From the NCBI GenBank assembly GCA_903851235.1, contig CAINNR010000015.1, positions 11,327 through 75,326 of the forward strand: a stretch of DNA of 64,000 nt, given 5' to 3'. Source of the DNA: an uncultured Candidatus Berkelbacteria bacterium (GTDB lineage Bacteria; Patescibacteriota; UBA1384; XYA2-FULL-43-10; CAINNR01). The notes under the pieces are model-generated. The model ran no database searches. It saw only the letters and a program-made list of their open reading frames with translations, and was not told where the DNA came from. Position numbers and translations under genes: made by a program. Below are positions 1 through 64,000 of this stretch, piece by piece (positions within the stretch are counted from its first letter, which is position 1; each line of letters starts with the position of its first letter).

Positions 1-6
1 GATATT

Positions 7-696
7 TTGTCGCTGTTAATGTTGCAAAACCAAACAAAAATGCTGTCGGACGATCTATCACAGGCAACATTCAATTTACCGGTTAAAAATACCGCCGGCG
101 CCGATGTTTATCCCGGCAAAAACGCCGTTGATTTTTACTCGAGCTATTCAAATCCGGCAGCAGCAAACTACACTTGGAACCCCTCAATGCCGAATGATGT
201 CGACGCTTTTGTCCAGAATAAGGCGGCGATGATCTTCGGCTACTCGGATTTGGCGACCTATCTGCGCCAAGTTTACCCGAACTTTCAATTTCAGCAAGCG
301 CTAATGCCGCAGGTCGGCGACATCAATAATATTGTCGATTATGCCCATTACACTTCCTACGTTGTGCCTGAAGCATCGCCAAACGCTTCAACCGCTTGGG
401 AGTTTATCACCTCGCTTTCAACCGACGAAGCTTCAACTTACAAATCGGCGACAAAGGAAATTTCTTCGAAAAAAGTTGAAACTGATGTTGTGCTGAAAAA
501 TCGTGGTGATGGCGCGCCAACGCAGGATCAGATCAAAACCGCCCAGAGTTGGAACAAGGGTCGTTATCCGGTTGATATCGATACGCAGTTAAAACAAGCG
601 ATCGATCGAGTCAATTCTCACGCCCAAACCTCGCAAGCATCGCTTGATACCGCGGCGTCAAATGTCACTGAGCTTTTACGAAAAACAACTTGGTAG
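7..696 (+). CDS. hypothetical protein, probably 5'-truncated by window edge
   Basis: ORF open to the window start and continuing to a stop at 696; no recognisable motif; followed by a 9-bp-stem hairpin at 724..744. Confidence 0.35.
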   Translation: MSLLMLQNQTKMLSDDLSQATFNLPVKNTAGADVYPGKNAVDFYSSYSNPAAANYTWNPSMPNDVDAFVQNKAAMIFGYSDLATYLRQVYPNFQFQQALMPQVGDINNIVDYAHYTSYVVPEASPNASTAWEFITSLSTDEASTYKSATKEISSKKVETDVVLKNRGDGAPTQDQIKTAQSWNKGRYPVDIDTQLKQAIDRVNSHAQTSQASLDTAASNVTELLRKTTW

Positions 697-761
697 TGCG
701 GAATTTATCCGATTAGTTTATGAATCCTGAATCAAATTCAGGATGACAAGCGGAAATAATT

Positions 762-1241
762 ATGACACTGATATTCAAAAAAATTGCTTTCACTGTTTTT
801 ACTGTGTTTTTCGTTTTTTGTTTTTTTCTGAATTTTGCTTATGCAGCCACGACACCGGCAACAACAACTACCCCTGCAACAACATCGACTACCGCCGCCG
901 GTGTCGGTGTCGGTGTCAGTTACCCCGGTGGTGCAAATTCGAATGTTATCAAAAGCGGCGGCAGTTACACTTATACCCAGTACATTTGTCTACTCTACAG
1001 TTTTGGGATGAAAGCTGCAGTCGCCCTGTCAATTTTAATGATCGTTTACGCCGGCTATAAATACCTGACCAGCCGCGGCGACTCCGGTTCGATTAATGAG
1101 GCCAAGGATATTTTAGTCAGCACTTTAATGGGCGTGGCACTTTTAATGTTGGTAGTTCTTATCGCCAACATCGCCGGACTTAAGACCGAAAATTGGCTCT
1201 TAAGTCCCAATGCAGATAAATCCTGTTCACTCGAAAACTAA
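762..1241 (+). CDS. secreted T4SS pilin-like protein (TrbC/VirB2-like two-TM pilin module)
   Basis: N-terminal signal peptide and Thr/Pro-rich linker. C-terminal TM1-YAGYKYLTSRGD-x-AK-TM2 module matches the hairpin architecture of VirB2/TrbC-type conjugative pilins. Paralogous to 3516..3860 and to the two C-terminal modules of 1251..3335. Confidence 0.4.
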   Translation: MTLIFKKIAFTVFTVFFVFCFFLNFAYAATTPATTTTPATTSTTAAGVGVGVSYPGGANSNVIKSGGSYTYTQYICLLYSFGMKAAVALSILMIVYAGYKYLTSRGDSGSINEAKDILVSTLMGVALLMLVVLIANIAGLKTENWLLSPNADKSCSLEN

Positions 1242-1250
1242 ATAATTATT

Positions 1251-3335
1251 ATGTCAGAAAAAAAACCTATTTCAACTCGAATGATAACAAATGTCTTAAT
1301 TTCATTGTTCGGTTTTGTTATTCTGGGAGCGACAATTTTAATAAGCTGGCAAATTTGGCTCGCATCGGCCGACAACCTTTATGTCACCGACCCGAGCTTT
1401 ACCGTTTCTTATCCGCAACCAAAATTTAATTTGGCCAGTGATATTCCCAAAACTTATGTGATTAGAAAAAATGTTCCTGACATCAACGGCGTAATGCGCG
1501 ACTTTTTGGAGGTTTATGACAAGACAACTGTCGATGCGGCATTAGGTAACAACACAAAACAGCCACCAACTTATGCCATCAATTTCCAAGTAGGTGGCAC
1601 GACACATCGGATGGCGATTTTGCCTTTGACTAGTTATGATTATTCAAAAAACGGGGGCGCCAGCCTTGATTCAGCAACTTACAAGCTTCTGACTTATGCC
1701 GAATCAGTTGCAACAACCGATCAAGCCAGCGAAATTGATACCGCCAGAACTAAATATGGCGATGCCGCCAGCCCGACAACTTTGACTAACGCCTCTGTTT
1801 ATGTCAGGCCGTCAGTCAACAGCGTTCCCGCTGACGGCAAAACCGTCGTGCCAATAAAAATTTCAATCAATCCGTCACGAATTGATTCAAAACTGATAAA
1901 TCATGTTTCGGTTTTCGCCACCACATCCGCCACCACATTTACACCAACCGTTGATGATGCCGGAAAACAGGCAATTTGCACCGATGCCAATACCAAGCCG
2001 CCAACCGCACCACTATCGAACCTTTTGGGCGAAACAACTTGCGACGCCAGTGGAAATTGCGGCAGTGTTAATTTCACTGCGCCAAGCTCCACCGGCGCCC
2101 ATCAAATTTTTGCCGTTGCGATGAAATCGAATACAAAAACCGCTTGCGCTTCGGCAAATGTTTTAGGCTGGTCAGTTCTTGACGGATCGCAGTTAATCAA
2201 TGTTTATAAAGGTGTGGTTGAGTCCGGTGCCGATTTGACAGTTTCTTTTAACAACCCAGTCACCGTCGGTACACAATTTTTGGTTCGAGTACAAAGCACA
2301 AATCCGAAAATCGACCACGTTTCGCTTTTTGTCGCTAAAACCGGCGATGGCGGTTATGATTCAATTGATAACGCCGGGATTTGCAAAGCTGCCAATGCCA
2401 ATGACGCAACCACTAGTTGCACACTTTGTCTCCATGGCATAGCCGATTTCTCCGCCGGTGTTCGCGACCAAGCAATTCCGGTAACATTGGACCAGAGCGG
2501 CGAACACCGAATTATCGCTGTCGGTGTCTCCGATAAAAATCCTTGCTCCGCTGCTGATCCGGCAAGCAGTGTTGTCGGTAATTTGGTCACGGTTAACAAG
2601 GAAGGTGTCGTCTCCGCCGTCTCCGCCACTGATATCACCGGCACCGGTAAAACCGATGCAACCGGAAATGCAGGGAGTGGTGGTGGCTCCGGAACTTCAG
2701 TTGACACCGGTAGTGGGTATGTTAAGCCAGGTTGGGCTACAAGTCTCGCCAAATCGGTATCCATCACGAACATCGAGACTCTACTTAAGAAGCTCGGGCC
2801 GTTCACCCTTTATATCCTCGGTTTTCTCGCCGTACTGGCAATAATTATTGCTGGAATGAAATATATTTCCTCCTCCGGCGATCAGAAAAAATCCGAATCG
2901 GGCAAAAAAGCCCTGCTCTATTCGGTCTACGGGATTATCGCAACCGTTCTTTGCGTCGAGTTGGTCCAACTGACCATTTCCGAAGTTCAAAAAATCGTTG
3001 GTAACAAATTGGACACTAGCGCGTTGAATCCTAACAGCGGGACGGGGTTGTTATCGGGTATGGGTGGCGGGCCGAACGCCAGCGTTATGGACATTATCGG
3101 TCACAAAGATCCCCCATATGGATTTATTTGGCAGGTAATTACTCTAGCGGTTTATTACGCCGAATTCGTTGCCGTCTTTTACATTTTGTATGCCAGCTTT
3201 TTGTACATCACTTCATTTGGTGATGACAGCAAGGCCGAGAGCGCCAAAAAAACCATCATTTGGGCGGTTATCGGCATGGCTTTCATAATTTCCGCCAATG
3301 TCTTGCTCGGCATTTTCGGCAATGTACTGTCATAA
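1251..3335 (+). CDS. large membrane-anchored Cys-containing extracellular protein with two tandem C-terminal pilin-like modules
   Basis: N-terminal TM helix, about 500-aa extracellular region with many Cys. C-terminus carries two copies of the TM-Y(I/L)(S/T)S.GD..K.ES.KK-TM module (IIAGMKYISSSGDQKKSESGKK; LYASFLYITSFGDDSKAESAKK) seen in the neighbouring small pilin-like proteins. Confidence 0.5.
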   Translation: MSEKKPISTRMITNVLISLFGFVILGATILISWQIWLASADNLYVTDPSFTVSYPQPKFNLASDIPKTYVIRKNVPDINGVMRDFLEVYDKTTVDAALGNNTKQPPTYAINFQVGGTTHRMAILPLTSYDYSKNGGASLDSATYKLLTYAESVATTDQASEIDTARTKYGDAASPTTLTNASVYVRPSVNSVPADGKTVVPIKISINPSRIDSKLINHVSVFATTSATTFTPTVDDAGKQAICTDANTKPPTAPLSNLLGETTCDASGNCGSVNFTAPSSTGAHQIFAVAMKSNTKTACASANVLGWSVLDGSQLINVYKGVVESGADLTVSFNNPVTVGTQFLVRVQSTNPKIDHVSLFVAKTGDGGYDSIDNAGICKAANANDATTSCTLCLHGIADFSAGVRDQAIPVTLDQSGEHRIIAVGVSDKNPCSAADPASSVVGNLVTVNKEGVVSAVSATDITGTGKTDATGNAGSGGGSGTSVDTGSGYVKPGWATSLAKSVSITNIETLLKKLGPFTLYILGFLAVLAIIIAGMKYISSSGDQKKSESGKKALLYSVYGIIATVLCVELVQLTISEVQKIVGNKLDTSALNPNSGTGLLSGMGGGPNASVMDIIGHKDPPYGFIWQVITLAVYYAEFVAVFYILYASFLYITSFGDDSKAESAKKTIIWAVIGMAFIISANVLLGIFGNVLS

Positions 3336-3382
3336 TTTTTTGGCTGATTTTGTCCGTACTTTCGAGATTCATTGGCCCGCAA

Positions 3383-3412
3383 GATCACCTTCGGTAGACT
3401 CCGGAAGATGAT
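3383..3412 (+). repeat. 30-nt conserved upstream motif (copy 1), shared with 44371..44400
   Basis: gatcaccttcggtagactccggaagatgat; 27/30 identical to the reverse complement of 44371..44400; contains an imperfect hairpin cttcgg-uagacu-ccggaag. Confidence 0.5.
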
Positions 3413-3448
3413 TAAGTAGGAGGAAGTTTTCACGAAATTCCAAAAAAC

Positions 3449-3478
3449 TTGACAACCTTTTAGCAATGATACTAGAAT
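3449..3478 (+). promoter_or_regulatory. sigma70-like promoter for pilin-like gene 3516..3860
   Basis: TTGACA (3449-3454), 18-nt spacer, TAGAAT (3473-3478), 38 nt upstream of a GAGGAGG RBS and the ATG. Confidence 0.4.
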
Positions 3479-3515
3479 ATAATTAAGCAATAAATTAAAT
3501 AAAATTTGAGGAGGA

Positions 3516-3860
3516 ATGATGATTTCGACGATTATGAATTGGTTGGTTCCAAAAGCACATGCGGCGATGACATGGAATTTTCTTACGGTTAGCGAGACCG
3601 CCGGGGGAACTGGTACAACTGGACTCACGAGCATTGCTGACAAAATAATTACTTGGGCATCACTTATCGCGGGTATATTAGCTGTTCTATTTCTTATTTA
3701 TTCCGGCATCCTCTATATCACAGCCGGGGGGAATCCAGATTCCGCCAAAAAAGGTCAACAAGGTATTATCAATGCCATTATCGGAATTGTCATTATCACT
3801 ATAGCCTACTTTCTGGCCACAACAATCGCTCACTTCGCTGGCACTGCAACAACTCCTTAG
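3516..3860 (+). CDS. T4SS pilin-like protein (TrbC/VirB2-like)
   Basis: Strong RBS GAGGAGG. TM-LIYSGILYITAGGNPDSAKKGQQ-TM hairpin module, same family as 762..1241. Confidence 0.45.
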   Translation: MMISTIMNWLVPKAHAAMTWNFLTVSETAGGTGTTGLTSIADKIITWASLIAGILAVLFLIYSGILYITAGGNPDSAKKGQQGIINAIIGIVIITIAYFLATTIAHFAGTATTP

Positions 3861-3965
3861 TAGTGCTTCCAGTACTCGTCCAAAAAACAATCAAAAACCG
3901 TCTTGACTTGTTGGAACTATCCAATAAATCGAGGCGGTTTTTTGTTTAGATCAATTAGATTTTAT

Positions 3966-5090
3966 TCAGGAGATAAAGTCCAAATAGTTTTCTCTGTTAA
4001 TAATTTTAAATGTCGCATTTTTGTAAGCAGACCAATCGCTCGGCGGCAAAACTTTTTTTAACGGAGACCATTTGCATTCAAAACCAAAAAGCCGACCGTC
4101 GCGCTCTTCAACCAAATCAATCTCTTGCCCGCCATAAGTTCGCCAAAAATAGGAATTACCATAAATACCCAAGTAAGTTCTCTTTTTCAATCGTTCGGCA
4201 ATTACAAAATTTTCCCACAATTGCCCGACATCATTTCTGTCATTAAGCGAATTAAATTGTGATATCACTGCGTTGCGAATACCGTTGTCAAGAAAAAAAT
4301 ATTTGCTTTTACTCGTCACTTCAGACCGAAGATTGCCACTGTAACCATTGAGTCGAAATATTACAAATGATTTTTCCAATAAATCCAGATAACGAGCAAC
4401 GGTTTTGACATCAATTGATAGTTGATTAGAAAGTTCATTTAAAGACACCTCTTTACCAATTTGAAAGGCCAAAAGTTTCAAAAGATCAAACAGCATTTTA
4501 GGGTTTTTGATTTTATCAAAGGCTAAAATATCCTTAAAAAGATAAGAGTTGGTTGTTTCTTCCAATATATTAATCTTTTCCGCTTTACTTTTTGCAAGCA
4601 AAACTTCCGGATAACTGCCAAAAATCATCAATTCAGTTAATTCTTCTTTTAATTCAAAAGTGTTTTTTGAATCCGATAGTTCGGTCTCTGCGATCGGAAA
4701 AAGTTTCAAAGTGGTTTTGCGACCGGTTAACGGCTCGCCAACTTGGTTTGCCAAATCAAAAGATGATGATCCGGTGGCGATAATTCGAAGTCCAGGTAGT
4801 TGGTCAACAAGAATTTTTAATCCTTGCCCGATTCCAGGAATCCGTTGCGCCTCGTCGATGGCTAAAAGTTCATATCCTTTAATATATTCTAAAATTTGTT
4901 TAAAATCTTCTGAGCCGAGAATTTGTTGGGTTCGAATGTTGTCACCGGAATCAAGTTTGTATTTTAATTTGCTTTTGTCCAAATAATTTTGCAAAAGTGT
5001 GGTTTTGCCTACGCGACGAGGACCCAAAATAATTAGGGCTTTACCTTGCTTTAAATATTTGTCCAAGTTGTCATAATATCTTTTTATCAT
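3966..5090 (-). CDS. AAA+ ATPase, DUF4143-family ATP-binding protein
   Basis: Walker A GPRRVGKTT near the N-terminus, Walker B LLAIDEAQ, length and layout typical of the AAA_14+DUF4143 family. Confidence 0.65.
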   Translation of the reverse strand: MIKRYYDNLDKYLKQGKALIILGPRRVGKTTLLQNYLDKSKLKYKLDSGDNIRTQQILGSEDFKQILEYIKGYELLAIDEAQRIPGIGQGLKILVDQLPGLRIIATGSSSFDLANQVGEPLTGRKTTLKLFPIAETELSDSKNTFELKEELTELMIFGSYPEVLLAKSKAEKINILEETTNSYLFKDILAFDKIKNPKMLFDLLKLLAFQIGKEVSLNELSNQLSIDVKTVARYLDLLEKSFVIFRLNGYSGNLRSEVTSKSKYFFLDNGIRNAVISQFNSLNDRNDVGQLWENFVIAERLKKRTYLGIYGNSYFWRTYGGQEIDLVEERDGRLFGFECKWSPLKKVLPPSDWSAYKNATFKIINRENYLDFIS

Positions 5091-5278
5091 AAATCAATGA
5101 TATCACACTCCATAAATTAAGTCAAATTTATGGAGTACCACTCCATAAATTATGACCAAAAACAAGCATTTTAATACTAATCTTTCGTTACGCGCCAGAC
5201 TTCGGTTGTGGTGGTCACACCCTTTGGAACTTGAATCAATTAAAATAATTAGATTGAATTGGAAATTGGCTTCGAACT

Positions 5279-5611
5279 ATTTGGCCAAAATCTTTTTTAC
5301 TTGTTTTTTCAGAACCGGTAAATCAATTTTTGCTACATCCCAAACTATTTTTAGGTCGATATCGTTATAGCCATGAATTAAGCGGTTTCTCATACCGGTA
5401 ACTTTGTGGGTTTCCAGTTCCGGATATTTTTCAATAAAATCATCTGACAGTTTTTTGTCGCTTCTCCAATTACCTCAATGTTTCGAAAAACCGCATCTTG
5501 AGTTTTGCCATCGTTGTCAAATTGATTAAAACTTATCTTTGAAGTATATTCTTCAATTTTTTAAATGCATTCAATTATGTCGTTCAGATATGGTTTATTT
5601 AGTTTTTTCAT
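5279..5611 (-). pseudogene. hepT: HepT (DUF86/HEPN) toxin pseudogene: in-frame TAA plus frameshift
   Basis: Minus-strand translation gives MKKLNKPYLNDIIECI*KIEEYTSK..NIEVIGEATKN then, in another frame, KLSDDFIEKYPELETHKVTGMRNRLIHGYNDIDLKIVWDV (HEPN R-x4-HxY motif). In-frame TAA at complement 5561..5563; frame change in the T6 run 5451..5456. Start overlaps the MNT stop by 17 nt. Confidence 0.6.
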
Positions 5612-5918
5612 AAAAAATTTTTAAATCTTTTAAAATATATGGCTTAAATTCTTTGCGCAACATTTTCCCATCAGCCAAATCAATTTTCTTGCCGATTTTT
5701 TCTTCTAAGTCAGAATAAAGTCCGCCCATATCGAACAATGATGTGCCATCGGGATAAATAACATAAAAATCAATGTCGCTTTTTTCCGTTGCTTCTCCGC
5801 GGGCAAAGGAACCAAAAACTCCGGCACGGATGACACCATACTTTTTTAAAATTGGCGTTACAGAGATTTTTAATTGTTCCAACTCTTTGTCGTTCATGTT
5901 GAGCATATTATAACACAA
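5595..5918 (-). CDS. mntA: MNT-type nucleotidyltransferase antitoxin (HepT/MNT module)
   Basis: GVFGSFARGEATEKSDIDF minimal nucleotidyltransferase motif; directly upstream of and overlapping the hepT remnant. Confidence 0.7.
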   Translation of the reverse strand: MCYNMLNMNDKELEQLKISVTPILKKYGVIRAGVFGSFARGEATEKSDIDFYVIYPDGTSLFDMGGLYSDLEEKIGKKIDLADGKMLRKEFKPYILKDLKIFYEKTK

Positions 5919-5993
5919 AAATCATCCGTTTCGTCATTGCGAGGCAATCTATCTAATTGAAGATTGCCACGGCACGAATCCTCGCAATGACAA

Positions 5994-7646
5994 TTAGTCT
6001 TTTGTTACACGCCAAACTTCGGTTGTTGTTGTCACACCTTTTAGAACTTGAATCAAACCATCCTGCTCCATTGTGATCATTCCCTCTGAGAGGGCGGTTT
6101 TTGTAAACTCGGCGATGGTTGCTTGCCGGCCGATAAGCGCTTCCATCTCCGCCGACGGCACCAAAACTTCGGCGATAACTTGGCGGCCGGAGTAACCGGA
6201 TTTGTTGCAAACCGTGCAACCGGCACCGCGCTTGAGTTTTATTTGATTGATCGGCAAATCGAGCATTGCGGCAATTTGCGGTTCAATCCGCTCCTTAATC
6301 GGAGAGAGAATATTCTTTATTTCTTCCCAAACCGGTTCGGTCGGCGAAAACTCCTCGGCACATTTGGGACAAACTTTTCGCACCAGCCGCTGGCCCATAA
6401 TTAAATTGATTGAACCGGCCAAAAGAAACGGCCGAACACCGATTTCCAAAAGTCGCGGTAGCGCGGCGGCAGCGGTGTTTGAGTGAAGTGTGGATAATAA
6501 GAGATGGCCCGTCAGCGCCGCCTGGACGCCGATTTCCGCTGTTTCCTTGTCGCGTATCTCACCAACCATTAAAATGTCCGGATCCTGGCGCAGTGCGGCT
6601 CGCAGACCATCGGCAAAAGTATAGTTGGCCTCCGGATCAACCTGGCTTTGTTCGACGCCGGAAATTCGGTATTCAATCGGGTCCTCAAGCGAGATAATTT
6701 TAATTCCAGGTTTTTTAAGCTCCATTATCATCGCATAAAGCGTCGTCGATTTTCCCGAGCCGGTCGGGCCGGTATTTAGTATCATACCGTGCGGTTTGGA
6801 AATCGCCGACTCGATTATTTTTACTGCATCCGGTCGGAAACCCAAATCGGCCAGCTTTTGAATCGACATCTCCTGACCCAGGAGCCGAAGGACGAGGCTT
6901 TCGCCGTAGGCCGAAGGCAAGGTTGAGACACGGAGGTCGATTCCGTTTGATCCGCGCTTAATCGAAAAACGTCCATCTTGCGGTTCAGCTGTGACATCCA
7001 TCTTTAATTTTGCCAGAAATTTTATCCGGGATAATAGAAATTTGTAAGTCTGGGTGTTCATTCGCAAAACATCCTGTAAGACACCATCAATTCGATATCG
7101 GGCCAAAAAATCGTCGGCACCGGGCTCGATGTGAATGTCGGAGGCATCCATTTTCGCTGCCGCAAATAATATCAAGTCAAGAAGTTCCGTCGTTGTCACC
7201 TTTTTCGCCGCCTCGGTGATGTCGGCAATCGTCTTGACCTGATCAATCAAATCCTCCTGCCGCTGAGAAACATTTAGGGCTTTCTTTTGCTGGCGTTCCT
7301 GTAGCTGGCGGAAAGAGTCAATGGCAAAAAGCAGGCCGGTTTTCGAAACCAACGAGAAGATGAACTTTGAATTATTCGTCCGCGAATACTCTTCAAGGTA
7401 ATTTTGTAACCGATCATTAACGGAACTGATGACCGCAAGCTTAATTTCCTTACCGATTTTCAAATACGGCACAAAGTTGAATTCCGACATTTTTTCCGCC
7501 GGAAACAGTAAATAAAGCTCGGAAGCAAATGGATAGCCGACCAAATCGATGTACGGCATGCCGAGCTTCCCGGCTAAACTTTGCGTCAGTTCCTCTTCAT
7601 CCTGCCGACGCAAATTAAACAATTTTTGATCAATATCAACCATCAA
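5994..7646 (-). CDS. pilB: GspE/PilB-family secretion/pilus assembly ATPase
   Basis: Walker A GPTGSGKSTT, Asp/His boxes, C-terminal CPKC...CTVC tetracysteine, N-terminal GSPII_E_N-like region. Confidence 0.8.
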   Translation of the reverse strand: MMVDIDQKLFNLRRQDEEELTQSLAGKLGMPYIDLVGYPFASELYLLFPAEKMSEFNFVPYLKIGKEIKLAVISSVNDRLQNYLEEYSRTNNSKFIFSLVSKTGLLFAIDSFRQLQERQQKKALNVSQRQEDLIDQVKTIADITEAAKKVTTTELLDLILFAAAKMDASDIHIEPGADDFLARYRIDGVLQDVLRMNTQTYKFLLSRIKFLAKLKMDVTAEPQDGRFSIKRGSNGIDLRVSTLPSAYGESLVLRLLGQEMSIQKLADLGFRPDAVKIIESAISKPHGMILNTGPTGSGKSTTLYAMIMELKKPGIKIISLEDPIEYRISGVEQSQVDPEANYTFADGLRAALRQDPDILMVGEIRDKETAEIGVQAALTGHLLLSTLHSNTAAAALPRLLEIGVRPFLLAGSINLIMGQRLVRKVCPKCAEEFSPTEPVWEEIKNILSPIKERIEPQIAAMLDLPINQIKLKRGAGCTVCNKSGYSGRQVIAEVLVPSAEMEALIGRQATIAEFTKTALSEGMITMEQDGLIQVLKGVTTTTEVWRVTKD

Positions 7647-7707
7647 CCCTCCGGGAAGTTATAAGACAAGAGATACAAATGTTTGCAATTTCTAATTCGA
7701 TTATCGG

Positions 7708-8625
7708 TTATTGATTTGCCAGTTTGTTGTAAATCAGTGTCCAGTAAGTCGAAAAATAGGCGTTGATTATGCCGCTGATCAGTAATATCAGCGCAATGTA
7801 TGCCAAAGCGGCTGGCGCGCCAAAGGCGATAACGGCAGCGAAACCGCCGGCGAAATAAATTCCGACACCAATGGCAAATAACACTCCGCCGACGATTAAA
7901 GCGATGAGTGCTAACCCGATTCCGGCCGCTAAACTCAGCGCCGCTTGAATCAACCAGGCAAGAATCACATTGGCGAAGTGGTGATGAACCAACTCTCTGG
8001 CGGCCGAAAACGCCGCGATAATTTTTTTGTTTTTGATCACAATTTCCCGATAACCGAATTGCAGTATCCAGCTAAGATATGCCGCCATAACGATGATTCC
8101 CAAAATCAACAATAGTCCGACCGGAATGACGATGATTAAAAACCAAAGACTGACTGACGCAACCAAGATGATTAAAGTTGCAACCAGCCCGGCAAGAACG
8201 AACACAATTGCAAAAATCATCAGCGCTACAAGTAATGTTAATCCGACGAAGCGCCAAAAATAGTTTTGGCCGGTGTGAAACGCGCTGTGAAATTCCGGTT
8301 TTTCATCCTCCGATTCAGCTTTGCCGATACTATAAATCAAGCCGGCTTTGGCCGAATATGAAACAAAAAGTAGAATTAACGAGATGATAAAAATCGCCAG
8401 GACAATTACCGTAAATTCCGCTCGATTACCGGAGACCCAATCAGCCAGCTTGTTCATCGATGATTGCATTGTATTCGAAGTGTTGGAAAAACTGCTGCTG
8501 GAATTATAGTAATTACCGACACCGCCTCCACCCTCGGCCAAGGCGGCCAAAATTCCCAAATACCAAAGCGCGCGGTATTTTTTAATATAGCCGAATGTTT
8601 TCCTTAAAATTTCAGCCCATTTCAT
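7708..8625 (-). CDS. polytopic membrane protein, unknown function
   Basis: Gly/Ser-rich stretch near N-terminus followed by at least 6 predicted TM helices; no recognised catalytic motif. Confidence 0.4.
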   Translation of the reverse strand: MKWAEILRKTFGYIKKYRALWYLGILAALAEGGGGVGNYYNSSSSFSNTSNTMQSSMNKLADWVSGNRAEFTVIVLAIFIISLILLFVSYSAKAGLIYSIGKAESEDEKPEFHSAFHTGQNYFWRFVGLTLLVALMIFAIVFVLAGLVATLIILVASVSLWFLIIVIPVGLLLILGIIVMAAYLSWILQFGYREIVIKNKKIIAAFSAARELVHHHFANVILAWLIQAALSLAAGIGLALIALIVGGVLFAIGVGIYFAGGFAAVIAFGAPAALAYIALILLISGIINAYFSTYWTLIYNKLANQ

Positions 8626-8752
8626 AGTTTCTCCTTCAAATATTAATCTTGTATATATTTTACCACAAAAATCATTTTTCTTGATTTGTCCGATGATTGA
8701 TGATATAAAGATTGTGCTCTAGACAAATACAATCCGGCGAAGGGACGACGAG

Positions 8753-10120
8753 ATGAGACCGAGAGCGCTGTTACAGGCATTGTTGGTTTCCGGTGACGTT
8801 CAAGCCGCGGTCAGATTAGCACAACAGGAAATGGGACGCAACTTAACAAATCGCGAGCTGTTTCTGACGGCTAATCGCTTAATTCGCTGGGCGATAAAAA
8901 ACGGCTCTGATGATTTAATGCCGACCGAACCCAGCGGCACAATCGTTAATGGGCTGATATCCGACGTAGCCAATCTACTCGGGTCGCAGGCAAATGAGTT
9001 GTATGAGAAAATCTGCAATGCATTTTGCGACACCTGCGAACAAATGTTTGGGATTGATTCAGCGGGTCGATATCTGTCGGATGCGATTTATTGGTGTCAT
9101 ATGATTACCGACGTTCGACGGAGAAAACGGATCGGGTGCCGGATCTTGTCATTGGCAATCAACGGCGGTTATCTCAGCTCGGCGGACGATATCGCAAGTT
9201 TTTTGAGAGTAACGATCAGCCCGATCCACCGACTTTACTGTTTGATACTGTGTAGCGACCGAAATCTTTGGGAGAAAGAAGTTTTCCAGCATGAATATCG
9301 TCGCTGTTTCTGCGGCGAAAAAGCCGAAGTGCAAGAGCAGATAATCTCTTTGGTTGTTGATCGATTGGCAACCAACGGTCACATTCGAGTAGCGCTGAAA
9401 ACTGCCATTCCGCTTCTACCGGCAGAAAAGCGCCGTGGATCGTTGGAAAAAGCGGTGGAGGAAATTGTCTCAGGCGGCGCTTGGTACGAAGACATCGTAA
9501 ACGACCTAAGTGAACTTGGTCGGCCTCTGACAAAAAAAGAGATTTTGGTCTGGATTCCCAATCACATGCAGACCAGAGCATCCGGAAGCTTTATTAACGC
9601 TCGCAGAATGATTTTTACTCTTCGGAAATCGGAAATGGAACAAGCAAAGGCGACACTTTACCAACTCCGATACCTAAATTCCGATGAAATTTTAAAAGCC
9701 ACACGACACATCGGCAGTAAGCGTATTCGCCACCAAATTCTTGAATCACTGTTTTTCTCATTATTGGAACATGACATGTATCTGGAAGAAAACCAGCGAA
9801 TAGACTATACCTATCAGAAGATTAACGATTTCAGCGCCGATCTTGGTTGGGTTCGTGATCAAAGACGGCTTCACCGGCTCTTCCGCGAAGCCTGTAACAA
9901 ACGCCAGCAAATAGATTATGCCCATTCTATGTTGCCGGTATTCCGACCGTCGGATAAGATTTGGGCTACTGAGATGTTGATTGCCTCTCATATTTGCTTC
10001 CGCGACGCTTCAGATGGGCGGACTCTTGCGCTTGAACTTGCCACAACGCTTCCACCCGAACTGGCGACAAAATATCAACAAATTCTCTCCAAGCCGGTAA
10101 AAGTTGAAGTTGCCGAATAG
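8753..10120 (+). CDS. hypothetical cytoplasmic protein (455 aa, Cys-rich)
   Basis: Long ORF with AAGGGA RBS, own promoter-like TTGATT/TATAAA upstream and a terminator downstream; no recognisable domain. Confidence 0.4.
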   Translation: MRPRALLQALLVSGDVQAAVRLAQQEMGRNLTNRELFLTANRLIRWAIKNGSDDLMPTEPSGTIVNGLISDVANLLGSQANELYEKICNAFCDTCEQMFGIDSAGRYLSDAIYWCHMITDVRRRKRIGCRILSLAINGGYLSSADDIASFLRVTISPIHRLYCLILCSDRNLWEKEVFQHEYRRCFCGEKAEVQEQIISLVVDRLATNGHIRVALKTAIPLLPAEKRRGSLEKAVEEIVSGGAWYEDIVNDLSELGRPLTKKEILVWIPNHMQTRASGSFINARRMIFTLRKSEMEQAKATLYQLRYLNSDEILKATRHIGSKRIRHQILESLFFSLLEHDMYLEENQRIDYTYQKINDFSADLGWVRDQRRLHRLFREACNKRQQIDYAHSMLPVFRPSDKIWATEMLIASHICFRDASDGRTLALELATTLPPELATKYQQILSKPVKVEVAE

Positions 10121-10132
10121 CATAAACACGCT

Positions 10133-10161
10133 GCCCCGATACCGCATCGGGGCGTTTTTTT
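10133..10161 (+). terminator. rho-independent terminator
   Basis: gccccgat-accgc-atcggggc hairpin followed by TTTTTTT, 13 nt after the stop. Confidence 0.65.
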
Positions 10162-10240
10162 CTGTCGGCTATTGTATTATCGGAAAAAATCGGTAATAAT
10201 CAAGTCACCTCGTAGACACCCGACGATTGGAGGGTAACAG

Positions 10241-10777
10241 ATGACCATCAAAGATGTTGTCAAGCAGCGGAACAACATTAGGAAAGCCTGCTGGGGAGTT
10301 CTGTCCAGATATCCATCAGCAATTGAAGATCTGGTCGAAGATATCATTTTCCACATCGCCGGTAGGTTGGATAAATTCAGAGCTGAGAGTTCATTTGAGA
10401 CTTGGGTCCATCGAATCGCTACCAACCAAGCGATCAACAAGCTGAAAAAGCTGAAAAAAGAGGAGTGTTTGTCGCTTGATGCCTCAATTGGTGGCACAAC
10501 AGAGGATATCGATTTTGTCGACGTTTTGCTCGGCGACGGTCATTACGACCCTATGCCATCAATAGGGAGATTTCACGATTTGGAAACAATTCGCAATTCA
10601 CTCGCTTGGCTAAGGGAACACCACAATACGAATTATCGAGCGCTTTCGTTAGTTGTAGTTTACGGTTTTAGTAATCAATTTGCAGCGGAATATCTGGGTA
10701 TTTCACCGACATCAGTCCGGACAAGAATATTCCGAGCTAGAGAATCATTACGAAAAAGATTGGTTACTGAGAGATAG
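10241..10777 (+). CDS. ECF-type sigma-70 family RNA polymerase sigma factor
   Basis: Region 2-like WVHRIATNQAINKLKK and region 4 HTH YLGISPTSVRTRIFRARESLRKRL; GGAGGG RBS. Confidence 0.65.
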   Translation: MTIKDVVKQRNNIRKACWGVLSRYPSAIEDLVEDIIFHIAGRLDKFRAESSFETWVHRIATNQAINKLKKLKKEECLSLDASIGGTTEDIDFVDVLLGDGHYDPMPSIGRFHDLETIRNSLAWLREHHNTNYRALSLVVVYGFSNQFAAEYLGISPTSVRTRIFRARESLRKRLVTER

Positions 10778-10809
10778 AACCTATGGTCTCGCCCAGTGCG
10801 CGACCTTTT

Positions 10810-11937
10810 TTATTTGCTATTTTCTTCGATTATTTTCTTATAAACCTTGGCGCTTTTGCGCGGCTGGCGATTAATATCATGCAGACCGAATTTCATTGTG
10901 TACCCACTCGACCATTCAAAATTGTCAATCAGAGACCAGTAAAAGTAGCCTCGAAGATCGGTGCCATCGGCGATGGCACGAGATAATTGCGAAAGATTGC
11001 CTTGAATAAATTTTTGGCGATCGACGTCAGCGGCCGGCGTGCCGTTTTCTGTTAGGTAGATCGGTAATCTCCAGCGCTTGGCCTCGATTAGCAGCTGATA
11101 TAGACTGTCGGCAATTTTTCCGCTTAGAATCGGCTTTTTCGCTTGAACTTTGTATGAGGCGTAGGAGTTAATACCGAGAAAATCAAGTTGCTTTCGGATT
11201 CGGCCGATAAAATATTCATTGACTATCCATCTTGCCAATCGGCTCAAGATTCGATCAAAAATATTTCGTCCGGCCGGTAAAAACGCGGTCATATTCATCG
11301 CAATTCCTACCTTGACCCTTGGATTGGCCTTTTTCATACTAATGTATGCTTGTTTATGAGCGGAAATTTGGTTAAAAAATGCCTTGACCCCAAGGATATA
11401 ACTCTTCTTTCCTGGGCACCAATCAGCAATAAAATAGCCTTTGTTGATATAGACATTCGGCTCATTTAATACCGACCATAATTCAACCGATCGCCCGAAC
11501 TCCTGCGCCATCCGGCCGGCAAAGCGAGCAAAATAGTCGATGGTTTTTCTGTTGGTAAATCCACCGATGTCGGCGACCCAAAGTGGAAGAGTGAAGTGAA
11601 ATAACGTCACCATCGGCGTGATATTATTTTTATTCAGTTCGTCGATCATTTCCCGATAGCGACCGATAACTTTTTTGTCAAAAAAACCTGGCGTTGGCTC
11701 GATTCGCGACCATTCGATGGAAAATCGATAGGCGTTTTGCGAAGTATTTTTCAGTAGTCGGATGTCTTGGCGCCATTTGTTCCAACTATCGGCTGAAATT
11801 TCTGATGTTCTGTGATCTGAAACATTGCCGGGAATTTTTTCCCAGCGCGCCCAATCGTTATTTAAATGACCTTCTATTTGGTGTGCCGCAGTCGCGGCAC
11901 CAAATAGGAAGTTTTTTGGAAATTTGAGTTTATGCAT
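10810..11937 (-). CDS. glycoside hydrolase family 1 beta-glucosidase
   Basis: FLFGAATAAHQIEG N-terminal signature, acid/base LNEP and nucleophile YLTENG motifs. Start moved to the Met preceding KLKFPKNFLFGAA (complement 11935..11937). Confidence 0.8.
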   Translation of the reverse strand: MHKLKFPKNFLFGAATAAHQIEGHLNNDWARWEKIPGNVSDHRTSEISADSWNKWRQDIRLLKNTSQNAYRFSIEWSRIEPTPGFFDKKVIGRYREMIDELNKNNITPMVTLFHFTLPLWVADIGGFTNRKTIDYFARFAGRMAQEFGRSVELWSVLNEPNVYINKGYFIADWCPGKKSYILGVKAFFNQISAHKQAYISMKKANPRVKVGIAMNMTAFLPAGRNIFDRILSRLARWIVNEYFIGRIRKQLDFLGINSYASYKVQAKKPILSGKIADSLYQLLIEAKRWRLPIYLTENGTPAADVDRQKFIQGNLSQLSRAIADGTDLRGYFYWSLIDNFEWSSGYTMKFGLHDINRQPRKSAKVYKKIIEENSK

Positions 11938-11980
11938 TTGATTTTTATATTGCCGGGATGACAGGATTGTTGACTGGGAA

Positions 11981-12289
11981 TTATATGTTATCGCTATCAA
12001 TGCTTTCTTGCATATAACGATAAACGATTGAAATAATTTCGCGGATATCGCCGTTGACATTTTTATATATTAAATTGTCAAAAGCAATATTTTTAAATTC
12101 ACGAATTGGGTCACTGATTAGGGCATGAATGAAAGATTGCGTTGCCCCATTTACACCACCAAAATCGATAATGACTTCATTTTGCTTCAATAATGCCGGC
12201 ATAAGCTGTTCTATCCTTATTCTTTTGGCAATGTCCTTGTTTTCAGCAAAATCTCCGGCCATTCTTTTAATTTTAATAAGATTTTTCAT
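11981..12289 (-). CDS. STAS-like DUF4325 protein (partner of GHKL ATPase)
   Basis: VIIDFGGVNGATQSFIHALI matches the DUF4325 core; start overlaps the upstream ATPase gene by 4 nt (operon). Confidence 0.5.
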   Translation of the reverse strand: MKNLIKIKRMAGDFAENKDIAKRIRIEQLMPALLKQNEVIIDFGGVNGATQSFIHALISDPIREFKNIAFDNLIYKNVNGDIREIISIVYRYMQESIDSDNI

Positions 12290-13254
12290 ATAAATCTTGG
12301 TCTCCTGTATTTCTCGCGTTTGCGTTCACGGATAGCTTTGTCATAAACTACACCGATGCCAGTCAATAATTCATTAAATTCTGGAGTTTCGTCAAGCGAA
12401 ATATCCACCGCTACCAATGTTCCCTGAAAACTTGGCGCATTATTTATTTCGCCATGCGGATCTCTACTTGGGTCGGCATATAATCTTGGCACCCCCTTGA
12501 TTCGTTTGTTATGCTTATGAAGAGTATATTCGGCACTACCACTATAAATAGCAAAGTAATTACGGGTAATTTTCGCTATCGACTTAACAAAGAACAATCC
12601 GGCGCCGGCATTTTCAGCAGTACCTCCTTCGCGTCTCGTTGTGCCCGTAATTCCTGGTGTTAAAGCCAATTTTATGGCTTCGATATGTGTTTTGGGATGC
12701 CAGTGAGTTTGTAAACTTTTCCAAATACCGATACCGGTATCGCAAATTCCGATACTGACCCGATTGGTTTTTTTGTAATATTGAGCAGCGACGACGGCGC
12801 CGCTCTTTGCAAAAGAGTGTTCCAGAACGTTTCTTACTAACTCACCAAAAATATATTTAATCACTGTCGCGTTTTTTTCTGATAGATGTAGAAGTGGAAT
12901 CATATCGGTAATAAAATGAGATTGTTCTTCAGCTGTTTTAATAATTTTAATAGGCAGGAATCGTCCGGATTCTTCTTTTTTATGATAATGAAATGGTGAA
13001 GATGTTTTTACAAAGTTAAAAAGCCCCATTCTGTCTAAATATCGTCCTGTGTCAGGAATGTCGCCAATAATTTCTGTGTTTTTCATACCAACTTTGATCG
13101 CCAGTGCAACTACCAAAACAAGATTAGCTGGATGAACAGTAATCCATTTATTATGAGTTGTTATCTCTAGTTTTCTTGGGTTTGAAAGGTCAAGAGATTC
13201 TACAAATTGTCGAAAATTTCGCAGATTCCCTTGATTTGATAAAAATATTCTCAT
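12286..13254 (-). CDS. GHKL-superfamily (histidine-kinase-like) ATPase, anti-sigma/serine-kinase-like
   Basis: N-box GELVRNVLEHS, G1 DTGIGI, G2 GAGLFF in the C-terminal half; about 150-aa N-terminal extension of unknown function. Confidence 0.6.
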   Translation of the reverse strand: MRIFLSNQGNLRNFRQFVESLDLSNPRKLEITTHNKWITVHPANLVLVVALAIKVGMKNTEIIGDIPDTGRYLDRMGLFNFVKTSSPFHYHKKEESGRFLPIKIIKTAEEQSHFITDMIPLLHLSEKNATVIKYIFGELVRNVLEHSFAKSGAVVAAQYYKKTNRVSIGICDTGIGIWKSLQTHWHPKTHIEAIKLALTPGITGTTRREGGTAENAGAGLFFVKSIAKITRNYFAIYSGSAEYTLHKHNKRIKGVPRLYADPSRDPHGEINNAPSFQGTLVAVDISLDETPEFNELLTGIGVVYDKAIRERKREKYRRPRFI

Positions 13255-13534
13255 AAGTATACTTTACCCGTCAGATGATTTTGTGTCAATAGGCACTCTA
13301 CGGGTAATTACTCCATAGGAGATCAGAATGTGAAATTGGATTTAGGCTAAATATGGCATAGTCAGGGTATCTCAATGCAATCACCAGCAAACCCCAGCAC
13401 AAATACTTATTGTACAAATCACTCGAATAAGGAATTCTCGGCAGAAAAGATAGTCGCTGTCCCCAAAAGAAAGTATTTGGGAAATTTGAGTTTGTCCATT
13501 TGGTTGTATTTTCTGGCGGACTGGATGCACTTCA

Positions 13535-13570
13535 CTTCGAATACCTTTTTGTCTGGCTTGACCAGTTAAG
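13535..13570. repeat. left copy of imperfect direct repeat flanking the AbiE cassette
   Basis: cttcgaatacctttttgtctggcttgaccagttaag; 33/36 identical to 15259..15294. Weaker similarity extends about 35 nt further on the left (tgtccatttgg..ggcggactg vs tgtctcatttggcgggctg). Confidence 0.6.
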
Positions 13571-13633
13571 GAAGACATACGATTCCGATAACATTTGCTA
13601 AATCACACCACAGATAATTTTGTCTGCGTCAAA

Positions 13634-14350
13634 TTAATTACTTTCGTTTATTAACCCTGGTTTGTCAGCATAAAGCTTTAAGCGAAAAAGCAGGTCGGAA
13701 ATCATTTTTGTTTTAACGTAGTTTTTTTGCTTGATATCTAGAATTTCACCTAAACCTTGTAGAATATTTAGCGTCCCTTTATTTTTTTCGAGGTAACCGG
13801 CCATCTTACTGAAGTATGCCGGTAATTCCATCCCTGTTCGACTTAAAATGATTTCTTTTTTAATCGGCCAATCATTGTTGAGAAAAAACCAACAGTCGAA
13901 CCAGTCACGATTCACCATTATTTTACGATCAAAGATAGCAACTAATTTATTGGCCGCAAGACAGTCTTTGTCCATGACTATAATCGGCAGACCATAATAT
14001 TCTTGAATGTTATAGGTATTTTCCGTATTTACCCTTTTTGAAATTTCGATTTTTATGCTGTGATCACCGTTTTTGTATGAGAGGCGGAAAAAGATCGTAT
14101 TTTGTTTGATCATTTCATCTTTGATATCCCCATACTTTATGGCAATAGATTTAACTTGATCGAAGATTTGTTGGTTATTGTCTTGAGATAAAAGATCAAA
14201 GTCCAAATCTGTCGAGAATCTTGGCAGATTGTAAAAAAGATAAGCCGCCGTGCCACCTTTAAACCCGAGCTTTTGGCTTAAACTCGGTTCACTGTAAATA
14301 TCAAATAGTATTTTTGTCATAAAATTTTCATGCACGGCTCGATCAAGCAT
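13634..14350 (-). CDS. abiEii: AbiEii/AbiGii-family nucleotidyltransferase toxin (type IV TA / abortive infection)
   Basis: LGFKGGTAAYLFYNLPRFSTDLDFDL matches the DUF1814/AbiEii signature; overlaps upstream abiEi by 8 nt. Confidence 0.7.
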   Translation of the reverse strand: MLDRAVHENFMTKILFDIYSEPSLSQKLGFKGGTAAYLFYNLPRFSTDLDFDLLSQDNNQQIFDQVKSIAIKYGDIKDEMIKQNTIFFRLSYKNGDHSIKIEISKRVNTENTYNIQEYYGLPIIVMDKDCLAANKLVAIFDRKIMVNRDWFDCWFFLNNDWPIKKEIILSRTGMELPAYFSKMAGYLEKNKGTLNILQGLGEILDIKQKNYVKTKMISDLLFRLKLYADKPGLINESN

Positions 14351-14927
14351 AATTTTCCTTTAGTCTTTTAATTTGTGATAAAAGTCGTTTATTAGAATAA
14401 GCCCGTGCGATCCGAAGACACAAATCCCAGTCGATATCGGTCAATTGATCAAAAACAAAATCTGGCGAGAGATAGAGAGTGTCGACAATCGACCTTTCCT
14501 TGGAAGCCACGGTTTTATTGCCAAGAAAGTGTATTCCAGCCGGATTGAGAAGGATTGGACCTTTAATTTTTTTATATACATATTCCGTATTTCCAACTGT
14601 AATCGACCGGCTTTGGTTTGAAACCGAATATATCCTTGAATCATATTGAAAATTGATTCCATTTTGCGCTAGAGCAGAATACAGGCCGAAATAAGACGGG
14701 GTAATCATTTTATTGGCCAGTTCAATCTTGTCATAGTTTTTACCAAGAGCGTAAAATCCCTTGCGAATGAGGAAGAGTTTTTGCGATTTGATCAAGCGGT
14801 TAATCTTTGTTTTAAGATAGTCATCTTTGTCAATCCGCCAAATTAAACTTAGGTCTTTAATCGAAAAGACGGTTTTTTGGCTTCGATAAAGCAAAACAAT
14901 TGGGTCTATTTTATTAGCTGATGTCAT
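14343..14927 (-). CDS. abiEi: AbiEi-family antitoxin/transcriptional regulator
   Basis: Length and IKDLSLIWRIDKDDYLKTKINRLIKSQKLFLIRKGFYAL winged-helix-like N-terminus typical of AbiEi; operon with abiEii. Confidence 0.6.
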   Translation of the reverse strand: MTSANKIDPIVLLYRSQKTVFSIKDLSLIWRIDKDDYLKTKINRLIKSQKLFLIRKGFYALGKNYDKIELANKMITPSYFGLYSALAQNGINFQYDSRIYSVSNQSRSITVGNTEYVYKKIKGPILLNPAGIHFLGNKTVASKERSIVDTLYLSPDFVFDQLTDIDWDLCLRIARAYSNKRLLSQIKRLKENYA

Positions 14928-15258
14928 ATATAAGTTATCAATAATGATTACCTATATTGTATATTATCAAATTAAATTTGTCAATAGTCACCGGCTCTTT
15001 GTCTCAATTTTGGCATAATATCAAATTCGGGGGGCTAAATTACCGGGTTTTGATGCATCAGTAGTAGATAATTGATCATTTATTTGCAGAAACTTGTAAT
15101 TAAATGGCTTAGAAGGATTTACAGGACTTACTAAACAGCCATTTTCAGACCCCATATTTTGCTATTAAGCCTTATTTTTAGTCCATTTTACAGAGCAATT
15201 TTGGACTTGCAGCCGATGAAACCTGGTCTTGTCTCATTTGGCGGGCTGAAACAATTTC

Positions 15259-15294
15259 CTTCGAATACCTTTTAGTCTGGTTTGACCAATTAAG
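15259..15294. repeat. right copy of imperfect direct repeat flanking the AbiE cassette
   Basis: cttcgaataccttttagtctggtttgaccaattaag; see 13535..13570. Confidence 0.6.
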
Positions 15295-15365
15295 ACAGAT
15301 TTTCAACATTCTCTGAATTTGCTGTCCTGCGTCCTTCAGTCTTTAATTGTTCCGATTATTTTGGT

Positions 15366-15662
15366 TCATTGTTCACGAATGACGAAAGATCGTTTATTGA
15401 TCTCTTGTAGAATCTTTAATGTTGCCTGTACCGACATGTTATCGCTTGGTAATAATACTAATTTATCTCCAAGTTGCTCAAATAAGGGGCCTAAAAATTC
15501 GTCCCCCCAAGAAGGGGAAAAAGTCAAAACGCCGGAGAAATCAATTTCCAAATTTTCATTTGGCTTAATGCCTTTGAATGCCGGTTGAAAAGCCTTGAAA
15601 GCTTCAAGTCCGGCTTGGCGAGAAATAAGTGTTGTCCCAAATTTTTTTAGTTCTATTAACAT
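15366..15662 (-). CDS. STAS-like DUF4325 protein (second copy)
   Basis: LEIDFSGVLTFSPSWGDEFLGPL core; immediately downstream of the HTH-GHKL ATPase gene. Confidence 0.5.
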   Translation of the reverse strand: MLIELKKFGTTLISRQAGLEAFKAFQPAFKGIKPNENLEIDFSGVLTFSPSWGDEFLGPLFEQLGDKLVLLPSDNMSVQATLKILQEINKRSFVIREQ

Positions 15663-15693
15663 AGATTTGTCCTTAATTATTTTATGATTAATA

Positions 15694-16413
15694 TTAGAAT
15701 TGGATTATAGCGGAACAACCCCTGAACATCTCTTGCCCGCGGGTAAGACGAAACTCCCTACCAGGCGACTTAATTCGAACTTCGGCATCTCCACTCTCAA
15801 AGAATAGGTCAATTGGCTGAGTTGTGGTAACTTCTCGAACAAACTTTAATCCATTTCCGCGTTTTTCCGGAGATCGTCCCGAGAGGATCTCTGTAAAGGC
15901 AACCTTAACTGCTTCAGTGTGATTTTTTAATGTAGGGCGTACCTGACGAAGTGTCTCCAAAATACCAAGACCACGGTCAGCAAGCACAATCTGCTTTTTG
16001 TTAATATCATATCCGAAAAAAATACCCGGCACATCCGGCCACTTCCCAAGATTGTGATCAAAGGAATTGTTTCCTATTTCACCAGTAATAGCAATGATAA
16101 CTGAAAACAATTTCTCAAAACCAGGTTGCTCCATCAACAATAATTCCAGCCTTGATAGCCTAACTTGAAAAACTGCGCTATTACTACAGTAAAATGCGGA
16201 AGGGAATTCCGAGCCCTCTTTCGCCCAATTATGAGCAAGCTTAACATTGTCACTTGAAAATATTTCAAGATCATTTTCTCTATAAAATCTGTGTACTCCC
16301 CCTTGTTTTCTGATCGCGACAAGCTTTCCACTACTGTCCCAGCGGCGGAGTGTGTCAATTGAAACACCAAGTATTTTTGATGCTTGAGAAATTGTAAGTA
16401 GTTGTTCTTCCAT
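15694..16413 (-). CDS. MerR/excisionase-type HTH fused to GHKL-family ATPase
   Basis: N-terminal ISQASKILGVSIDTLRRWDSSGKL HTH; C-terminal N-box GEIGNNSFDH, G1 DRGLGI, G2 GNGLKF. Confidence 0.55.
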   Translation of the reverse strand: MEEQLLTISQASKILGVSIDTLRRWDSSGKLVAIRKQGGVHRFYRENDLEIFSSDNVKLAHNWAKEGSEFPSAFYCSNSAVFQVRLSRLELLLMEQPGFEKLFSVIIAITGEIGNNSFDHNLGKWPDVPGIFFGYDINKKQIVLADRGLGILETLRQVRPTLKNHTEAVKVAFTEILSGRSPEKRGNGLKFVREVTTTQPIDLFFESGDAEVRIKSPGREFRLTRGQEMFRGCSAIIQF

Positions 16414-16446
16414 AATTTACCTCTGTAAATATATTAACACGAGATG

Positions 16447-16499
16447 TTAAACTATGCAAGTTTGTCATAAAACTATGCAAGTAATAGTTAAACTATGGA
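16447..16499. repeat. three 21-nt-spaced direct repeats (candidate operator) upstream of HTH-GHKL gene
   Basis: ttaaactatgcaagt (16447-16461), taaaactatgcaagt (16468-16482), ttaaactatgga (16488-16499); 34-86 nt upstream of the start at 16413. Confidence 0.4.
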
Positions 16500-16679
16500 T
16501 TTACACAACAACCTGAGATAGTTAACATCAATTGAAGCTTAATTTTCACTAACTAGAATTGTTAATTTTTGTTTGACGACAAGATTCGAACACATCCAAC
16601 CTGTAGTATTATTTTACATAAACAAGAAAAACTGTAAAAAAGACTCTTTTTTCATTACTCAAACATGGTGTTTATCTCA

Positions 16680-16757
<78 letters not shown>

Positions 16758-16772
<15 letters not shown>

Positions 16773-17015
16773 AAACTTTTTTATTATCTCCAATTTTTCT
16801 TTCCGCCCAGCCGAATGTTTTAAATACCACTCTCTTTTGCAAGCTTCCGATCGGGAATCGAACGATTCGGAATAAATCAACTTCCATGGTCTAAACGGTT
16901 TGGTTGATTTCGCTCCACCATGGTTATGTTCAGCCAATCTGCGATTCTGGTCGGTTGTTATTCCAACATAATGACGTCGTTTGGAGTTTTCTATCATGTA
17001 GACAAAATATTTCAT
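16758..17015 (-). CDS. GIY-YIG nuclease-superfamily protein (UPF0213/YhbQ-like)
   Basis: YFVYMIENSKRRHYVGITTDQNRRLAEHNHG matches GIY-x10-YVG...R..EH; the last 15 nt overlap the tRNA 3' region, so the true stop may differ. Confidence 0.55.
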
Positions 17016-17123
17016 ATAATTTCTTGATCGATTTAACTTGGCTACGCTTGGATTATAGCTGATAGTTTGATAAGTTTCAATAAAAAAAATCCTCAGATTA
17101 ATGCGGATTTTTTAATAAAAATT

Positions 17124-17360
17124 CTATTTGTAAGTGTTTTCATTTCTTCGTGAAATTGTCAACACAGTAATTTTCCCCTCGTCAATACGATATATAATAC
17201 GCTGGTCACCCAGTCGAAGGCGAAAAACATCGCCCCTGTTCTTAAGTTTTTTAATGTCCAGTCCTACAAGATTATTTGAAAAAAGTTTTGATAACACACT
17301 CTTGATATTCTTTCGCTCTTTCTCCGATAATTTTGCCAGTGCCTTTTCAATTTTATCCAT
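17124..17360 (-). CDS. RelE/ParE-family type II toxin
   Basis: RLRLGDQRIIYRIDEGKITVLTISRRNE C-terminal pattern typical of RelE/ParE. Confidence 0.65.
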   Translation of the reverse strand: MDKIEKALAKLSEKERKNIKSVLSKLFSNNLVGLDIKKLKNRGDVFRLRLGDQRIIYRIDEGKITVLTISRRNENTYK

Positions 17361-17369
17361 TTTTTTTTC

Positions 17370-17597
17370 CTATAATCGGCTCAGCAAATCCTCGATTGCA
17401 ACTCCGCCTTTTTGAATTTTAGTAAAGTCAATCACTTCTTCCCATAATTCTTCCTCGTCGTGGTTAATGGGACAGATACGAAAAACCGGTTTGGATTTTT
17501 TTACCACCAAAAAACAATCGCCGGCAGCAATTTTCTTTTCGTAAGCAGGCAAATTTTCTCTTAATTCTTTTAGACCGATTATTTTTTCCATACACAA
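17370..17597 (-). CDS. putative Phd/YefM-like antitoxin
   Basis: 75-aa acidic protein immediately upstream of the RelE-like gene with a 9-nt gap; classical antitoxin position. Confidence 0.45.
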   Translation of the reverse strand: MCMEKIIGLKELRENLPAYEKKIAAGDCFLVVKKSKPVFRICPINHDEEELWEEVIDFTKIQKGGVAIEDLLSRL

Positions 17598-17668
17598 AGT
17601 TTAACTTAAGATAAACTTTGTGTCAATAACTATAAATACAGTGTGATAGTTCAGTAATCTGACAATGA

Positions 17669-18541
17669 TTATTTTCTCTTTCTCACCGTGATTTCCACCC
17701 CTTTAGCTCGTTCGCGCTTTTCGTCTGACTCGATCATTTTTTGATGCTCCGGGTGAAGCTCGGTTCCATCATCAGCGGCTGAATTATCAATTGTGTACTC
17801 CGGAAGTTCGGAAATCGGCACATCGGGAAATTTGCCCCAAAAGCCAAGTTTGTAATGCCAGTTGATATACCACTGCTGAAGAATCATCACCAGCGATGTG
17901 ATCACCCAGTATATTGCCAGGCCGGAGGGAAGCTGTCGGGCGATAAAAATTGTGATTAATGGGAAAAAGTAGATTATCTGCTTGTTCATCATCGCCATCG
18001 GATCGTTCGTGCCCTTCGATTGCGGTGGTTGCGGCATCATCTTAGTTTGGACAAATTGCAGAGCGCCGGCAACAATCGGCAAAATCCAAAGATCCGGTTT
18101 GGAAACATTAATTCCGAGAAAATTCAGATTAATTCCCGACGGTTTTGGAATGAAATGATAAAGAAGATTTAGGTGATCAAGATTGAAACCGATCAAAATC
18201 ACTCGGTAAAAAACAATTAAGACCACCATTTGAACGATCAGTGGCAAACAACTGCCGTAGGGCGAAACTTTGTGTTCTTTAAATAATCTTTGCATCTCCT
18301 GCGACATTTTCAACTGATCGGTTTTGTATTTCGCTCGAACTTGATTTAACAACGGTTGAATTTTTTGCATTTCGATTGTCGATTTTGAGGCTTTAAGTGA
18401 CGTCGGCAACAAAATTATCCGTATAATTATAGTCAAAAGAATAATCGCCAAGGCGACCTGATGCCCGGGAATAACGGCAACGAAATACATCAGCATGTTA
18501 TAAAACGGAATATAGAGAATTGTGGTAAAAAAATGAGCCAT
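17669..18541 (-). CDS. yidC: membrane protein insertase YidC/Oxa1 (short Gram-positive type)
   Basis: Five TM helices, conserved C-terminal basic tail, synteny with yidD-rnpA-rpmH. Confidence 0.85.
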   Translation of the reverse strand: MAHFFTTILYIPFYNMLMYFVAVIPGHQVALAIILLTIIIRIILLPTSLKASKSTIEMQKIQPLLNQVRAKYKTDQLKMSQEMQRLFKEHKVSPYGSCLPLIVQMVVLIVFYRVILIGFNLDHLNLLYHFIPKPSGINLNFLGINVSKPDLWILPIVAGALQFVQTKMMPQPPQSKGTNDPMAMMNKQIIYFFPLITIFIARQLPSGLAIYWVITSLVMILQQWYINWHYKLGFWGKFPDVPISELPEYTIDNSAADDGTELHPEHQKMIESDEKRERAKGVEITVRKRK

Positions 18542-18691
18542 AAACTCCTTAAGTTAAAATCAAAATGTCAAAATCCAAATTTCAAATGAAATACTTGCGA
18601 CAAATGTTCAAAAAATTCAGTTTTTTAACCTCGACTTGCCGAAGGTGAGACGGGTGAGCTTCATTTGATATTTGAGCTTTGAGTTTTGGGC

Positions 18692-18925
18692 TTATTCCAG
18701 CGGGTCACATCCCCCATGACTCCATGGATTACATCGTAGCACACGCCAAGCCCCAAGCGCAATGCCCCTGATTACTCCCCGCTTCTCAATTGCTAACTTG
18801 CAATATTCGGAGCAATCCGGCTGATACTTACAGTAACCAGCAGGATAACGGCTGGAAAACCAGCCGTGGTCAGGCGACAGGGTTTTTTGATATAGTTCGA
18901 TAATTTTTATAAGAAATTTTTTCAT
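18692..18925 (-). CDS. yidD: membrane protein insertion efficiency factor YidD
   Basis: CKYQPDCSEYCKLAIEKRGVIRGIALGAWRVLRCNPWSHGGCDPLE signature. Confidence 0.8.
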   Translation of the reverse strand: MKKFLIKIIELYQKTLSPDHGWFSSRYPAGYCKYQPDCSEYCKLAIEKRGVIRGIALGAWRVLRCNPWSHGGCDPLE

Positions 18926-18990
18926 GAATTTTCATAGTCATTTCAAACAATAACATTGAAATGACTAAACTATTTGAGAGTATTGGATAT

Positions 18991-19326
18991 TTACCCGATC
19001 TTTTTTAATAAATCGGATAATTCTGTCTGGACGTCGGCAAGTTTTAACGGCCAATTTGGCAATTTGTGGGCGGTCAGAACAGCATCAAAGCCTTTCGGCA
19101 AAGTTTGTAACTCTAGGCGAATAACTTCTCGCAGGCGGCGTTTTAAGGCGTTTCTTCGAGTCGCCCTTTTATCAACCTTGGTACCGACAACGACAGCGAA
19201 ACGGATAGCGCCCAGGCGATTTGGCGCATAACGTATAGAAAAATTGACCGACCGAATCGATTTGCCGAATTTGAAAACTCTTTGAATCTCATTTGATTTT
19301 CTAAGCCGATTGATATTATTCAGCAT
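18991..19326 (-). CDS. rnpA: ribonuclease P protein component
   Basis: Basic 111-aa protein with RLRKSNEIQRVFK N-terminus, position upstream of yidD. Confidence 0.8.
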   Translation of the reverse strand: MLNNINRLRKSNEIQRVFKFGKSIRSVNFSIRYAPNRLGAIRFAVVVGTKVDKRATRRNALKRRLREVIRLELQTLPKGFDAVLTAHKLPNWPLKLADVQTELSDLLKKIG

Positions 19327-19354
19327 TGAACTGATGATAGCACTATTTTACGAA

Positions 19355-19387
19355 CAAAAAAAGGCGCCTGACCCGAAGGCCAGACGC
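19355..19387 (-). terminator. rho-independent terminator of the high-GC cassette (UUCG tetraloop)
   Basis: On minus strand gcgucuggcc-UUCG-ggucaggcgc (10-bp stem with 2 GU) followed by UUUUUUU. Confidence 0.65.
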
Positions 19388-19412
19388 TTGTTACATTTGT
19401 GAATGTCGGAAT

Positions 19413-20033
19413 CTAGAAGTTGATCTTGAGGCTGCCCTCGATACGGGCGGTGTCAGTAGTCTTATTGTTCACCCCCCACAGGTAGCGGAGCGACAACGAG
19501 CTACCACCGGGGCCGCTGATCTCGACTTTCGGACCGACGCCCAGTGTATTCCCGGTCCCTTCCTGCCAACAGTTCGAGACGGCAACGCCGACTCGGACAT
19601 TGTGGCGGACCGGATGACTGACGGCCACCTGGTTCGTGTACAGCACCCAGGGGCCGTTGTTGAGGGGAATATAGGCACCACCTGCGGACTCAAACTTCCA
19701 GTCCGATCCCAGCTCGTGGTTGTACACCCAGAACGGCTCCGCGAAGAGCTGGGACGACTTGTCCCACCATGAGACATAGCCACCCAGCAGCAGTGTGTCA
19801 CTCTTGCCGGCCTTCACAGGCCAAAGGCGGCCTGCTTCGTAGACCGGGAAGTCCGGCTGAGAGAAAGACCACAGCTCCCAGCCGCTGGCATCGAGCCAAG
19901 CGCTGGTCAGACCAGCGTGCCCACCTCGGGGCATGTCCACACGCCCAAGGAGCGTGCCATCTGCGTGGGCGACGGCGGACGACAGAACCAACATCATCAA
20001 GGCGACGAACAGAACAGCGGTGCGTTGCATCAT
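19413..20033 (-). CDS. high-GC ORFan: secreted protein with signal peptide, C-terminal Phe (beta-barrel-like)
   Basis: Roughly 60% GC versus roughly 40-50% in flanks. Start at MMQRTAVLFVALMMLVLSSAVAHA with AGGGAGG RBS. Alternating hydrophobic pattern, ends ...IEGSLKINF. Inserted between rpmH and rnpA. Confidence 0.5.
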   Translation of the reverse strand: MMQRTAVLFVALMMLVLSSAVAHADGTLLGRVDMPRGGHAGLTSAWLDASGWELWSFSQPDFPVYEAGRLWPVKAGKSDTLLLGGYVSWWDKSSQLFAEPFWVYNHELGSDWKFESAGGAYIPLNNGPWVLYTNQVAVSHPVRHNVRVGVAVSNCWQEGTGNTLGVGPKVEISGPGGSSLSLRYLWGVNNKTTDTARIEGSLKINF

Positions 20034-20098
20034 ACTGGAAACGCCTCCCTCTGCTTGGTTTTTTGGTACCAAGCGACCGGATATGACTGTGTATGGGC

Positions 20099-20127
20099 AT
20101 TATAGCAAAAGTATATACTTTTGTCAA
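20099..20127 (-). promoter_or_regulatory. consensus sigma70 promoter driving the high-GC ORF
   Basis: Minus strand TTGACA (20122-20127), 17 nt spacer, TATAAT (20099-20104). Confidence 0.5.
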
Positions 20128-20128
20128 C

Positions 20129-20159
20129 TAAAAAAGAGCCTCTTGGACTCTATTTTTTT
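20129..20159. terminator. bidirectional hairpin, likely rpmH terminator
   Basis: agagcc-tcttg-gactct hairpin flanked by AAAAAA upstream and TTTTTTT downstream on the plus strand. Confidence 0.4.
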
Positions 20160-20175
20160 ATTGGATGATAAAAAT

Positions 20176-20313
20176 CTAGGCGACGGAAAGTAGTTTGCGA
20201 CCTTTTTTTCGTCGTCGGGCAATAACAGCAACACCATCGGCTGTTTTCATCCTGGTCAGAAAACCGTGGTTTTTATGTCGTCTTCGATTGTTCGGCTGAT
20301 AGGTTCTTTTCAT
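20176..20313 (-). CDS. rpmH: 50S ribosomal protein L34
   Basis: Minus-strand translation [45 protein letters not shown] (45 aa), below the ORF-track length cutoff; divergent from dnaA. Confidence 0.85.
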
Positions 20314-20434
20314 AACAATGAGATATTATCAAAAACGAAGATAAAAAGCAAGACTTTAATTTTAAAATAGCTATTCCAATGTTTGCAAATTGAAAAAAGA
20401 GAATTGAAAATTGTGGCCACCGCTTGCATAGCCT

Positions 20435-20443
20435 GTGGATAAC
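20435..20443. promoter_or_regulatory. DnaA box (TGTGGATAA) in rpmH-dnaA intergenic region
   Basis: Perfect match to the TTATCCACA consensus, 37 nt upstream of the dnaA start. Confidence 0.5.
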
Positions 20444-20479
20444 TTGCTATGTTTTGTGTAGATTAAATTTAAGGAAAAA

Positions 20480-21865
20480 ATGGACAAAGATTTGGAGAAA
20501 ATCTGGAAAACGGCACTTGGTGAATTGGAAGTTGTTTTGTCGAAACCGAACTTCACCACCTGGTTTAAAGACACATTTATTATCGACTACAAAAATGCTG
20601 TTTTTACAATTGGGGTGCGATCTTTTTTCTTTGAAGACACCTTAAAAAAACGCTTTACAAAAGAGATTCGGGCAGCGTTGCAAAAACAGGTTGACAAACC
20701 GATTGAGGAGATAAAATTTAAGACCGCCTCCCCCGCCAATCAAACAGAAACTCCGGCTAAAATTCCGGTAGTTATCCACAGGCCTGTGGATAACTCTGAC
20801 AGTTATTCACAGGTTGAAAACCCTGTTAATAACTCAGGAAATGATTCTTTAAAAGAAACTTACACTTTTGAAAATTTTATTGTCGGCTCATCAAATCAAT
20901 TAGCCAATGCCGCAGCCCGAGCATCGGCGCAAAAACCGGGCAAGAGCTATAATCCACTGTTTATCTACGGTGATCCGGGACTTGGTAAAACTCATTTGGC
21001 ACAAGCAATTGGAAATTTTGCCATCAGTCAAAAACCTAAAACCAAGGTTGTTTATGCTTCTTGTGAAACCTTTACCAATGAATACATCGACTCGGTTCGT
21101 GGCGGTAAAGCCAAAGATTTTAAAGATCATTATCGAAATGTTGATATTTTAATTATTGATGATGTCCAATTTCTTGGTAACAAGGAGGGAACCAAAGAGG
21201 AGTTTTTCCACACCTTCAATCACCTACATCAGAAAAATAAGCAGATAGTCCTAACTTCCGATCGACCGCCAAAGGAGATAAAGGGTTTGGAGAAACGCTT
21301 GATCAGTCGTTTTGAGTGGGGGATGGTGGCTGATATTCAAACACCGGATTACGAAATGCGCTTGGCAATTCTGAAAAACAAGTGTCATGAACATAAAAAG
21401 CTGGTAAGTGATGATATCCTTGAATTTATCGCCAAAAATATCGATTCGAATATTCGCGAGCTTGAGGGCGCGCTCAACAAGCTTTTCGCTCATATTGAAT
21501 TAATCAATAAGGAACCATCTTTGGTTATGGCCCAGGATATTTTATCTGATTCAATTTCCCAAAATACAAAGAGACAGGTGGTTTCGGCTGAAAAAGTATT
21601 AAAAGCGGTCCAGAAATTTTACAATGTTTCGATTGATGATATTGTTTCTCAAAAAAGAAATAAAGAGATCATCCGGCCGCGTCACGTAGCAATGTATATA
21701 CTGTATAATATCGTCGGTTTATCATATCCAGAGGTTGGTCGCGAACTTGGCGGTAAAAACCACTCGACAGTTATGCATGGTTGTAAGACGGTTAATAAGG
21801 ATATGAATAATTCAAAACAGTTTAAAGATGAGGTTGAAATGTTGAAGGAGATAATTTTTGAATAG
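20480..21865 (+). CDS. dnaA: chromosomal replication initiator protein DnaA
   Basis: N-terminal W..L..L motif, AAA+ Walker A GDPGLGKTHL, Walker B LIIDDVQF, C-terminal DnaA-box binding HTH; synteny with dnaN/recF. Confidence 0.95.
   Translation: MDKDLEKIWKTALGELEVVLSKPNFTTWFKDTFIIDYKNAVFTIGVRSFFFEDTLKKRFTKEIRAALQKQVDKPIEEIKFKTASPANQTETPAKIPVVIHRPVDNSDSYSQVENPVNNSGNDSLKETYTFENFIVGSSNQLANAAARASAQKPGKSYNPLFIYGDPGLGKTHLAQAIGNFAISQKPKTKVVYASCETFTNEYIDSVRGGKAKDFKDHYRNVDILIIDDVQFLGNKEGTKEEFFHTFNHLHQKNKQIVLTSDRPPKEIKGLEKRLISRFEWGMVADIQTPDYEMRLAILKNKCHEHKKLVSDDILEFIAKNIDSNIRELEGALNKLFAHIELINKEPSLVMAQDILSDSISQNTKRQVVSAEKVLKAVQKFYNVSIDDIVSQKRNKEIIRPRHVAMYILYNIVGLSYPEVGRELGGKNHSTVMHGCKTVNKDMNNSKQFKDEVEMLKEIIFE
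20771..20811. promoter_or_regulatory. intragenic cluster of three DnaA boxes inside dnaA
   Basis: TTATCCACA (20772-20780) ggcc TGTGGATAA (20786-20794) form a perfect 23-bp palindrome; TTATTCACA at 20803-20811. Confidence 0.45.
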
Positions 21866-22307
21866 TTATTCACATGGCTTTTTAAACTATTAGTCTTTAA
21901 ATATACAATAATCATAATAATAAGGGCTGTTGATAACTGGATAACAGTAAATTTAATCCCAAATAACTAGTGTCTGTGGTTGATAAACTGTTAATAAAAC
22001 GGTTAACAAAGCTGTTAATTACCCGGTAGGTTGTTAATAACTTTTAAAATAAATAGTTAAATTGATGGTAGTATAGTATAGACTGTGGATAACTACCAAA
22101 GTTATCAACAGGGCTGTTAATAACTCTGTGGATAACTACACTATTTGATTAGGGAATCAGTGGTAATTTATTGCAAAAGTTATCAACAAGATAATAAATT
22201 ATAGATTGTAAAATATTAAATTATAATAGCGGAAATAATTATTAACAAATCATTTAATCATTGCTATTTAATATTTTAACTTCATTATTTATCTAAAAAG
22301 GAGAATT
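21866..22307. promoter_or_regulatory. candidate oriC (dnaA-dnaN intergenic region with DnaA boxes and AT-rich unwinding element)
   Basis: Perfect TGTGGATAA at 22084-22092 and 22127-22135, one-mismatch boxes at 21928-21936, 22103-22111, 22180-22188, gggctgtt(g/a)ataac repeats, very AT-rich 22190-22300. Confidence 0.6.
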
Positions 22308-23414
22308 ATGAAAATATCATGCACGCAGGCAAAGCTAAATAAGGGTCTGTCAATCGTCTCAAGAATCGTCGGAACCAGGACAACATTACCGGTTTTATCA
22401 AATATATATTTGGAGGCCAAGGATGGCCAACTGAAACTATCGGCCACCGACCTTGAAATCGGTGTTACAACTTCAATCGGTGCCAAGGTTGACGAAGAAG
22501 GCTCATTAACGGTTCCGGCTCGGCTAATCTCAGATTTTATCGCTGCCAACTCAGATGAAAATCTGGAATTGGAGTCAAAAGCGACGACACTTCATCTTAA
22601 AAGCCAAAGGTACGAAGCGAATATAAAGGGAATCGACTCCTCTGAATATCCGGTTTTGCCCGAGGTGTCAAAGGACTCACTTGTTGAACTGGCGGTTGCT
22701 GACTTTACCGGAGCGATTTCCGAGGTTGTTGTCGCTTGCGCCACCGATGATACTCGCCCGGTTCTGGCCGGCATCTACTTTAAATTTGACACCGACACAC
22801 TATATCTTGTCGCCACCGACAGTTATCGTTTGGCGGAGAAAAAAATCGATGTTCCCGGCTTAAATATTAACAAGGAATTTATCGTCCCAGCCAGGACTAT
22901 GCAAGAGATTCTCCGTATATCATCTTCAGTTGAAAACCCGGAGAAGATTGCAATATCGGCGACTGAAAATCAGGTCTCTTTTAATATCGCCGGCACACAA
23001 GTGGTGTCAAGGCTGATCGAAGGCGCGTTTCCAAACTATAAACAAATAATTCCTTCAGCCTACAAATCATCGGCGGAAATCGATCTTCATGATTTTTCCT
23101 CCGCAATCAAAATGGCCTCACTTTTTGCCAGGCAGGGTGGAAACAACGTCAAAATTAAATTTATCGCTGCCGAAGCCATTATCACCAGTGTTGCCGACCA
23201 AGTTGGTGACAATATCTCCAAAGTACCGGCAAAATCGTCCGCCGATTCCGAGGAGATCACCTTCAATGCCAAATACATCGCTGATATTTTGCAAGTTTTG
23301 CCGGACAAAAAACTCCTATTTGAGGTCAATGACAAGTTTTCCGCCGGCGCAATCCGACCGGAAAAAGCTAAGGATTTTGTTTACATCATCATGCCACTTA
23401 GAGTGGAAGAGTAA
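22308..23414 (+). CDS. dnaN: DNA polymerase III beta sliding clamp
   Basis: 368 aa, three-domain clamp pattern, position after dnaA, AAAGGAG RBS. Confidence 0.9.
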   Translation: MKISCTQAKLNKGLSIVSRIVGTRTTLPVLSNIYLEAKDGQLKLSATDLEIGVTTSIGAKVDEEGSLTVPARLISDFIAANSDENLELESKATTLHLKSQRYEANIKGIDSSEYPVLPEVSKDSLVELAVADFTGAISEVVVACATDDTRPVLAGIYFKFDTDTLYLVATDSYRLAEKKIDVPGLNINKEFIVPARTMQEILRISSSVENPEKIAISATENQVSFNIAGTQVVSRLIEGAFPNYKQIIPSAYKSSAEIDLHDFSSAIKMASLFARQGGNNVKIKFIAAEAIITSVADQVGDNISKVPAKSSADSEEITFNAKYIADILQVLPDKKLLFEVNDKFSAGAIRPEKAKDFVYIIMPLRVEE

Positions 23415-23506
23415 CTTAATAAACAGGAGAGTTCAAATGTCAAACGAAGCTTATAATATAAAAATTTTAAATATTTGTCATTTGAATTTCATTCAGCATT
23501 CGATTT

Positions 23507-24550
23507 TTGAAATTTGAACTTATGCTTCATCATTTGACTCTCATCAACTATCGCAATCACTCAAAATTTGATCTCGATTTGTCCGAGATTACTGTTTTAG
23601 TCGGCAAAAATGGAATAGGCAAGACAAATATCTTGGAATCGATCGGCTTGCTTTCATCATGTCGATCTTTTCGCGGCGACAATCGGCTGGAGTTGATTAA
23701 ATTTGATAATGATTACACCAGGGTTGTCGCTGATGATCTGGAAATCTTTATTCAGCGAACACCGCGCTTGATTTTTCAGGTCAAAGACAGGGGAATCAAG
23801 CGCAAGGTCGCCGATTTTGTCGGCACTCTACCATCGGTGGTTTTTTCACCGGAGAGTTTGGCAATTATTACCGGCGAACCAAAGGAACGACGACGATTTT
23901 TGGATATCGTGATCTGTCAAAAGGATCACAAATATCTTCGTGGACTACAGGATTATAAAAAAGTCTTGTCTCAGCGAAACAATCTGCTTAAATTGATCTC
24001 CGACGGGCGAGCGAGTGCTGACCAACTCGATTTTTGGGACAAAGAATTGGTTGCGGCGGCAAAAATTATTACCGACGGCAGAGATCAAGCAATCAGCGAT
24101 TTTTCACAGCACTTAGTTCGGTTCTATCGAACAATTTCCGGCCAAAAAAAAGCCTCAATTGAAATTATTTATTTTGCCAAAGCCGGTGCTGATTTCGCGG
24201 CCAAATTAAAGACAAAAAGGGGAATTGATATCGCCGCCGGGCTGACAACATCGGGCCCGCACCGTGATGACCTGCAATTTATCTTAAATAATCTGGAAGC
24301 GGAAAAATATGCCTCGAGAGGGGAATTAAGAAGCATTGTTTTATCGCTGAAAATGGCCGAGCTGAAATATTTGGAACATGGTGTTAAACCGATACTGCTT
24401 TTAGATGACATTTTTTCTGAATTTGATGGCGATCACCGCCGACATTTGTACCAGTTGATTAAAAATTATCAAACCGTTCTGACTACTACCGACCGTGAAC
24501 ACTTGTCGCCCCTGCTCTTGACAAATGCCACTGTCGTAGAAGTGAAATAA
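23507..24550 (+). CDS. recF: DNA replication and repair protein RecF
   Basis: LTLINYRNH start, Walker A GKNGIGKTNILE, SMC-like signature and Walker B LLLDDIFSEFD. Confidence 0.9.
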   Translation: MKFELMLHHLTLINYRNHSKFDLDLSEITVLVGKNGIGKTNILESIGLLSSCRSFRGDNRLELIKFDNDYTRVVADDLEIFIQRTPRLIFQVKDRGIKRKVADFVGTLPSVVFSPESLAIITGEPKERRRFLDIVICQKDHKYLRGLQDYKKVLSQRNNLLKLISDGRASADQLDFWDKELVAAAKIITDGRDQAISDFSQHLVRFYRTISGQKKASIEIIYFAKAGADFAAKLKTKRGIDIAAGLTTSGPHRDDLQFILNNLEAEKYASRGELRSIVLSLKMAELKYLEHGVKPILLLDDIFSEFDGDHRRHLYQLIKNYQTVLTTTDREHLSPLLLTNATVVEVK

Positions 24551-24649
24551 TGGATTATGGCACTGGACAAAGAATTTTTTTTCTGCTATAATTAAATAAG
24601 CAACTTAACAAAGCCCCGCAGTGTAATATTGCGGGACAAAGGAGCGGAA

Positions 24650-24802
24650 ATGACTGAAAAAGAGCCAGAAGCTCAAGTTATTGCCGATGAGAGTAGGGTC
24701 AAGCGCAAGCCGGATCTTACGCTCGTTCAAGCAATTACAATGAGTGTTGTCGCCATTTTAGCAGTTGCGGTAGGCACCGTTTACGGAACCATCCTCTTTT
24801 AA
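24650..24802 (+). CDS. small membrane protein (50 aa), hypothetical
   Basis: AAAGGAGCGGAAATG RBS; MTEKEPEAQVIADESRVKRKPDLTLVQAITMSVVAILAVAVGTVYGTILF with one TM helix; TATAAT at 24587-24592 and a 6-bp-stem hairpin 24615-24635 in the leader; terminator follows. Confidence 0.35.
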   Translation: MTEKEPEAQVIADESRVKRKPDLTLVQAITMSVVAILAVAVGTVYGTILF

Positions 24803-24829
24803 AAAATATGGAGGGATAAGTTCTAAAAA

Positions 24830-24862
24830 ATCACCTGAGATTATATCAATGGTGATTTTTTG
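24830..24862 (+). terminator. rho-independent terminator
   Basis: atcacc-tgagattatatcaatg-ggtgat hairpin followed by TTTTTTG. Confidence 0.5.
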
Positions 24863-24887
24863 TTGCCCAAAGTGCTATTATCAGGAT

Positions 24888-25160
24888 ATGGACAGAATTG
24901 ACAAAATATTGATGCCGGTAATGGCCAAGAAGGGGCTCGGTGGGGCGGCGGTAGCGGCTCAGATTTGCTTTTATGCCTCTGAATATGGCAAAGGTAGTTT
25001 TGTTGCAACTTCGTTTTCTAAGGGCGTTCTAAAGCTTTCCTGTGCTGATTCAATTGACGCCGGCGAGGTGCAAATGATGAGTGAGGAAATAATTACTCAT
25101 GTTAATGAAAAAATCGGGAGAGAAATAGTTTCAAGGATAAGAATAGTGAACTCATCGTAG
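24888..25160 (+). CDS. hypothetical protein (90 aa)
   Basis: Start placed at MDRIDKIL after the terminator; Gly/Ala-rich small protein, no confident family assignment. Confidence 0.35.
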   Translation: MDRIDKILMPVMAKKGLGGAAVAAQICFYASEYGKGSFVATSFSKGVLKLSCADSIDAGEVQMMSEEIITHVNEKIGREIVSRIRIVNSS

Positions 25161-25219
25161 CTAAGTCTTCTCTAATCGAATAATGCGTCCAATGAAGCTT
25201 GTGTCTACTATCAAGCTAT

Positions 25220-25249
25220 TGACTTTTTAGTTCTCATATGCTATAATTG
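25220..25249 (+). promoter_or_regulatory. near-consensus sigma70 promoter for second high-GC ORF
   Basis: TTGACT (25220-25225), 18 nt spacer, TATAAT (25244-25249). Confidence 0.45.
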
Positions 25250-25314
25250 GGCGTTATGGTGAAGTTGCGCGAGGCAATCACCAAACAGTACGATTGAAAA
25301 GGACTGATCGAATA

Positions 25315-25914
25315 ATGAAAAAGACTTTGGTTGTTATACTGGTTCTTGCCGTACTGGCCGTTCCAGCGCTCGCGAAGGATCGCGGGCACAACGGAGGAGG
25401 GGACAAACGCGGCGGTGGAGAGCACCATGGACGTCCGGCGATCACGCTGGGCAGTGTCCTGGGCGCGGCAGCGGGTTTGTACCTGCTGTCGCGTATTGAT
25501 CGCTGCGTGCCGGAGTATATGCCGGCACCGTGCCTGCCTGTCTACCAGACGCCGGTGTACGGACCGGTGTTGCAGGATCCCGTTTGCCAGTTGCCGGGGT
25601 ACGGCGGTATTGGTCACACCGGTCGTTACGACGTGCCCTGCGTTGTCGAGTCGCAGGGCAACCGCATGATCGTCAACCGGCCCTATCGGCCGGGGACCCA
25701 GCTGACGGTGGAGGGCGAGTGGGTGACGGACCCGAACACTTTGCAGCCGCTGTATAGGAGGGAGCAGGGGTCGTTGGTTGTTGTTACATCCAACGGAGCC
25801 ACCTCTCTCTGCGACGTATTGCGTGGTGGCGCAAATCGCGGAGACGATATCATTGTCGTCGCCACCCCCTCTCCTGTGCCAGCACCGGCCACGGCACCGG
25901 TATATCAGCCGTAA
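25315..25914 (+). CDS. high-GC ORFan: secreted Cys-containing protein
   Basis: Roughly 60% GC. Signal peptide MKKTLVVILVLAVLAVPALA. Gly/His-rich segment, six Cys, Pro-rich C-terminus. Confidence 0.5.
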   Translation: MKKTLVVILVLAVLAVPALAKDRGHNGGGDKRGGGEHHGRPAITLGSVLGAAAGLYLLSRIDRCVPEYMPAPCLPVYQTPVYGPVLQDPVCQLPGYGGIGHTGRYDVPCVVESQGNRMIVNRPYRPGTQLTVEGEWVTDPNTLQPLYRREQGSLVVVTSNGATSLCDVLRGGANRGDDIIVVATPSPVPAPATAPVYQP

Positions 25915-25922
25915 GAACACAA

Positions 25923-25960
25923 GCGCTCCCCGACAGATCATGTCCGGGAGCGCTTTTTTC
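25923..25960 (+). terminator. rho-independent terminator
   Basis: gcgctccc-cgacagatcatgtcc-gggagcgc followed by TTTTTT. Confidence 0.65.
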
Positions 25961-26001
25961 ATTTCAATTAAACACACTAAGGTGTGGTATACATTGCTGT
26001 G

Positions 26002-29000
26002 TTAGAATCCGATATGGGTATAATTTGTTGTTTGCGGATTGACCCAGAGTCCGGCGCGGGAGCCACTGCAACCGCCGACTTTGGAACAGATAACATCATC
26101 CACCTTATATTGCCAGTAATCAACATCCTCTTGGCGGCCGGTCATAATTTGCGACGGAATCGCCAAGGCGTCGCCGGTTCGTTCCGATAATGCCAACACA
26201 TCACCGGCCAAAGTTTTCGCCTTGTACTGGGCGGCGGTAATATAGCCGGACTTTTTCGCCGTCGGATCCAAGCCATTAAAGGTGCCGAGATTCCCGTTGT
26301 CGGAAACAGAAGGATCGGGTTTGGCATCAACCCCGGGATAGTAACCGTCGGCGGTACAGGTGACCTCGGTCTTGTAAACACCGAATAAATTCATTAGGAC
26401 AAAGATTGCGACCGAAATCGGATTAAAGCCGGTGATAAGCATTGAAACCAACATCGAACCGGTGCCGGGAACCAAGCCGACAGCGGTTTCAAATTGGCCG
26501 ATCTGTTTTGAGAAAACCAAATTGACGACGAAAGCGATGCCGGCGGATTCAACATTTGACAGGTTCCCCTTGGCGTCAGCTAATTGTTTATTTGCTGTCA
26601 CGAGGTTTTTCGCTTCTGCAGCGCCCCCGGTTGCAGCATCTGCGGCACCGGCTACAGCCATATTGGCACTGGAGATAGCGGCGTTGGCGGCAACAATTTC
26701 TCGGTAGGTCGTATAAATAGTGAATGCTGTGCCCGATGGCAGACCGAGCGCTTTATCGGCCCAACCGGTGATCTTGCTGATGCCCCAATCTTTGTAAATA
26801 TTTTCCAGGCTTTTTATCGGCGTGCCGACTCCCGGGATGGTGATATCGGCGGTGAAATTGCCGTTTTTCAAGCCGTAAGCCAGGGCGGTGAAAGTTCCCG
26901 GTTGGAGCTGAAACCCGAGTAAATTGCCGAGTTTGCCATCGATCCAACTGTCAAGATTCGCCATTTTGCCGTTTTTGACCATTGTATCGAGATCAAAACC
27001 CTTTGGATTCTGGAAAAATGATGTCAGTGAGTTATACAGATCAATTCCAAGATCAAGCTTATTGTAACTGACACCGTTAAACGATAGAGTGCCGAGAGCA
27101 TTTTTTGCGTAACTCATCAACATTGCTGTTCGCTGGACACCGTTGCCGGAGTACATGGTTTTAACGAAGCCGGCGGGGATATTTTGATCAACTTGGTAAA
27201 GTTTGGCATCAGCCATTCGCCAGAGCAGATTGTTTTTTGTTACAGTGTCGGCCTGTTTTCGAGCCGCTTCCTGTACGCTGTTTAAATCCTCAATTGATTG
27301 AGAATTTTTTTGTACCGCCGCCATCATCGCCACCGGATCAACCGTCGGATTCGCCGGATAGTCTTGGGCAAAGCCGGTGCTTGCAGCATCGTAGGCAGCA
27401 TAAGTCGAATAACTCGAAGCTGTTGGGTTGGTCGGGTCATAACAAGTATTCCCCATTGCCGTTGATCCGGGGGCGCACTGACTGGCATATAAGGTTGTCG
27501 CCGGTGAACCGGCCATCTCTGCCGTCTCGGTTACCGACGCGATCGGGTTCGCTTTGTTCAAATTTGTCAGATAGTTGTTGGTTGCGCTGTCAACGTAAGA
27601 TTTTTCTAACGTCGGGTTACCCATGATCGAATAATAGATATCTTCATATGTAATGCGAAAATATGCCGGTAGATTGGCGGTGGTTGAACCGTTGTAAATG
27701 TGCAGGGCTTCCGCCGATTTAACCGCAGCCGTGATCTCCAAAACTCGCAAATCGCCATGAACCAACATGTTGGTGCTTTGCAAAATCAAGTCCTGTGTTT
27801 TCGGCATACCGGCGTAATTTCCACTGCCCGGACTTGGGGTGGCGATGATACCGATTTTCGACAGGTAATCGCCGACCAATTGCTCGCCGATCTGTTGCCC
27901 ATAATACTCCCAGCGGTCGGCACTAGAGCTTATTGATATGGCACCAAAATGACCGGTGGTCGGTATTGAGTCACTAGCGCGAAAAGTTGTCAGGCCGGTT
28001 TTCCAACCGTCGGAATATGGAAGAGGCCCACCGAGGCCGATGTAGGCGGCGGTAAATGAGGCGCCGGCGGTTGGATCAAGACCGAGTGAATTATCGAGTT
28101 TCTCAATACCGGAGAGCAACAACGATGCGGCAGCTTGCTCCGGATTGGTAATAATTCGGCCGATTGTGCCGGCGGAAAGCCCGAGTTTGCTGTCAAGATC
28201 AATGCCAAAAACTTGGGAGAAGTTATTAAAGATTGCGCCGTAATCACATGAAGTGGCGGCCGAAGTCCCAATTATTGTCTTGCTGCCGCAGGCTTTGATT
28301 CGCTGGAAGGTGTTTGTAAAACCATCAATCTTGCCCAGCGTTGCGGAATCGATTCCCAGTAGTTTGCCCCACGTATCGATGCCTGTCGGTGTTAAGCCGA
28401 TCACGGTGTTGGCGACATCGTGGCGGTAGTCGTCGGGAGTTATTTTTGAAGTCAGAAGTTGCTGAGTCGTTCCGGCCGGAAGTCCGAGCTGGGAGTCGAT
28501 GCCACTGACCTGATTTAAAAAGTTGGTCGTTTGATAGAGAGTAATACTTTGTGTCGGGTTTGAGGTGGAAAATGCGTCGGCTGAACTACCGTTAAAAGCT
28601 AAATTTAGTGTTGAAGTGATATTTTTTTCAAGCGCCGGATTCGTCAGGGCGATCGGGGCGATATTAGCGGTGCTGGCGGGATAGTTAACGTGACTTTCGG
28701 CCAGTTGATATTGGCTGGCGATTGATTGCTCGGCGATTGAAGCGGCCAACGATAAATTTGTAATCGCATCCGGGGTCAGAATTTCCGACGGTGGCAATTG
28801 GAATGCCCGAGCGAAGGCCACCGGGCCAATATTATCCATCAACTCCTGCAAGGTTGAGCCGCGGAAGGAGTTTGACGGCAAGTTGAGAACCTTCTCGATT
28901 TTCGCCCCACCGATATTTTCATAAATGTTTCCTGAGAGAGAAACAGTGCCGAGACCGAGCATACCGCCGACAAAATTGGCACCCAAATTCGCCAGCGAAC

Positions 29001-32000
29001 AGTTACGAATAATTGACGACGTTGATTGAATTATATTAATAACCTGATTCGAGCCGACTCCAAGTTGACTCTCGAGATATTTTGAGCCGATTTTATCAAC
29101 CGCTAGGGTGCCGTTTCCGGAGAGCAGATCGAAAATATCGCTAGCATCAATTTTCATTCCGGCAACGGTGACACCCATGCCGGCGAAGACTGCAGTCGTA
29201 ATTCGGCTTTCAGCCGTTCGCTTGCCGATTGTCTCCAAATACGGATTGATCGGTTTCTGACTCAAATTGGCGAGTAGATCTTTGCGGTTGAAAAGGTTTT
29301 GCAGCGTAGTGACGGGGATGTTTAATTTGTTGCTGATATTTGCTAGTTCATCACTTGAAAACGCCGCCGCTTTTGATGGAGTGGAGAGAAAACTGTTCAA
29401 CTCGCTCTGATAAGTTGCGGCTGTTGCGGCATCAAAAGAGTTTGGAACGGCCGGGTTGGAAGCCAAACCCTGGGACAAGGCTTTGACAAAGTCGACTTGC
29501 GAGCTCGCGTTGCTTTCGGCGTAACTTCTGGCTTCATTGATGCTCGGAAATGCGTGAGTGCCACTGGCGTCGGCATAAACATAGGAGTTATCGACTATCT
29601 GACTGCTGACAGAGAAAGTAATACCGTTTTGTTTTGTATAACTGAAACCGACCGGGCAACTGCCGGTAGTCGTCGGGCTGGCGATCTGCGAAGTGAAGCC
29701 GTTATGGGCGTTATATGTTATCAGGTTAGCGTAATTTTGATTCAAGCCATTAGTCAAACTTTGAGCGCTGGTTTTGACCCGAGTGAAAGTGTCGATGACA
29801 TTTTGGGGTAAATTTAATCGTCCGGCGATCAGCTCGGCGTCGGAGCTGCCCAAAGTATCGGTTGAAACTGACTGTCCGGAGAGAAATTTCAAACTTGTTC
29901 CGGCCGGTAGTGCCAATGAAGTATCTAGATTGCCGGCGGCCAGCGCCACCTGCGAACCGCTAGCGAATGAGCTGGCACCGGTGATTGAAGAAATATCAGC
30001 CGGCAAATTAAGCGCTCTCATAACTTGGGCCCCGGCTTCGGCCGAGGAGATGCCCCAAACCTTGCTTACATGATCGCGAACGTCGGAAAGTGTTGCCAGT
30101 GTGCCCGGAGTGCCACCCTGAAAGAAGTTTGGCGGCAGATGTAAGGTTTCCTCCAGTTGGGCTTGACCGATAGATTGGAAGAAGGCGTCTTGCCCATCAA
30201 TATTTGACGAGTCGGTTTTATTTTTAATAAAAGTGGCGTAATAGTAAATTGAATTTTTCGGCAGGTCGAGTGAACTTTCAATTTTGTTGGCACCGATCGA
30301 AATTAGAAAATTCTCCGGTGTCATCTTGCCGGCCAGCATCAGAGCTAAAGAGGCGGCTGAGATCTGGGTGCCGGAGCTGGCCGAGGTTGAATCGTTGGTA
30401 TTTTGAACGCCGATGCTGCCGAGATCGGAGAGTTGGAGCGATGAAATAGAGGATTGCGGTTTACCGGTCAAAATTTCCTCGACTGCCTGGGCAATATCGG
30501 CAAAATCAAGCGCGGTGGTGTTGGCTTTATCTTTTAAACTTTGGTTGGCGGCGACAGAGTTTTTCAGAGCGCCTGAGGCCTGGTCGAAATTAACCGCCGA
30601 GTTTCTAGTGACACTAATTGCTTGAATCCCGGATGATAGGCCATTGGTGTCAGCTTTTTCCACCTCTGATTTGGCACTAGCGATGTTGGTTTTGAAAATC
30701 CCGATATTGGCATCGCTGCTGGTAACACCGGCCCAATCACTTTGAATTTTTGCTGTTTTTGTCTGAATCAACTGGATTCTGGTTTTGTAAAAATCGACAG
30801 TTTTCAGAGCTGAGGTAATCTCCGGGTGCTGGGCCAAATAAGAGGCTTCAGCTTGTTTTACCGCCGAAGAATTTGCGATTCCGTTGTAGAGCGCGGTCTG
30901 GCCAAGACTTTTCAGCACCGGTTGCGGATTGACATTCGAGCAGCCGAATAGGCGGAAAAAATCACCACGTGAAAGACCGTAAGTTGTCATGAATTGACTT
31001 TCCGGCAAAGTCACGACTTTCGTCGTTGTCGTTCCGGCGATGGTGATGGTTACTGTTGCCACTGATGGAACGGCGCAATCGCTACTGGTAAGTTTGTTAT
31101 TAAACCACTGTACTAATGCGGCCCGAACATCACTGTCGCCATTGAAAGCTTGGGCCAAGGTGTCGGCGCCGATCTGTTGAAAGTTCGATGCCAAGTTTGT
31201 GCCGGCCAAAATGTCGGTCATTCGGGCGTTGGCGCTGGCGGTGGTGATACTGTTTGATGTACTATCGACTGATAGTCTGGCGGCATTGGCGGCGGCGGTT
31301 GATGAGGCGAAAGAGTAAACACTATCAGCCAAAATCTTGTTGGCAACCAGCGTCGCATAGGCATCCGGTGGTAGAGCGCCGGATTTGTACTGAGCGGAGT
31401 AATTATTTAACCCCAGTCCAAGTTTTTCATCAACACTGGTCGGATTTTGATAAACCAAATCAATTTTTCGCTGACCGGCGACGGTTTCAAGTTTTTTAAA
31501 ATTAGTATCGGTGCCGAACGCTCCTGCCGGCAAAGCCAAATCATTTTCAATCGTTCGCCGTCCAATTACCAACCTCAAACTCGTCGGATCAGTGATTGAA
31601 GATGACAGCGTGTTGGTCGGCAGATTGAGCGCCGACTCGACATGGCGTTCGCCGGTATTAATCAAAATTTCATTCAAATTATTGCCCTGAATTGAGCCCC
31701 AAGGCAGATTTAACTTCTTCTCCAGTTGGGCTTCGCCGATTTTGGCTTCCAAGTCATTTACGTCGGCCAAATTGGCATTGATAAAAGCTTGCCGCGGTAA
31801 ATTCAAATCATCGGCCAGCGCCATGCCGCCGATTTTTTTGATTGTGTCGGCAAAGTCCGTGCCGGAAATCGCCATATTCGGAGAATTTAACATTTCGCCG
31901 ATCAGCGATTTTCCGATTAAACCGACGATGTCGGAGAAGCCGGCTTTCGATAAATCGGTCGTCGAATCAACGGATATTCCCAACTGATCGAGTAAATCGA

Positions 32001-33246
32001 TGTAATTTCCACTTGCCAGTTGTCGAAGATTGGCATTTAGGCTGGAATAGTCTGGTGGTGGCGAGGTATCATAGCCGGAGGAGGTTTGCCAGGCAAGACT
32101 TATTGGTGTCGCCGGTAATTTTGTTTTATCATCAGAGCCGATTCGTTTCTTCTTTATCAGTGTGCACTTAATATTGTCTACGGCGGAAATGTCAACCGCT
32201 TCACCCTTATAATGAGCGGAGAGATTACTGGCGGTTTCGGCGTCGGAGAAAACCAAATCGCCCTGACTGGCTCCGGCGGAATCGATAACCTCGGCTTGTC
32301 CGGTCGCTGAAGCGATTGTTGGATCGGCGCTGAGAGCATTCTTATCTGCGCTGGAGACATCGCTAACTGTGGTCAGCGAGGATTTACTTGAGCTGGTGTT
32401 CTGAGCGATCTGTTGATAAATTGCCGTTGATTCTCTTGAAGTTTGTTTGGCATCGCGGTTGTAACCGTTACGAATTCGCAAAACCTTGATCAATTCGTGA
32501 CCGGCGCCACCTTGATCCTTTGGTGTAACCAGATTAACCAAAAGTTCCAGAACACGGCGATCAATTACAACTTTATTTTGGGCGTTATCAATTATCGCAT
32601 TGACTGAAGTTTGGTCGTATTTCAGCATGTCGGCGGCTTGATTTTGATCGACACCGGCGATGCAGGCGAAATTCGGCAGATCATTTTTCAGATTCGAAAC
32701 GATGTTGGTTCGCGCAGTATTCTGGGCCGTGGTTATCAAATTTTGGTAGCCGGTCGGGTCGGCGGTTTTCATTGTTGCAATATCAGCAATCGTTTTACCG
32801 CTCGCCGCTGCCAGTGAATCATCATGATTGGCAAAGTCAGGAATAACATTTCCTAAACAGGATAATGTTCGAATATCCTGCAAATCCGAGGGGTTGAAAA
32901 CCAGTTTAGGTGAGGAGGAAATGTTTTCTGTCGCCCAGAGAAACCCACCGATGCCACCATTTTCGCCCTCCAGGTAGTTGTTGCTGGTAAATTGCATTAG
33001 TGACTTAACCGATGCTGGCAAATTATCATTGATCGTTGGTACATTTATTCCAACATCAATCCCACCAACTTGGTCACCTTCACTATCAATTGCTTCTATC
33101 GGGTTTTGGTCTTGATTATCATTGGACACGGCGGGAGAATCAACCGGATCGGCGTGAGCACTTTGAATATACACAATTAAATTCAGCGGCAAAATAATCG
33201 CCAAAATGTTGAAGATGACTAAACTTTTTTTCAGAAAAGGTTTCAT
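26002..33246 (-). CDS. giant (2414 aa) secreted, C-terminally membrane-anchored surface protein with degenerate xLxLP repeats
   Basis: Signal peptide MKPFLKKSLVIFNILAIILPLNLIVYIQSAHA; about 15 instances of (L/A)(N/G/A/H/D)LP(x)(N/G/S) repeats (DLNLPRQ, KLNLPWG, ALNLPTN, SLALPAG, RLNLPQN, VLNLPSN, LGLPAGT, ALGLPSG ...); hydrophobic segment near C-terminus; start overlaps the M23 gene stop by 1 nt. Confidence 0.7.
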   Translation of the reverse strand: MKPFLKKSLVIFNILAIILPLNLIVYIQSAHADPVDSPAVSNDNQDQNPIEAIDSEGDQVGGIDVGINVPTINDNLPASVKSLMQFTSNNYLEGENGGIGGFLWATENISSSPKLVFNPSDLQDIRTLSCLGNVIPDFANHDDSLAAASGKTIADIATMKTADPTGYQNLITTAQNTARTNIVSNLKNDLPNFACIAGVDQNQAADMLKYDQTSVNAIIDNAQNKVVIDRRVLELLVNLVTPKDQGGAGHELIKVLRIRNGYNRDAKQTSRESTAIYQQIAQNTSSSKSSLTTVSDVSSADKNALSADPTIASATGQAEVIDSAGASQGDLVFSDAETASNLSAHYKGEAVDISAVDNIKCTLIKKKRIGSDDKTKLPATPISLAWQTSSGYDTSPPPDYSSLNANLRQLASGNYIDLLDQLGISVDSTTDLSKAGFSDIVGLIGKSLIGEMLNSPNMAISGTDFADTIKKIGGMALADDLNLPRQAFINANLADVNDLEAKIGEAQLEKKLNLPWGSIQGNNLNEILINTGERHVESALNLPTNTLSSSITDPTSLRLVIGRRTIENDLALPAGAFGTDTNFKKLETVAGQRKIDLVYQNPTSVDEKLGLGLNNYSAQYKSGALPPDAYATLVANKILADSVYSFASSTAAANAARLSVDSTSNSITTASANARMTDILAGTNLASNFQQIGADTLAQAFNGDSDVRAALVQWFNNKLTSSDCAVPSVATVTITIAGTTTTKVVTLPESQFMTTYGLSRGDFFRLFGCSNVNPQPVLKSLGQTALYNGIANSSAVKQAEASYLAQHPEITSALKTVDFYKTRIQLIQTKTAKIQSDWAGVTSSDANIGIFKTNIASAKSEVEKADTNGLSSGIQAISVTRNSAVNFDQASGALKNSVAANQSLKDKANTTALDFADIAQAVEEILTGKPQSSISSLQLSDLGSIGVQNTNDSTSASSGTQISAASLALMLAGKMTPENFLISIGANKIESSLDLPKNSIYYYATFIKNKTDSSNIDGQDAFFQSIGQAQLEETLHLPPNFFQGGTPGTLATLSDVRDHVSKVWGISSAEAGAQVMRALNLPADISSITGASSFASGSQVALAAGNLDTSLALPAGTSLKFLSGQSVSTDTLGSSDAELIAGRLNLPQNVIDTFTRVKTSAQSLTNGLNQNYANLITYNAHNGFTSQIASPTTTGSCPVGFSYTKQNGITFSVSSQIVDNSYVYADASGTHAFPSINEARSYAESNASSQVDFVKALSQGLASNPAVPNSFDAATAATYQSELNSFLSTPSKAAAFSSDELANISNKLNIPVTTLQNLFNRKDLLANLSQKPINPYLETIGKRTAESRITTAVFAGMGVTVAGMKIDASDIFDLLSGNGTLAVDKIGSKYLESQLGVGSNQVINIIQSTSSIIRNCSLANLGANFVGGMLGLGTVSLSGNIYENIGGAKIEKVLNLPSNSFRGSTLQELMDNIGPVAFARAFQLPPSEILTPDAITNLSLAASIAEQSIASQYQLAESHVNYPASTANIAPIALTNPALEKNITSTLNLAFNGSSADAFSTSNPTQSITLYQTTNFLNQVSGIDSQLGLPAGTTQQLLTSKITPDDYRHDVANTVIGLTPTGIDTWGKLLGIDSATLGKIDGFTNTFQRIKACGSKTIIGTSAATSCDYGAIFNNFSQVFGIDLDSKLGLSAGTIGRIITNPEQAAASLLLSGIEKLDNSLGLDPTAGASFTAAYIGLGGPLPYSDGWKTGLTTFRASDSIPTTGHFGAISISSSADRWEYYGQQIGEQLVGDYLSKIGIIATPSPGSGNYAGMPKTQDLILQSTNMLVHGDLRVLEITAAVKSAEALHIYNGSTTANLPAYFRITYEDIYYSIMGNPTLEKSYVDSATNNYLTNLNKANPIASVTETAEMAGSPATTLYASQCAPGSTAMGNTCYDPTNPTASSYSTYAAYDAASTGFAQDYPANPTVDPVAMMAAVQKNSQSIEDLNSVQEAARKQADTVTKNNLLWRMADAKLYQVDQNIPAGFVKTMYSGNGVQRTAMLMSYAKNALGTLSFNGVSYNKLDLGIDLYNSLTSFFQNPKGFDLDTMVKNGKMANLDSWIDGKLGNLLGFQLQPGTFTALAYGLKNGNFTADITIPGVGTPIKSLENIYKDWGISKITGWADKALGLPSGTAFTIYTTYREIVAANAAISSANMAVAGAADAATGGAAEAKNLVTANKQLADAKGNLSNVESAGIAFVVNLVFSKQIGQFETAVGLVPGTGSMLVSMLITGFNPISVAIFVLMNLFGVYKTEVTCTADGYYPGVDAKPDPSVSDNGNLGTFNGLDPTAKKSGYITAAQYKAKTLAGDVLALSERTGDALAIPSQIMTGRQEDVDYWQYKVDDVICSKVGGCSGSRAGLWVNPQTTNYTHIGF

Positions 33247-33248
33247 AA

Positions 33249-34673
33249 TTACGGAGTTTTATTTAAAACGCTCAAATCACGGACGTATAAATACTCGCCG
33301 ATAACATTGTATTTTTTATTACTGCTGTGAAAATTGGCTACGTCTTCGGCGGTTGTGGTAACGGCGTGATTATCACAAAGAAGTTCGAAGTGAAGGTGAG
33401 GGTGATTCAGACCGGTCCAACTTGCGCCAATTTTTTGACCGACGGTTACATCGTCACTGCTGGTTACACTTTGCATATGGGCGTACACCGCTCTAAAGGT
33501 TTTACCGACGCTGTCTTTGCCTTCAATATATATGTAGTCGCCGGAGTGGTTCCCGCGCTTTGTAATATGACCGGAGAAGGCGGCGTAAACCGGTGTGCCA
33601 CCCGAATCGCCAATATCAGTGGCGTCATTGGTGCATTTGTTATTGTTGATGAATGTGCCATGTCCGGGAACCGATTCGCATCTCATAAACGATCCACCAT
33701 GCAATGTGCTGTTAAATCCCTTTACATCTTTTGGACTGATTGGATAGGCGGTTTCTCCGCTGAAGTGAAAAGGAACCGTGGCGAAGATATCCAAAAGTTG
33801 CCCGACGGCGGTGACGATTTTCAGGCCGGCGGCATTTTCTTTCGCATCGCCTTGCGGCAGCGTTTGAAAAGCTTTGACTAGTCCGACAATTTCATCAATC
33901 TTTGCTGAAATTTTTGCTTTGGTTGTAGAGTCATAGTTGCTTAGAGGCGGCGAATTCAGATCATTTTTCATTGCCGCCAAGTCACCTTGCAATCCGGAGA
34001 GGACATCGGCTGTTAATGACTTGGTGACATCGCTGTTTCCGCTCAATGCCAAAATTTTGGAAATCCATGGGCGATCATGCAAGATATCGGTGGCTTCTAC
34101 TGGGCTTGAACCGTTGACGTTCGGTGTTTGGAGGGCGCGAATAAGGAAAACCAGTGCGACGACAATGATAACTATTCCGACGATGGCGAGCAAAATCGGT
34201 AACCAATATCCGGCCGTTGTGGCGGCGATTTTAGTTCCGATTTGAGCCGCCCATTTTGTTGCTGATCCAACGGCTTTTTTCACCGCATCGCCAGCGACAT
34301 CGGCTAGCGGTTTTGCGGCGCGTTTAGTCGCTGTTTTTTTCTCATCTTCGGCTTGTTCTTTGGCTTTTTCTTGCGCCGTTTCGCGCGGCTGTACCGCCGG
34401 ACCACCGGGTTGAGCCTCCTTGACCGCTGCTGGCGTAAAAACATCATCCGATTTAAATTCCGGCACCTCGGCTTGCTGAATTTGCTCCTCAGGCGTGCCC
34501 GATTTTACCTTTGCTGTTTCATTTGCATTATCATCGGTTTTCGGTTGATGAGCATCTTCGATTTCTTCTTCATCAATATCAAAATCGGCCGAAGTTTCCG
34601 TCGGAACATTAATTTGAGCCCGTTTAATATCGTCGGCGACCCTCCGTTTGTACTGATCTGGCGACTCAGCCAC
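33249..34673 (-). CDS. membrane-anchored M23 (LytM-type) metallopeptidase
   Basis: Acidic disordered cytoplasmic N-terminus, one TM, C-terminal HxxxD (HGGSFMRCESVPGHGTFINNNKCTND), DIGDSGGTPVYAAFSG and HLHFEL motifs. Confidence 0.7.
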   Translation of the reverse strand: MAESPDQYKRRVADDIKRAQINVPTETSADFDIDEEEIEDAHQPKTDDNANETAKVKSGTPEEQIQQAEVPEFKSDDVFTPAAVKEAQPGGPAVQPRETAQEKAKEQAEDEKKTATKRAAKPLADVAGDAVKKAVGSATKWAAQIGTKIAATTAGYWLPILLAIVGIVIIVVALVFLIRALQTPNVNGSSPVEATDILHDRPWISKILALSGNSDVTKSLTADVLSGLQGDLAAMKNDLNSPPLSNYDSTTKAKISAKIDEIVGLVKAFQTLPQGDAKENAAGLKIVTAVGQLLDIFATVPFHFSGETAYPISPKDVKGFNSTLHGGSFMRCESVPGHGTFINNNKCTNDATDIGDSGGTPVYAAFSGHITKRGNHSGDYIYIEGKDSVGKTFRAVYAHMQSVTSSDDVTVGQKIGASWTGLNHPHLHFELLCDNHAVTTTAEDVANFHSSNKKYNVIGEYLYVRDLSVLNKTP

Positions 34674-34723
34674 TGATCCCTCCGTTTCAAATTAGTCGAA
34701 TGAGTCTAATCGGACCAATTGGA

Positions 34724-36049
34724 CTAATTTGAAATTAATTTAACAAAATACAATTTTCCGGCCGAAGTGAAAACCGCTCCAGATTTGTCATCACTCAAAG
34801 AAACTTCGCTGACCGTTGAATTGCCTTGACCGGCAAAGTAAAAATCGGAAGTTTTCCCATCAATTAAACCTACAACTATCATTTTACTCTCCGCGGAATC
34901 GATTGGCAAGAAAATTTGATCCGGATTTTTCCATAATTTGACATCCGAAGCGCGAGCGGCGATTCCCAAATCACGATTATTACTGCCATCTGAGTTTATT
35001 ACCGAAAGAGTTTGTCTCAGCGGATTTTGCGGATTGTTGGAAAATGTCGAGTAAATAATTTTTTTGCTGTCAGAGCTAAAAACCGCTTCTTTTTGGTTGC
35101 CGGCTGTGTTTAGTGGCGTGACTACTTTGGTATAGACATCCATCAGATAAATTTTGTTTTGATTGAAATCAGCGTTTCTTGGAATAATCAGCAGATATTG
35201 TGAATCGGGTGAAAAGGCGAGGTAGGGGTTCTCGATGTTAAGCTCGGCCAAATTTGCCGCTCGGTAAATGTTTTGATTACTGGCATCGGAAAAAATCAGT
35301 GATCGCTCACCACCGGGCGGGGCGTAATAATAGGCGAGGCGCGAACCATCGGGGGCCCAAACTATGTCGCCGACATTGTTACTGAAAAGCGTCTCGCTTT
35401 GATTGATAAAATCGTACTTTTTGAAATCCAATAAATTAACTGTTGTGCCGGTTTTTACCAAAATCAAATTTTTGTCCGGCGACCAGATTATCTTTGATTT
35501 CGGGTCGATCGGTGTCGAGGTGATTTGCTGGTTAGTAGCAACTGTCGCACCGCCGGAATTATCAATATCCAGAGTTGATAAATAGAATAAATTATTGCTA
35601 AGGCTCTGATAAAAAACCTTGTTATCGGAAATCGCGATGTGAGCGGCTGAGTCAGCGATTTTATTCGGCTCCGGCGCTTTGACTAAATCAATTTTTTTTG
35701 AATAATTTTGTCCGCGTGATAATGTGATTTCCTCTTTGAAGCCGACGTAATTATCGGCGTCGACGCGCAAAGTGTGTTTACCCAAACCGGTGACGAAACT
35801 GGCCGAGCCGTTCAACAGCTGGGCCGGTGAATTGTCCAGTGTGACGATGGCGTTTGTCGGTGCGACTTCAACCGAGACTTTGGCGTGGATGAAAAAGAGA
35901 AAATAAATCAGCGCAGCAAGGAAAATAAAAAATCCGATCAAAACCATCCGGAATATTAGAGTTTGTTGTTTTTGTTTTATCTTTCCCATAATATTTACTT
36001 CGGGCATCCGGGAGTTGTATCTGCTGGTAATAATTTGAAATCTGGCCAA
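34724..36049 (-). CDS. membrane-anchored PEGA-domain plus TolB-like (PD40/WD40-like) beta-propeller protein
   Basis: N-terminal TM; PEGA-like VEVAPTNAIVTLDNSPAQLLNG..GKHTLRVDADNYVGF; repeated SPD/APDG blades (IIWSPDKN, IVWAPDGS, LAFSPDSQ, VFSSDSKK). True start probably a downstream Met (complement 36007 or 35989), since the listed start overlaps the upstream gene. Confidence 0.5.
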   Translation of the reverse strand: MARFQIITSRYNSRMPEVNIMGKIKQKQQTLIFRMVLIGFFIFLAALIYFLFFIHAKVSVEVAPTNAIVTLDNSPAQLLNGSASFVTGLGKHTLRVDADNYVGFKEEITLSRGQNYSKKIDLVKAPEPNKIADSAAHIAISDNKVFYQSLSNNLFYLSTLDIDNSGGATVATNQQITSTPIDPKSKIIWSPDKNLILVKTGTTVNLLDFKKYDFINQSETLFSNNVGDIVWAPDGSRLAYYYAPPGGERSLIFSDASNQNIYRAANLAELNIENPYLAFSPDSQYLLIIPRNADFNQNKIYLMDVYTKVVTPLNTAGNQKEAVFSSDSKKIIYSTFSNNPQNPLRQTLSVINSDGSNNRDLGIAARASDVKLWKNPDQIFLPIDSAESKMIVVGLIDGKTSDFYFAGQGNSTVSEVSLSDDKSGAVFTSAGKLYFVKLISN

Positions 36050-37413
36050 GATATCTGACTGGTATCATAATTTCCACCGTATTGGAAGTGCATTGTGTCG
36101 CAAGTGCAGAAAAATTTTCCACCCCAAAAGAAACCGTCTTTTTGGAAAATATCACTAACAGTTTTTGGTATATTAGTCGAGCAGCTAGAACTATCCCTTG
36201 CTTGACCGCCGGAGATTGAACTTCGTTTATTGTTTGGGTTTTGGTTAGGGTTTATATCAATTGCTGTCCCGAATCCATGTGGGCTGATTGTGCCTTTGCG
36301 ATTGGTATTTTCTCTAACACTAGTTCCTTGAACGTCGCTAAAATTGTAAGTTACACCAGCGGCTTTCAAATCGGCCTGAACTTTATCAAGCGCCGAGGTT
36401 ATTGCTTTGTTGACTCCACCGGAGATGTTGTGACCCATGAACGAGTAAGAAACAATATTTTTTCCCGGGGTGCCGACGGCATTCTGAACATCTGTAATAT
36501 TTTTCCAAATTCCAACTTGGTCATATTGCCCCAAACTGGTTCCGACGGTACGAAAATCCATTGAGGAGTTGGAGCCGGAGGTGGCACCACAATTATCAGA
36601 CCCTCCGGTTGCACCGGAACCGGCGGCTGTAGTAAATCGCCATCTCGTTTTTGCGTCGCTCTCGGCGCCCAAACTTGTCATTGCGATTTGCGATATGTCA
36701 AGACCAACCCTATTAGCCGGTCGTGCATTATTCAAGACATATCCCGAGTCAGTATAGACATATGGTCCGGAGTCGATGACTGCCAGCACCACAGTTTTCC
36801 CGTTATATTCAACTTCAATTCTTGGGCACTGGTTAACATTTCCATGGCAGGCGACTGGTATGCTTGTTAGGGGAAGCGCAGCAAAGTATTCGGTCGGTCG
36901 ACTACAGCCGGTTGGAAGACCGCTTCTGCCGACGCAGTTGTCGACATCATCGGTGCATGTCATACACTCCTCCATGTCTTTAGCTGATGATAATGCCGTT
37001 GAGTCTTTATGGCACCATTTATACTTCATATCTCGGTTATGTTGGGATTTATCACATTTGCCGCCAAAGGTTGTTGTCACTATGTTTTCATGCCAATCGG
37101 TTGTAGCGCCAGCGGGAATTGCAACTGTTCCGGACAAACCACTGTTCATGCAAGCTTGGGCGCTGTTGCCATTTGGATCGCCGATTGAGCGAACGTAAAA
37201 AGCGATTGCAGAACCCCAAGCGGCGGCTGCCGACAGACCCATAAAAAGAACAACAAGAATCGAGACGATTATTGCTTTTCGCCACTTATTCTTATCACCA
37301 CCTATGGTGAAAAAGTTTTTGACTTTATCAATTGGGTTCGAGGATTGGCCACCAGTGGTGGCATTTGGCGTTTCGTTTTGTTCTGTTGTTTCATCAGGCA
37401 TAAAATTTACCAA
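35995..37413 (-). CDS. bifunctional cell-wall hydrolase: RlpA-like DPBB domain + M15 (LAS-family) peptidase domain
   Basis: TM anchor; PTEYFAALP...CPRIEVEYNGKTVVLAVIDSGPYV...GLDISQIAMTSLG matches the RlpA/DPBB core (V.V.N..NGKSVVVRVNDRGP); C-terminal HGFGTAIDIN and WGGKFFCTCDTMHFQY match M15 peptidase metal-binding motifs. Confidence 0.6.
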   Translation of the reverse strand: MVNFMPDETTEQNETPNATTGGQSSNPIDKVKNFFTIGGDKNKWRKAIIVSILVVLFMGLSAAAAWGSAIAFYVRSIGDPNGNSAQACMNSGLSGTVAIPAGATTDWHENIVTTTFGGKCDKSQHNRDMKYKWCHKDSTALSSAKDMEECMTCTDDVDNCVGRSGLPTGCSRPTEYFAALPLTSIPVACHGNVNQCPRIEVEYNGKTVVLAVIDSGPYVYTDSGYVLNNARPANRVGLDISQIAMTSLGAESDAKTRWRFTTAAGSGATGGSDNCGATSGSNSSMDFRTVGTSLGQYDQVGIWKNITDVQNAVGTPGKNIVSYSFMGHNISGGVNKAITSALDKVQADLKAAGVTYNFSDVQGTSVRENTNRKGTISPHGFGTAIDINPNQNPNNKRSSISGGQARDSSSCSTNIPKTVSDIFQKDGFFWGGKFFCTCDTMHFQYGGNYDTSQISWPDFKLLPADTTPGCPK

Positions 37414-37480
37414 TTACTTTCAATCAAAATATAAAATATATATGATAGATTTCTGATAATCTCGAAATGATTTTGAAAAA

Positions 37481-39274
37481 TTAATTATTCGGGTAAAGCG
37501 AATCACATTTGGCTTTTTGCTGGGTTAACGAATTGGTCTGCGTTCTTGCCACCAAATCCCAGATAGGAATTTTGGAAAGATCCGGTTTTTGATTGGTGTA
37601 ATTTGTCCAAATTATCTGGCATTGCTCAAGCGTCGGGTTACCGGTTGAGCCAAACCATGTGAGAGGGTTATACCAAACTGTTTGGCTGGTTGACGATGGA
37701 GTTGTTGTGGCCGCTTGGCTGGTTGACGACTGGACCAAAGTTGTCCCAGTCGCTGATGGCGACAAAGTGCTACCGGAGGTTGGAGAACTGGGATCCATCA
37801 GCCCAGGTTGAGCAACCGGCGACGTTGTCGTGGTTGAGACGCTGGCGGTGGTTTTTGCTGCCCCACTCTTAATATTGACCAGTCCAATGTAGTCGTTATA
37901 ACCGTGACCAATTGCTCTTTTTTTGTAAATCGACACACCCCATTTGTAAAGTCTGGCTTTGTCGTCGTCGGTCAGACCGGCGGTATTTAGCGGGATGGAT
38001 AGAGTTTTTGGTAGATTGTCATAATCAATAATAAACGAACCAACTTCCTTGAATGTCAGCGGCGACTTAAAATAACCGCCGTAACCCAGGTCGTGCCACG
38101 GAGTGGCATTGATAACGACACCGAATTCAGTTTTGGCATTGACCTTTGGTGTTGCCCCATTCACTTTGGACAAACCTTTTGGACTCGGGTAGGCATCGCC
38201 GATCGTAATATTCAGTGTATTGCCACTTACGGTCATCGAAGTTTTATCATAACCGCTGGCGCGAAAATATCCCAAATAACCATCTTTGTAAAAAGTGTTG
38301 TTCATGTAAGTCGAATTCATCGCCATCATTACTTTGTCCAGCGCCAAGATACAGGTCATTTCGGTGTAAAGTTGCGTGCTTTGTCCGTTAACCGCGGTTA
38401 CTTTATGGTCGGCGCCACGGGTGATATCAATAGAATTTACATTGGTTTTGTAACCGGAAGCGCTAGAACTTACGGTATATTTTCCGTTCGGTGCGGCAAC
38501 TTCAGCCACCCAATAATTGCCGAAATTATAAGTTTTCTTTACAGCTGATATGCCGCCAGTTGCGTTGCTGGCGGAAATAAAATGTCCTTTGTCAATTTTG
38601 TTAGGGTTTTTAAAATTGGCGTCGTAACTTTCCGGGTCGACTGGAGCGACCGTGCCGCGAACCGCATAATCGGTGACAATTACTTTTATGCCGGAGTTAT
38701 CGGGAACAGCGTCTTTTAACTGCGTGCATTTCCCTGACATTGGGATGCCAATACAACCGTGAGTAGCGCCAGAAGAAAAATGAATACCTAAATGGCGACA
38801 CTTTTTCCCGTCCTTAGTTTCTTGATTAGCGGGGCAAACCGGATCACCGCCAAAAGTTGGGTTGCCGTCTAAGTTTAAGAACCATTCTCCACTTAAAGCT
38901 CCGGTCAGAGGTTTGGTCCAATCCGCGGCGCTGTAGACACCCAACGATGTCATACAAGTGGCATCAGTAGGAGCTCCTGATGTTCCGCATCCGGCAATAC
39001 TTGGTTGATAAATACTTTCTTTAATTTTTGTTGGCGAAGTGCCGACATTAACCGGAGTGATAATAATGGGACCGCTGCTATTATAGCCAGTTAGCGCACC
39101 CTCGCCTGTTTGAGGATTTATGGCCACAACAATCAACTGAATGTTTCCGGCATTTGTACTTGGGGACAATGTATCGGCGGCGATTTTATTGAGATAAATG
39201 TATATTCCCAGAGCAATTAATCCCAAAAAAACTACCGACAAACCGACAAACAAGAAAACTTTTGATCGTTTCAT
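37481..39274 (-). CDS. membrane-anchored L,D-transpeptidase (YkuD)-like domain protein with Ser/Thr-rich C-terminal region
   Basis: TM anchor; RHLGIHFSSGATHGCIGIP resembles the YkuD catalytic H...S.GC(I/V) motif; C-terminal low-complexity S/T-rich tail. Confidence 0.4.
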   Translation of the reverse strand: MKRSKVFLFVGLSVVFLGLIALGIYIYLNKIAADTLSPSTNAGNIQLIVVAINPQTGEGALTGYNSSGPIIITPVNVGTSPTKIKESIYQPSIAGCGTSGAPTDATCMTSLGVYSAADWTKPLTGALSGEWFLNLDGNPTFGGDPVCPANQETKDGKKCRHLGIHFSSGATHGCIGIPMSGKCTQLKDAVPDNSGIKVIVTDYAVRGTVAPVDPESYDANFKNPNKIDKGHFISASNATGGISAVKKTYNFGNYWVAEVAAPNGKYTVSSSASGYKTNVNSIDITRGADHKVTAVNGQSTQLYTEMTCILALDKVMMAMNSTYMNNTFYKDGYLGYFRASGYDKTSMTVSGNTLNITIGDAYPSPKGLSKVNGATPKVNAKTEFGVVINATPWHDLGYGGYFKSPLTFKEVGSFIIDYDNLPKTLSIPLNTAGLTDDDKARLYKWGVSIYKKRAIGHGYNDYIGLVNIKSGAAKTTASVSTTTTSPVAQPGLMDPSSPTSGSTLSPSATGTTLVQSSTSQAATTTPSSTSQTVWYNPLTWFGSTGNPTLEQCQIIWTNYTNQKPDLSKIPIWDLVARTQTNSLTQQKAKCDSLYPNN

Positions 39275-39312
39275 AATCTCCCCAAAATTAATTTAATTTA
39301 TTCATAATAATA

Positions 39313-40815
39313 TTATCGAACCGGTCCAACCGTTGTACCGCTGACAAATTGCCAATTAAATCTATCAATGATTTTGGGATCGCCGCCCAAATATGTCATC
39401 GCGGTCGGACTGATGTCCAAGCCGGCCGGATTGCTTTTTTGTGGTGAACAGCCGCCGACATTTATCCCACTTTCGACCGATGGTCGATCCGGTCCACAAA
39501 TATAACTCTTATCGACGGTATTGCACGGACCGCTGTCAACAACCGCCAGGATCACCGATTTTCCATTTGCCGGGTTTGTAACTTTAATCCGCATACATTT
39601 ATTTATATCGCCGTTGCACTGTTGTGCGACTGCTCCGTATGGCAAAGAGGCGAAATATTGGGTTGGACCATCGCAACCGGTAGAAATGTGACTGCCACCG
39701 GCGTAGCACGGATCACCATTGTCAGCGCACTTTCCATCTTTGCCACAACCACCGAACTGAGTTGTCCGAATATTTGTTCGAATTAAGTCTTGGCAAGCGC
39801 AGACAAAAGTTGCTGGGAAACTTTTGAGCCCGGAATAAGTAATTGGGGAGACAACATTATAACTTCGATCTTCGCTTCGTGGTACCAGAATATCCGGGTT
39901 TAGATCACCTCGCCCTGGAATGAGCGGAACGATACGGGTTTTCACAGCGAAACCGTTGATCCAACTTTGGTATTTGGCATCATCAGACAAACCGGATAAA
40001 TCCGGATCGAATTTTAACGAAGTTGTCTTGATGACCGATTCAAGTGGAAGTTTAATAGTCTGCAAACTTTTGCCTGAAGATGCAATCTGTTTGGCGCCGG
40101 ACCAATTTTCGGACACGGCATAAACATCAAAATAGACATCGGCTTTTGGCACTGCGCTGGTTCCACCGCTAATTATCCAACTATTTCCAAGTTTTATCGG
40201 CACGGTAAAAGTTGCGGTTGACGGGATTTGTTTATTTTGTACTTGGCTTAATGAAATATAATTGCGCAGATAATGGACGTCATTTTTGCTCAAATGATAA
40301 AAACCTTGGTAGCCGGCAGCGTAAGCGCCCCAATTATAAAGACTGTACATCAAATCAGTTTCGCGATCGACAAAATAATTATTTTGCACGCTTCCGCCGT
40401 TTGTCAGTAAGGTTGAAATTACCGCTGTTCCGGTTGGGCTCTTAAGGTGAACATCGGCGGCTCTTTTTGCGTTGTATTTTCCACCGGAGAGATAGACGGC
40501 GTAACTGCATGAGTTGGGGCTCGGAACGCTAATACTGTAATTACCGGATGAATCAGTTGTTGCCGAATAACTTTTATCGCTACAATCTACCAGTGTGACG
40601 GTAACTCCGATCGCAACTTTGCCATAGATGGCGCTTTCCAAACTATAGTTGACGGCATCCAAACTCTCAAAAACTTTTCCTTTAAAGACTGCGCTGTTAA
40701 GTTGATCGGCTTTAATAAAAGCGAGAAAAAATATCGCGATTACGAATAATACGCAGGCAACCACAATTAAGGATACTGTTGTCGAAACCCTGACATTTTT
40801 TATTTTCATAATCAT
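39313..40815 (-). CDS. membrane-anchored carboxypeptidase-regulatory-like domain + RlpA-like DPBB domain protein
   Basis: TM anchor; GKVAIGVTVTLVDCSDKSYSATTDSSGNYSISVP (CarbopepD_reg-like); C-terminal PTQYFASLP...CMRIKVTNPANGKSVILAVVDSGP...AGLDISPTAMTYLGG DPBB core. Confidence 0.55.
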   Translation of the reverse strand: MIMKIKNVRVSTTVSLIVVACVLFVIAIFFLAFIKADQLNSAVFKGKVFESLDAVNYSLESAIYGKVAIGVTVTLVDCSDKSYSATTDSSGNYSISVPSPNSCSYAVYLSGGKYNAKRAADVHLKSPTGTAVISTLLTNGGSVQNNYFVDRETDLMYSLYNWGAYAAGYQGFYHLSKNDVHYLRNYISLSQVQNKQIPSTATFTVPIKLGNSWIISGGTSAVPKADVYFDVYAVSENWSGAKQIASSGKSLQTIKLPLESVIKTTSLKFDPDLSGLSDDAKYQSWINGFAVKTRIVPLIPGRGDLNPDILVPRSEDRSYNVVSPITYSGLKSFPATFVCACQDLIRTNIRTTQFGGCGKDGKCADNGDPCYAGGSHISTGCDGPTQYFASLPYGAVAQQCNGDINKCMRIKVTNPANGKSVILAVVDSGPCNTVDKSYICGPDRPSVESGINVGGCSPQKSNPAGLDISPTAMTYLGGDPKIIDRFNWQFVSGTTVGPVR

Positions 40816-40821
40816 ATTTTT

Positions 40822-42969
40822 CTACATACTTTCTTGGTCGCCGGGGGTTTGGCCGGATTGGGCCAGAAGTTGCTCCGGATTGGTGGTGATTACCTGATCC
40901 TCGGAGTAGGAAGCTATGACTTTGATCGCCACATGATTCAAGCCGGCAAAAAACAAGCCTTCGCCGACATCGCTTTCCAGGAGAAGATATTTTTCACCCT
41001 CGGTTAAGCCGAAAGTTTCGGCGATGATATCAACTGACGCCGTCGATTGTTTCAAAAGAATTTGCATTGATGAGTTGGAAACAATTGATTTTCCATATCG
41101 TGATGAGAGGAAATCCTCGACATCTTGGCTGATGATCGTTAATCCCAAATAGTATTTTCTGGCGCGTTTCGCCAAGCCGTGGAGGAATTTGGCCGAGTCT
41201 TCGTACTGCATCATCCACCAAGCTTCATCAATAATCATCAACCGGCGACGCATATCCATCCGAATTTTGGTCCAAATATAATTTAGAATCGTGTACATTG
41301 CCACCGGTCGGAGTGCTTCCTCCAAATCACGGACGGAGAAGACGACAAAACCGGGTTTTAGTTCAAAGTTGGTCGGAGCATTGAACAGTCCGGCAAATGT
41401 TCCCTCAACGTACTTTGACAGCCTCCTGGTGATACTTTCGGTGCCGTTCATGTTGGAGAGAACGTTGTAAAAATCCTGCATAATCGGCGGTTCGTTTTTC
41501 TGGCTCTCCGGATCGGTGGTTATATCCTTTAGGGCATATGCTTCGTACAGACCTTTTTCAACCAATGAATCCTCCTCCGGTGTTAAACCGGCAACCATCA
41601 AATTGATCAAACCGTGAACCGAAGAGATATTCGATCGCAGAACATCCTCGCCTGACTCTTTCTCTGGATCGAGTCCGCGCGGCAAATCAAAGGGATTAAT
41701 TCGCTGCTGGGAATTTAGCGAATAGCGTAAATAACTGCCACCGACGGCATCGCAAAGATTTTTGTACTCCGATTCCGGATCGACAATAATAATATCGGTG
41801 CCGAACATCAAACTTCGCAAGGCTTCCAATTTGATCATGTAAGATTTACCCGAACCGGACTTGGCAAAGACGACCGAGTTGGCATTTTCCAGCGAGAAGC
41901 GGTCGAAAATGATCAATGAATTATTGTGGCGATTAATACCGTATAAAATTCCATCCTCCTGGGTCAACTCCGATGAGGTGAAGGGGAAGATTGATGAGAC
42001 TGAGCCGGTGTCCAAATTTCGCAGAACGGAAATTGAGTCGCGCATCATCGGTGCGGTGGAGATAAATCCCTCTGACATTTGTAACAGCGTTTCTTTGGTG
42101 TAAATTAACATTCCACCCAAAGTTGATTCTAACTGTTTAGTTACAGTGTTTAACTCCTCGAGTGTGTGAGCGTAAATCGTAAAGTATAATCCCAATTGGA
42201 AGAGTCGAACCTCACCGCGTTGCAAGACATCACGCAATGATTCAACATCACCAAGCGCAGTTTCCAACTCCGGGTCGCGCGGTTGGCCCTTTTCTTGGGC
42301 AATCATAAGTGATGACTGAATTTTGCCCACTTGGCTTTTCAGATCTTTCATAACATTAGTGGTTTCCAGCGGATGGATGTGCATGCCGATGTCCATTGTA
42401 ATGTCATAATTAATTAGCGGTGAAAGCCAATTGGCGTCAAGATAACGCGGATAGGTGTAGACGAAAAGTGTTTTACAAAATGTGTCACCGAGTTGCAAAT
42501 AATTTGGATTAAGGACGAAGGCCGCCGGCGCAATAATGTCTCGAACAGTTAACATTCCCTCCTGGAAGATTTTTTGCGCTTCCCTGACCTCAAGATTCTC
42601 TTGAGCAATGGTGCGAGGATCGGTGCTGATCGCAGTTGGCTGATCGGTCAAATTGGGTTTACTTGTGGCGAGCGGAGTCGAACCATTGGTCTCACTGGAC
42701 AAATCTGGTTTGGGCGTCAGCGACTGGACCGGAATGGCGACTTGTGGCGGCAATTTGAATTTTGTCGTCACATTCGCCTGATCCGAAAGACCGGTTTTGT
42801 TACCTGTCTTTTTCACTTGATCGGCTTGCCAAAAATCAGCCGAGTCGTTAGTCGGCTGTACCGGATTTGCCGAATTCACCGGCGCGCCAAAAGTAGCAGC
42901 AGGTGTTGCGTTGATTGGAGTACTTGCTGGCGGAGTATCGGGAATTAAATTTTGGTTTGTTTGGGCCAT
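40822..42969 (-). CDS. virB4: VirB4/TraE/PrgJ-family T4SS ATPase (C-terminal ATPase part)
   Basis: Disordered 130-aa N-terminus, then DUF87-like region; Walker A AKSGSGKSYMIK, Walker B MIIDEAWWMM, C-terminal motifs typical of VirB4/CagE. Confidence 0.85.
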   Translation of the reverse strand: MAQTNQNLIPDTPPASTPINATPAATFGAPVNSANPVQPTNDSADFWQADQVKKTGNKTGLSDQANVTTKFKLPPQVAIPVQSLTPKPDLSSETNGSTPLATSKPNLTDQPTAISTDPRTIAQENLEVREAQKIFQEGMLTVRDIIAPAAFVLNPNYLQLGDTFCKTLFVYTYPRYLDANWLSPLINYDITMDIGMHIHPLETTNVMKDLKSQVGKIQSSLMIAQEKGQPRDPELETALGDVESLRDVLQRGEVRLFQLGLYFTIYAHTLEELNTVTKQLESTLGGMLIYTKETLLQMSEGFISTAPMMRDSISVLRNLDTGSVSSIFPFTSSELTQEDGILYGINRHNNSLIIFDRFSLENANSVVFAKSGSGKSYMIKLEALRSLMFGTDIIIVDPESEYKNLCDAVGGSYLRYSLNSQQRINPFDLPRGLDPEKESGEDVLRSNISSVHGLINLMVAGLTPEEDSLVEKGLYEAYALKDITTDPESQKNEPPIMQDFYNVLSNMNGTESITRRLSKYVEGTFAGLFNAPTNFELKPGFVVFSVRDLEEALRPVAMYTILNYIWTKIRMDMRRRLMIIDEAWWMMQYEDSAKFLHGLAKRARKYYLGLTIISQDVEDFLSSRYGKSIVSNSSMQILLKQSTASVDIIAETFGLTEGEKYLLLESDVGEGLFFAGLNHVAIKVIASYSEDQVITTNPEQLLAQSGQTPGDQESM

Positions 42970-42980
42970 TTCAAGTTGAT

Positions 42981-43769
42981 CTAATTAGTCAAATTTGTTT
43001 TATCAACGGGTGGACTTGCTACAGTTGCCGTTACAGCCCCCGTTTTATTATCAGCATTTGTGGCCGGTGTTTCCGCTGTCGTTGTCGGCGCGATTGCCTT
43101 CTCGGCCGCTTCGGCCTGTTTTTTCATTTTGTCCTGTTCGCGAACGTATTCGGTATTATCAATCACCGGTGTTTCGTCAACAGTGTTGACCGGCTTTTCA
43201 ATATCCAGTTCAGTTGGTGTTTCCCTACGGCTGACAATATTCGCCTGAAGCGTTTCCAAATCACCCAGCCGTTCTTTGTCGGCGATGCCGGGATTATAAA
43301 AATTGTAAAAAAGTTCAATCAATTCGCCGGTTGTTAACTGTTTGCAGTGAAGGCCGATTGATCCGAGTCCGGAGGCGATGACACCGGCTCGCTCTCGCAG
43401 TTCGTTGCCGTGAGTTGTGAAAACCTTCTCGGAAATTTTCAGCAGCGAAACCGAATTACCGCGATTTAGCAATTTATCGACAAAAGACAGATTTTGAAGC
43501 TCAATATTCTCCCAGCCAATGACAACATAAAAACGTTTTTTCATAATATTCGCCATGTTGATCAGCTCGGAAATAAAGTCAACATAGTCAGCTGTTTGGG
43601 CTTTTAAAAGTTCGATGGTCTGTTCCGCCGCTCTTTTTCGAAGTTTGGCCAGATACGGGGTCAGGTCAAGTTTTCGCGACTGAACCAAAATTTGGATCGG
43701 GAAGTGGAGTGAATTTAAGAAACCTTGAAATTGAAAAATTATTGAGTTCTGTTCCCGCTCGCTTTTCAA
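42981..43769 (-). CDS. VirB4/Tn916-Orf16 N-terminal-domain-like protein (split from ATPase part)
   Basis: IIFQFQGFLNSLHFPIQILVQSRKLDLTPYL...RFYVVIGWE resembles the conserved N-terminal region of Gram-positive VirB4 homologues (Tn916 Orf16 / TcpF); ends in a Thr/Ala-rich disordered tail 11 nt before the ATPase ORF, in a different frame. Confidence 0.4.
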   Translation of the reverse strand: MKSEREQNSIIFQFQGFLNSLHFPIQILVQSRKLDLTPYLAKLRKRAAEQTIELLKAQTADYVDFISELINMANIMKKRFYVVIGWENIELQNLSFVDKLLNRGNSVSLLKISEKVFTTHGNELRERAGVIASGLGSIGLHCKQLTTGELIELFYNFYNPGIADKERLGDLETLQANIVSRRETPTELDIEKPVNTVDETPVIDNTEYVREQDKMKKQAEAAEKAIAPTTTAETPATNADNKTGAVTATVASPPVDKTNLTN

Positions 43770-43932
43770 GCCGAAATTGATCGCGGTGACATCAAGAATC
43801 AGGCGGTACGAACCGTCCTTTAGGATGACAATTCCGTCCTCAACGCCGGCAATCTCCAGATTCTCCTGCGTCGATGCGGCAAGTTTTGTTTTGCTTGAAG
43901 CCAGAATCCCCTCCTTAGCTAATCAAATCAGT

Positions 43933-44349
43933 CTAATTTGGACTAGTCCGTCCGCGTTTATCTATTACACTTGCCAGCTTTTCAATATCGGCACGCGAAT
44001 ATCGTTTGTTGGCGTACGGATCGGCAACTCTCTCAACTTTCGGCTGATAAATCTCAACCCGGACATTATTTTCGCTTTTATGCCAAAGTCTGGTTTTCGG
44101 GTTGGCGGCATAGGCCATGGCGTTTTTCAGAAACTGACCAAAGGAGCGACCATTGACTTTAACGAAACAGATGCAAAATGTCAGGATAAAAATCGGCAAA
44201 GCCAGAACCCAGTTGATCGGGGATGGAAGTGAACTAATGGCGATATAACCGGCGCCGCCACCGAGAACGGCATAGACAAACTGGACCATCGAAAGTGGTC
44301 CCAAAATTTTATCCTCGATATCGATTTTTTGTGGCACTTTGAACTGCAT
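43933..44349 (-). CDS. PrgI/VirB3-like small two-TM T4SS protein
   Basis: 138 aa, conserved MQFKVPQKIDIEDKILGPLSMVQFVYAVLGG start and two adjacent TM helices as in the PrgI family; position upstream of VirB4. Confidence 0.4.
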   Translation of the reverse strand: MQFKVPQKIDIEDKILGPLSMVQFVYAVLGGGAGYIAISSLPSPINWVLALPIFILTFCICFVKVNGRSFGQFLKNAMAYAANPKTRLWHKSENNVRVEIYQPKVERVADPYANKRYSRADIEKLASVIDKRGRTSPN

Positions 44350-44370
44350 TGTTTTACGGTTCCTTGCTAA

Positions 44371-44400
44371 ATGATCTTTCGGAGTCTACCGAAGGTGACC
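44371..44400 (-). repeat. 30-nt conserved upstream motif (copy 2)
   Basis: Reverse complement ggtcaccttcggtagactccgaaagatcat; 27/30 identical to 3383..3412; 22 nt upstream of the PrgI-like start. Confidence 0.5.
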
Positions 44401-44601
44401 CCACAGGCGAATAATTTCCCGAAATTACGAATAAAATTCAATTGAGACACAAGAAACAAGATACAAACAAATCCCAAATTATTAAATCCAATATCCAAAC
44501 GGTTTAATATCTTGAAAATTGGAATTTGAATATTGTTTGGTTATTGCCGCTTGTAACTTGTATCTTCAACTATTGTATCAAATTTTTCCGCAATAGATAA
44601 A

Positions 44602-45831
44602 TTAGGCGGCTTTATTAATTGCTTCAACCGGTGAAACAGCGGCGATCTCCGGATCCGCAGCTTTATAAATATCAACTATACTATTCAGAATGCCCCACAA
44701 ACTTTCACCATTTCCATCGGTAGATTTTGAATTATCCGGCATCGCCGGTTCACCAATACCGTCTTGGAGGAGGGAATCCCAATTGTTTTCATCATCGGAA
44801 TCCCTCGCGCTCAAATTGGTGGTTGCGGTGGCTGTCGATATCAAAACCCTTTCTTTTAGCGCTGTTTTGTTCGCCATTTGGCTCTTAATTTGATCAAAAA
44901 AGAAATGACTTTCTTCAATCCAAGCGTTCAGAGCCGATTTATTCTTCATCAGATTTCGCTGATTTTCCGCTGGCATTACCCGCCAAATTGAATTTAAAAA
45001 ACCATTAAATTCACCGCCGGATTGCAGATAAGCGGCGATTTTCTCGGCCAAAATTTCCTCCGAAAGCCAGACCATTTTTTCCGCCTTATCTTCATCGGTT
45101 GCTTCCGGACGACTTATTGCCGCTGAATATTGATTGAGGGCGTTAACCGATCGATATGATTCTCTCAGACTGAGATCTCCGCCGTCAGTCACTAAGCCGC
45201 CGATTTTTGCTCGCATTTCACCGCTCTGACCGACTCCGTTGCGCGAAAGCCCGTGGGCGATTTCGTGCTTTAAAATGTGGACGATATTTTGTGGCACGCC
45301 ATCAACCTTTTGAAACAATTCATCATAAATTATAATCACCGGATAGTTTTTATCATACTCGCAAACCTTATCCACTCCGCCGCCGGATTCGCGGCGAACA
45401 ATGCGAAATGCCAGCGCCTGCAAAGTTTCGGCGTCCAAAGTTCCGTTGGCGACCAATTCAGCCAAAGCACAGGTGACCTCGACTTTCTCCTCGGGCGAAA
45501 AATTTCCGTAAAGTATTGGCTCCACCATCTCAAAATATTTTAACGTCTCAGATAAATTTTTCTCACTCAGATCGACGCCCTCGGCCCAACCTTTCGTACA
45601 ATTAACAATTTCCTCATCACTTAAGACTCCGGTTTGTTTTATTCGCAAAAAAGACTCGATTCCGGATCGTTGTTCAAGTCGTCGATTTTCTTTGTCGATA
45701 AGTGTTTTAATTTGAGCTTCCTTTTGCGGGTCCGGTTTGGCTTCGGGCTTGGCCTCGTCAGTCTTCGGCAACTCAACCGGAGTGGGAGTTTCGGCGCTAG
45801 AATCAATTAAATCCGATGGTAATTTGGGCAT
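44602..45831 (-). CDS. cytoplasmic HExxH zinc-metallopeptidase-like protein (candidate T4SS-associated effector/processing enzyme)
   Basis: NIVHILKHEIAHGL contains an HEIAH motif; no signal peptide or TM; Pro/Glu-rich N-terminus. Confidence 0.4.
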   Translation of the reverse strand: MPKLPSDLIDSSAETPTPVELPKTDEAKPEAKPDPQKEAQIKTLIDKENRRLEQRSGIESFLRIKQTGVLSDEEIVNCTKGWAEGVDLSEKNLSETLKYFEMVEPILYGNFSPEEKVEVTCALAELVANGTLDAETLQALAFRIVRRESGGGVDKVCEYDKNYPVIIIYDELFQKVDGVPQNIVHILKHEIAHGLSRNGVGQSGEMRAKIGGLVTDGGDLSLRESYRSVNALNQYSAAISRPEATDEDKAEKMVWLSEEILAEKIAAYLQSGGEFNGFLNSIWRVMPAENQRNLMKNKSALNAWIEESHFFFDQIKSQMANKTALKERVLISTATATTNLSARDSDDENNWDSLLQDGIGEPAMPDNSKSTDGNGESLWGILNSIVDIYKAADPEIAAVSPVEAINKAA

Positions 45832-45885
45832 AATTTCAATCTTTCTATTGACAAATTATAGGCGTTTGCTAAAATATAGTTAACG

Positions 45886-45948
45886 ATCGGGTGGGTCGCC
45901 GACCTGCAAGACTGTAAATTGCACTTAAGCGATCATTAAACACCCGAT
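45886..45948. ncRNA. candidate structured cis-element, copy A (43-nt conserved core in a variable closing stem)
   Basis: atcgggtg | tgggtcgccgacctgcaagactgtaaattgcacttaagcgatc | attaaa cacccgat; core 41/43 identical to copy B; outer stem differs from B by a compensatory G:C to C:G change; 55 nt upstream of the 409-aa gene start. Confidence 0.45.
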
Positions 45949-46196
45949 TTTGTTTTTGCTAAGAATTCCAGAATTTCAGCATCTTTAATTTTTATATCAG
46001 CTTTTTTAATGCGATAAGATCCTATGGCGTAAATATGAGCTGAAGATTGTTTGCCGATGCGGCGAAAATGTTTTTGCAGTTTTTGTTTTTCACCTGCGAA
46101 AATTATCAACGACTTATTTTTATCACCAGTAAACGCAATAACCTTTGGTTTATTGGTGTTTTCGATTTTACCACTCTGATCAATTTCAATTCTCAT
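45936..46196 (-). CDS. hypothetical protein (86 aa)
   Basis: Basic small ORF within the T4SS cluster, no motif recognised. Confidence 0.3.
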   Translation of the reverse strand: MRIEIDQSGKIENTNKPKVIAFTGDKNKSLIIFAGEKQKLQKHFRRIGKQSSAHIYAIGSYRIKKADIKIKDAEILEFLAKTKSGV

Positions 46197-46211
46197 ATTT
46201 CCGCATAATTA

Positions 46212-46655
46212 TTAAAATTGATTTAATATGCTGGCGATTTTCTTTGTCACATTTATAGTTAACTCTTCGGTGATGGTACTTTGGTCAAGCTTTTTGCCCT
46301 TTAAATTTTCAAAATAGGAAACCAAATCGGCCAAAATAAGGTTATAAATTTTCTCGGCTGTCGCCGTCTTGTCGGCAACTGACAATCCAACAAACGCTGT
46401 CTCGATTCGCGGATCGGAAAGTACAATTCGCTTGGCGGCGGCATCAGCCAAAGTTTTTAAATCGCCTTTTTGGTGCAAAACGTTATATACAAAAAGCCCG
46501 ACGTGATTTCCCGCCACAACATGAGCAGTGATATTTAAATTAACGGTCTTTTTTATCTGCTCAAAACTTTGACCGGGATGATTTCTGATAATCGTCACCG
46601 CCTTTTCAGCGTCGTCAAAGATTTTTTTTAATTTGTTTTTCAGTTCGTCAGCCAT
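46212..46655 (-). CDS. hypothetical cytoplasmic protein (147 aa)
   Basis: Acidic, predicted helical; directly downstream of the VirB6-like gene. Confidence 0.35.
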   Translation of the reverse strand: MADELKNKLKKIFDDAEKAVTIIRNHPGQSFEQIKKTVNLNITAHVVAGNHVGLFVYNVLHQKGDLKTLADAAAKRIVLSDPRIETAFVGLSVADKTATAEKIYNLILADLVSYFENLKGKKLDQSTITEELTINVTKKIASILNQF

Positions 46656-48947
46656 TTATTTTTCCTCCGTTTCAAATTTAGCAGATGGGTCAATTTTCAA
46701 AGCAATCTCTCTGGCAGTGAGTAAATCGTCACGAGCAACACTTTCTTGACCGGCTTTGGCTAATCGCTCAAGTTCATTTGGGTCGCCGCCGTTTTTTAGC
46801 TCCTGAGCGACGAATTGAAGTGTGGCTTCCTGTCTTTCAGCCATCCTGATTGCTTGCACACCGGTAGATCTTGCAACACGAGTCTGGAGGATTTTGAGTT
46901 GTTCAGCAGCTGCTGGAGTAATTCCTTTTATTTGAACATCGAGTTCTGGAACATGCCCTATTCCAAAGCCAACACTGGTTGGCTTAAACATGTCGGCCAT
47001 GGTTTTTGCACTATCGATACCTCCCTCACCTTTGTTTTTCAATGTTTCATTGATATCATCCAGGCGACTTTCAATCCCGGCCATATCTACTGGGACTGCG
47101 GAAGATGCCCGGCTTTCCTCCTCTTCCTCCTCGGCGTCATAATCATCACCCGCACCAGCGGGTTGTCGTTCTGCTCGTTGTCGAGCCCTTTGTGCTGCTT
47201 GACGTTCTGCATTAGATTGAGGAACTCTTGCGCCTCTATCAACACTTACGTCACGATGGTCTGTCACCATATAGCCACCTTCGCCCGGTTTGCGAAAAAA
47301 TTCCTCAATTGTTTTAACTTCACCTTCCGGCATACTTCCGTCTTCCAGTTCTGCCAATCGTTTGTTATTTACTCTTCTTCTGGCTTCCTGAGTTGATGCA
47401 ATGTAGGCGGCAATTTCGTCTCCTCTTTTTTCTGGATCATTTAGGTTGACGCCCTTGCCACCCTGATCCTTTGATTTCATTAAATTTACCTTGAAATAAT
47501 CCTCAATACCTTTTCTATATTCAGGTTCGGTTGAAACTCTATAAACATCTGCCCGTTCTCTGGTTCCATCGGCGTTCCTGTGATACAACTGTCTTTCGGC
47601 AAGATCTTTAAGTTTAAACTGGTCTTTGTAATTTGGACCGGATTCTTCTGCGCCAAGATCGCCAAACACAGCTTTTAGCCGTCCCTTGGTGACTGGGTCT
47701 TTAGCCCGGACATCTTCCAACCACTTTGGCCCTTTGTCTTCCAAGAAGTTCATGATATTAATTTTTTTCCTGATTTCTTCTTGTTTTTTTATCTTTCTAG
47801 CGTACAGATCTCTTGTGACCGTGCCCTTACCAATTGCCCGGTCTATTGATCGCACGACAGGCAATTTTCTCGCGCCTTCTCTTGCCCAGTTTTTTCCAAC
47901 GCCGTATTGAAAACTGACATAATCTTTTGCGGCTTTAACTCCGACTCCTCCAGTTGCGTTCCAAGCTGCTCCGCCGGTTTTGGACCAGGCTTTTTTGCCG
48001 AAGTTTGCCCAAGCGCCGACGGCGGCACCACCGGCTTTAAACGGCGAAGTGATCGCCATATACAAGCAAAGACCGGCAAAACCCATTTGCAAAACCCATG
48101 ATCCATCAGGTCCGATAGTATTTAGAAACTCGCCTGCCAGCCAGAGCCAGAAAACGGAAATTACCGGCATAAAAACCCATTTTAAGAATTGACTCCACCA
48201 CTGTTGAAAGTATTTTTTGGTAATCGGCAAAATCATTGCCATAAAAGCCGCCGGAGAAATGCAAATTAGAAAATACAGGAAATAATTTCGGATTAAAAAG
48301 ATGAAGGCCAAAATTGCGACTAAAACGGCGCCGACTGCGACGAAAATTTGTTTTAGAATGTAGACGAGAATGTATCCTGGGTAATTGCCGGTAAAACCGG
48401 CCGGACCTGTTGGCGATTGTTTTATCAAACCATTAAATGCTCCGGTGACATTGCCGGCGTTGTCACCGGTTAAGAAGGCGGAGATTGCTACATTGCCAAT
48501 ATCCAACAACATTCTAGCGATTAAGAAGCTGAAATTTGCCAGAATTATAGCGATAATAAATGTTGGTAGGAATTTTTTGACCGCGTACGAATCCAGCTGA
48601 ATTCGCAAGATATTCATAAAGGCGACCCAAATCAGAACGGCAAGAACCAAGGAATCCACAACTTTCATGATTGTGTACCAAATTGTGACCGTGGTCGCGC
48701 CCATGCCGGTAAAGCACAACGAAGCGTCTTTGACAGTGCCGGTTGCGGCTTTGACAGTCGAATCGCAACCATCTTTTGGCATCATAACTTGATAAATCGG
48801 TTCGACCGTTGGCAATGCGGCTTGAGCTTTGAGCGGAGAAAAGAAAACAAAAAAGCTGAATAGAAAAATCGTTACTGAAAAAATTAGCGTTTTGTGAAGA
48901 AAAATTAGGTTTTTGATTTTTTTATTCATATTTGCAACCGATTTCAT
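46656..48947 (-). CDS. VirB6/TrbL-like polytopic membrane protein with extended hydrophilic C-terminal domain
   Basis: N-terminal signal/TM, at least 7 TM helices in the first 330 aa, then about 400-aa charged C-terminal region (extended VirB6 type); position in the T4SS cluster. Confidence 0.55.
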   Translation of the reverse strand: MKSVANMNKKIKNLIFLHKTLIFSVTIFLFSFFVFFSPLKAQAALPTVEPIYQVMMPKDGCDSTVKAATGTVKDASLCFTGMGATTVTIWYTIMKVVDSLVLAVLIWVAFMNILRIQLDSYAVKKFLPTFIIAIILANFSFLIARMLLDIGNVAISAFLTGDNAGNVTGAFNGLIKQSPTGPAGFTGNYPGYILVYILKQIFVAVGAVLVAILAFIFLIRNYFLYFLICISPAAFMAMILPITKKYFQQWWSQFLKWVFMPVISVFWLWLAGEFLNTIGPDGSWVLQMGFAGLCLYMAITSPFKAGGAAVGAWANFGKKAWSKTGGAAWNATGGVGVKAAKDYVSFQYGVGKNWAREGARKLPVVRSIDRAIGKGTVTRDLYARKIKKQEEIRKKINIMNFLEDKGPKWLEDVRAKDPVTKGRLKAVFGDLGAEESGPNYKDQFKLKDLAERQLYHRNADGTRERADVYRVSTEPEYRKGIEDYFKVNLMKSKDQGGKGVNLNDPEKRGDEIAAYIASTQEARRRVNNKRLAELEDGSMPEGEVKTIEEFFRKPGEGGYMVTDHRDVSVDRGARVPQSNAERQAAQRARQRAERQPAGAGDDYDAEEEEEESRASSAVPVDMAGIESRLDDINETLKNKGEGGIDSAKTMADMFKPTSVGFGIGHVPELDVQIKGITPAAAEQLKILQTRVARSTGVQAIRMAERQEATLQFVAQELKNGGDPNELERLAKAGQESVARDDLLTAREIALKIDPSAKFETEEK

Positions 48948-50797
48948 AATATTTTCTTGACAGAAAAATTAGGCGGACTGCCGGTGGCACTCCATTTGGC
49001 TGTTAGGTTTGCCTTTGTAACTACAATTGTAATTACTGTTTCATTGTCAAAAACTTCAATTTCCGGAGAGCTATTTTTACTGATTTTAGCGAGGTAAGCG
49101 CTGTCTGAACAAGTGACTTTCACTTTGATTTTTTTATTGGTTGAGTCCGGTTCGTAGAACACTATTTTTTCTGGATAACTTTGCTGATTTCCACTTCCGC
49201 CGTTTGTTGTTGAGTCCCAGACAAAAATGTTGCCATCCAATGGTTTGTTAACCAGTGAGTTTGCCTTACTGAAGTCACTGGCAGAAAGTGTCAGAACGCC
49301 GCGAAATTCACTTGGCGAATTGCTGGTTGCCGATGCGACAGCTGTGGAAGTGTCTGTGCCACCTGCTGGCGTTGTTGCCGCTGGCGTTGTTGCCGGTGCC
49401 GTTCCGGTGTTGGCTGGACTGACAGTTGTTGTATCAACGTTGGCAAAGTTGATTTTCAACCCGATAAAACTTGTTAGCAAAAGCCGAGCTTCGGTCATGC
49501 CCCAAGCCGCCGCGTCGTGAATTAGTTGTGCCAACCCACAACCCATGCTGTTCATAATACCAACGATGTTTGTACCGGCGCTACCCAAACCGCCACAGGA
49601 GCTTTCCTTGTCCGGTCCGACAACCGTTGGGGTTTCAATAATTCCTTTGATTTTCTCAAAATTTTTGACGGTTTCATTTACAGCACTAGAAAAAGCATCG
49701 AGTGACAGGTAAACTTCAGCATCAGGTTTATCTTCAAGCGCTTTATCGTATTTAAAAATTTTCATTTTATCTGTGCAAGGCCATTTGCCACCATTGGTTC
49801 CATCGTTGAGTTGAGCGATATCTTTTTGTAATTGTTGGGCGTCGGAATACAAAGTGCCCATTACTTGGTTTCCAGCATCATTTAGGACCCATTTGACGCT
49901 AGAGGTTGTATCACCACCCCATTTTGTCTCAAAAGCGGTCAATGATGCTCCGGCTATGAGACCGATGCCGGCTCCAACTAAACCGCCGACTTTTGCGCCG
50001 GCAGTTCCACCGAGTGCTAAATTCAGGGCTGCTAAATTAACGACTCCTGTGAGTGCTGAAGTTCCATTATCTTTCCAGTATGTCCCTGATTGTGGTGCAA
50101 TAGTTAGCAATGTTCGAACATCACCTTTCAGTGATTCCCATTTAGTTGACATATCAGTACAAACCGCAGTTTTATCGCTAGTATTTAGGGTATAAAAAAC
50201 TTTTGTTCCATTCCAAGTGCCGGAGCTTATGGCTTTGACCATAGTTGCCAAATCAGGATTTGATGTGTTTAATCCGGCACATAGACTATTGTCTGCTGCA
50301 GTAAAATCTCCAGGGGTAATCTTTCTGTAAGAATTTGAATTGTTCAGGTCTGTAGTATATGCGTTACCCACAACCCAGAGTCCGGTTCCTGCCGGATTCC
50401 AAACTATCAGATAAATTGGAGAAGACCAACTGGAGATTAGTGATGTTTTAGCGCTGCAAACCGCGCTGCTCGGATTTACCAATTTCTGGAGATAAATTTG
50501 ATCGAATGAAGTAGCTTTTGTACCGTCTGATGTGGTAGGGATATCATCTGCATTTATTTGATCTGGAGTTATAGGGCCCACATCATCGAAAAGGTATTGA
50601 ACGGACGTGTCTCCTTGCTTCATTGTTACACTTGTTTCTGTGATGTCACTGCTGGTGAATTGAAACGAAAGTGATACCGAACCGGGCGCTGGTGGGCTGA
50701 CTGCCCTGGCTTTTTGGACAACAAAAATCTGGCCGAACGAATTAAAAACAATTCCGGCGATTATGACTGCGACCAAGAAGATCTTCGTCAGCCGCAC
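48944..50797 (-). CDS. secreted Ser/Thr-rich surface protein (617 aa)
   Basis: Signal peptide MRLTKIFLVAVIIAGIVFNSFGQIFVVQKARA; Thr/Ala/Pro-rich linker ATTPAATTPAGGTDTSTAVA; stop overlaps the VirB6-like start by 4 nt. Confidence 0.45.
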   Translation of the reverse strand: MRLTKIFLVAVIIAGIVFNSFGQIFVVQKARAVSPPAPGSVSLSFQFTSSDITETSVTMKQGDTSVQYLFDDVGPITPDQINADDIPTTSDGTKATSFDQIYLQKLVNPSSAVCSAKTSLISSWSSPIYLIVWNPAGTGLWVVGNAYTTDLNNSNSYRKITPGDFTAADNSLCAGLNTSNPDLATMVKAISSGTWNGTKVFYTLNTSDKTAVCTDMSTKWESLKGDVRTLLTIAPQSGTYWKDNGTSALTGVVNLAALNLALGGTAGAKVGGLVGAGIGLIAGASLTAFETKWGGDTTSSVKWVLNDAGNQVMGTLYSDAQQLQKDIAQLNDGTNGGKWPCTDKMKIFKYDKALEDKPDAEVYLSLDAFSSAVNETVKNFEKIKGIIETPTVVGPDKESSCGGLGSAGTNIVGIMNSMGCGLAQLIHDAAAWGMTEARLLLTSFIGLKINFANVDTTTVSPANTGTAPATTPAATTPAGGTDTSTAVASATSNSPSEFRGVLTLSASDFSKANSLVNKPLDGNIFVWDSTTNGGSGNQQSYPEKIVFYEPDSTNKKIKVKVTCSDSAYLAKISKNSSPEIEVFDNETVITIVVTKANLTAKWSATGSPPNFSVKKIL

Positions 50798-50813
50798 TGT
50801 GACCCTCCTAAGG

Positions 50814-51485
50814 TTATTTCGATATCCTATTAAGATTATCTAACAATTTCTGCCAATAATCAACTTTTTCTTTATCGCCAATTAATTTTTCGATCGAAAT
50901 TGAGTCCTCGATCGCCGTTTTATTTATTGGATCAACGGTATAGGCTTTGGCGAAAGCGTCGGCTGCTTTCTGCCGGAAGCCTGGTTTTAATTCACTAAAC
51001 ACCTGGTCGTTGTCGGCCAATTTTGCGTTTGCCAATCCGAGAAAAACCCAGCTTTGATAATCCCCTGGACCATTGTTGGCACAAAATTCGAGGTTGACGA
51101 CGGCGACATCCGACATACTGTTTTCAATTAGATTTTTATCAAAGTCCAGATCACAAATTTTGGAATCGGCACGATCAATGATCTTAAGTAAATCATTATT
51201 TTTCTCGTCAAGCAAAAAACTTCGCAGCACCAAAATGTTCGCCGCTGAATCACGGGTGGTTTTTTCCAGATTTTTTGCATCGGTATTTTGTGGCTCAAGT
51301 GTTTGGGCTTTTTGAAATTTTACCAATGCCAGAGTGTAATTTCGCTCGGCAAGTAAATTTTTACCATCGGAGAGATTTTTTTTGTAGACATAATTTCGCC
51401 AGGGAATGGCGAGAGCAAAAAATAGGATCAGCCCGATGATAATCCAAAATACAGTTTTTAGGTTTTTGTTTTCAGTAACTTTCAT
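50814..51485 (-). CDS. membrane-anchored hypothetical protein (possible TPR-like helical repeats)
   Basis: Start placed at MKVTENKNLKTVFWIIIGLILFFALAI (TM anchor); helical C-terminal region; the longer upstream extension would overlap element B. Confidence 0.4.
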   Translation of the reverse strand: MKVTENKNLKTVFWIIIGLILFFALAIPWRNYVYKKNLSDGKNLLAERNYTLALVKFQKAQTLEPQNTDAKNLEKTTRDSAANILVLRSFLLDEKNNDLLKIIDRADSKICDLDFDKNLIENSMSDVAVVNLEFCANNGPGDYQSWVFLGLANAKLADNDQVFSELKPGFRQKAADAFAKAYTVDPINKTAIEDSISIEKLIGDKEKVDYWQKLLDNLNRISK

Positions 51486-51519
51486 AAAGTCTGTCGCTAT
51501 TGCCAAAATTATTGGTAAT

Positions 51520-51576
51520 AATCGGCTGGGTCGCCGACCTGCAAGACTGTGCATTGCACTTAAGCGATCGCCGATT
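51520..51576. ncRNA. candidate structured cis-element, copy B
   Basis: aatcggc | tgggtcgccgacctgcaagactgtgcattgcacttaagcgatc | gccgatt; 35 nt upstream of the 50814..51485 gene start and 32 nt after the uppP stop. Confidence 0.45.
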
Positions 51577-51608
51577 CTTTGTTTTTAACAATAGAGCTGT
51601 TTAGGCAT

Positions 51609-52403
51609 TTATCTCGTAAAATATATTATTGCTACAATTGCGGCGATGATTAGGCGATAAATGGCAAAAAGTGAGTAGCCGTGTTTTTCAATGTAGCGGA
51701 GCAGAAATTTAATGGCGAAGAATCCGGTTATGGCGCTGACCAAAATGGCGATGAAAAACGCTAAATTGAATGATGACCAAGAGTAATCTTTTAGCGTCAA
51801 AAGAAAGGCACCGAGCAGCGTCGGGGTTGCTAGCAGGAAACTGAAACGAGTTGCCGACTGGCGATCCATGTTCAAAAACAAGCCGGCGGTAGTTGTGATG
51901 CCGCTTCTGGAAACGCCGGGAACGATGGCCAAAATTTGAGCGACACCGACGATAAAACCTTTGAGATAACCGATATCTTTAATTTGATCCTTGCCGTTGG
52001 TGATTGAATCCGCCAGCCACAGAAGCAGACCGAAGAACGCCAGTGTGATGGCGATTAGAAGCTCATTTCGGAATGCTGTTTGGGCCAATTTATCAAGAAA
52101 GTAGCCGCCGAGTGCCGCCGGAATTGTCGAGACGACAATAATCCAGAAAAGGTTGTGAGGATATTTGGTTTGTGGCTTGCCGTGCGGGTTTAACCCATCG
52201 CCGATTATTGAAATCCAATCGTGCCAAAAGAAAGCGATAATTGCGATCGCCGTGCCGAAGTGAAGAGCGACATCAAAATCCAGCCCCTGATAATGCCAGT
52301 TAAAAATATAGGGAATAACTACCAAGTGACCGGAAGAGGAAATCGGTAAAAATTCACTGATTCCTTGAATGATGCCGAGAATGATGGCGTGTAAAATTGT
52401 CAT
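51609..52403 (-). CDS. uppP: undecaprenyl-diphosphate phosphatase
   Basis: N-terminal GIIQGISEFLPISSSGHL motif and 8-TM BacA topology. Confidence 0.85.
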   Translation of the reverse strand: MTILHAIILGIIQGISEFLPISSSGHLVVIPYIFNWHYQGLDFDVALHFGTAIAIIAFFWHDWISIIGDGLNPHGKPQTKYPHNLFWIIVVSTIPAALGGYFLDKLAQTAFRNELLIAITLAFFGLLLWLADSITNGKDQIKDIGYLKGFIVGVAQILAIVPGVSRSGITTTAGLFLNMDRQSATRFSFLLATPTLLGAFLLTLKDYSWSSFNLAFFIAILVSAITGFFAIKFLLRYIEKHGYSLFAIYRLIIAAIVAIIYFTR

Positions 52404-52418
52404 AGAATCCTTTTGGTA

Positions 52419-52958
52419 TTACTCTGCTGAATTATTTGCCCAGAAATCCTCAAAGTGTTCCATAAACCAATATGCCAGTGTTCCGGCAAAAATGCCAATA
52501 ACCGCTCCGAATAAAATTGCCGACGGATAATGGAAGCCATTAGCGACGCGGGCGACGGAGATACAGAGCGCGACAAACAACGTCGCCAAACCGATTTTTT
52601 TGTTGCCGTAGAGAATTAGCGTTGTGGCGATAGCGAAAGATAAATATATCTGGATTGAGGGAAAACTGTTGGCAATAATTGGTCCCGTAGAGTAGCCGGT
52701 TGCCGACTGTGAATACCAGAAAAGCCAGAGAATAAAACCAAGCGCAACAGAAAAAATTGATGACAGGACGGCGGCAAAGAGAGCGTTTATTCGCTCGCAG
52801 ACAATCAGATAAATCAAACCGACGATTATCAAAACGATTCCGTAGTCGGCGAACCAAAAAATCAGATTCGACCAAAAACTTGACTGTTTGGCGAAATCAT
52901 TCAAATAAAAAAAACTGCTGTAGTTCAATTGTCGCAAGTTGTCAAAAATTTGGTCCAT
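52419..52958 (-). CDS. PAP2-family membrane phosphatase
   Basis: Six TM helices; SFPS and SVARVANGFHYPSAILFGAVIG resemble PAP2 motifs 2 and 3. Confidence 0.5.
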   Translation of the reverse strand: MDQIFDNLRQLNYSSFFYLNDFAKQSSFWSNLIFWFADYGIVLIIVGLIYLIVCERINALFAAVLSSIFSVALGFILWLFWYSQSATGYSTGPIIANSFPSIQIYLSFAIATTLILYGNKKIGLATLFVALCISVARVANGFHYPSAILFGAVIGIFAGTLAYWFMEHFEDFWANNSAE

Positions 52959-53003
52959 TTCAAATAAAATTTTAGTCTAATTAGGCGCATTTGTCCAATC
53001 GGG

Positions 53004-53942
53004 CTAACTGGATTTTTCCTCGGTTCGTTTCCCATGAAAGGCTTTGTGAACATCGCGCAAGTGTTGGTCGGTGACATGAGTGTAAATTTGGGTTGTTGAG
53101 ACGTTGGCGTGGCCGAGAAGTGATTGGACGCTTCTCAGATCGGCGCCATTGATTAAAAGATCGGTGGCGAATGTGTGGCGCAGTGTGTGCGGTGAAACTT
53201 TTTTGCTGATTCCGGCGGCCTTGGCGTATTTGGCTACGATTCGTTCAATTGACCTGACGGTTAATCTACTGCCGGCAATTTTGTTTAGTATCAACTCTTC
53301 ACTGTCACCGATCAATTTGATATAGGTTTCCAAAATTTGGTGAGCGGAATCAGACAAAAAAACCACTCGGACTTTGCCACCTTTACCGCGGACGGGAATT
53401 TCGTTGCGCTCCAAATTGATATCGCCGATGTTCAAGTTTGCCAGTTCGGAAACCCGAAGTCCGGTCGAAAACAAAAGTTCCAAAATTAAACGATCTCTTA
53501 GCCCTTTGAAACTGGCAATATTTGGCATTTTTATCAGCAGGACGATATCCTTGGCCTCTAAAAATTCAACTTTCCGCTCCTGACTTTTTGCCAAGGCAAC
53601 TTTCTGCGGTGCAAGCGAGACGATCCCGCGACCGGCAAGAAACCCCAAAAATGCCCGGAGAGTAATAATATGATAATTTTGTGTCGAACGTTTAAGCGGC
53701 CGTCCCATTTTATCGGACAAGCGATTTAAATACAGACGATACTCTTTGACAGCATCGGAAGTGATTGCGTCGGCAGTCAATGGTTCTTTATCGGCGGGAT
53801 TATTCTGTCGTTTGAAATCGTCGAACCAAGTAATAAATTTTGTCAGGTAACGATCATAATTTGAAATGGTTAAAAGCGACTGGCCTTTTTCCAGTTCGCA
53901 ATATTCGAGAAACTCGCGTTTTAGACTCCAAAGATCTTTCAT
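53004..53942 (-). CDS. tyrosine site-specific recombinase, XerC/XerD family
   Basis: C-terminal HTLRHTFATDLL...GHANVSTTQIYTHV (R-H-R-Y catalytic residues), N-terminal SAM-like core-binding domain. Confidence 0.8.
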   Translation of the reverse strand: MKDLWSLKREFLEYCELEKGQSLLTISNYDRYLTKFITWFDDFKRQNNPADKEPLTADAITSDAVKEYRLYLNRLSDKMGRPLKRSTQNYHIITLRAFLGFLAGRGIVSLAPQKVALAKSQERKVEFLEAKDIVLLIKMPNIASFKGLRDRLILELLFSTGLRVSELANLNIGDINLERNEIPVRGKGGKVRVVFLSDSAHQILETYIKLIGDSEELILNKIAGSRLTVRSIERIVAKYAKAAGISKKVSPHTLRHTFATDLLINGADLRSVQSLLGHANVSTTQIYTHVTDQHLRDVHKAFHGKRTEEKSS

Positions 53943-53992
53943 GTCGCATAATATTATAGCAAATCATTTGCATCGCCAACAAAAAATCGGCG

Positions 53993-54178
53993 CTAGTTGC
54001 GCCGAGCGACTTTCGTTGCTGACTCCGACCATGGCTGGCCGGTAACCAGTTTGTATTTTGCGCGGAACGCCATTCCGTCAGCATCTTTTATTGCCGCGCG
54101 GAGCTGGGCGTCAGCGGTTCCGTCCGGGTCGTAGGCCTCCAACTGCTCGGGGTTCATACTCTTCCGTTCAGATCTCAT
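53993..54178 (-). CDS. small high-GC ORFan (61 aa)
   Basis: Roughly 55% GC; AAGGGGG RBS; followed on the minus strand by cggcgc-aacta-gcgccg hairpin + TTTTTTG terminator (53975-54003). Confidence 0.3.
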   Translation of the reverse strand: MRSERKSMNPEQLEAYDPDGTADAQLRAAIKDADGMAFRAKYKLVTGQPWSESATKVARRN

Positions 54179-54261
54179 CTTTGGCCCCCTTAGTTTTCTT
54201 TACACTACGAGATTATCAAAATAACATCTAAAAATCAATTTTAGCTTGGTTACCAGAGGTC

Positions 54262-55617
54262 TTATTCTTCTGAGATTGACATTTTGAAACGTTTTGCCAG
54301 TTCGTATTTAACAACCCGTCGATCGGAGAACGGTTCGAACTTATTTTCGCCAACCGCCATTACTTCCTCTGCGCCTTTACCGGTAATAATGACGATATCA
54401 CTTCGCGTTGCCATACTGATCGCTTTGGCGATTGCTTCGTGACGATCGAGAATTTTCCAATAATTAGTGTTTAAGCGCCACTTGCCTTTTTTGCCCTTAA
54501 GCACGCCGGCGGCAACAACGTCAATTATCTCGCTTGGGTCTTCGTCATACGGATCCTCGTTCGTGACGATAACAAAATCAGCGAACTTTCCCGCCAAGGC
54601 GCCCATAATCGGCCGCTTGGTTTTATCGCGTCGGCCGGTGGCGCCGAGGACAGCGATGATTTTCCCGCCGCGTTTTGCCATCGATTGCCGAATCGTTTCA
54701 TAAACATTTTTCAACGAATCGGCGTTGTGGGCGTAGTCAACTATAACCTCAAAATCCTGTTTTGCCGAAACTATTATTCGCTCCATTCGACCGGGTACGC
54801 CGGAAACTTTTTCCAGTCCGGTTTTAATCTTATCGAAAGGAATTTCGCAGGCGATGCCGACAGCGACCGCCGCCAGCGCGTTCGAAATATTGAACATCCC
54901 GGGGATTTGCAGGTCAATCGTCGTTTGATTACCGGCGTAGACGGCGGTGAAAATTGAACCGGTCGGACTTTCCAAGATTTTTCTGGCGACCAAACCGTTT
55001 TCAACCGGCTTTTTGACTGAAAAGAAAATCTGGCGTTTGTTTTTCGCTTCAATAAATGTTTGTGCCACACTGTCATCGATGTTGATTATTGCCGTCGCGT
55101 TGGGGTTATCCTTGAAAACTTTGAGTTTGGCGTCGATATATTTTTCGCGCGATCCGTGGTATTCAATGTGGTCGTGTGAAATGTTGGAGAAGACCAAAAT
55201 ATCAAAGTTGATGCCCCAAACGCGGTGTTGATCGATCGCCTGAGATGTGACTTCCAAAACGGCGTATTTGCAACCGGCGCTGATGGCTTTTTTAAGAAAA
55301 CTATTGATCACAGCCGTTGGCGGTGTCGTTACCCAACGGGATTTATCACTGTGCATAGTGACTTTGTCGCCGATTTTAGTATTGATTGTTGTTTCCATCG
55401 CCGATTTTTCGCCCGTAGCATCCAAAACCGCCGCCACTAAATTTGCGATTGTGGTTTTGCCCTTGGTACCGGTGACGCCGATAATTTTTATCTTTTTTGA
55501 CGGATTGCCGGCGGAAAAATTCGACCAATTGGCTTGAAGCTTATGGTATTTGTTTTTACTAGACTGAGAGATAAGTTTTGAAATGTAACGCTTCATAATA
55601 TTGTTTGTTAAACCCAA
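54262..55617 (-). CDS. Mur ligase family protein, MurE-like
   Basis: IIGVTGTKGKTT P-loop, DHIEYHGSREKYIDAK Mur-ligase signature, DYAHNADSL C-terminal motif; shorter than canonical MurE. Confidence 0.55.
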   Translation of the reverse strand: MGLTNNIMKRYISKLISQSSKNKYHKLQANWSNFSAGNPSKKIKIIGVTGTKGKTTIANLVAAVLDATGEKSAMETTINTKIGDKVTMHSDKSRWVTTPPTAVINSFLKKAISAGCKYAVLEVTSQAIDQHRVWGINFDILVFSNISHDHIEYHGSREKYIDAKLKVFKDNPNATAIINIDDSVAQTFIEAKNKRQIFFSVKKPVENGLVARKILESPTGSIFTAVYAGNQTTIDLQIPGMFNISNALAAVAVGIACEIPFDKIKTGLEKVSGVPGRMERIIVSAKQDFEVIVDYAHNADSLKNVYETIRQSMAKRGGKIIAVLGATGRRDKTKRPIMGALAGKFADFVIVTNEDPYDEDPSEIIDVVAAGVLKGKKGKWRLNTNYWKILDRHEAIAKAISMATRSDIVIITGKGAEEVMAVGENKFEPFSDRRVVKYELAKRFKMSISEE

Positions 55618-55658
55618 ATGATAAAATGCTTAAATAATTTTGGCTTTGAACTTTGGAT

Positions 55659-56621
55659 TTATTTTCGTCTCATCTTTTCCACTGTCTTAAACAATTTGTA
55701 TTTTGCCGTTGAAAATACCAGATCCCAACTTCCAAGCGATTGAAATTCTTCACCGCCAAACTGTTTTTTGAATCTGGTTATGCCGGCCCATGGATGTTTT
55801 TCATCATCGGTCGGCGCAATTCCGAACATATCATAGAATTTGCAACCGCGGCGTTTTGCCTCGCGCATCACCTCCCAATGAAGTTTGTAGGGTGCCATTT
55901 TCTCTCTCTGCTCATCGCTCGATCCGCCAAAAAGATAAATACAACTGTCTTTGTAAAAAATGATAATTGCCGAGGCTAAAACTGAATCATGCTGGACTAC
56001 AGTGTTGTTGTTTGGTTCGTAATTTCGGGATTCATCGGTAATTTGGTCGCGAGCTTTAGCCGTGAACACCTGAACATAATCCTTTGGCGACAGGTTGTCA
56101 ATAAGCGCCTGAAAATAGCTCAGACTTCGATAGGAAATTTTCTGTCGTTTTGCCATCTGCTGATATAACTGATAAAAATCCTCAACACTGCCTTTCTCAA
56201 TCGCAAGCTGATTTTTCTCGGCAATTTTAATATTATATCGGCCCTTCTGTTTCATCTCTTTCAATATGTCATCTTCGGATTTTGTCAAATTTATCAGCAA
56301 TGTGTGCTCCGGTTGCATTTCCTCAAAAGCTTTGGCAAATCCCGATTTTCCCGGCAAGATGTCACCGGCGACTTCATCGTTCGATTCCATCCGATAAAAA
56401 AGTGATTTTTCCTCGATAGCGATTTTTTTGATTTGATCAAGAAAAATTTTTTGCATTGCCAATTTTGTTTGGTCGCGGCTCATCATTGGCGAGTAAAGCA
56501 TCGAGCCCAGTAGTGGAATTTTCCTTTCCAGGACAAGAATGTCAAAAACCCGCCAGCTTTTTTGCCAACCGGTTTTTAATTTGAATTTCTCCCATTCGGC
56601 TGTTTGGAAAATTGTCGCCAT
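55659..56621 (-). CDS. FemAB-family peptidoglycan interpeptide-bridge aminoacyltransferase-like protein
   Basis: FQTAEWEKFKLKTGW N-terminus and overall length typical of the FemABX family; adjacent to the MurE-like gene. Confidence 0.5.
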   Translation of the reverse strand: MATIFQTAEWEKFKLKTGWQKSWRVFDILVLERKIPLLGSMLYSPMMSRDQTKLAMQKIFLDQIKKIAIEEKSLFYRMESNDEVAGDILPGKSGFAKAFEEMQPEHTLLINLTKSEDDILKEMKQKGRYNIKIAEKNQLAIEKGSVEDFYQLYQQMAKRQKISYRSLSYFQALIDNLSPKDYVQVFTAKARDQITDESRNYEPNNNTVVQHDSVLASAIIIFYKDSCIYLFGGSSDEQREKMAPYKLHWEVMREAKRRGCKFYDMFGIAPTDDEKHPWAGITRFKKQFGGEEFQSLGSWDLVFSTAKYKLFKTVEKMRRK

Positions 56622-56724
56622 CAGACAAATTTTATATATTTAAATCATTGAATCATTTGGAATCCATTTTAAATTGAGGACTGGAAATTCTTGTTCCTCA
56701 TTTAATCTAGCAAATTTGTTGAAT

Positions 56725-56751
56725 AAAAAAAAGCGGCACTCTTGGTACCGC
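56725..56751 (-). terminator. terminator-like hairpin (member of duplicated gene-end module)
   Basis: Minus strand: hairpin gcggtaccaagagtgccgc followed by TTTTTTTT; about 50 nt homologous to 57380..57430. Confidence 0.4.
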
Positions 56752-56758
56752 TGTAAAA

Positions 56759-57298
56759 TCACTGAGTTCGTTGCAAAACTACCCGCCGGGTCAGTCGACC
56801 CTTGCCGAGTGGGTCGAGAAGATAAAGCGGAATTCGGGCGAGCCGACCGGGAATTTCCCGAATTGGCAACTGATAATCGGAACATTGGACTTTAACGAAC
56901 TTTCTGCGAAGTCGAAAGAACAATGTCTTGATGCCAAGTAGGTGCCAGCGTTCGCTCACAATGGTGATTCCAATCAAGTCAAAATTCAAGCAGTTTTTCT
57001 CGATGATTCTGATAACATTAATCACATTCTGGCGAGTGATCAATGACATGGTTTCAGTGAAGATTCTGCCGTTCCACTCCGGGCAGTTATCTCCCCACCA
57101 TTTTTCCATCAGTTTTGCTACCGGGGTAGTCTGACCCGGCGCGAAAACACCACCGGAAAAGATGACGGCGCCGTGATCATTACTGACAGCTTTTGCAGTT
57201 TTGAGGTTGGCAATGGTGTCGACGCCCAATTGATTACCGCTTACTCCCATACCAAAGACAACTAGGATCTTCGGCACCGGCACTGGCATTCCTCTCAC
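56759..57298 (-). CDS. DUF218/YdcF-family protein
   Basis: ILVVFGMGVSGNQ...GAVIFSGG...NT..N...SERWHL pattern typical of DUF218. Confidence 0.5.
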   Translation of the reverse strand: MRGMPVPVPKILVVFGMGVSGNQLGVDTIANLKTAKAVSNDHGAVIFSGGVFAPGQTTPVAKLMEKWWGDNCPEWNGRIFTETMSLITRQNVINVIRIIEKNCLNFDLIGITIVSERWHLLGIKTLFFRLRRKFVKVQCSDYQLPIREIPGRLARIPLYLLDPLGKGRLTRRVVLQRTQ

Positions 57299-57391
57299 CC
57301 TTTCGGAGTGGCAGAATAATCAGAATCTACCACCAAATGATAAAAATATCAATCCAGCGCTGAAAAAAATTGATTAAAAGTTCTATTGAAT

Positions 57392-57418
57392 AAAAAAAGC
57401 GGTGCTTTTGACACCGCT
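57392..57418 (-). terminator. rho-independent terminator
   Basis: Minus strand agcggtg-tcaaaag-caccgct followed by TTTTTTT. Confidence 0.6.
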
Positions 57419-57424
57419 ATGGAA

Positions 57425-57610
57425 TCACTGTTTTCGTCGTCGGGCGAGCTGTTTGTTGACCAGATCAGGACATCTGGGATCGCGGGTAATTCCCGTGTTG
57501 GTGATGGTGATTACTTCAATCTCCGGCTTTGACCCGTTCGTGACCTGAGCGGCAAGCTCTGCGAAATCATTCGCCGCTCGGCGGAGTGTATCCGAATCGT
57601 TGGCAGTCAT
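57425..57610 (-). CDS. small ORFan (61 aa) in own expression cassette
   Basis: About 52% GC; minus-strand TTGACT-17-TATTAT promoter and AGGAGG RBS in 57611..57688; terminator downstream. Confidence 0.35.
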   Translation of the reverse strand: MTANDSDTLRRAANDFAELAAQVTNGSKPEIEVITITNTGITRDPRCPDLVNKQLARRRKQ

Positions 57611-57688
57611 TTCACACCTCCTATCAAGAAAAATAATAATTTAAGTTGTATGGAAAGTCAACGGATTTTCTGCTAAAATCAATCAGAA

Positions 57689-58864
57689 ATGAAAAAAGAT
57701 GAAATTATAATTTTGGCGATTGAAACCAGTTGTGATGAAACGGCGGCGGCAGTTATTGTCGCTCCTTACGAATTTACAAATAAAACCGAGAGCGAAATTA
57801 CCAATAATGCGCCGTTAATTCTGTCGAATGTTATCAGTTCGTCGGCAGATTTGCACGCCAAAACCGCTGGAATCGTGCCGGAAGTTGCCAGTCGAGCACA
57901 GATGGAAGCGATATTGCCCGTAGTTGAGCAAGCTCTTCAACAAGCAAATTCAAAATTGCGGAGTGGGGATTTGTTGGAAGGTATAACCCACATTGCTGTC
58001 ACAAATGGGCCGGGACTTATTGGTTCGTTGTTGGTCGGTTTTAATGCGGCGAAAACTATCGCCTATGCCAGAAATTTGCCATTCATTTCGATCAACCATA
58101 TTGAAGGACACATTTACTCCGCCTTTGCGGGAACAAATAGGGAAAAACTGATGACGAATAACTTTGGTATCGAATTTCCGATCTTGGCGTTGACCGTTTC
58201 CGGCGGACACACATCTTTAACTTTGATGTCTGACCATGGCAAGTATCAAACTCAAGGCGAAACAATTGATGACGCCGCCGGTGAAGCTTTCGACAAGGTG
58301 GCAAAGCTGCTTGGGCTGGGGTATCCGGGTGGACCGGAAGTTTCGAAATTAGCGGAACAATATCGAAATAAAGTTCAAAAATCAAAATCCAAGAATCAAA
58401 ACGAAGAAATCGAATTTCCCCGGCCGTTGATCAACCAGCCGAATTTTAACTTTTCGTTTTCCGGCTTAAAAACTGCGGTACTGACTCAAGTTAAAAAACT
58501 TATGACTTTCGATTTACAACTTACGACTGAGCAAAAAGAGCAGATCTGCTGGGCTTTTGAGGAAGCGGCAGTTGATGTCCTTTGCACCAAAGCGATCAAG
58601 GCGGCACGAAAGTGTCGACCAAAAGCAATAATTCTTGCCGGTGGCGTTGCGGCGAACCGTCGATTGCAGCAAGAACTCAGAAATCGAATTGAAAAATATA
58701 ATTTGGAAGTCGAAGAAAAACATCAATTAAATTTTTTTACTCCCGGGGTTGGTATGACCGGCGACAATGCGGCGATGATCGGAATTGCCGCTTACTATCG
58801 GATTGTCAAGAATAACATTCCCGAACTTTTTGGCACGACTGTTGACTCAAACCTGAGTCTATAA
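57689..58864 (+). CDS. tsaD: tRNA N6-adenosine threonylcarbamoyltransferase
   Basis: LAIETSCDETAAAV N-terminal motif, GGVAANRRL C-terminal motif; contains a Lys-rich insertion. Confidence 0.85.
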   Translation: MKKDEIIILAIETSCDETAAAVIVAPYEFTNKTESEITNNAPLILSNVISSSADLHAKTAGIVPEVASRAQMEAILPVVEQALQQANSKLRSGDLLEGITHIAVTNGPGLIGSLLVGFNAAKTIAYARNLPFISINHIEGHIYSAFAGTNREKLMTNNFGIEFPILALTVSGGHTSLTLMSDHGKYQTQGETIDDAAGEAFDKVAKLLGLGYPGGPEVSKLAEQYRNKVQKSKSKNQNEEIEFPRPLINQPNFNFSFSGLKTAVLTQVKKLMTFDLQLTTEQKEQICWAFEEAAVDVLCTKAIKAARKCRPKAIILAGGVAANRRLQQELRNRIEKYNLEVEEKHQLNFFTPGVGMTGDNAAMIGIAAYYRIVKNNIPELFGTTVDSNLSL

Positions 58865-58890
58865 AAAAAACCGGATGAAACATCATCCGG
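58863..58890. terminator. bidirectional hairpin terminator
   Basis: AAAAAAAA ccggatg-aaacat-catccgg; on the minus strand the hairpin is followed by the T-run. Confidence 0.5.
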
Positions 58891-59140
58891 TGTCGGTTGG
58901 AGCTCCTCGCTTCTGTTGCCCGATTGCGACAACGGTTGCCCGATCTGCTTGCAGATCGGCGATGGCTTCGGTCACTGACTTGCCACCGCCCCGACTTGGC
59001 ACCACAACGATGCCATCACCGTCGTGCTCCAGGGTGCTTTCCTCCTGGTGGTAGCCTTGGTCATAGGACTCGCCAGCCAAATCGAGAATTGTTTTCCGAT
59101 CTTTACTGTCGAAAAGTTGCCTTTTGGCCATAATTATCAC
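58883..59140 (-). CDS. small high-GC ORFan (85 aa)
   Basis: About 58% GC; minus-strand TTGAAC-17-TATATT promoter-like sequence upstream; no motif. Confidence 0.3.
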   Translation of the reverse strand: MIIMAKRQLFDSKDRKTILDLAGESYDQGYHQEESTLEHDGDGIVVVPSRGGGKSVTEAIADLQADRATVVAIGQQKRGAPTDTG

Positions 59141-59228
59141 CTTCTTCGCGCGGAGTTAGGCCATCGACAAAAATATATCACAATCACAATCATCGTTCAA
59201 ACTAATTTCATTATAAAAATCCGCCGGG

Positions 59229-59669
59229 CTACGGCGGATCGGCGAGAATTTGTTGCAAGTATCCTACGGTTCCTGTCGATGGAGCTGTTAAGATCCATTG
59301 GAAACCGGCCTGTTCTAGCTCCTCTTTGTGCTGACCGAAATCTTCGATGACAATGCGATTTTTCAACTGAGTCGGAAGCTCGGCCAAGGCGGATAACCAC
59401 TCCGGACCGATGCCGGATTCTCGTGGCGCGACTTCGGTTAATACCAGTCGGTGGTTCTTCAGCCCATTAATAATCGCTTGAATTGATTTTTCAAATGTGT
59501 TTGAAAATATGCCTGAGACTTCAACCGACAATCCTTGCGCCCTTGCATGTCTAACTAAAGATTCCTTGCCACCCATTCGGAATGGAAAAATGATCAAGAC
59601 GTCAGCCACAGTAATCCCTCCCGAAGTTTGTCGTAAACTGTTTATAACAAAAATTGTGAAAAAAAGCAA
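59229..59669 (-). CDS. hypothetical protein
   Basis: 146-aa ORF (true start may be the internal MGGKESL); hairpin ccgccg-ggcta-cggcgg + T-run terminator on minus strand after the stop. Confidence 0.35.
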   Translation of the reverse strand: MLFFTIFVINSLRQTSGGITVADVLIIFPFRMGGKESLVRHARAQGLSVEVSGIFSNTFEKSIQAIINGLKNHRLVLTEVAPRESGIGPEWLSALAELPTQLKNRIVIEDFGQHKEELEQAGFQWILTAPSTGTVGYLQQILADPP

Positions 59670-59772
59670 CTAAGCGGACATTGCTAAAAAATTTCTACTC
59701 CACTGGAAAAGGTGGCTGGTCTTTGCTACACTAGCTATGGTAATGTTCAGCTTCTTATTAATCTTGCAAGCG

Positions 59773-61962
59773 ATGAAAAAAACCTTCAATAAAAATTGGC
59801 AACACTTGGAAATCGAATCCAAACTTTACAATAACTGGGAGCAATCCGGCTATTTTAAGCCGGAAATTTCGCAAAAGCTATCAGCCGGTAGCGATCAGCT
59901 GTCAGCTAATAAACCGTTCGTTATTGCCATTCCGCCGCCGAATGTTACCGGCAAATTGCACATCGGTCACGCCTATGGAACGACTTTACAGGATTTAATG
60001 ATTCGTTATCATCGTTTGCTCGGTGACGCCTCACTTTATATTCCCGGTATGGATCACGCCGGCATTGCGACCCAGGCTGTCGTTGATAAAAAATTGCGCA
60101 AAGAGGGCATTAACAAAAATGACATCGGTCGAGAGAAATTCGTCGAAGAAGTTTGGAAGTGGAAAGAGGAGTCGGGTGGAAAAATTTTGCAACAGTTGCG
60201 AGCGATCGGCGCGTCCTGTGATTGGGATCGTGAACGCTTCACATTGGATGCTGGATTATCGGACGCCGTTCGCCAAGCATTCATTCATCTTTATGAAAAA
60301 GATTTGATCTATCGAGGTTTGCGAACGGTAAACTGGTGCCCGAAATGTCACACGGCGATCGCCGATGACGAAGTCGAATACAAAAAGGAGATCGGAAAAT
60401 TTTATTGGATTAAATACGGTCCTTTTATATTGGCGACTTCGCGTCCGGAAACCAAGCTCGGCGATACCGCTGTTGCCGTCCATCCGGGTGACAAGAGATA
60501 CAAAGATATGGTCGGCAAAAAATATATGATTCCCGGAGTTCTGGGCGATTTTGAAGTTGAGGTTGTCGCTGACAACGCCGTCGATCCGAATTTCGGTAGC
60601 GGCGCAGTCAAGGTGACACCGGCGCACTCGATAATCGATTTTGAAATTTCCCAGCGACATAATATCCCGATCAAACAGGTGATCGACGATCGTGGCCGAA
60701 TGATGGAAAACAGCGGCAAATACGCCGGCATGACAACCAAGGAAGCGCGCGAGGAGATTGTCGCCGATATGATGAAGCTTGGACTGATCGATCACGTCGA
60801 TGAAAATTATGAACACAATATTGCGGTTTGTTATCGCTGTGGCGGCCAAATCGAGCCGATTCCTTCAAAACAGTGGTTTGTGAAAATGAAACCGTTGGCG
60901 GAGAAAGCCCGGCAGGCCGTCGAGTCCGGCGAAATCGAAATTATCCCGAAAAGATTTGAAAAAGTCTATTTTCATTGGCTCGATAACATTCGCGACTGGT
61001 GCGTCTCTCGCCAGCTTTGGTGGGGACATCAGATACCGGTATGGTATTCGGACTCAGAATTGTCGGAGGAGAAAATTTATGTTGGAGAAAATCCGCCGGA
61101 GGGCTACATTCAAGATGAAGACGTCTTGGATACCTGGTTTTCCTCGGCGCTGTGGCCGTTTTCAACTTTGGGCTGGCCCAATGGATCATCAGAAGATTAT
61201 CAGCGGTTTTACCCGACAACAGTGATGGAAACCGGCTACGACATCCTATTTTTCTGGGTTGCCAGAATGATTATGATGGGGCAAGAACTTACGGGGAAAA
61301 TTCCCTTCAAAACGGTCTATTTGCACGGTTTGGTTCGCGATGAGCATAATCGAAAGATGTCAAAATCGCTTGGCAACGCTTTGGATCCGCTAGATCTGAT
61401 CGCCAAATACGGCACCGATGCACTGCGAATGGGCCTGATTATCGGTTCAACACCGGGTCAAGATGTTGCCATCGGCGAAAGTAAAATTAGGGGTTATCGC
61501 AACTTTACCAATAAAATTTGGAATGCTTCGCGTTTTGTCTCACTGCGGGTGACCGATGGTGATTTACAAAGCGGGGAGCAGGGAGAAAGTAAAATTTCCG
61601 ATCTGAATATTGATGAAAAATTGTTGACCAAAGACGACCGTGAGATTCTGGTTTTGTACAAAACTGCTAAAGATCAAGTCACAAAGCATTTAAACAAATT
61701 CGAATTTTCATTAGCTGGAGAGTCTCTTTACAATTTTTTCTGGCATACTTTTTGTGACCAATATATCGAAAAATCAAAGTTACAGTTAGATGACGAAAAA
61801 ATTAAAGACAACACCAAAAAAATTCTGATAAAAATACTCTCGGAAAGTTTGATCATGCTTCATCCGTTCGCGCCGTTTGTGACCGAGGCCGTTTGGCAGG
61901 AGTTGCGAGAATTTACGCCCAATTTGGCCGAATCAATCATGATTTCAACTTGGCCCAAGTAA
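59773..61962 (+). CDS. valS: valine--tRNA ligase (compact form lacking C-terminal coiled coil)
   Basis: PPNVTGKLHIGHAYG class-I HIGH motif in ValRS form, KMSKSLGN motif, editing domain present; start moved to the Met preceding KKTFNKNWQHLE. Confidence 0.8.
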   Translation: MKKTFNKNWQHLEIESKLYNNWEQSGYFKPEISQKLSAGSDQLSANKPFVIAIPPPNVTGKLHIGHAYGTTLQDLMIRYHRLLGDASLYIPGMDHAGIATQAVVDKKLRKEGINKNDIGREKFVEEVWKWKEESGGKILQQLRAIGASCDWDRERFTLDAGLSDAVRQAFIHLYEKDLIYRGLRTVNWCPKCHTAIADDEVEYKKEIGKFYWIKYGPFILATSRPETKLGDTAVAVHPGDKRYKDMVGKKYMIPGVLGDFEVEVVADNAVDPNFGSGAVKVTPAHSIIDFEISQRHNIPIKQVIDDRGRMMENSGKYAGMTTKEAREEIVADMMKLGLIDHVDENYEHNIAVCYRCGGQIEPIPSKQWFVKMKPLAEKARQAVESGEIEIIPKRFEKVYFHWLDNIRDWCVSRQLWWGHQIPVWYSDSELSEEKIYVGENPPEGYIQDEDVLDTWFSSALWPFSTLGWPNGSSEDYQRFYPTTVMETGYDILFFWVARMIMMGQELTGKIPFKTVYLHGLVRDEHNRKMSKSLGNALDPLDLIAKYGTDALRMGLIIGSTPGQDVAIGESKIRGYRNFTNKIWNASRFVSLRVTDGDLQSGEQGESKISDLNIDEKLLTKDDREILVLYKTAKDQVTKHLNKFEFSLAGESLYNFFWHTFCDQYIEKSKLQLDDEKIKDNTKKILIKILSESLIMLHPFAPFVTEAVWQELREFTPNLAESIMISTWPK

Positions 61963-62058
61963 ATATTGGCATTAAAAATCCATTATGAAAAACGAAATTG
62001 AAATCTACTCCGGAAAGAGAGGAGTAGAGATAAAAGTTAAGTTTGAAAAGGAAACGTT

Positions 62059-62952
62059 TTGGCTGACACAAAACAGTTGGTAGAGCTTTTTAATACCTCT
62101 CAATCTGTTATCAGCCGTCATCTCAATAATATTTTTAATTCCGCTGAGTTGGATAAAAAAAGCAATATGCAAAAAATGCATAATGCTTTTTCAGACAAAC
62201 CTGTGACATCATACAGTCTCGATGCAGTAATTTCTGTCGGTTATCGTGTCAATTCAAAAAAAGCGACTGATTTTCGGATTTGGGCAACTGAAAAATTAGG
62301 AAATTATTTGCTTAGTGGTTATATTTTAGACCGGAAAAAACTTTCGGTTGCCTATGATAAATTTCAGGAGATTAAAGATACTTTACTTTTGATCGAGGAA
62401 AAATCAAAGTTTGCCGAACTTAGTGGGCAGGAAAAAAATCTTCTGGATATCATTGGCGAATATGCAAAAACTTTTGATTTGTTGGAAAAATACGATCAAG
62501 GTAAATTGGAGATCGGTCGAGTTAACAAATATTTAAAATTCAGCCTGGAATCTGACGATTGTTTAAGGATAATAGAAAGTTTGCGCCAAAGTTTGGTCAA
62601 AAAGAAGATGATTTCCGACCTTTTCGGTCAAAGTGCCGGCGATAAAATCACAGGTGTCATCTGATTAATAAATCAAACCTTTGACGGTGCTGACCTGTAT
62701 CCGAGCATTGAAGAAAAAGCCGCTAATTTGCTTTACTTTGTGATCAAAGATCACCCGTTTCTCGATGGTAACAAGCGTATTGGCTCGATTTTGTTCTTAT
62801 ATTTCTTGGAGAAAAATGGTTATCTTTACAAATCAAGCGGTGAGCAAAAAATCAATGATAATACCTTGACAGCTCTTTCACTTTTGGTTGCTGTCAGCGA
62901 TCCGAGAGACAAGGAAAATTTGGTTAAACTGGTGATAAATTTAATCAGGTAG
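62059..62952 (+). pseudogene. RhuM-family / Doc (Fic-fold) protein interrupted by in-frame TGA (62662..62664)
   Basis: N-terminal RhuM-like region (VISVGYRVNSKKATDFRIWATEKL) ends ...KITGVI-TGA, then continues in the same frame LINQTFDGADLYPSIEEKAANLLYFVIKDHPFLDGNKRIGS (Doc/Fic HPFxDGNKR motif) into ORF 62728..62952. Confidence 0.55.
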
Positions 62953-63063
62953 GAGTCTTTTCTACTAATTGAATAATGCCTCTAACGGATCCCATAGGTT
63001 GACAAAATCATGATCTTAGAGTTATAATTTCACTAGCTAATAATTAATTTGATAAGGAGAGAT

Positions 63064-63210
63064 ATGGGATCAGATTGTTCCAGTTGCACCCATTGTGACG
63101 ATTGCGGTGTTGCCGAGCCAAAAGTTAAGGAAACCGAAGCTTGCGAATGTTCGAAGTGTCATTGCAATCCGTGCAAATGCGGTGAGGAAAAAAAAGAAGA
63201 AAAGAAATAA
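63064..63210 (+). CDS. 48-aa Cys-rich peptide (metallothionein-like)
   Basis: TAAGGAGAGATATG RBS; MGSDCSSCTHCDDCGVAEPKVKETEACECSKCHCNPCKCGEEKKEEKK (10 Cys, CxxC and CxC arrays); terminator immediately downstream; not in ORF track (<60 aa). Confidence 0.5.
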   Translation: MGSDCSSCTHCDDCGVAEPKVKETEACECSKCHCNPCKCGEEKKEEKK

Positions 63211-63232
63211 TTTTTCTGAAATAATCAAAATT

Positions 63233-63257
63233 CCCGTGCAAATGCGCGGGTTTTTTG
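63233..63257 (+). terminator. rho-independent terminator
   Basis: cccgtgc-aaat-gcgcggg followed by TTTTTTG. Confidence 0.55.
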
Positions 63258-63314
63258 ATACTATCAAATAGTTAGACTTCTTGGTTTACCCGTTATCAGT
63301 TATCAGTTAAAATT

Positions 63315-63923
63315 ATGATTATTGACGCTTTGGCAAATTTTGCGACGACTGTAATTTCTCACCTTGGTTACCTGGGTATTTTTTTCTTGATGGGGCTTGA
63401 ATCGGCTTGCATTCCGATCCCATCGGAGGTGATCATGCCGTTTGCCGGTTTCTTGGTCATCAGCGGTCAATTTGGATTTATCGGCGTGGTGATTATCGGA
63501 TCGCTGGGGAATTTAGCCGGTTCACTTTTTTCCTATTGGGTTGGATATCGTGGTGGTCGGCCACTGATCGAAAAATACGGCAAATTTATCTTGCTTTCTC
63601 ATCGCGATTTGGATTCATCGGACCGCTTCTTTAAAAAATACGGTGATAGCACGGTATTTTTTTCACGTCTTCTTCCGGTTATTAGGACATTTATCTCCTT
63701 GCCGGCTGGAATATCGAGAATGGAAATAAAAAAATTTATTCTTTATACCTTGGCTGGCGTCATCCCGTTCACGGCTTTTTTGGCTTATGCCGGCGTAATA
63801 CTAAACAACAACTGGGACAGGCTTCGACCGTATTTTCATAAGTTCGATTTGGCGATTGTCATTGTTATTGTTTTGGCCATTGCGTGGTTTATTGTCAGAC
63901 ACTTGAAACACCGATCAAATTAG
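63315..63923 (+). CDS. DedA/VTT-family membrane protein
   Basis: FFLMGLESACIPIPSEVIMPFAGFLV and RLLPVIRTFISLPAGISRM conserved DedA segments. Confidence 0.8.
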   Translation: MIIDALANFATTVISHLGYLGIFFLMGLESACIPIPSEVIMPFAGFLVISGQFGFIGVVIIGSLGNLAGSLFSYWVGYRGGRPLIEKYGKFILLSHRDLDSSDRFFKKYGDSTVFFSRLLPVIRTFISLPAGISRMEIKKFILYTLAGVIPFTAFLAYAGVILNNNWDRLRPYFHKFDLAIVIVIVLAIAWFIVRHLKHRSN

Positions 63924-64000
63924 ACTGCTATGTTTTATATGTTTATACTTCCTCGCTTAGATCCCCAACCAAAAGATCATCAGAAGTTTATATCTCACCC

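Follow-up and report, generated by a model that had tools for sequence, protein, structure and literature searches.

A chromosomal, origin-adjacent type IV secretion cluster of the Patescibacteria type in a Berkelbacteria-lineage bacterium

[quoted passage not shown] We find that the locus is an origin-adjacent chromosomal T4SS cluster carried by ultra-small CPR/Patescibacteria. The co-directional supercluster that the initial annotation had described was recovered as 15 minus-strand ORFs at 26002-51554, separated by intergenic gaps of -55 to +252 nt. They are given below from the first gene onward, together with two pairs of repeated elements and three pilin genes.

51506-51569, minus: 64-nt hairpin element, second copy, upstream of g246
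50814-51485, minus: g246, first gene of the cluster, single-pass membrane protein with a TPR-like C-terminal part
48944-50797, minus: g617, exported or anchored S/T-rich protein, 617 aa
46656-48947, minus: VirB6/TrbL-like polytopic protein, 763 aa, with a long charged C-terminal extension
46212-46655, minus: g147, small soluble protein, 147 aa
45936-46196, minus: g86, doubtful small ORF, 86 aa, GC 0.33
45871-45934, minus: 64-nt hairpin element, upstream of g409
44602-45831, minus: g409, cytoplasmic HExxH protein, 409 aa, HEIAH at residue 189
44370-44398, minus: 29-nt motif TCACCTTCGGTAGACTCCGRAAGATSATT, 21 nt upstream of prgI
43933-44349, minus: PrgI/VirB3-like membrane protein, 138 aa, Pfam PrgI
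42981-43769, minus: VirB4 N-terminal domain as a separate protein (VirB4N), TrsD-like, 262 aa
40822-42969, minus: VirB4 ATPase, 715 aa (P-loop_TraG, AAA_10, conju_CD1110)
39313-40815, minus: g500, envelope protein anchored by its N-terminus, with a prealbumin-like domain and, towards the C-terminus, a Cys-rich module
37481-39274, minus: g597, N-terminally anchored envelope protein
35995-37413, minus: g472, anchored peptidoglycan peptidase with a Cys-rich module and a C-terminal M15_4 (LAS-type) domain
34724-36049, minus: g441, anchored non-enzymatic PEGA and TolB-like beta-propeller protein
33249-34673, minus: g474, bitopic, cytoplasmic over its N-terminal 160 aa, with a divergent M23 domain outside the cell
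26002-33246, minus: giant protein, 2414 aa, end of the cluster
762-1241, 1251-3335 and 3516-3860, plus: three VirB2-like T4SS pilin genes (T4SS_pilin)
3385-3413, plus: 29-nt motif, second copy, upstream of the third pilin gene

The cluster was flanked on one side by dnaA, dnaN, recF and DciA, and on the other by uppP, PAP2, xerC/D, a Mur ligase and FemAB; uppP, PAP2 and the recombinase gene lie immediately upstream, as had been annotated. This position between dnaA-dnaN-recF and uppP-PAP2-xerC/D-mur indicates core chromosome adjoining the origin. The GC content (0.455, against 0.437 for the whole window) was not deviant, and a check for ICE boundaries found no direct repeats bracketing the cluster. 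For comparison, the best 80 loci were taken from more than 562 CPR relatives of VirB4. The gene order was seen again across these 80 loci, with prgI, virB4N and virB4 in the same order in 67-77 of them, and recF/dnaN or uppP/xer bordered the cluster in many, representing dozens of CPR genomes. Neighbours retained in so many distinct genomes, whose proteins are 25-87% identical, indicate vertical descent. At the sequence level, both the organism and the vertical inheritance of the cluster are well supported.

A T4SS core of Gram-positive type, also anticipated initially, was confirmed by significant profile or alignment scores for PrgI, VirB4N, VirB4 and the VirB6 family. PrgI matched its Pfam family at E 3.8e-10 (40.6 bits against a cut-off of 27), and prgI lies directly upstream of the VirB4 genes in 67-69 of the best 80 loci. 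The VirB4 ATPase, whose N-terminal stretch of about 130 aa is of low complexity, carries the Walker A motif AKSGSGKS and the Walker B motif LMIIDE; it matched Pfam P-loop_TraG (7e-32) and AAA_10, as well as NCBIfam conju_CD1110 (4e-106, 356 bits against a curated cut-off of 325). Its identity was 53-87% to the CPR loci (best 80 of more than 562 relatives) and at most 38.6% to any VirB4 in the plasmid collection. VirB4N, found in 77 of the best 80 loci, aligned with residues 46-205 of a fused 892-aa VirB4 from one related locus, L057 (42% identity, 2e-40), and with positions 143-241 of NCBIfam VirB4_plasma (E 2.5e-6). The VirB6-like protein has about six hydrophobic segments within residues 21-275. 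It gave no direct Pfam match itself; in the 21-sequence alignment of its family, 6 of the 21 members matched Pfam TrbL/VirB6 (best 8.6e-8) and further members matched TrbL_3 or TrbL_4. No VirB8-like (NTF2) component was recognised in the locus.

The remaining genes of the upstream half are mostly lineage-restricted. The g246 ORF (246 aa) runs on to 51554, and its start is probably the ATG at 51485, because one copy of the repeated 64-nt element reaches into the ORF upstream of that codon. The protein has one KD hydrophobic segment (residues 32-56) and a weak TPR_CcmH_CycH match (E 5e-4, under the cut-off), and its homologues of 219-241 aa adjoin uppP in 8-11 of the best 80 loci. The g617 product, with an N-terminal hydrophobic segment (residues 9-27) and 21% S+T, matched no Pfam or NCBIfam family, and its homologues are confined to the closest 4-7 loci. 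The g147 protein, lacking a TM segment or family match, is kept at the same position in 5-8 close loci, and g86 has no homologue in any of the best 80. For g409, which has no TM segment and no PDB sequence match, 15 homologues were found among 5.8 billion proteins; those with a named source are hypothetical proteins of Berkelbacteria or Patescibacteria, and their records list no relevant Pfam domain. The gene lies between virB6 and prgI in 14 of the best 80 loci.

Downstream of virB4, five wall-remodelling enzymes had been proposed, and this count could be retained in part. Significant hydrolase domains were found only in g472 and g474; g441 is non-enzymatic, and g500 and g597 gave no significant catalytic domain. 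The g472 protein matched Peptidase_M15_4 at 1.1e-15, over the cut-off, with the motifs SPHGFGTAID and DTMH read directly, and its Cys-rich module gave a sub-threshold DPBB_1 match (E 0.11). The g474 protein, with a TM segment at residues 160-178, matched Peptidase_M23 (2e-13); its subfamily retains HxH (HLH) but has another residue in place of the first HxxxD histidine (N here). One canonical zinc ligand is thereby missing, and the catalytic status of g474 is uncertain. In g441, PEGA (6.8e-4), PD40 (1.2e-6) and NCBIfam propeller_TolB (1.1e-6) were detected, and 44 of the best 80 loci carry the gene downstream of virB4. The CarboxypepD_reg matches of the prealbumin-like domains were under the cut-off in both g500 (1.4e-5; TM segment residues 16-34) and g597 (8e-5; TM segment residues 6-24). 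The Cys-rich module of g500 (about 135 aa) is 39% identical to residues 153-267 of g472 (E 2e-22) and matched nothing in PDB or Pfam. For g597, which has no PDB match and no homologue in the best 80 loci, we read 'HFSSGATHGCIGI' as a putative YkuD-like motif. A variable battery of peptidoglycan hydrolases at this place is clade-wide: among 107 ORFs downstream of virB4 scanned with Pfam, we found M23 (19), C39_2 (14), Amidase_3, CHAP and NlpC/P60 (7 each), and SLT and Glucosaminidase (6 each).

The giant protein at the end of the cluster begins with a signal/anchor, followed by a conserved N-domain (about aa 220-560). The annotated repeats were found as at least 12 helical '...L.LP...' units, and the C-terminal part has one or more TM segments (about aa 2225-2290) and ends in a conserved, Cys-rich stretch of about 125 aa. 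Neither the whole protein nor its parts matched Pfam or NCBIfam. AF2 models (pLDDT 72 and 74) were mainly helical, with no specific match to a known fold. It has 43 close homologues, the named ones all hypothetical, in a family of 203 clusters at 50% identity, mostly of 1400-3280 aa, and it lies downstream of virB4 in 38 of the 49 loci having at least 9 kb of sequence.

The pilin genes had been described as separate from the cluster and linked to it by a common upstream motif, and both points hold. The array (762-3860, plus strand) lies 22 kb from the cluster, across oriC; its genes matched Pfam T4SS_pilin (1e-5 and 9.7e-16) and the NCBIfam Mbov_0395 pilin-like family (5.5e-10 and 5.2e-5), and on identical contigs the last two of the three genes carry precomputed PF18895 annotation. 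The degenerate 29-nt pattern had two exact matches against 0.00 expected by chance, showed no significant RNA fold, and was absent from all of the best 80 related loci. The two copies of the 64-nt element share 88% identity over 64 nt (94% over 49 nt) and fold alike into a three-tier hairpin (z -2.2 and -2.4), the outer stem being maintained by differing sequences. This element matched nothing in Rfam and was not found among related loci. Its presence in two copies within the cluster speaks against transcription as a single long operon.

A Patescibacteria T4SS was defined in Southlakia epibionticum ML1 as SEML1_0004-0019 (Wang et al. 2023, PMC10633639) and surveyed across the phylum, with a matching description of the locus, by Quinonero-Coronel et al. 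(2025, PMC12102498). The present cluster is collinear with SEML1_0004-0019, and its gene order is shared with the best 80 CPR loci. The S. epibionticum order is recF, 0004, 0005 (PEGA), 0006 (lysozymes), 0007 (large DD-peptidase protein), 0008 (VirB4), 0009, 0010 (PrgI), 0011 and 0013 (VirB6-like), then pilins. Most genes of that locus are essential by Tn-seq, including the peptidase and lysozyme genes downstream of virB4; SEML1_0005, the positional counterpart of g441, is essential (ES) at later time points. Common to both loci are the position beside dnaA-dnaN-recF, the minus-strand order VirB6-like, PrgI, VirB4N (TrsD-like), VirB4, wall hydrolases and a PEGA protein, a VirB2-like pilin array, Hsp20 beside the pilin genes (here on the overlapping contig L082), and the absence of relaxase and T4CP nearby. 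The present locus differs in its non-adjacent pilin array, in having a single VirB6-like gene where S. epibionticum has two, in lacking a recognised NTF2/VirB8-like gene, in the fusion of PEGA to a beta-propeller, and in its lineage-specific HExxH protein. Its hydrolase domains are M15_4, divergent M23 and the Cys-rich module, whereas those of S. epibionticum are lysozyme/glucosaminidase/cysteine peptidase and DD-peptidase. The locus-end protein measures 2414 aa against 1113 aa for SEML1_0007, a comparison of length alone.

The nearest conjugative relatives are the CD1110/pCF10/Mycoplasma-ICE types (MPF-FATA), not Tn916. These monoderm systems include pCF10 Prg, pGO1 Trs, the C. difficile CTn with CD1110-family VirB4, and the Mycoplasma ICE (Mbov_0395/0397). 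They share with the present locus a VirB4 over the CD1110-family cut-off, which here has strong similarity to the VirB4 of the Mycoplasma ICE as well, together with the PrgI family, a TrsD-like N-domain protein, Mbov_0395-type pilin-like proteins, and a large hydrolase after virB4. Unlike them, the present locus is chromosomal and vertically inherited, has no relaxase, T4CP or oriT nearby, and lacks a PrgB-type adhesin. The initial annotation had instead seen a mirror of the Tn916 orf17-orf14 block. With Tn916/ICEBs1 (MPF-FA), the locus has in common the logic of a small VirB3-like protein, VirB4 and a wall hydrolase in a monoderm; the closer likeness was not sustained, as the matches to TcpE (PrgI protein, E 0.0089) and TcpF (VirB4, E 0.0028) fail, VirB6 is upstream of PrgI rather than after VirB4 and before the hydrolase, the hydrolase types differ, and Orf21/Orf20 (T4CP/relaxase) and element-type Int/Xis are absent. 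Outside CPR, the closest system is a cluster on the 898-kb non-mobilizable replicon of Pontibacillus sp. ALD_SL1 (NZ_CP062975.1, 351-361 kb), which holds the best VirB4 match of the plasmid collection (38.6% over 570 aa). Its order is the same as that found here: two pilin-like genes, a 779-aa VirB6-like protein (weak match to ours, E 3e-5), a 116-aa protein, a 274-aa VirB4N-like protein (29% identical), VirB4, and finally a 1050-aa M23 metalloendopeptidase. Within 12 kb, no relaxase or T4CP is annotated. Pontibacillus belongs to Bacillota, not CPR, and its cluster has a single large hydrolase rather than a battery and no homologue of the giant protein, g441 or g409; being uncharacterised, it gives no functional guidance.

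Taken together, the region is very probably a Patescibacteria-type T4SS locus, vertically inherited, origin-proximal and MPF-FATA-derived, with no relaxase or T4CP nearby, and the following working is proposed. By homology, the split VirB4 groups with the PrgI/VirB3-like and VirB6/TrbL-like proteins in a cytoplasmic-membrane translocon, which may energise assembly of the VirB2-like pilins encoded 22 kb away; pilins and translocon may be co-regulated via the 29-nt motif. The membrane-anchored wall proteins (the M15_4 peptidase, the divergent M23 protein, the PEGA/beta-propeller protein and the two proteins with the Cys-rich module) would, to judge from their domains, breach the peptidoglycan of the cell itself or of the host and scaffold the resulting passage. 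The giant protein, anchored at both ends, could serve the machine outside the cell as a structural or adhesive component conserved in the lineage, a role suggested by its conserved position and topology.

An unlikely alternative is that the machine takes up DNA or other macromolecules, as H. pylori ComB and archaeal Ced do, so as to feed a cell unable to make nucleotides, and secretes nothing. Import requires neither relaxase nor T4CP, a PNAS perspective names T4SS as a candidate import route for CPR bacteria without nucleotide synthesis, and VirB4 weakly matches the Ced DNA-import ATPases CedB (2.7e-13) and CedD (7.8e-7). However, VirB4 matches the conjugative VirB4 families far more strongly, components peculiar to ComB or Ced were not encountered, and the sequence does not reveal which way transport runs.

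Somewhat less probable is that only virB6-prgI-virB4 constitutes the T4SS, the wall proteins and the giant protein being general envelope-growth or division factors that merely adjoin it near the origin. M23, M15 and TolB-like proteins are indeed widespread as housekeeping factors of the wall, the hairpin elements point to separate transcription units, and the giant protein resembles no known T4SS component and is missing from 11 of the 49 informative loci. Nevertheless, same-strand hydrolase genes follow virB4 in almost every related locus while their domain types change, and g441 and the giant protein stay in place where the outer flanks differ. In S. epibionticum, the genes at corresponding positions are annotated as part of the T4SS and share the essentiality of the T4SS genes, and monoderm conjugative T4SSs and Pontibacillus also place a large hydrolase directly after virB4.

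As to mobility, Pfam scans of all window ORFs of at least 120 aa revealed no VirD4/TraG-type coupling protein or relaxase, as first annotated, and none was found in the 5.6 kb past the left end of the window (overlapping contig); the sole recombinase in the window, at 53004-53942, is of XerC/D type, in agreement with the claim that no integrase is present. That the cluster is the transfer module of an ordinary or decaying ICE, with relaxase, coupling protein and att sites just outside the window, is most improbable: VirB4 does score over the cut-off of a family that takes its name from ICE conjugation ATPases of Clostridioides, there is a tyrosine recombinase 1.5 kb upstream of the cluster and a large serine recombinase about 3 kb upstream of the pilin genes (overlapping contig), and about 13 kb of the source contig fall outside the inspected stretch, but the housekeeping neighbours are kept across many distinct genomes, the tyrosine recombinase is itself syntenic in relatives, repeats and deviant GC are absent, and relaxases are known in only 103 of 3035 Patescibacteria genomes (literature). 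The term non-conjugative holds for this 64-kb window only; T4CP homologues occur in most Patescibacteria genomes, far from virB4 (PMC12102498), and a T4CP or relaxase may likewise lie elsewhere in the present genome.

The reading as a chromosomal non-conjugative T4SS is hence correct, its chromosomal part on the evidence of housekeeping flanks at oriC, recurring order, absent repeats and ordinary GC, and it is already published (McLean 2020; Wang 2023; Quinonero-Coronel 2025), descriptions of the Patescibacteria locus with the same view dating from 2023-2025 (PMC10633639, PMC12102498). The hydrolases, with essential counterparts in S. epibionticum, are therefore not the novel accessory components once suggested; only the giant-protein family appears under-described. 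Because relaxase and T4CP are lacking nearby and cultivated relatives are epibiotic, the Patescibacteria-type machine would serve contact-dependent exchange with a host cell rather than plasmid or ICE transfer, and this exchange could be effector export or macromolecule uptake.

The cluster was delineated as fifteen consecutive minus-strand ORFs (26002–51554), separated from one another by −55 to +252 nt, whose products are, in order, 246, 617, 763, 147, 86, 409, 138, 262, 715, 500, 597, 472, 441, 474, and 2414 aa long. The sizes and order listed in the initial annotation were recovered unchanged on this strand, and several products are denoted below by g and their length. The 715-aa VirB4 matched Pfam P-loop_TraG (7e-32) and AAA_10, and scored 356 bits against the NCBIfam model conju_CD1110 ("VirB4-like conjugal transfer ATPase, CD1110 family"), for which the curated cut-off is 325. 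Its nucleotide-binding motifs are intact (Walker A, AKSGSGKS; Walker B, LMIIDE). The 262-aa protein encoded adjoining virB4 aligned with residues 46–205 of a single 892-aa VirB4 in a related CPR locus, L057 (42% identity, E 2e-40), to which the 715-aa protein was aligned at residues 300–878, and it also matched positions 143–241 of VirB4_plasma, the NCBIfam model of the Mycoplasma-ICE VirB4. These alignments identify it as a detached, TrsD-like N-domain of VirB4. The N-domain and the ATPase are fused as one 870–910-aa ORF in L057, L063, L067, L069, L077, and L079 (at about 9.1–11.9 kb in each). They occupy two separate genes in the window and most other loci, which indicates that the split arose or was reversed within the clade. 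The PrgI/VirB3 homologue, also adjoining virB4, matched Pfam PrgI above the gathering score (3.8e-10). The 763-aa polytopic protein near virB4 gave no direct family match in the window, and the profile of its family returned nothing except coiled-coil noise from the PDB sequences. Of 21 positional homologues that were aligned, six matched Pfam TrbL/VirB6 (best 8.6e-8) and two others TrbL_3 or TrbL_4, and through these family members the protein is probably VirB6/TrbL-like.

Three VirB2-like pilin genes were identified by T4SS_pilin and Mbov_0395 matches, 22 kb from the cluster and not adjacent to it:

762–1241 (+), first pilin gene
1251–3335 (+), second pilin gene, encoding 694 aa
3516–3860 (+), third pilin gene

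In the second product, two tandem T4SS_pilin domains come after an extensive extracellular region at the N-terminus. This protein greatly exceeds a normal VirB2 pilin in size, and may be a pilus-tip protein or an adhesin–pilin fusion. A shared upstream motif had been claimed to link the pilins to the cluster, and this motif proved real: the 29-nt sequence TCACCTTCGGTAGACTCCGRAAGATSATT has exactly two copies, at 3385–3413 (+) and 44370–44398 (−), with 0 expected by chance. These precede the third pilin gene and prgI, respectively, the latter copy being located 21 nt upstream of the gene. No significant RNA fold, no Rfam match, and no copy in 80 related loci was found for this motif, which is a candidate binding site for a common regulator linking the pilin and prgI loci. 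Another element, of 64 nt, is located upstream of g409, the HExxH protein (45871–45934 (−)), and upstream of g246 (51506–51569 (−)), the two copies sharing 94% identity over 49 nt. Both give the same predicted three-tier hairpin, the outer stem of which is kept by different sequences, AUCGGGUG/CACCCGAU versus AUCGGC/GCCGAU. This element also lacked an Rfam match and a copy in the 80 loci, and may divide the cluster into sub-operons as a terminator/promoter or operator module. Gaps of 163–252 nt occur around prgI, which together with the hairpin copies suggests that the cluster comprises several transcription units. Between the pilin array and a pilB-like T2SSE ATPase gene (5994–7646), a low-GC (0.35) cassette was noticed at 3966–5990, encoding an AAA_14/DUF4143 ATPase and, as read by eye, a small putative nucleotidyltransferase ORF. 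A 62-nt copy (87%) of the pilB 3′ end is duplicated at the opposite side of the cassette (repeats at 5178–5239 and 5995–6056), suggestive of an insertion event. The overlapping contig L082, which comes from a different sample, encodes a large serine recombinase of 602 aa (Resolvase and Recombinase; 779–2587) approximately 3 kb upstream of the pilin array. The recombinase is followed by Hsp20, which adjoins the pilin genes in Southlakia epibionticum too.

Downstream of virB4, the proteins g500, g597, g472, g441, and g474 are all N-terminally membrane-anchored. They had been described as five wall-remodelling enzymes, but a significant catalytic domain is present in g472 and g474 only; g441 is a PEGA and TolB-like beta-propeller protein, and the prealbumin-like CarboxypepD_reg matches of g500 and g597 are sub-threshold. 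g472 matched Peptidase_M15_4 (1.1e-15) and shows the SxHxxGxAxD and DxxH motifs, and g474 (33249–34673 (−)) matched Peptidase_M23 (2e-13). The first His of the M23 HxxxD motif (within residues of about 350–440) is replaced throughout the g474 subfamily by N, A, C, G, or S (Asn in the window) and HxH is kept, so that M23 activity is uncertain; by analogy with EnvC/NlpD-type LytM factors, g474 may have a regulatory or activating role in place of endopeptidase activity. A 135-aa Cys-rich module is common to g500 and g472 (39% identity, 2e-22) and found no PDB sequence match. Neither an RlpA-like DPBB fold read in it by eye (sub-threshold DPBB_1 E 0.11 and 13.2 bits for g472 against a cut-off of 28.8; none for g500) nor a YkuD-like motif read by eye in g597 was confirmed. 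A Pfam scan of 107 ORFs located just downstream of virB4 in relatives gave M23 (19), Peptidase_C39_2 (14), Amidase_3, CHAP, and NlpC/P60 (7 each), SLT and Glucosaminidase (6 each), Amidase_2 (5), and M15_4 (4). Such a recurrent but variable set of peptidoglycan hydrolases indicates that the battery is clade-wide and that its domains are freely exchanged.

The 2414-aa giant protein has the following regions:

N-terminus, signal or anchor
about aa 220–560, conserved N-domain with invariant GGAGH, SRES, and SAHxxGxAxD
at least 12 helical repeats, ending L-x-L-P
about aa 2225–2290, hydrophobic segments
C-terminus, conserved Cys-rich tail

A search of 5.8 billion proteins gave 43 homologues, of which the named ones are all called hypothetical and none carries a Pfam domain. 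An exhaustive phmmer search with the N-domain over 1.84 billion cluster representatives gave 203 clusters, nearly all of 1400–3280 aa, and the domain was placed near the N-terminus in all of them; eight sampled members had no Pfam match. Against Pfam and NCBIfam, no match was obtained for the whole protein, for four 600–700-aa pieces, or for the two conserved domains (E up to 10), and phmmer with the N-domain found nothing among the PDB sequences. The invariant SAHxxGxAxD and the upstream GGAGH invite comparison with LAS/M15-type enzymes, yet no Pfam or PDB match accompanies them. When the SAHxxGxAxD segment was aligned with the M15_4 family of g472 by hhalign, the 20-residue motif alone was aligned, at 2% probability, and AF2 confidence was below 50 across this segment. 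Of the 49 loci in which 9 kb or more of sequence follows virB4, 38 contained the family downstream of this gene, on its strand, by HMMs of the N- and C-domains. Both domains are carried by sixteen stop-to-stop frames of 1164–2026 codons, and in the loci reaching recF such frames are positioned between the hydrolases and recF. It is conceivable, though rather unlikely, that this family of proteins anchored at both ends (approximately 200 clusters at 50% identity, 1400–3300 aa, with no known domain or fold) is an unrecognised core structural T4SS component of Berkelbacteria and related CPR, which forms an extracellular conduit or adhesin bridging epibiont and host and replaces the PrgB-type adhesin and VirB8-10-type scaffold, both lacking from these systems.

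These comparisons establish the identities of the components, their membrane topology, and the local absence of DNA-processing genes. From them we infer a machine in which VirB4, its detached N-domain, PrgI, and VirB6 would form a membrane translocon assembling the VirB2-like pilins, peptidoglycan would be remodelled locally by the anchored peptidases and scaffolds, and the giant protein would supply an extracellular or adhesive part. Such a machine would mediate contact-dependent exchange with a host cell, not conjugation. A serious alternative is that it acts as an uptake device. The absent DNA-processing genes were sought by a Pfam scan of all ORFs of 120 aa or longer in the window, which found no relaxase and no VirD4/TraG-type coupling protein (T4CP), as had been claimed for the window. 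The initial annotation had named a VirD4 and a relaxase just outside the window, together with att repeats, as the mark of an ordinary integrative conjugative element; neither gene is present in the 5.6 kb past the left end (on L082), and no direct repeats bracket the cluster. An integrative conjugative element, comprising a relaxase, T4CP, element integrase, and att repeats, was rejected on these results and because the sole nearby recombinase is of XerC/D type and syntenic in relatives. The proposed analogy to Tn916-like modules was also weakened: the TcpE/Orf17-type VirB3 model (E 0.0089, 16.9 bits against a cut-off of 29.9) and the TcpF/Orf16-type VirB4 model (ATPase_TcpF; E 0.0028, 15.6 bits against 1100) both failed, and VirB6 holds a different position in the Tn916-like MPF-FA module.

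The cluster sits in the core chromosome at the replication origin. One flank consists of a 247-aa ORF, a DciA-like gene, recF, dnaN, and dnaA, with yidC farther out, of which three genes lie 1.5–5.5 kb from the cluster end:

20480–21865, dnaA
22308–23414, dnaN
23507–24550, recF

The other flank contains uppP (BacA), a PAP2 phosphatase, the XerC/D-type tyrosine recombinase, a Mur ligase, FemAB, TsaD, and LeuRS, among which are the recombinase and the lipid-carrier phosphatases previously placed upstream of the cluster. The GC content of the cluster (0.455) is close to the window mean (0.437). Two copies of a 30-nt palindrome with the DnaA-box-like TGTGGATAA were observed inside dnaA (20784–20813) and in the dnaA–dnaN spacer (22083–22112), consistent with oriC being here. 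A low-GC (0.37) stretch at 12000–18000, beside tRNA-Ser (16682–16772 (−)), encodes an AbiEii toxin, its putative partner, a MerR/HTH protein, and an HATPase_c protein, contains internal 48–54-nt repeats, and may be an integrated island near oriC. More than 562 VirB4 relatives were found in the species-representative genome collection, and the best 80 are all CPR/Patescibacteria MAGs (53–87% identity), the closest of these being labelled Candidatus Berkelbacteria (up to 87%). Across 72,556 plasmid records, the best VirB4 match (best of 3801 plasmid records) reached 38.6%, and this difference in identity was used, in place of a tree, as a proxy for membership in the Patescibacteria VirB4 clade. 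The cluster is chromosomal and vertically inherited. The plasmid match belongs to a non-mobilizable 898-kb Pontibacillus replicon (NZ_CP062975.1, 351–361 kb), on which two pilin-like genes, a VirB6-like gene (779 aa), a 116-aa gene, a VirB4N-like gene (274 aa), virB4, and a 1050-aa M23 endopeptidase gene are arranged in this order. Within 12 kb, the annotation includes neither a relaxase nor a T4CP, and flagellar genes adjoin; the cluster is a Bacillota counterpart, so far uncharacterised, of the minimal CPR-type T4SS.

McLean et al. (2020) described a VirB4/VirB6/PrgI region, along with an array of small secreted proteins, in Saccharibacteria and other CPR. By Tn-seq, Wang et al. (2023; PMC10633639) found the T4SS cluster of S. 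epibionticum, including its pilins, to be essential for epibiotic growth, and reported that it resembles Gram-positive conjugative systems and has no recognisable coupling or relaxase proteins. Their tables give the order dnaA, dnaN, recF, SEML1_0004, 0005 (PEGA), 0006 (lysozyme ×2 and a cysteine peptidase), 0007 (1113 aa with a DD-peptidase), 0008 (VirB4), 0009, 0010 (PrgI), 0011 (VirB6-like), 0012 (NTF2-like), 0013 (VirB6-like), pilins 0014–0019, and Hsp20, with which the window cluster is collinear. The position of SEML1_0004, called essential at later Tn-seq time points (PMC10633639), is occupied in the window by the 247-aa ORF (25234–25977 (−)) between the giant gene and DciA/recF. This ORF has no family match and no homologue in the related loci examined, and its coding strand is uncertain due to an overlapping plus-strand ORF. 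Among 3035 genomes, Quinonero-Coronel et al. (2025; PMC12102498) recovered a Patescibacteria clade of VirB4 that is monophyletic and nested within MPF-FATA, with TrsD-like, PrgI, VirB6, and VirB2 components near virB4 and the cluster near dnaA. Relaxases occurred in only 103 of these genomes, T4CP homologues were common yet distant from virB4, and PrgB-type adhesins were not detected. The initial reading of a chromosomal, non-conjugative T4SS is supported by the core location at oriC and by the lack of relaxase and T4CP in the window and beyond its left end, and it was already in print. Our results support the window T4SS as a Berkelbacteria-lineage instance of this published Patescibacteria system, which leaves the current picture unchanged.

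When the window proteins were searched against the 80 related loci by tblastn, virB4N was found in 77, prgI in 69, g441 in 44, and the giant protein likewise in 44. The count for the VirB6-like gene, 28, was limited by locus length. recF or dnaN was located downstream in 11–14 of these loci, and uppP or xer upstream in 4–11. When the upstream ORFs were clustered, this core was recovered again, together with the HExxH protein in 14 loci; the other small proteins are lineage-specific. The window offers a well-resolved Berkelbacteria-lineage example of the Patescibacteria T4SS, in which VirB6, PrgI, the split VirB4, the PEGA protein, and the oriC position are the constant parts and the hydrolase domains are freely swapped. 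The one element here that may deserve follow-up is the conserved giant-protein family. It provides a concrete candidate for the extracellular part that the machine is missing, and one that could be approached by cryo-ET, interaction modelling, or genetics in cultivable relatives. [quoted passage not shown]

Follow-up and report, generated by a model that had tools for sequence, protein, structure and literature searches.

A 64,000-nucleotide stretch of DNA (the window) from a Berkelbacteria-like, ultrasmall patescibacterium carries five consecutive minus-strand ORFs at 33249-40815, with coordinates as first noted. Their products (proteins A to E, Table 1) probably form the wall module of a Patescibacteria-type T4SS, locally opening and reshaping the cell's own wall around the channel. 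Judged by gene order in relatives, this battery of five is a composite, with C, D and E as its core and A and B as extras. Since enzyme-rich secretion loci are already known in Patescibacteria, the arrangement is an expanded local version of such T4SS loci. Read directly from the data were gene order and operon-like spacing, the domain families, the single membrane pass of each protein, and which genes relatives do or do not conserve.

Genomic setting of the wall genes

The T4SS genes adjoin dnaA-dnaN-recF in the window, and Patescibacteria T4SSs are reported to be chromosomally located beside oriC and dnaA-dnaN-recF (PMC12102498). The system here is a Patescibacteria-type, chromosomal, oriC-adjacent T4SS, and it descends from monoderm conjugation machinery. 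The original prediction placed five wall-remodelling genes inside a T4SS operon, and the ORFs, their spacing and their flanks bear this out. VirB4 and PrgI lie on one side of A-E and a synteny-conserved giant protein on the other, with PrgI, VirB4 and the conserved flanking genes on one strand and separated by short gaps. The intergenic gaps running from VirB4 through A, B, C, D and E to the giant gene are 12, 38, 79, 5, 50 and 2 nt, and a scan of the coding strand for terminator-like hairpins found none between these genes. The hairpin past the giant gene (Table 1) is a consensus match only, of a kind that is overall no commoner than in shuffled sequence. The A-B-C order was found again in two independent metagenome assemblies and is therefore not an assembly artefact. 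The five proteins are also membrane-anchored, as predicted: each has exactly one hydrophobic segment, preceded by positive charges, so that the catalytic parts are expected outside the cell.

The neighbouring T4SS genes are widely conserved. VirB4 has 562 relatives in Patescibacteria genomes, with a top identity of 87% to a Berkelbacteria MAG, and the PrgI/VirB3-like gene is kept upstream of VirB4 in nearly all of 80 related loci. The 262-aa VirB4 partner (Pfam TraC_F_IV, E = 0.014, below threshold) keeps its synteny in 70+ related loci (34-87% identity), and the 763-aa protein, with at least four hydrophobic segments and a below-threshold Pfam TrbL match (E = 0.072), is syntenic in many relatives. 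On the other flank, the giant protein is syntenic in 50+ related loci and yielded zero matches in a Pfam scan. Its N-terminal domain has a conserved SAHxxGQAVDIS motif that is kept in homologues down to 25% identity; an M15-like identity for this domain was tried and was unconfirmed by follow-up searches.

Table 1. Features of the T4SS locus (positions in the window)
Feature	Position	Strand	Description
763-aa polytopic membrane protein, upstream	46656..48947	-	candidate VirB6/TrbL-like channel subunit
PrgI/VirB3-like T4SS membrane protein	43933..44349	-	Pfam PrgI 40.6 bits vs cut-off 27
262-aa conserved VirB4 partner	42981..43769	-	weak similarity to TraC N-terminal region
VirB4-type T4SS ATPase	40822..42969	-	Pfam P-loop_TraG 111 bits, plus AAA_10, DUF87
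Protein A	39313..40815	-	TM anchor, CarboxypepD_reg-like beta-sandwich stalk, putative Cys-rich DPBB module (residues 341-492 = 39340-39795); likely true start 40809 (498 aa)
Protein B, 597 aa	37481..39274	-	TM anchor, then divergent YkuD-like domain (residues 34-217 = 38624-39175)
Protein C	35995..37413	-	TM anchor, putative DPBB module (36625-37107), Peptidase_M15_4 domain (36079-36300); likely true start 37401 (468 aa)
Protein D	34724..36049	-	TM anchor, PEGA-like domain (35678-35878), TolB-like beta-propeller (34727-35662); likely true start 35989 (421 aa)
Protein E, 474 aa	33249..34673	-	~150-aa charged cytoplasmic tail, TM segment, helical region, M23/LytM domain (33360-33626)
Giant 2414-aa protein, last operon gene	26002..33246	-	N-terminal TM/signal segment, C-terminal TM segment(s); SAHxxGQAVDIS motif (32185-32220)
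Terminator-like hairpin	25973..25986	-	possible operon end, 16 nt past giant-gene stop codon

Core proteins and lineage additions

The co-occurrence check proposed for this gene set gave a split result: C, D and E keep synteny with VirB4, whereas homologues of A and B in relatives sit outside the T4SS operon. Because about 40 related loci have the order VirB4, one two-module hydrolase, D, E and giant protein, C, D and E constitute the core of this clade's locus.

The predicted domains were upheld to differing degrees. Peptidase_M15_4 in C (58.4 bits vs cut-off 25), Peptidase_M23 in E (50.8 bits vs 28.7) and PD40 in D (28.8 bits vs 20.9) pass Pfam, while PEGA in D is just under threshold (19.9 bits vs 20.8) and CarboxypepD_reg falls below it in both A and B (25.8 and 23.3 bits, respectively, vs 32.3). 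DPBB has no significant Pfam match in A or C (top match DPBB_1, 13.2 bits vs 28.8), and Pfam gives no YkuD match on B itself; the former assignment is upheld by fold and motifs and the latter by homologues. Active-site alignment was similarly divided, in that the M15 ligands, the DPBB Asp and the YkuD His and Cys are kept, but the first zinc-ligand His of E is Asn.

Protein C appears to be the operon's VirB1-like two-module hydrolase, occupying a conserved position that we call slot 1. Its M15 ligand motifs, SPHGFGTAIDIN and CDTMHFQ, are conserved and intact, and its DPBB module is matched by a DPBB HMM at E = 8e-57. The N-terminal anchor of C is common to the slot-1 proteins of its closest relatives, being 42-52% identical to relatives' proteins that bear other catalytic domains. 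A wall-hydrolase domain was present in all 20 slot-1 proteins scanned; in seven of these the first module was recognised as a glycan type (SLT, glucosaminidase or DPBB), and seven others, read directly, have lysozyme/SLT-like or 3D/DPBB-like motifs. This two-module layout is that of the monoderm VirB1 equivalents. Slot-1 catalytic domains vary even between close relatives (CHAP, amidase, M15, C39 and glucosaminidase), with five (CHAP, glucosaminidase, M15, Amidase_3 and C39) found among genomes whose VirB4 proteins are at least 81% identical.

Protein D is the locus's best-conserved accessory protein, with orthologues adjoining VirB4 in about 45 loci (22-64% identity), and phmmer matched it to TolB structures directly by sequence (E = 4e-5). 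Orthologues of E were found in about 20 related loci. In alignments to 2gu1, ShyA and its own family, the first zinc-ligand His of E is replaced by Asn (NDATD vs HNGTD of 2gu1) while the M23 HxH is kept. The site is thus degenerate in part, a feature that recalls the inactive LytM domain found in PrgK.

The DPBB modules of A and C have six invariant Cys in an additional Cys-rich insertion, keep an invariant Asp in an LDIS motif, and have a VVDSGP motif in common with RlpA. In relatives, a further catalytic domain always accompanies the module. An AlphaFold model of A (core pLDDT 70-88) matched kiwellin, expansin EXLX1, barwin-like proteins and PA4485 in Foldseek (probability 1.0, E = 2e-3 to 2e-2), every one of them a DPBB fold, and hhalign placed the module onto the RlpA DPBB core with 31% probability. 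The DPBB assignment is based on the fold match of this moderate-confidence model, together with the RlpA motifs.

The YkuD-like domain of B is followed by a CarboxypepD_reg-like domain, an unknown domain, a Ser/Thr/Pro-rich linker and a C-terminal helical Cys domain. The AF2 model of B has a pLDDT of 36, i.e. no usable structure. Among 1.84e9 (1.84 billion) cluster representatives, the B family numbers only 5 proteins. Two of these five (P0011 and P0012) have the same architecture and pass Pfam YkuD (29.1 and 35 bits vs 23.4), and the putative YkuD assignment of B rests on transitive homology through them. The family keeps RHxGIH...T(H/x)GC, i.e. a His...(T/S)xGC motif, with His and Cys invariant; B has Gly where canonical YkuD has Arg after the catalytic Cys. 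One relative has a B-type YkuD-like domain joined to Amidase_3, a hint that the role may be lytic and not cross-linking. Both A and B are additions to the operon that are specific to this lineage.

Proposed roles of the module and its target wall

Among the readings weighed here, the most likely is a local role at the T4SS channel, around which the proteins would open and reshape the wall of the cell itself; the enzymes' activity and substrates, D as a scaffold and the wall targeted are what we infer. The N-terminal anchors of A-E would keep the external catalytic parts close to where the T4SS assembles, and since these anchors look uncleaved, action near the cell's own membrane is favoured. 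Protein C would act on glycan strands through its RlpA-like DPBB module and on stem peptides through its intact M15 zinc peptidase, while D may serve as a scaffold spanning the wall or as a targeting factor, and E as a weak peptidase or regulator, comparable to the LytM domain of PrgK. Together, A-E would locally breach the peptidoglycan of the cell itself, and the edges of the gap would then be trimmed or re-crosslinked to leave passage for the channel, a pilus or the giant surface protein. To the core of C, D and E the lineage has added anchored A, whose beta-sandwich stalk bears a second DPBB module, and anchored B, with its divergent YkuD-like Cys/His domain.

If the role were simply to open the cell's own wall, fast domain swapping in slot 1 between close relatives would not be expected. 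The five slot-1 domains would suit differing host wall chemistries if some or all of the enzymes targeted a host bacterium's peptidoglycan at the epibiont-host contact site, either letting the T4SS pilus or channel through or freeing wall fragments as nutrients. Consistent with this, the T4SS and adjacent hydrolase genes are essential for epibiotic growth in Southlakia epibionticum (strain ML1), and a giant surface protein is encoded next in the same operon. However, we consider a host target unlikely: all of A-E retain their single N-terminal anchor, signs of release were not found in them, no domain type is tied to any host, and slot-1 turnover could be neutral, given that a wall opens whichever bond is cleaved.

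RlpA, YkuD, M23 and TolB are classic divisome or wall-maintenance families. Proteins A and B, and perhaps others, could thus be housekeeping autolysins for growth, division or wall turnover of a reduced-genome cell, their placement merely reflecting a strongly expressed origin-proximal unit. In a relative, the closest homologue of A (P0005) is found not after VirB4 but between LeuRS and TsaD, next to FemAB and a Mur ligase, and the same housekeeping neighbourhood is found in the window; B homologues occur among glycolysis/hydrogenase genes or beside BipA. Given these settings outside the T4SS operon, A and B may be general wall enzymes that are here by chance. This account is nevertheless improbable in view of the synteny of C, D and E with VirB4 in about 40 genomes, the insertion of A and B at 12-79 nt gaps without a terminator, the A-B-C order in independent assemblies, and the essentiality of the ML1 counterparts along with the T4SS.

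DPBB domains are sometimes non-catalytic, as in expansins, and the top DPBB fold matches include non-enzymatic kiwellins and expansins. The Asn in the zinc site of E, the Gly after Cys in B and the inactive, regulatory LytM and CHAP domains of PrgK likewise fit proteins that chiefly tether or position the T4SS in the wall, the DPBB modules only binding glycan, M23 being a degenerate regulator, the YkuD-like domain a binding module and M15 the sole enzyme. We regard this as very unlikely, however, since the DPBB modules keep the LDIS Asp and VVDSGP motif, every member of the B family keeps the YkuD-like His and Cys, and DPBB modules in relatives always come with a second catalytic domain, just as glycan-cutting modules do.

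Comparison with known systems

The DPBB module matches RlpA, expansin EXLX1 and kiwellin at the fold level, has motifs in common with E. coli RlpA (PTQ..AA.P and I.V.N..NGK.V.L.V.D.GP), and carries a conserved Asp in an (L/I)D(I/L)S motif. It differs from all three in its Cys-rich insertion and falls below the Pfam DPBB_1 threshold; Berkelbacteria DPBB modules are fused to M15, CHAP, Amidase_3, C39 or glucosaminidase and lack a SPOR domain. Like YkuD L,D-transpeptidases (E. coli LdtA-E), the B family has His...(S/T)xGC in LdtB register, but its His-Cys loop is shorter, Gly replaces the Arg after Cys, and the family is extremely small; Pfam fails to detect the domain in B itself. The PD40 beta-propeller of D resembles TolB of Tol-Pal, whereas D has an N-terminal TM anchor and a PEGA-like domain in place of the TolB N-terminal domain; the organism is monoderm, and Tol-Pal partners were not seen.

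PrgK of pCF10 combines a degenerate LytM, an SLT and a CHAP domain and docks on PrgL, its LytM and CHAP domains being inactive regulators (PMC11323569). Like the monoderm VirB1 equivalents PrgK, TraG (pIP501) and CwlT (ICEBs1), the proteins here are membrane-anchored, encoded in a T4SS operon, and combine glycan-cleaving with peptidase modules; C and E jointly match the PrgK domain set, including the degenerate LytM (M23). In contrast with those enzymes, the functions are spread over several proteins, the glycan module has a DPBB rather than a lysozyme-like SLT or GH73 fold, an M15 peptidase takes the place of CHAP or NlpC/P60, and the system is chromosomal without a nearby relaxase. The locus had been called atypical for a Gram-positive T4SS. 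Its gene count does exceed a single multidomain hydrolase, but that baseline is the wrong one, since this is a Patescibacteria-type T4SS, for which several wall-enzyme genes plus PEGA are already recorded.

The closest parallel recorded is the S. epibionticum ML1 T4SS locus SEML1_0004-0007, with wall genes and PEGA downstream of virB4 (Wang et al. 2023, PMC10633639); its operon holds PEGA, two lysozyme domains plus a Cys peptidase, and M15-fold genes beside VirB4, all of them essential (PMC10633639). Essentiality is known for ML1 only. In both, dnaA-dnaN-recF lie on one strand and PrgI, a small conserved protein and VirB4 on the other, and several exported wall-related proteins follow VirB4, among them a PEGA protein, glycan-cleaving and peptidase modules and a very large protein; a relaxase or coupling protein was recognised in neither. 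ML1 joins its two lysozyme-like domains and Cys proteinase in one protein and ends a 1113-aa protein with its M15-fold domain, whereas here the glycan modules are DPBB, M15 is fused to one of them, M23 is a separate protein, the PEGA protein bears a TolB-like propeller, and there is an extra YkuD-like protein.

Domain content and topology of the five wall proteins

The five consecutive minus-strand open reading frames of the original prediction were all present between the VirB4 gene and the gene for a giant protein in the T4SS operon. These genes, A (beta-sandwich plus DPBB), B (YkuD-like), C (DPBB plus M15), D (PEGA plus TolB-like propeller), and E (M23), span 500, 597, 472, 441, and 474 codons, respectively, and the A-B-C order was found in two independent metagenome assemblies. 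Independent assemblies and orthologue lengths pointed to likely starts for A, C, and D, and with these revised starts the intergenic gaps from VirB4 to the giant gene measure 12, 38, 79, 5, 50, and 2 nt. No terminator-like hairpin was found on the coding strand between the operon genes; the sole well-placed one follows the giant gene. A single strongly hydrophobic segment, with Lys/Arg residues ahead of it, was found in each of the five proteins, so they should all be single-pass with their bulk outside the cell; E also carries a charged cytoplasmic tail of ~150 residues.

Elsewhere in the window, two low-GC stretches may represent mobile or defence-related DNA. In the interval separating the giant gene from recF, an Arg-rich ORF was tried as the counterpart of gene 0004 of Southlakia epibionticum ML1 and rejected; it has no hydrophobic segment and no homologues in 80 related loci, and is probably spurious.

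Table. Coordinates of features in the window
Feature	Position	Strand	Details
T4SS_pilin (VirB2-like) protein	1251-3335	+	694 aa; two matches, 58 bits; ~40 kb from VirB4 cluster
Low-GC stretch	3966-5090		GC 0.35-0.38 vs ~0.45 elsewhere in window
PilB-type T2SSE ATPase	5994-7646
Low-GC stretch	~12000-18000		GC 0.35-0.38 vs ~0.45 elsewhere in window
AbiEii toxin gene	13634-14350		Low-GC stretches; overlapping upstream ORF
tRNA-Ser(CGA)	16682-16772		Low-GC stretches
MerR-type regulator			Low-GC stretches
DUF4143 AAA ATPase			Low-GC stretches
dnaA, dnaN, recF	20480-24550		~1.5 kb past operon end
ORF between giant gene and recF	25234-25977	-	247 codons
Terminator-like hairpin	25973-25986		After giant gene
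Giant gene	26002-33246		2414-aa protein
Motif in giant-protein N-terminal domain	32185-32220	-
Genes A to E	33249-40815	-	Likely starts: A 40809, C 37401, D 35989
Polytopic membrane protein	46656-48947	-	763 aa; upstream of PrgI
Protein with no family match	48944-50797	-	617 aa; upstream of PrgI
LeuRS-TsaD neighbourhood	52-62 kb		Comparison stretch 57689-61962

Pfam searches placed the predicted M15, M23, and PD40 domains above threshold, but DPBB, YkuD, and PEGA fell below it or gave no match. C matched Peptidase_M15_4 at 58.4 bits (cut-off 25), and four orthologous domains share its zinc-site motifs (H-x6-D plus a downstream His), SPHGFGTAIDIN and CDTMHFQ. E matched Peptidase_M23 at 50.8 bits (threshold 28.7) as well as ShyA and 2gu1 (E = 4e-6 to 8e-6). 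Its M23 zinc site is incomplete, with NDATD in place of the canonical HxxxD and a His position that varies across orthologues, while the HxH and the third (YAH) His are retained. D exceeded the PD40 threshold (28.8 vs 20.9 bits), fell slightly short of the PEGA threshold (19.9 vs 20.8 bits), and matched TolB structures directly (E = 4e-5). CarboxypepD_reg matches were sub-threshold only in both A and B, and single-sequence PDB searches with A, B, and C returned nothing useful.

The two DPBB domains proposed for A and C missed the Pfam DPBB_1 threshold (best 13.2 bits vs 28.8, in C; no match in A), but found support in the fold of a model. The module comprises ~150 Cys-rich residues with 37 invariant positions in an alignment of A, C, and six database homologues. 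In an AlphaFold model of A, the module core had a pLDDT of 70-88 (moderate confidence), and the PDB matches of the compact domain were all double-psi beta-barrels, namely kiwellins, bacterial expansins (EXLX1), barwin-like proteins, and the RlpA-like PA4485 (Foldseek probability 1.0, E = 2e-3 to 2e-2). Using hhalign, the module aligned with the DPBB core of RlpA from E. coli at 31% probability, and the series of motifs agreed by eye. A PDB profile search with the module gave nothing significant, its weak PA4485 match having E = 1.8. The A1 profile of the DPBB alignment returned zero matches from a 5.8-billion-protein database, the alignment's own members included, which looks like a word-index limit for short Cys-rich profiles rather than biology. 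We accept a predicted DPBB fold for the Cys-rich module of A and C, which may be catalytic. The Asp of its LDIS motif is invariant and aligns by eye with the VISLS segment of E. coli RlpA; it may correspond to the Asp used for catalysis in RlpA (as in P. aeruginosa), MltA, and EXLX1 (D82).

The L,D-transpeptidase-like domain proposed for B was recovered only through its homologues. Neither B nor its isolated domain matched Pfam YkuD (PF03734), but two homologues that share its architecture, P0011 and P0012, scored 29.1 and 35 bits (threshold 23.4) over the region homologous to B, and matched the B-domain profile at E = 2e-10 and 4e-7 when the whole library was searched. Among 1.84 billion cluster representatives, the family had five members at an E-value limit of 0.001, and the His/Cys motif RHxGIH...TxGC, of the H...(S/T)xGC type, was invariant in all five. 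When aligned to LdtB of E. coli with hhalign, the domain found its best local register exactly on the catalytic IHG...SHGC stretch, but at a non-significant 2.5% probability; no meaningful alignment was obtained with LdtD, and a PDB profile search with the domain found nothing. An AF2 model of B built from three sequences was unusable (pLDDT 36). Because P0011 and P0012 pass Pfam, the motif is invariant, and the LdtB register is catalytic, B is, by transitive homology, a putative divergent YkuD-like protein.

Conserved core, hydrolase slot, and added genes

At ~40 related loci, VirB4 is followed by one anchored hydrolase, D, E, and the giant protein. A conserved ~120-codon ORF precedes the hydrolase in many close relatives (L002-L008, L021); it is absent from the window, where A begins 12 nt past VirB4. 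D orthologues at these loci share 22-64% identity, and the giant protein ranges from 1400 to 2400 residues. Thus, as a recurrent gene set, the predicted battery held for C, D, and E but not for A and B, neither of which was found at related T4SS loci.

In its N-terminal domain, the giant protein of the window carries the motif SAHYKGEAVDIS, conserved as SAHxxGQAVDIS in ~35 orthologues down to 25% identity. It looks similar to the zinc motif H-x6-D found in M15/LAS peptidases, and it brings to mind SEML1_0007, the large ML1 protein with an M15-fold domain. An M15-like domain at this site was considered and was confirmed by neither Pfam, hhalign (12% probability), nor a PDB profile search.

C occupies slot 1, the position of the anchored wall hydrolase that follows VirB4 in relatives, and shares its N-terminal anchor with the other slot-1 proteins at 42-52% identity. 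Across L001-L029, we observed cassette-like turnover, with the catalytic domain exchanged among close genomes and the anchor constant. In Pfam scans of 20 slot-1 proteins, the second domain differed in almost every genome (CHAP, Amidase_3, M15_4, C39_2, Amidase_2, glucosaminidase, M23, or VanY), and as the first module we found SLT, glucosaminidase, or DPBB, or else a domain whose motifs were lysozyme/SLT-like or 3D-like. Five slot-1 variants (CHAP, glucosaminidase, M15, Amidase_3, and C39) occurred even among genomes whose VirB4 identity is at least 81%. Slot 1 may be a fast-swapping cassette.

The closest homologue of A, P0005 of bacterium ADurb.Bin212 (56% identity; L082/L083, 10001-11452), is flanked by LeuRS and TsaD, in a neighbourhood with RhuM, FemAB, Mur ligase, integrase, and PAP2 genes and ~10 kb from a TrbL-like gene. 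The LeuRS-TsaD neighbourhood is syntenic in the window, and a search between TsaD and LeuRS there yielded small unrelated ORFs only. Because the window keeps this neighbourhood with no A-like gene or relic in it, A was apparently relocated ~20 kb into the T4SS operon in this lineage. Of the B homologues, P0003, a fusion of the YkuD-like domain with Amidase_3, lies among glycolysis and hydrogenase genes, and the other context recorded is between a PIF1 helicase and BipA. From these comparisons, we regard A and B as extras recruited into the operon.

The locus thus splits the wall accessory genes of a second Patescibacteria class into dispensable add-ons and a conserved core, consisting of the two-module hydrolase, the PEGA/propeller protein, the M23 protein, and the giant protein, and it shows the high modularity of the hydrolase slot. 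It also defines two families that Pfam does not recognise, the Cys-rich DPBB module and the tiny YkuD-like family. Together, these results offer defined starting points for biochemistry and for working out whether the system acts on the wall of the cell itself or on that of a host.

Possible roles and relation to known T4SSs

The locus pairs a Patescibacteria-clade VirB4 with a nearby PrgI/VirB3-like gene (Pfam matches). All 562 VirB4 relatives come from Patescibacteria MAGs labelled Berkelbacteria or Saccharibacteria (best identity 87%). No relaxase or VirD4 (coupling protein) family match was found among the ~45 window ORFs scanned, and dnaA, dnaN, and recF lie close to the operon. The window system is a Patescibacteria-type (MPF-FATA-derived) chromosomal T4SS locus. 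Upstream of PrgI, two genes that are syntenic in relatives probably encode further T4SS subunits, and the 763-aa product has a weak TrbL/VirB6 match (E = 0.07).

Quinonero-Coronel et al. described the Patescibacteria-type T4SS as akin to monoderm conjugation systems, lacking a relaxase and often near dnaA, and noted that the genes downstream of virB4 include homologues of peptidases and lysozymes, which are indispensable to S. epibionticum (PMC12102498). In that species, the T4SS genes lie on the strand opposite dnaA-dnaN-recF in the order prealbumin-like protein, PEGA protein, one protein combining lysozyme x2 with a Cys proteinase, a 1113-aa Hedgehog/DD-peptidase-fold protein, VirB4, a small protein, and PrgI, and the whole listed set was scored essential (Wang et al. 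2023, supplementary tables, PMC10633639). The window has the same layout. Because of these reports, a wall-enzyme-rich T4SS operon beside oriC is already a known feature of the phylum, and the battery that the original prediction called atypical is unusual in gene count relative to Gram-positive conjugative systems but amounts to an expanded version of an essential arrangement already documented in Patescibacteria. The interpretation as a whole was supported in part, on a baseline shifted by the Patescibacteria-type context.

The role of the patescibacterial T4SS has been described as completely unknown, though the system is essential for epibiotic growth (PMC11665869; PMC10633639). The best-supported reading is that the five proteins would form a wall module that operates within the envelope of the cell itself, beside the T4SS. 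Their anatomy, topology, and conservation are shown at the locus, and the enzymatic steps and target wall are predicted. C, with help from A, would cut the wall, and D, the most conserved extracellular component of a system with no recognisable VirB8, could have a scaffolding or targeting role. E and B would trim, regulate, or re-crosslink the wall edges, and the channel, pilus, and giant surface protein would then pass through the opening.

The quick turnover of slot-1 domains would also fit enzymes that work on the wall of a host, but their membrane anchors argue against such action, which we consider unlikely. We likewise give a low probability to the more specific proposal that slot-1 variability tracks host wall chemistry, making the T4SS enzymes a host-range-determining, wall-breaching toolkit of epibiotic Patescibacteria rather than a means of opening only the cell's own wall. 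The proteins might instead be housekeeping autolysins placed in the operon by chance; this is credible for A and B, is not credible for C, D, and E, and is improbable for the battery overall. Modules that are mostly non-catalytic, with binding or regulatory functions, seem less probable still.

These findings do not overturn current understanding. What is genuinely new is that the hydrolase slot is modular, that A and B have been recruited, and that two protein families emerge, a Cys-rich DPBB one and a very rare YkuD-like one. In slot 1, a glycan-cutter and a peptide-cutter share one membrane anchor, a design also seen in monoderm VirB1 equivalents. C likewise is a product of the T4SS operon, anchored in the membrane at its N-terminus, with predicted extracellular catalytic modules. 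SLT, glucosaminidase, and CHAP domains do occur in slot-1 proteins of relatives, but C does not have the combination of a lysozyme-like (SLT/GH73) domain with CHAP or NlpC/P60. Since it has DPBB and M15_4 instead, C is a predicted functional analogue, not a member, of the PrgK/TraG/CwlT family. PrgK, the hydrolase of the pCF10 T4SS, has a degenerate LytM domain with a regulatory role, and the protein docks on the VirB8-like PrgL (PMC11323569); C and E jointly correspond to the LytM, glycosidase, and peptidase set of PrgK.

Follow-up and report, generated by a model that had tools for sequence, protein, structure and literature searches.

Two repeats in a Patescibacteria genome resembling genes of a ~70-base hairpin RNA antisense to their neighbours

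Introduction

Antisense RNAs carried inside selfish elements, such as IS10 RNA-OUT, CopA, RNAI, and FinP, are structured imperfect hairpins of about 70 nt that are expressed from a strong promoter and act at the 5′ end or in the leader of the mRNA of a transposase, a replication function, or traJ. They typically contain interior loops and bulges, and their apical loops set specificity. A different layout is found in convergent antisense RNAs that overlap the 3′ end of their target and trigger decay by RNase III (PMC4147584, PMC3834814), one of which sits inside an operon (PMC5848175).

In Patescibacteria (CPR), the genomes of which are tiny, regulatory RNAs and selfish elements have been characterised very rarely. 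Herein, we analysed two repeats in a 64-kb stretch of patescibacterial DNA (the window), both of which look like genes for a hairpin RNA of about 70 bases that, judged from the sequence, would be antisense to the neighbouring genes. The RNA gene forms the 3′ half of a two-gene cassette of ~0.55 kb found in Patescibacteria, and this pairing of a hairpin RNA with a ~148-aa protein was previously undescribed.

Results

Two copies of the repeat in the window

The sequence-only reading had placed the repeats at 45886-45948 (copy A) and 51520-51576 (copy B) with a common core of 43 nt, of which 41 positions are identical, and both the positions and the core were found to be correct. A query with this core allowing up to three mismatches retrieved copies A and B only (0 expected from 100 shuffles), and no third copy emerged when the full window was scanned with a covariance model and the filters off. 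The inner hairpin TGCAA-N9-TTGCA was present as described, as were the outer inverted repeat (ATCGGGTG/CACCCGAT in copy A and ATCGGC/GCCGAT in copy B), the G:C to C:G swap between the copies in this outer stem, and the 8-nt insertion ATTAAACA, which lies in the 3′ arm and marks copy A as a subtype. The spacing from the minus-strand start codons was also confirmed, being 55 nt from copy A to the ATG at 45831 and 35 nt from copy B to the ATG at 51485. Two features absent from that reading were a 6-bp middle stem (GGUCGC/GCGAUC) including one G·U pair, and an upstream continuation of the repeat into a promoter-like stretch (45871-45934 versus 51506-51569, 88% identical).

The predicted sRNA gene of copy A (45883-45955, plus strand, ~72 nt) comprises the hairpin at 45886-45948 followed by the U-run UUUGUUUUUG, in which 8 of 10 positions are T; it scored 69.6 bits in cmsearch (E 1e-20), with a folding energy of -25 kcal/mol (z -3.5). 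That of copy B (51518-51587, plus strand, ~70 nt) comprises the hairpin at 51521-51575 followed by the U-run UCUUUGUUUU, and scored 87 bits (E 1e-26).

Conserved fold and covariation

Seven more copies, all from other Patescibacteria metagenomes, shared one fold with copies A and B, consisting of an outer stem, a 2-nt bulge, a 6-bp middle stem, a 5×5 internal loop, and a 5-bp terminal stem. Standard pairs occupied 95.9% of the pair cells (10 sequences), versus 28-43% when the partners were slid, and the value was 94.4% in an alignment made with MAFFT only. Compensatory changes on both sides were observed in 9 of the 20 pairs, a number reached by 0 of 500 shuffles. The copy at locus L029, which had been left out of the model building, was detected with 57 bits (E 5e-16) with all three of its stems rewritten. 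Sequence conservation was seen in the internal loop (CGAYY/YUUAA) and in the pairs closing it, even between lineages with all three stems rewritten, and the apical loop was the most variable part of the RNA. The L009 hairpin was identical to that of the window at 47 of 49 bases from the 5′ arm of the outer stem to the 3′ arm of the middle stem (the 43-nt core plus 6 nt), while the integrases of the two organisms were only 49% identical. The RNA was sampled from only about four independent lineages, whereas its partner protein family is represented by 1,166 cluster representatives.

The selected RNA structure that had been proposed from a single swap was thus borne out, the homologues raising the number of covarying pairs to nine; the copies were few, their substitutions preserved the structure, and none matched an IS end.

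Strand, promoter, and terminator

In the opposite sense, only 83.5% of the cells were paired, and 26 cells that are G·U in the element sense become A·C mismatches on the other strand, and one G·U pair was kept in 9 of the 10 sequences. The model scored 52-90 bits on the forward strand, versus 18.6 bits at most on the reverse strand, and the element-sense fold was predicted to be more stable in seven of nine copies (-28.8 versus -17.7 kcal/mol in L018). A promoter match at 8-12 of 12 positions was found at a fixed distance upstream in all eight copies with upstream sequence, the ninth (L028) lying outside this comparison with its contig end 10 nt upstream of the RNA. In eight of the nine copies, 7-9 of the 10 nt past the hairpin were T, versus 4-7 in the opposite sense.

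The promoter-like site of copy A (45848-45875, plus strand; TTGACA, a 16-nt spacer, and a TG-extended TAAAAT) matches at 11 of 12 positions and was the top site of a 9-kb scan, with a predicted start near 45882-45883. The site of copy B (51481-51509, plus strand; TTCATA, a 17-nt spacer, and CAAAAT) is weaker (8 of 12), but aligned in register with those of the remaining copies, and has a -35 region running over the start codon (51485-51483) of the minus-strand gene downstream. The promoter and terminator of the RNA gene are predictions from consensus matches. Based on the sigma-70-like promoter, the U-run, and the G·U cells, the RNA was placed on the plus strand, antisense to the flanking genes.

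Insertion sites and genomic contexts

The cassette sits between adjacent co-directional host genes. Directly downstream of copy A in the operon sense lies the gene of a 409-aa HExxH protein (44602-45831, minus strand), which abuts its preceding gene with no gap in four relatives (L003, L005, L011, and L016). Copy B is inserted between bacA/uppP (51609-52403, minus strand; Pfam BacA, E 9.5e-78) on its upstream side and the gene of a 223-aa membrane/TPR-like protein (50814-51485, minus strand) directly downstream; the latter is only 3-12 nt away from bacA in five relatives (L005, L013, L015, L016, and L017). Since the genes abut at both sites in relatives, copies A and B were regarded as insertions. 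The start at 51485 is backed by the L001 homologue, the alignment with which begins from 51488, and a 246-aa ORF running through copy B was rejected as an artefact of the ORF finder. Copy B is in synteny with the L001 and L028 cassettes, both of which are flanked by bacA and a ~225-aa gene. Comparison of filled and empty sites revealed neither a target-site duplication nor a terminal repeat.

The sequence-only reading had tied the element to a T4SS cluster, a link that was not upheld: homologues adjoin ychF, a tRNA synthetase gene, or a GIY-YIG gene, or lie in regions rich in toxin-antitoxin genes, such as the cassette of L029, neighboured by PIN, Phd, and ParE genes, and those of L018 and L021, near Zeta-toxin-like and S24 peptidase genes, and most T4SS-like loci of relatives are devoid of the element. 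The nearby integrase gene is part of a Mur ligase-integrase-PAP2-BacA synteny that is conserved in relatives without the element.

Partner ORF and its protein

Wherever the ~148-aa ORF survives, the RNA gene converges on its 3′ end (five of five independent loci: winA, L001, L028, L018, and L029), and the 3′ ends touch or overlap. The RNA gene covers only 0-26 nt of the coding sequence, so that full complementarity needs read-through of the hairpin by the mRNA. The ORF lies in the operon sense, and a separate promoter for it is not evident. What remains beside copy A is an ORF remnant of 86 aa with an internal deletion (45936-46196, minus strand), the final 20 nt of which overlap the 3′ arm and tail of the sRNA. 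In tblastn with P0136/P0150, residues 1-71 and 110-141 align and the middle is absent; this ORF is also homologous to the 60-aa and 88-aa ORFs of L001. An 11-codon ORF remnant adjoins the RNA copy of L009, and at copy B the ORF is wholly lost, leaving a solo, orphan RNA gene.

The ~148-aa ORF matched no Pfam family, while its protein family comprises 1,166 cluster representatives at 50% identity. The AlphaFold2 model (pLDDT 95) has the topology β1β2β3-α-α-β4-α-β5-α, and its top structural matches were RNase HI (E 2.7e-3 in PDB and 9e-4 in BFVD), which were weak, with TM of about 0.42-0.46. Members of the RNase H-like superfamily have a β1-β2-β3-α-β4-α-β5-α core with acidic catalytic residues on β1, on β4, and after β5; in the ~148-aa family, D6, E12, D79, E81, and H121 are conserved. 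Judged from the model, the protein is a putative nuclease with an RNase H-like fold.

Comparison with known RNA and element classes

At the gathering thresholds of Rfam 15, the window yielded tRNA-Ser only, and nothing was detected at the element in L009 and L010 (three copies) at E up to 5; ARAGORN found no tRNA or tmRNA at the element. All five convergent loci showed the layout of 3′-overlapping type I pairs, in which a convergent RNA is complementary to the 3′ end of the mRNA. A small hydrophobic toxin of <60 aa was ruled out, as the protein is ~148 aa, soluble, and of RNase H-like predicted fold, and so was a type III toxin-antitoxin system, every locus having a single convergent hairpin and no upstream co-directional tandem repeats. 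MITEs and REPs are dispersed in many copies with terminal inverted repeats and target-site duplications, and IS ends adjoin a transposase. A MITE, REP, or IS end was likewise rejected, given the presence of only two copies in 64 kb with no duplication at the junctions and no adjacent transposase, and a homology that runs on asymmetrically into the promoter. An integron attC site, an imperfect R′′/L′′-L′/R′ palindrome occurring in arrays beside intI, was dismissed, as no GTTRRRY core flanks the hairpin and the nearby integrase belongs to the conserved synteny. A FinP-like T4SS regulator, which would pair with the leader of a gene activating transfer and be restricted to conjugation loci, was dismissed on account of the copies beside ychF, tRNA synthetase, GIY-YIG, and other non-T4SS genes and the absence of the element from most homologous T4SS-like loci.

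Discussion

The reading that we hold with middling confidence is that the RNA acts as a cis-antisense sRNA repressing the nuclease-like gene of the cassette, laid out as in 3′-overlapping type I toxin-antitoxin pairs. The transcript from the predicted sigma-70-type promoter would begin a few nucleotides ahead of the hairpin and form one extended hairpin carrying the conserved 5×5 internal loop; the base of this hairpin, together with the U-run, may serve as an intrinsic terminator. Because the RNA gene converges on the ORF, the sRNA would be fully complementary to the operon transcript just past, or over, the stop codon. Pairing with this mRNA stretch would give a duplex that may be cut by an RNase III-type enzyme or otherwise destabilised, and expression of the nuclease-like gene would probably be kept low, by the same logic as in txpA/RatA, bsrG/SR4, and yonT/SR6. 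We infer transcription of the RNA, its pairing in vivo, and repression, as well as toxicity or nuclease activity of the protein. A pure cis-antisense RNA has no need for a sequence-conserved internal loop, and this counts against such a role.

An internal loop held constant next to covarying stems is instead a hint of a protein partner. It appears unlikely, however, that the sRNA binds the 148-aa protein rather than the mRNA, as a type III-like RNA antitoxin or as an RNA cofactor or substrate recognised via the internal loop and the conserved G·U pair. Such binding would suit the fixed loop and closing pairs and the free apical loop, and a trans action fits the solo copies (winB and L009), which are intact and near-identical across organisms with 40-50% protein identity; on the other hand, type III systems carry tandem RNA repeats upstream on the toxin strand (PMC4147584), and the strict convergent, 3′-abutting layout at all five loci is expected of cis-antisense RNAs and needless for protein binding. 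We regard it as very unlikely that the element operates as DNA, namely a hairpin or cruciform, possibly single-stranded, that is recognised by the RNase H/RuvC-like protein for cassette mobility in the manner of IS200/IS605 ends or integron attC. Cassettes are present or absent at precise intergenic junctions, the partner fold is common to resolvases and transposases, and strand specificity is also possible for folded sites in single-stranded DNA, yet this account leaves the conserved upstream promoter and downstream U-run unexplained, and there is one hairpin per cassette rather than one at both ends, with neither duplication nor terminal repeat at filled and empty sites and no GTTRRRY-type core.

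The RNA product could also be functionless, with an outward promoter and a one-way terminator ending a selfish cassette and exerting transcriptional interference with the host operon or insulating the insertion. The whole RNA does resemble a terminator hairpin with a U-run, and the promoter, at a distance of 9-20 nt from the start codon of the downstream gene or overlapping with it, points against incoming operon transcription; we nevertheless consider this quite unlikely, since a plain terminator needs neither the fixed-length three-stem design nor the conserved 5×5 loop and G·U pair, and generic terminators of the window scored only 17-20 bits against the model. The leading idea of the sequence-only reading, a minus-strand cis-regulatory 5′ leader of T4SS-cluster genes, is barely tenable. 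It drew on the position of both copies 35-55 nt upstream of minus-strand start codons, and one minus-strand promoter-like site (TTAACT, a 17-nt spacer, and TATAAT) does lie between copy A and its gene, but no minus-sense promoter is conserved among the copies, the G·U pairs turn into A·C mismatches in the minus sense, and the element also occurs outside T4SS-like contexts while missing from most T4SS-like loci. The promoter, the U-run, and the G·U pairs all place the RNA on the plus strand, antisense to those genes, and of the three options that had been offered, the small-RNA gene and the mobile element each stand in part, as the sRNA gene of an inserted cassette, whereas the leader is unsupported.

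Beyond the cis-antisense reading, we tentatively entertain the possibility of an undescribed system of two components, the RNA and the 148-aa RNase H-fold protein, that is widespread in Patescibacteria and in which the protein would recognise the internal loop of its own convergent RNA, either as a new class of RNA antitoxin and nuclease toxin or as a minimal RNA-partnered nuclease driving precise insertion between genes. The RNA constitutes a new structured family absent from Rfam, now linked to a large unannotated protein family (~150 aa, 1,166 representatives, no Pfam entry), and such cassettes enter tightly packed conserved operons, including the T4SS-like locus, and then decay to orphan RNA genes. 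Should the cassette behave as a module of toxin-antitoxin action or of mobility, RNA-antitoxin biology would come to include a new protein fold and a phylum in which genetics hardly exists, and annotators would gain a marker for insertions otherwise mistakable for operon regulators.

Among the known systems, intrinsic terminators resemble the element in its own sense in having a G+C-rich stem base directly followed by a U-run, but the element has a predicted promoter of its own, three stems in a fixed architecture, covariation between genera, and an internal loop that is conserved. The form of a ~70-nt imperfect hairpin, the location in a selfish element, and the variable apical loop are shared with IS10 RNA-OUT, CopA, RNAI, and FinP, whereas the RNA here lies at the 3′ side, without IS ends or a replicon, and its role would be unlike that of FinP, the element not being specific to T4SS. 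The type III systems ToxIN and AbiQ/antiQ also combine a structured RNA with a nuclease-type protein, and the conserved RNA motif could likewise be a protein-binding site; their antitoxins are, however, same-strand upstream tandem repeats processed by the toxin (PMC4147584), in contrast to the single convergent hairpin gene found here. Nearer precedents are SymE/SymR and RalR/RalA, which similarly pair a cis-encoded antisense RNA with a non-membrane, nuclease-type protein (PMC4147584), although SymR covers symE at its 5′ end, including the ribosome-binding site, while the present RNA lies at the 3′ end, and the folds of SymE and RalR differ from that of the ~148-aa protein, with no sequence or family relationship. 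Type I antitoxin RNAs are 100-220 nt long with several stem-loops, and their toxins are mostly hydrophobic peptides of <60 aa, as opposed to the single ~70-nt hairpin and the 148-aa soluble, putative toxin with an RNase H-like predicted fold. The closest likeness in layout is to txpA/RatA, bsrG/SR4, and yonT/SR6 of B. subtilis. In these pairs, as in the present cassette with its predicted promoter, the sRNA gene is separately transcribed towards the protein gene and yields an RNA complementary to the mRNA at the 3′ end or 3′ UTR, and yonT/SR6, as the present cassette would, lies within a polycistronic transcript and reaches the 5′ side of the next gene (PMC5848175, PMC3834814, PMC4147584). As with the cassettes described here, the type I pairs of B. 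subtilis reside on mobile or accessory DNA, where orphan RNA genes also occur.

Repeat copies and hairpin architecture

The two copies proposed in the sequence-only reading were recovered at exactly its coordinates, 45886-45948 (copy A) and 51520-51576 (copy B), and its description of a G:C to C:G swap between them, with 8 nt inserted in copy A, proved correct. With up to three mismatches allowed, the 43-nt core occurred at two sites in the window, where shuffling gave an expectation of 0, and a full covariance-model scan of the window revealed no third copy. Weak model matches at 11873-11917 and 3894-3950 lacked the core and were set aside as ordinary terminators. Each copy was predicted to fold into a single extended hairpin, consisting of an outer stem (AUCGGGUG/CACCCGAU in copy A and AUCGGC/GCCGAU in copy B), a 6-bp middle stem including one G.U pair (GGUCGC/GCGAUC), a symmetric 5x5 internal loop (CGACC/CUUAA), a 5-bp terminal stem (UGCAA/UUGCA), and a 9-nt apical loop. 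The similarity between the copies extends upstream beyond the hairpin.

The window also contains four further pairs of direct repeats, 46-62 nt long and 78-87% identical (5178-5239/5995-6056, 11890-11943/13452-13505, 13528-13575/15252-15299, and 56726-56771/57392-57437). One member of the second pair overlaps a weak terminator-like model match, and the last pair resembles duplicated terminator hairpins (AAAAAAAGCGG...CCGCT).

Homologous copies and covariation

Rfam, at gathering thresholds or permissive E-values, and ARAGORN gave no match at the element, nor did DNA-pattern scans and a protein scan of viral contigs, while a 20-mer scan of a genome collection returned a single chance match in a Myxococcales contig, with no extending similarity. 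A metagenome scan with the core detected it in two more sets of contigs, L008/L009 and L010, with two copies in the latter. A profile search of loci fetched via the neighbouring proteins added L001, where the copy occupies the syntenic position to that of copy B, along with L028, and the partner ORF described below, used as a lead, yielded the far more distant loci L018-L027 and L029-L036. A 23-bit model match in L005, a relative, fell inside a coding region.

MAFFT failed to place an 8-17-nt insertion in the 3' arm; insertions were removed by hand for model building, and the native sequences were then re-aligned by Infernal. In the resulting alignment of 10 sequences, which sample about four independent RNA lineages, standard pairs occupied 95.9% of the pair cells, as compared with 28-43% when the partners were slid, and 9 of 20 pairs had changed on both sides. 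The terminal stem was wholly rewritten twice, from UGCAA/UUGCA to CGCCG/CGGCG and to AAACG/CGUUU, and none of 500 shuffles matched these pairing and covariation values. The final pair counts rest on a model-fitted alignment, with which the MAFFT-only alignment of nine sequences (94.4% standard pairs) and the L029 copy, outside the model training set (57 bits, E 5e-16), were in agreement. The internal loop retained the sequence CGAYY/YUUAA while the stems covaried, and the apical loop was the least conserved part of the hairpin. Between L009 and the window, the integrases are 49% identical, and yet the hairpins share 47 of the 49 bases in the segment that begins with the outer-stem 5' arm and ends with the middle-stem 3' arm (the 43-nt core and 6 more nt), which suggests strong constraint, recent transfer, or both.

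Strand and predicted transcription signals

The genes neighbouring both copies all lie on the minus strand, and the earlier suggestion of a leader RNA for them was contradicted by the strand and distribution evidence. A decent minus-strand promoter/leader match was found in copy A only and was unconserved. The element instead reads as a putative plus-strand transcription unit. Ahead of copy A stands a promoter-like TTGACA, separated by 16 nt from a TG-extended TAAAAT (11/12 matches), the top site in 9 kb; every copy having upstream sequence matched the -35/-10 consensus at 8-12 of 12 positions, with 4-8 nt between the -10 end and the start of the RNA model. A U-tract directly abuts both hairpins (UUUGUUUUUG and UCUUUGUUUU), and the 10 nt following the hairpin contained 7-9 T in eight of nine copies, against 4-7 in the other sense. 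The pairing itself was asymmetric: 26 cells of the 10-sequence alignment were G.U, with one such pair conserved in 9/10 sequences, and in a minus-sense RNA the middle-stem G.U would become an A.C mismatch. Only 83.5% of the cells pair in the opposite sense. When these loci were scored on the reverse strand, the model gave at most 18.6 bits, and the element-sense predicted fold was the more stable one in 7/9 copies.

The partner ORF and its protein

An 86-aa ORF at 45936-46196 (minus strand), matching nothing in Pfam or NCBIfam, extends into the copy A 3' arm. Two neighbouring ORFs next to the L001 copy are its homologues, and the three together define a family of about 148 aa. The window ORF is without the middle part of the protein, and the L001 gene is split into ORFs of 60 and 88 aa. 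An indexed search gave 108 matches to the family and an exhaustive one gave 1,166 cluster representatives at 50% identity, whereas tblastn against phage and plasmid collections gave none. No credible assignment was obtained from Pfam, NCBIfam, PADLOC, PHROGs, or a PDB sequence-profile search, and in the literature searched neither the RNA family nor the protein family is described. AlphaFold2 modelled an intact member at pLDDT 95 with a b1b2b3-a-a-b4-a-b5-a order, a predicted topology that is RNase H-like; the top structural matches were to RNase HI, albeit weak (PDB E 2.7e-3, BFVD E 9e-4, TM ~0.42-0.46). The residues conserved in the family are D6, E12, D79, E81, and H121.

At each of the five independent loci where any ORF persists (copy A, L001, L028, L018, and L029), the RNA gene and the ORF converge, and the ORF stop codon lies within the RNA tail or 3' arm. 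The solo copy of L009 is adjoined by 11 codons of the ORF (MRIEIDQSGRV). Given this remnant and the ORF linkage, solo copies such as copy B are most simply explained as putative cassettes of RNA gene and ORF after ORF loss. Cassette contigs are often very short, as in the case of L028 (1,355 nt), which breaks off 10 nt 5' of the hairpin; this would be consistent with assemblies breaking at a repeat present in multiple copies.

Insertion sites

The order Mur ligase, integrase, PAP2, BacA, ~225-aa gene, ~600-aa gene, TrbL-like, ~150-aa gene, HExxH protein, PrgI, TraC-like, and VirB4-like is conserved across Berkelbacteria, the Patescibacteria (CPR) group to which the organism of the window belongs, and at both insertion sites the flanking genes abut directly in most relatives. 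On this comparison, the element is an insertion and not a component of the T4SS-like locus. The site beside BacA (51609-52403, minus strand) holds a cassette in L001 and L028 and a solo RNA in the window, and the site before the HExxH gene (44602-45831, minus strand) holds a second cassette in the window only, of the insertion-bearing subtype common to L010. Other copies of the element are located next to ychF, after a GIY-YIG gene, near a Zeta-toxin-like gene, or following a tRNA synthetase gene in a PIN/Phd/ParE neighbourhood. At copy B, the ORF-list version of the 223-aa membrane/TPR-like gene (50814-51554, minus strand) runs 23 codons through the element; homologue alignment placed the gene start at 51485.

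The T4SS-like cluster at 25234-44349 (minus strand) encodes PrgI, a giant protein of 2,414 aa, and further large ORFs, with a 715-aa ORF in the position of the relatives' VirB4/P-loop_TraG-type ATPase. Given its Berkelbacteria synteny beside housekeeping genes (Mur ligase, XerC/D-like integrase, PAP2, and BacA), the cluster looks like a conserved chromosomal apparatus and not a recently acquired conjugative element.

In relatives, the junctions of core genes from BacA to the T4SS-like genes carry varying small genes, including 23S_rRNA_IVP four-helix-bundle, PDDEXK_3, GIY-YIG, and AbiEii types (L001 1-402, 3530-4183, and 9294-9584; L003 3740-4111, 4838-5224, and 15196-15561; L005 3097-3516, 5139-5519, and 15229-15603; L015 11510-12100), and this region is a hot spot for several kinds of small insertion besides the cassette. 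At the L001 site equivalent to that of copy A, upstream of the HExxH gene (~9880-9985 on the minus strand of that locus), CTATTGACA and TAAGCT, spaced 17 nt apart, precede a different extended hairpin (-24.7 kcal/mol), which starts with ACGAUC like copy A and is not detected by the model; it adjoins a GIY-YIG gene and could represent an antisense unit, either diverged or unrelated. In the window, a small ORF at 16773-17009 (minus strand), 34% identical to the L010 GIY-YIG protein, directly abuts the tRNA-Ser(CGA) gene (16682-16772, minus strand) and is a possible further case of a small selfish gene packed against a core gene.

Possible function of the RNA

No promoter was evident for the ORF, which starts 4-15 nt past the preceding host gene or overlaps it, and the ORF would therefore be read within the host operon. 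The operon transcript would have to cross the hairpin region, which in that sense is weaker and without a good U-run, to get to the next host gene, and the mRNA stretch immediately 3' of the ORF would thus show perfect complementarity to the sRNA. We give about even chances to a cis-antisense sRNA that acts on the mRNA of the nuclease-like ORF in an antitoxin-like or repressor-like manner, a role under which the ORF would be expected to be lost repeatedly and the RNA gene kept, as observed.

Our second choice is an RNA that binds the protein, either type III-like or as a cofactor of the nuclease-like protein, since simple antisense pairing leaves the conserved internal loop and G.U pair unexplained. 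Rival readings are also a promoter-terminator unit with a functionless RNA product, acting by interference with the operon or by its insulation, and a DNA-level hairpin site serving mobility. As for trans targets, only scattered complementarities of 11-13 nt, not clearly above chance, were found. One 13-nt stretch at 309-321 (plus strand; GCAGGUCGGCGAC), within the 229-aa ORF that spans 7-696, shows perfect complementarity to both sRNAs on their 5' side, a type of match of which about 0.1 would be expected by chance.

The proposed cis-antisense arrangement, with the sRNA opposite the 3' region of the ORF mRNA, is the same as that of txpA/RatA, bsrG/SR4, and yonT/SR6, in which the duplex leads to RNase III-dependent decay of the toxin mRNA, and SR6 acts within a polycistronic transcript (PMC4147584, PMC3834814, PMC5848175).
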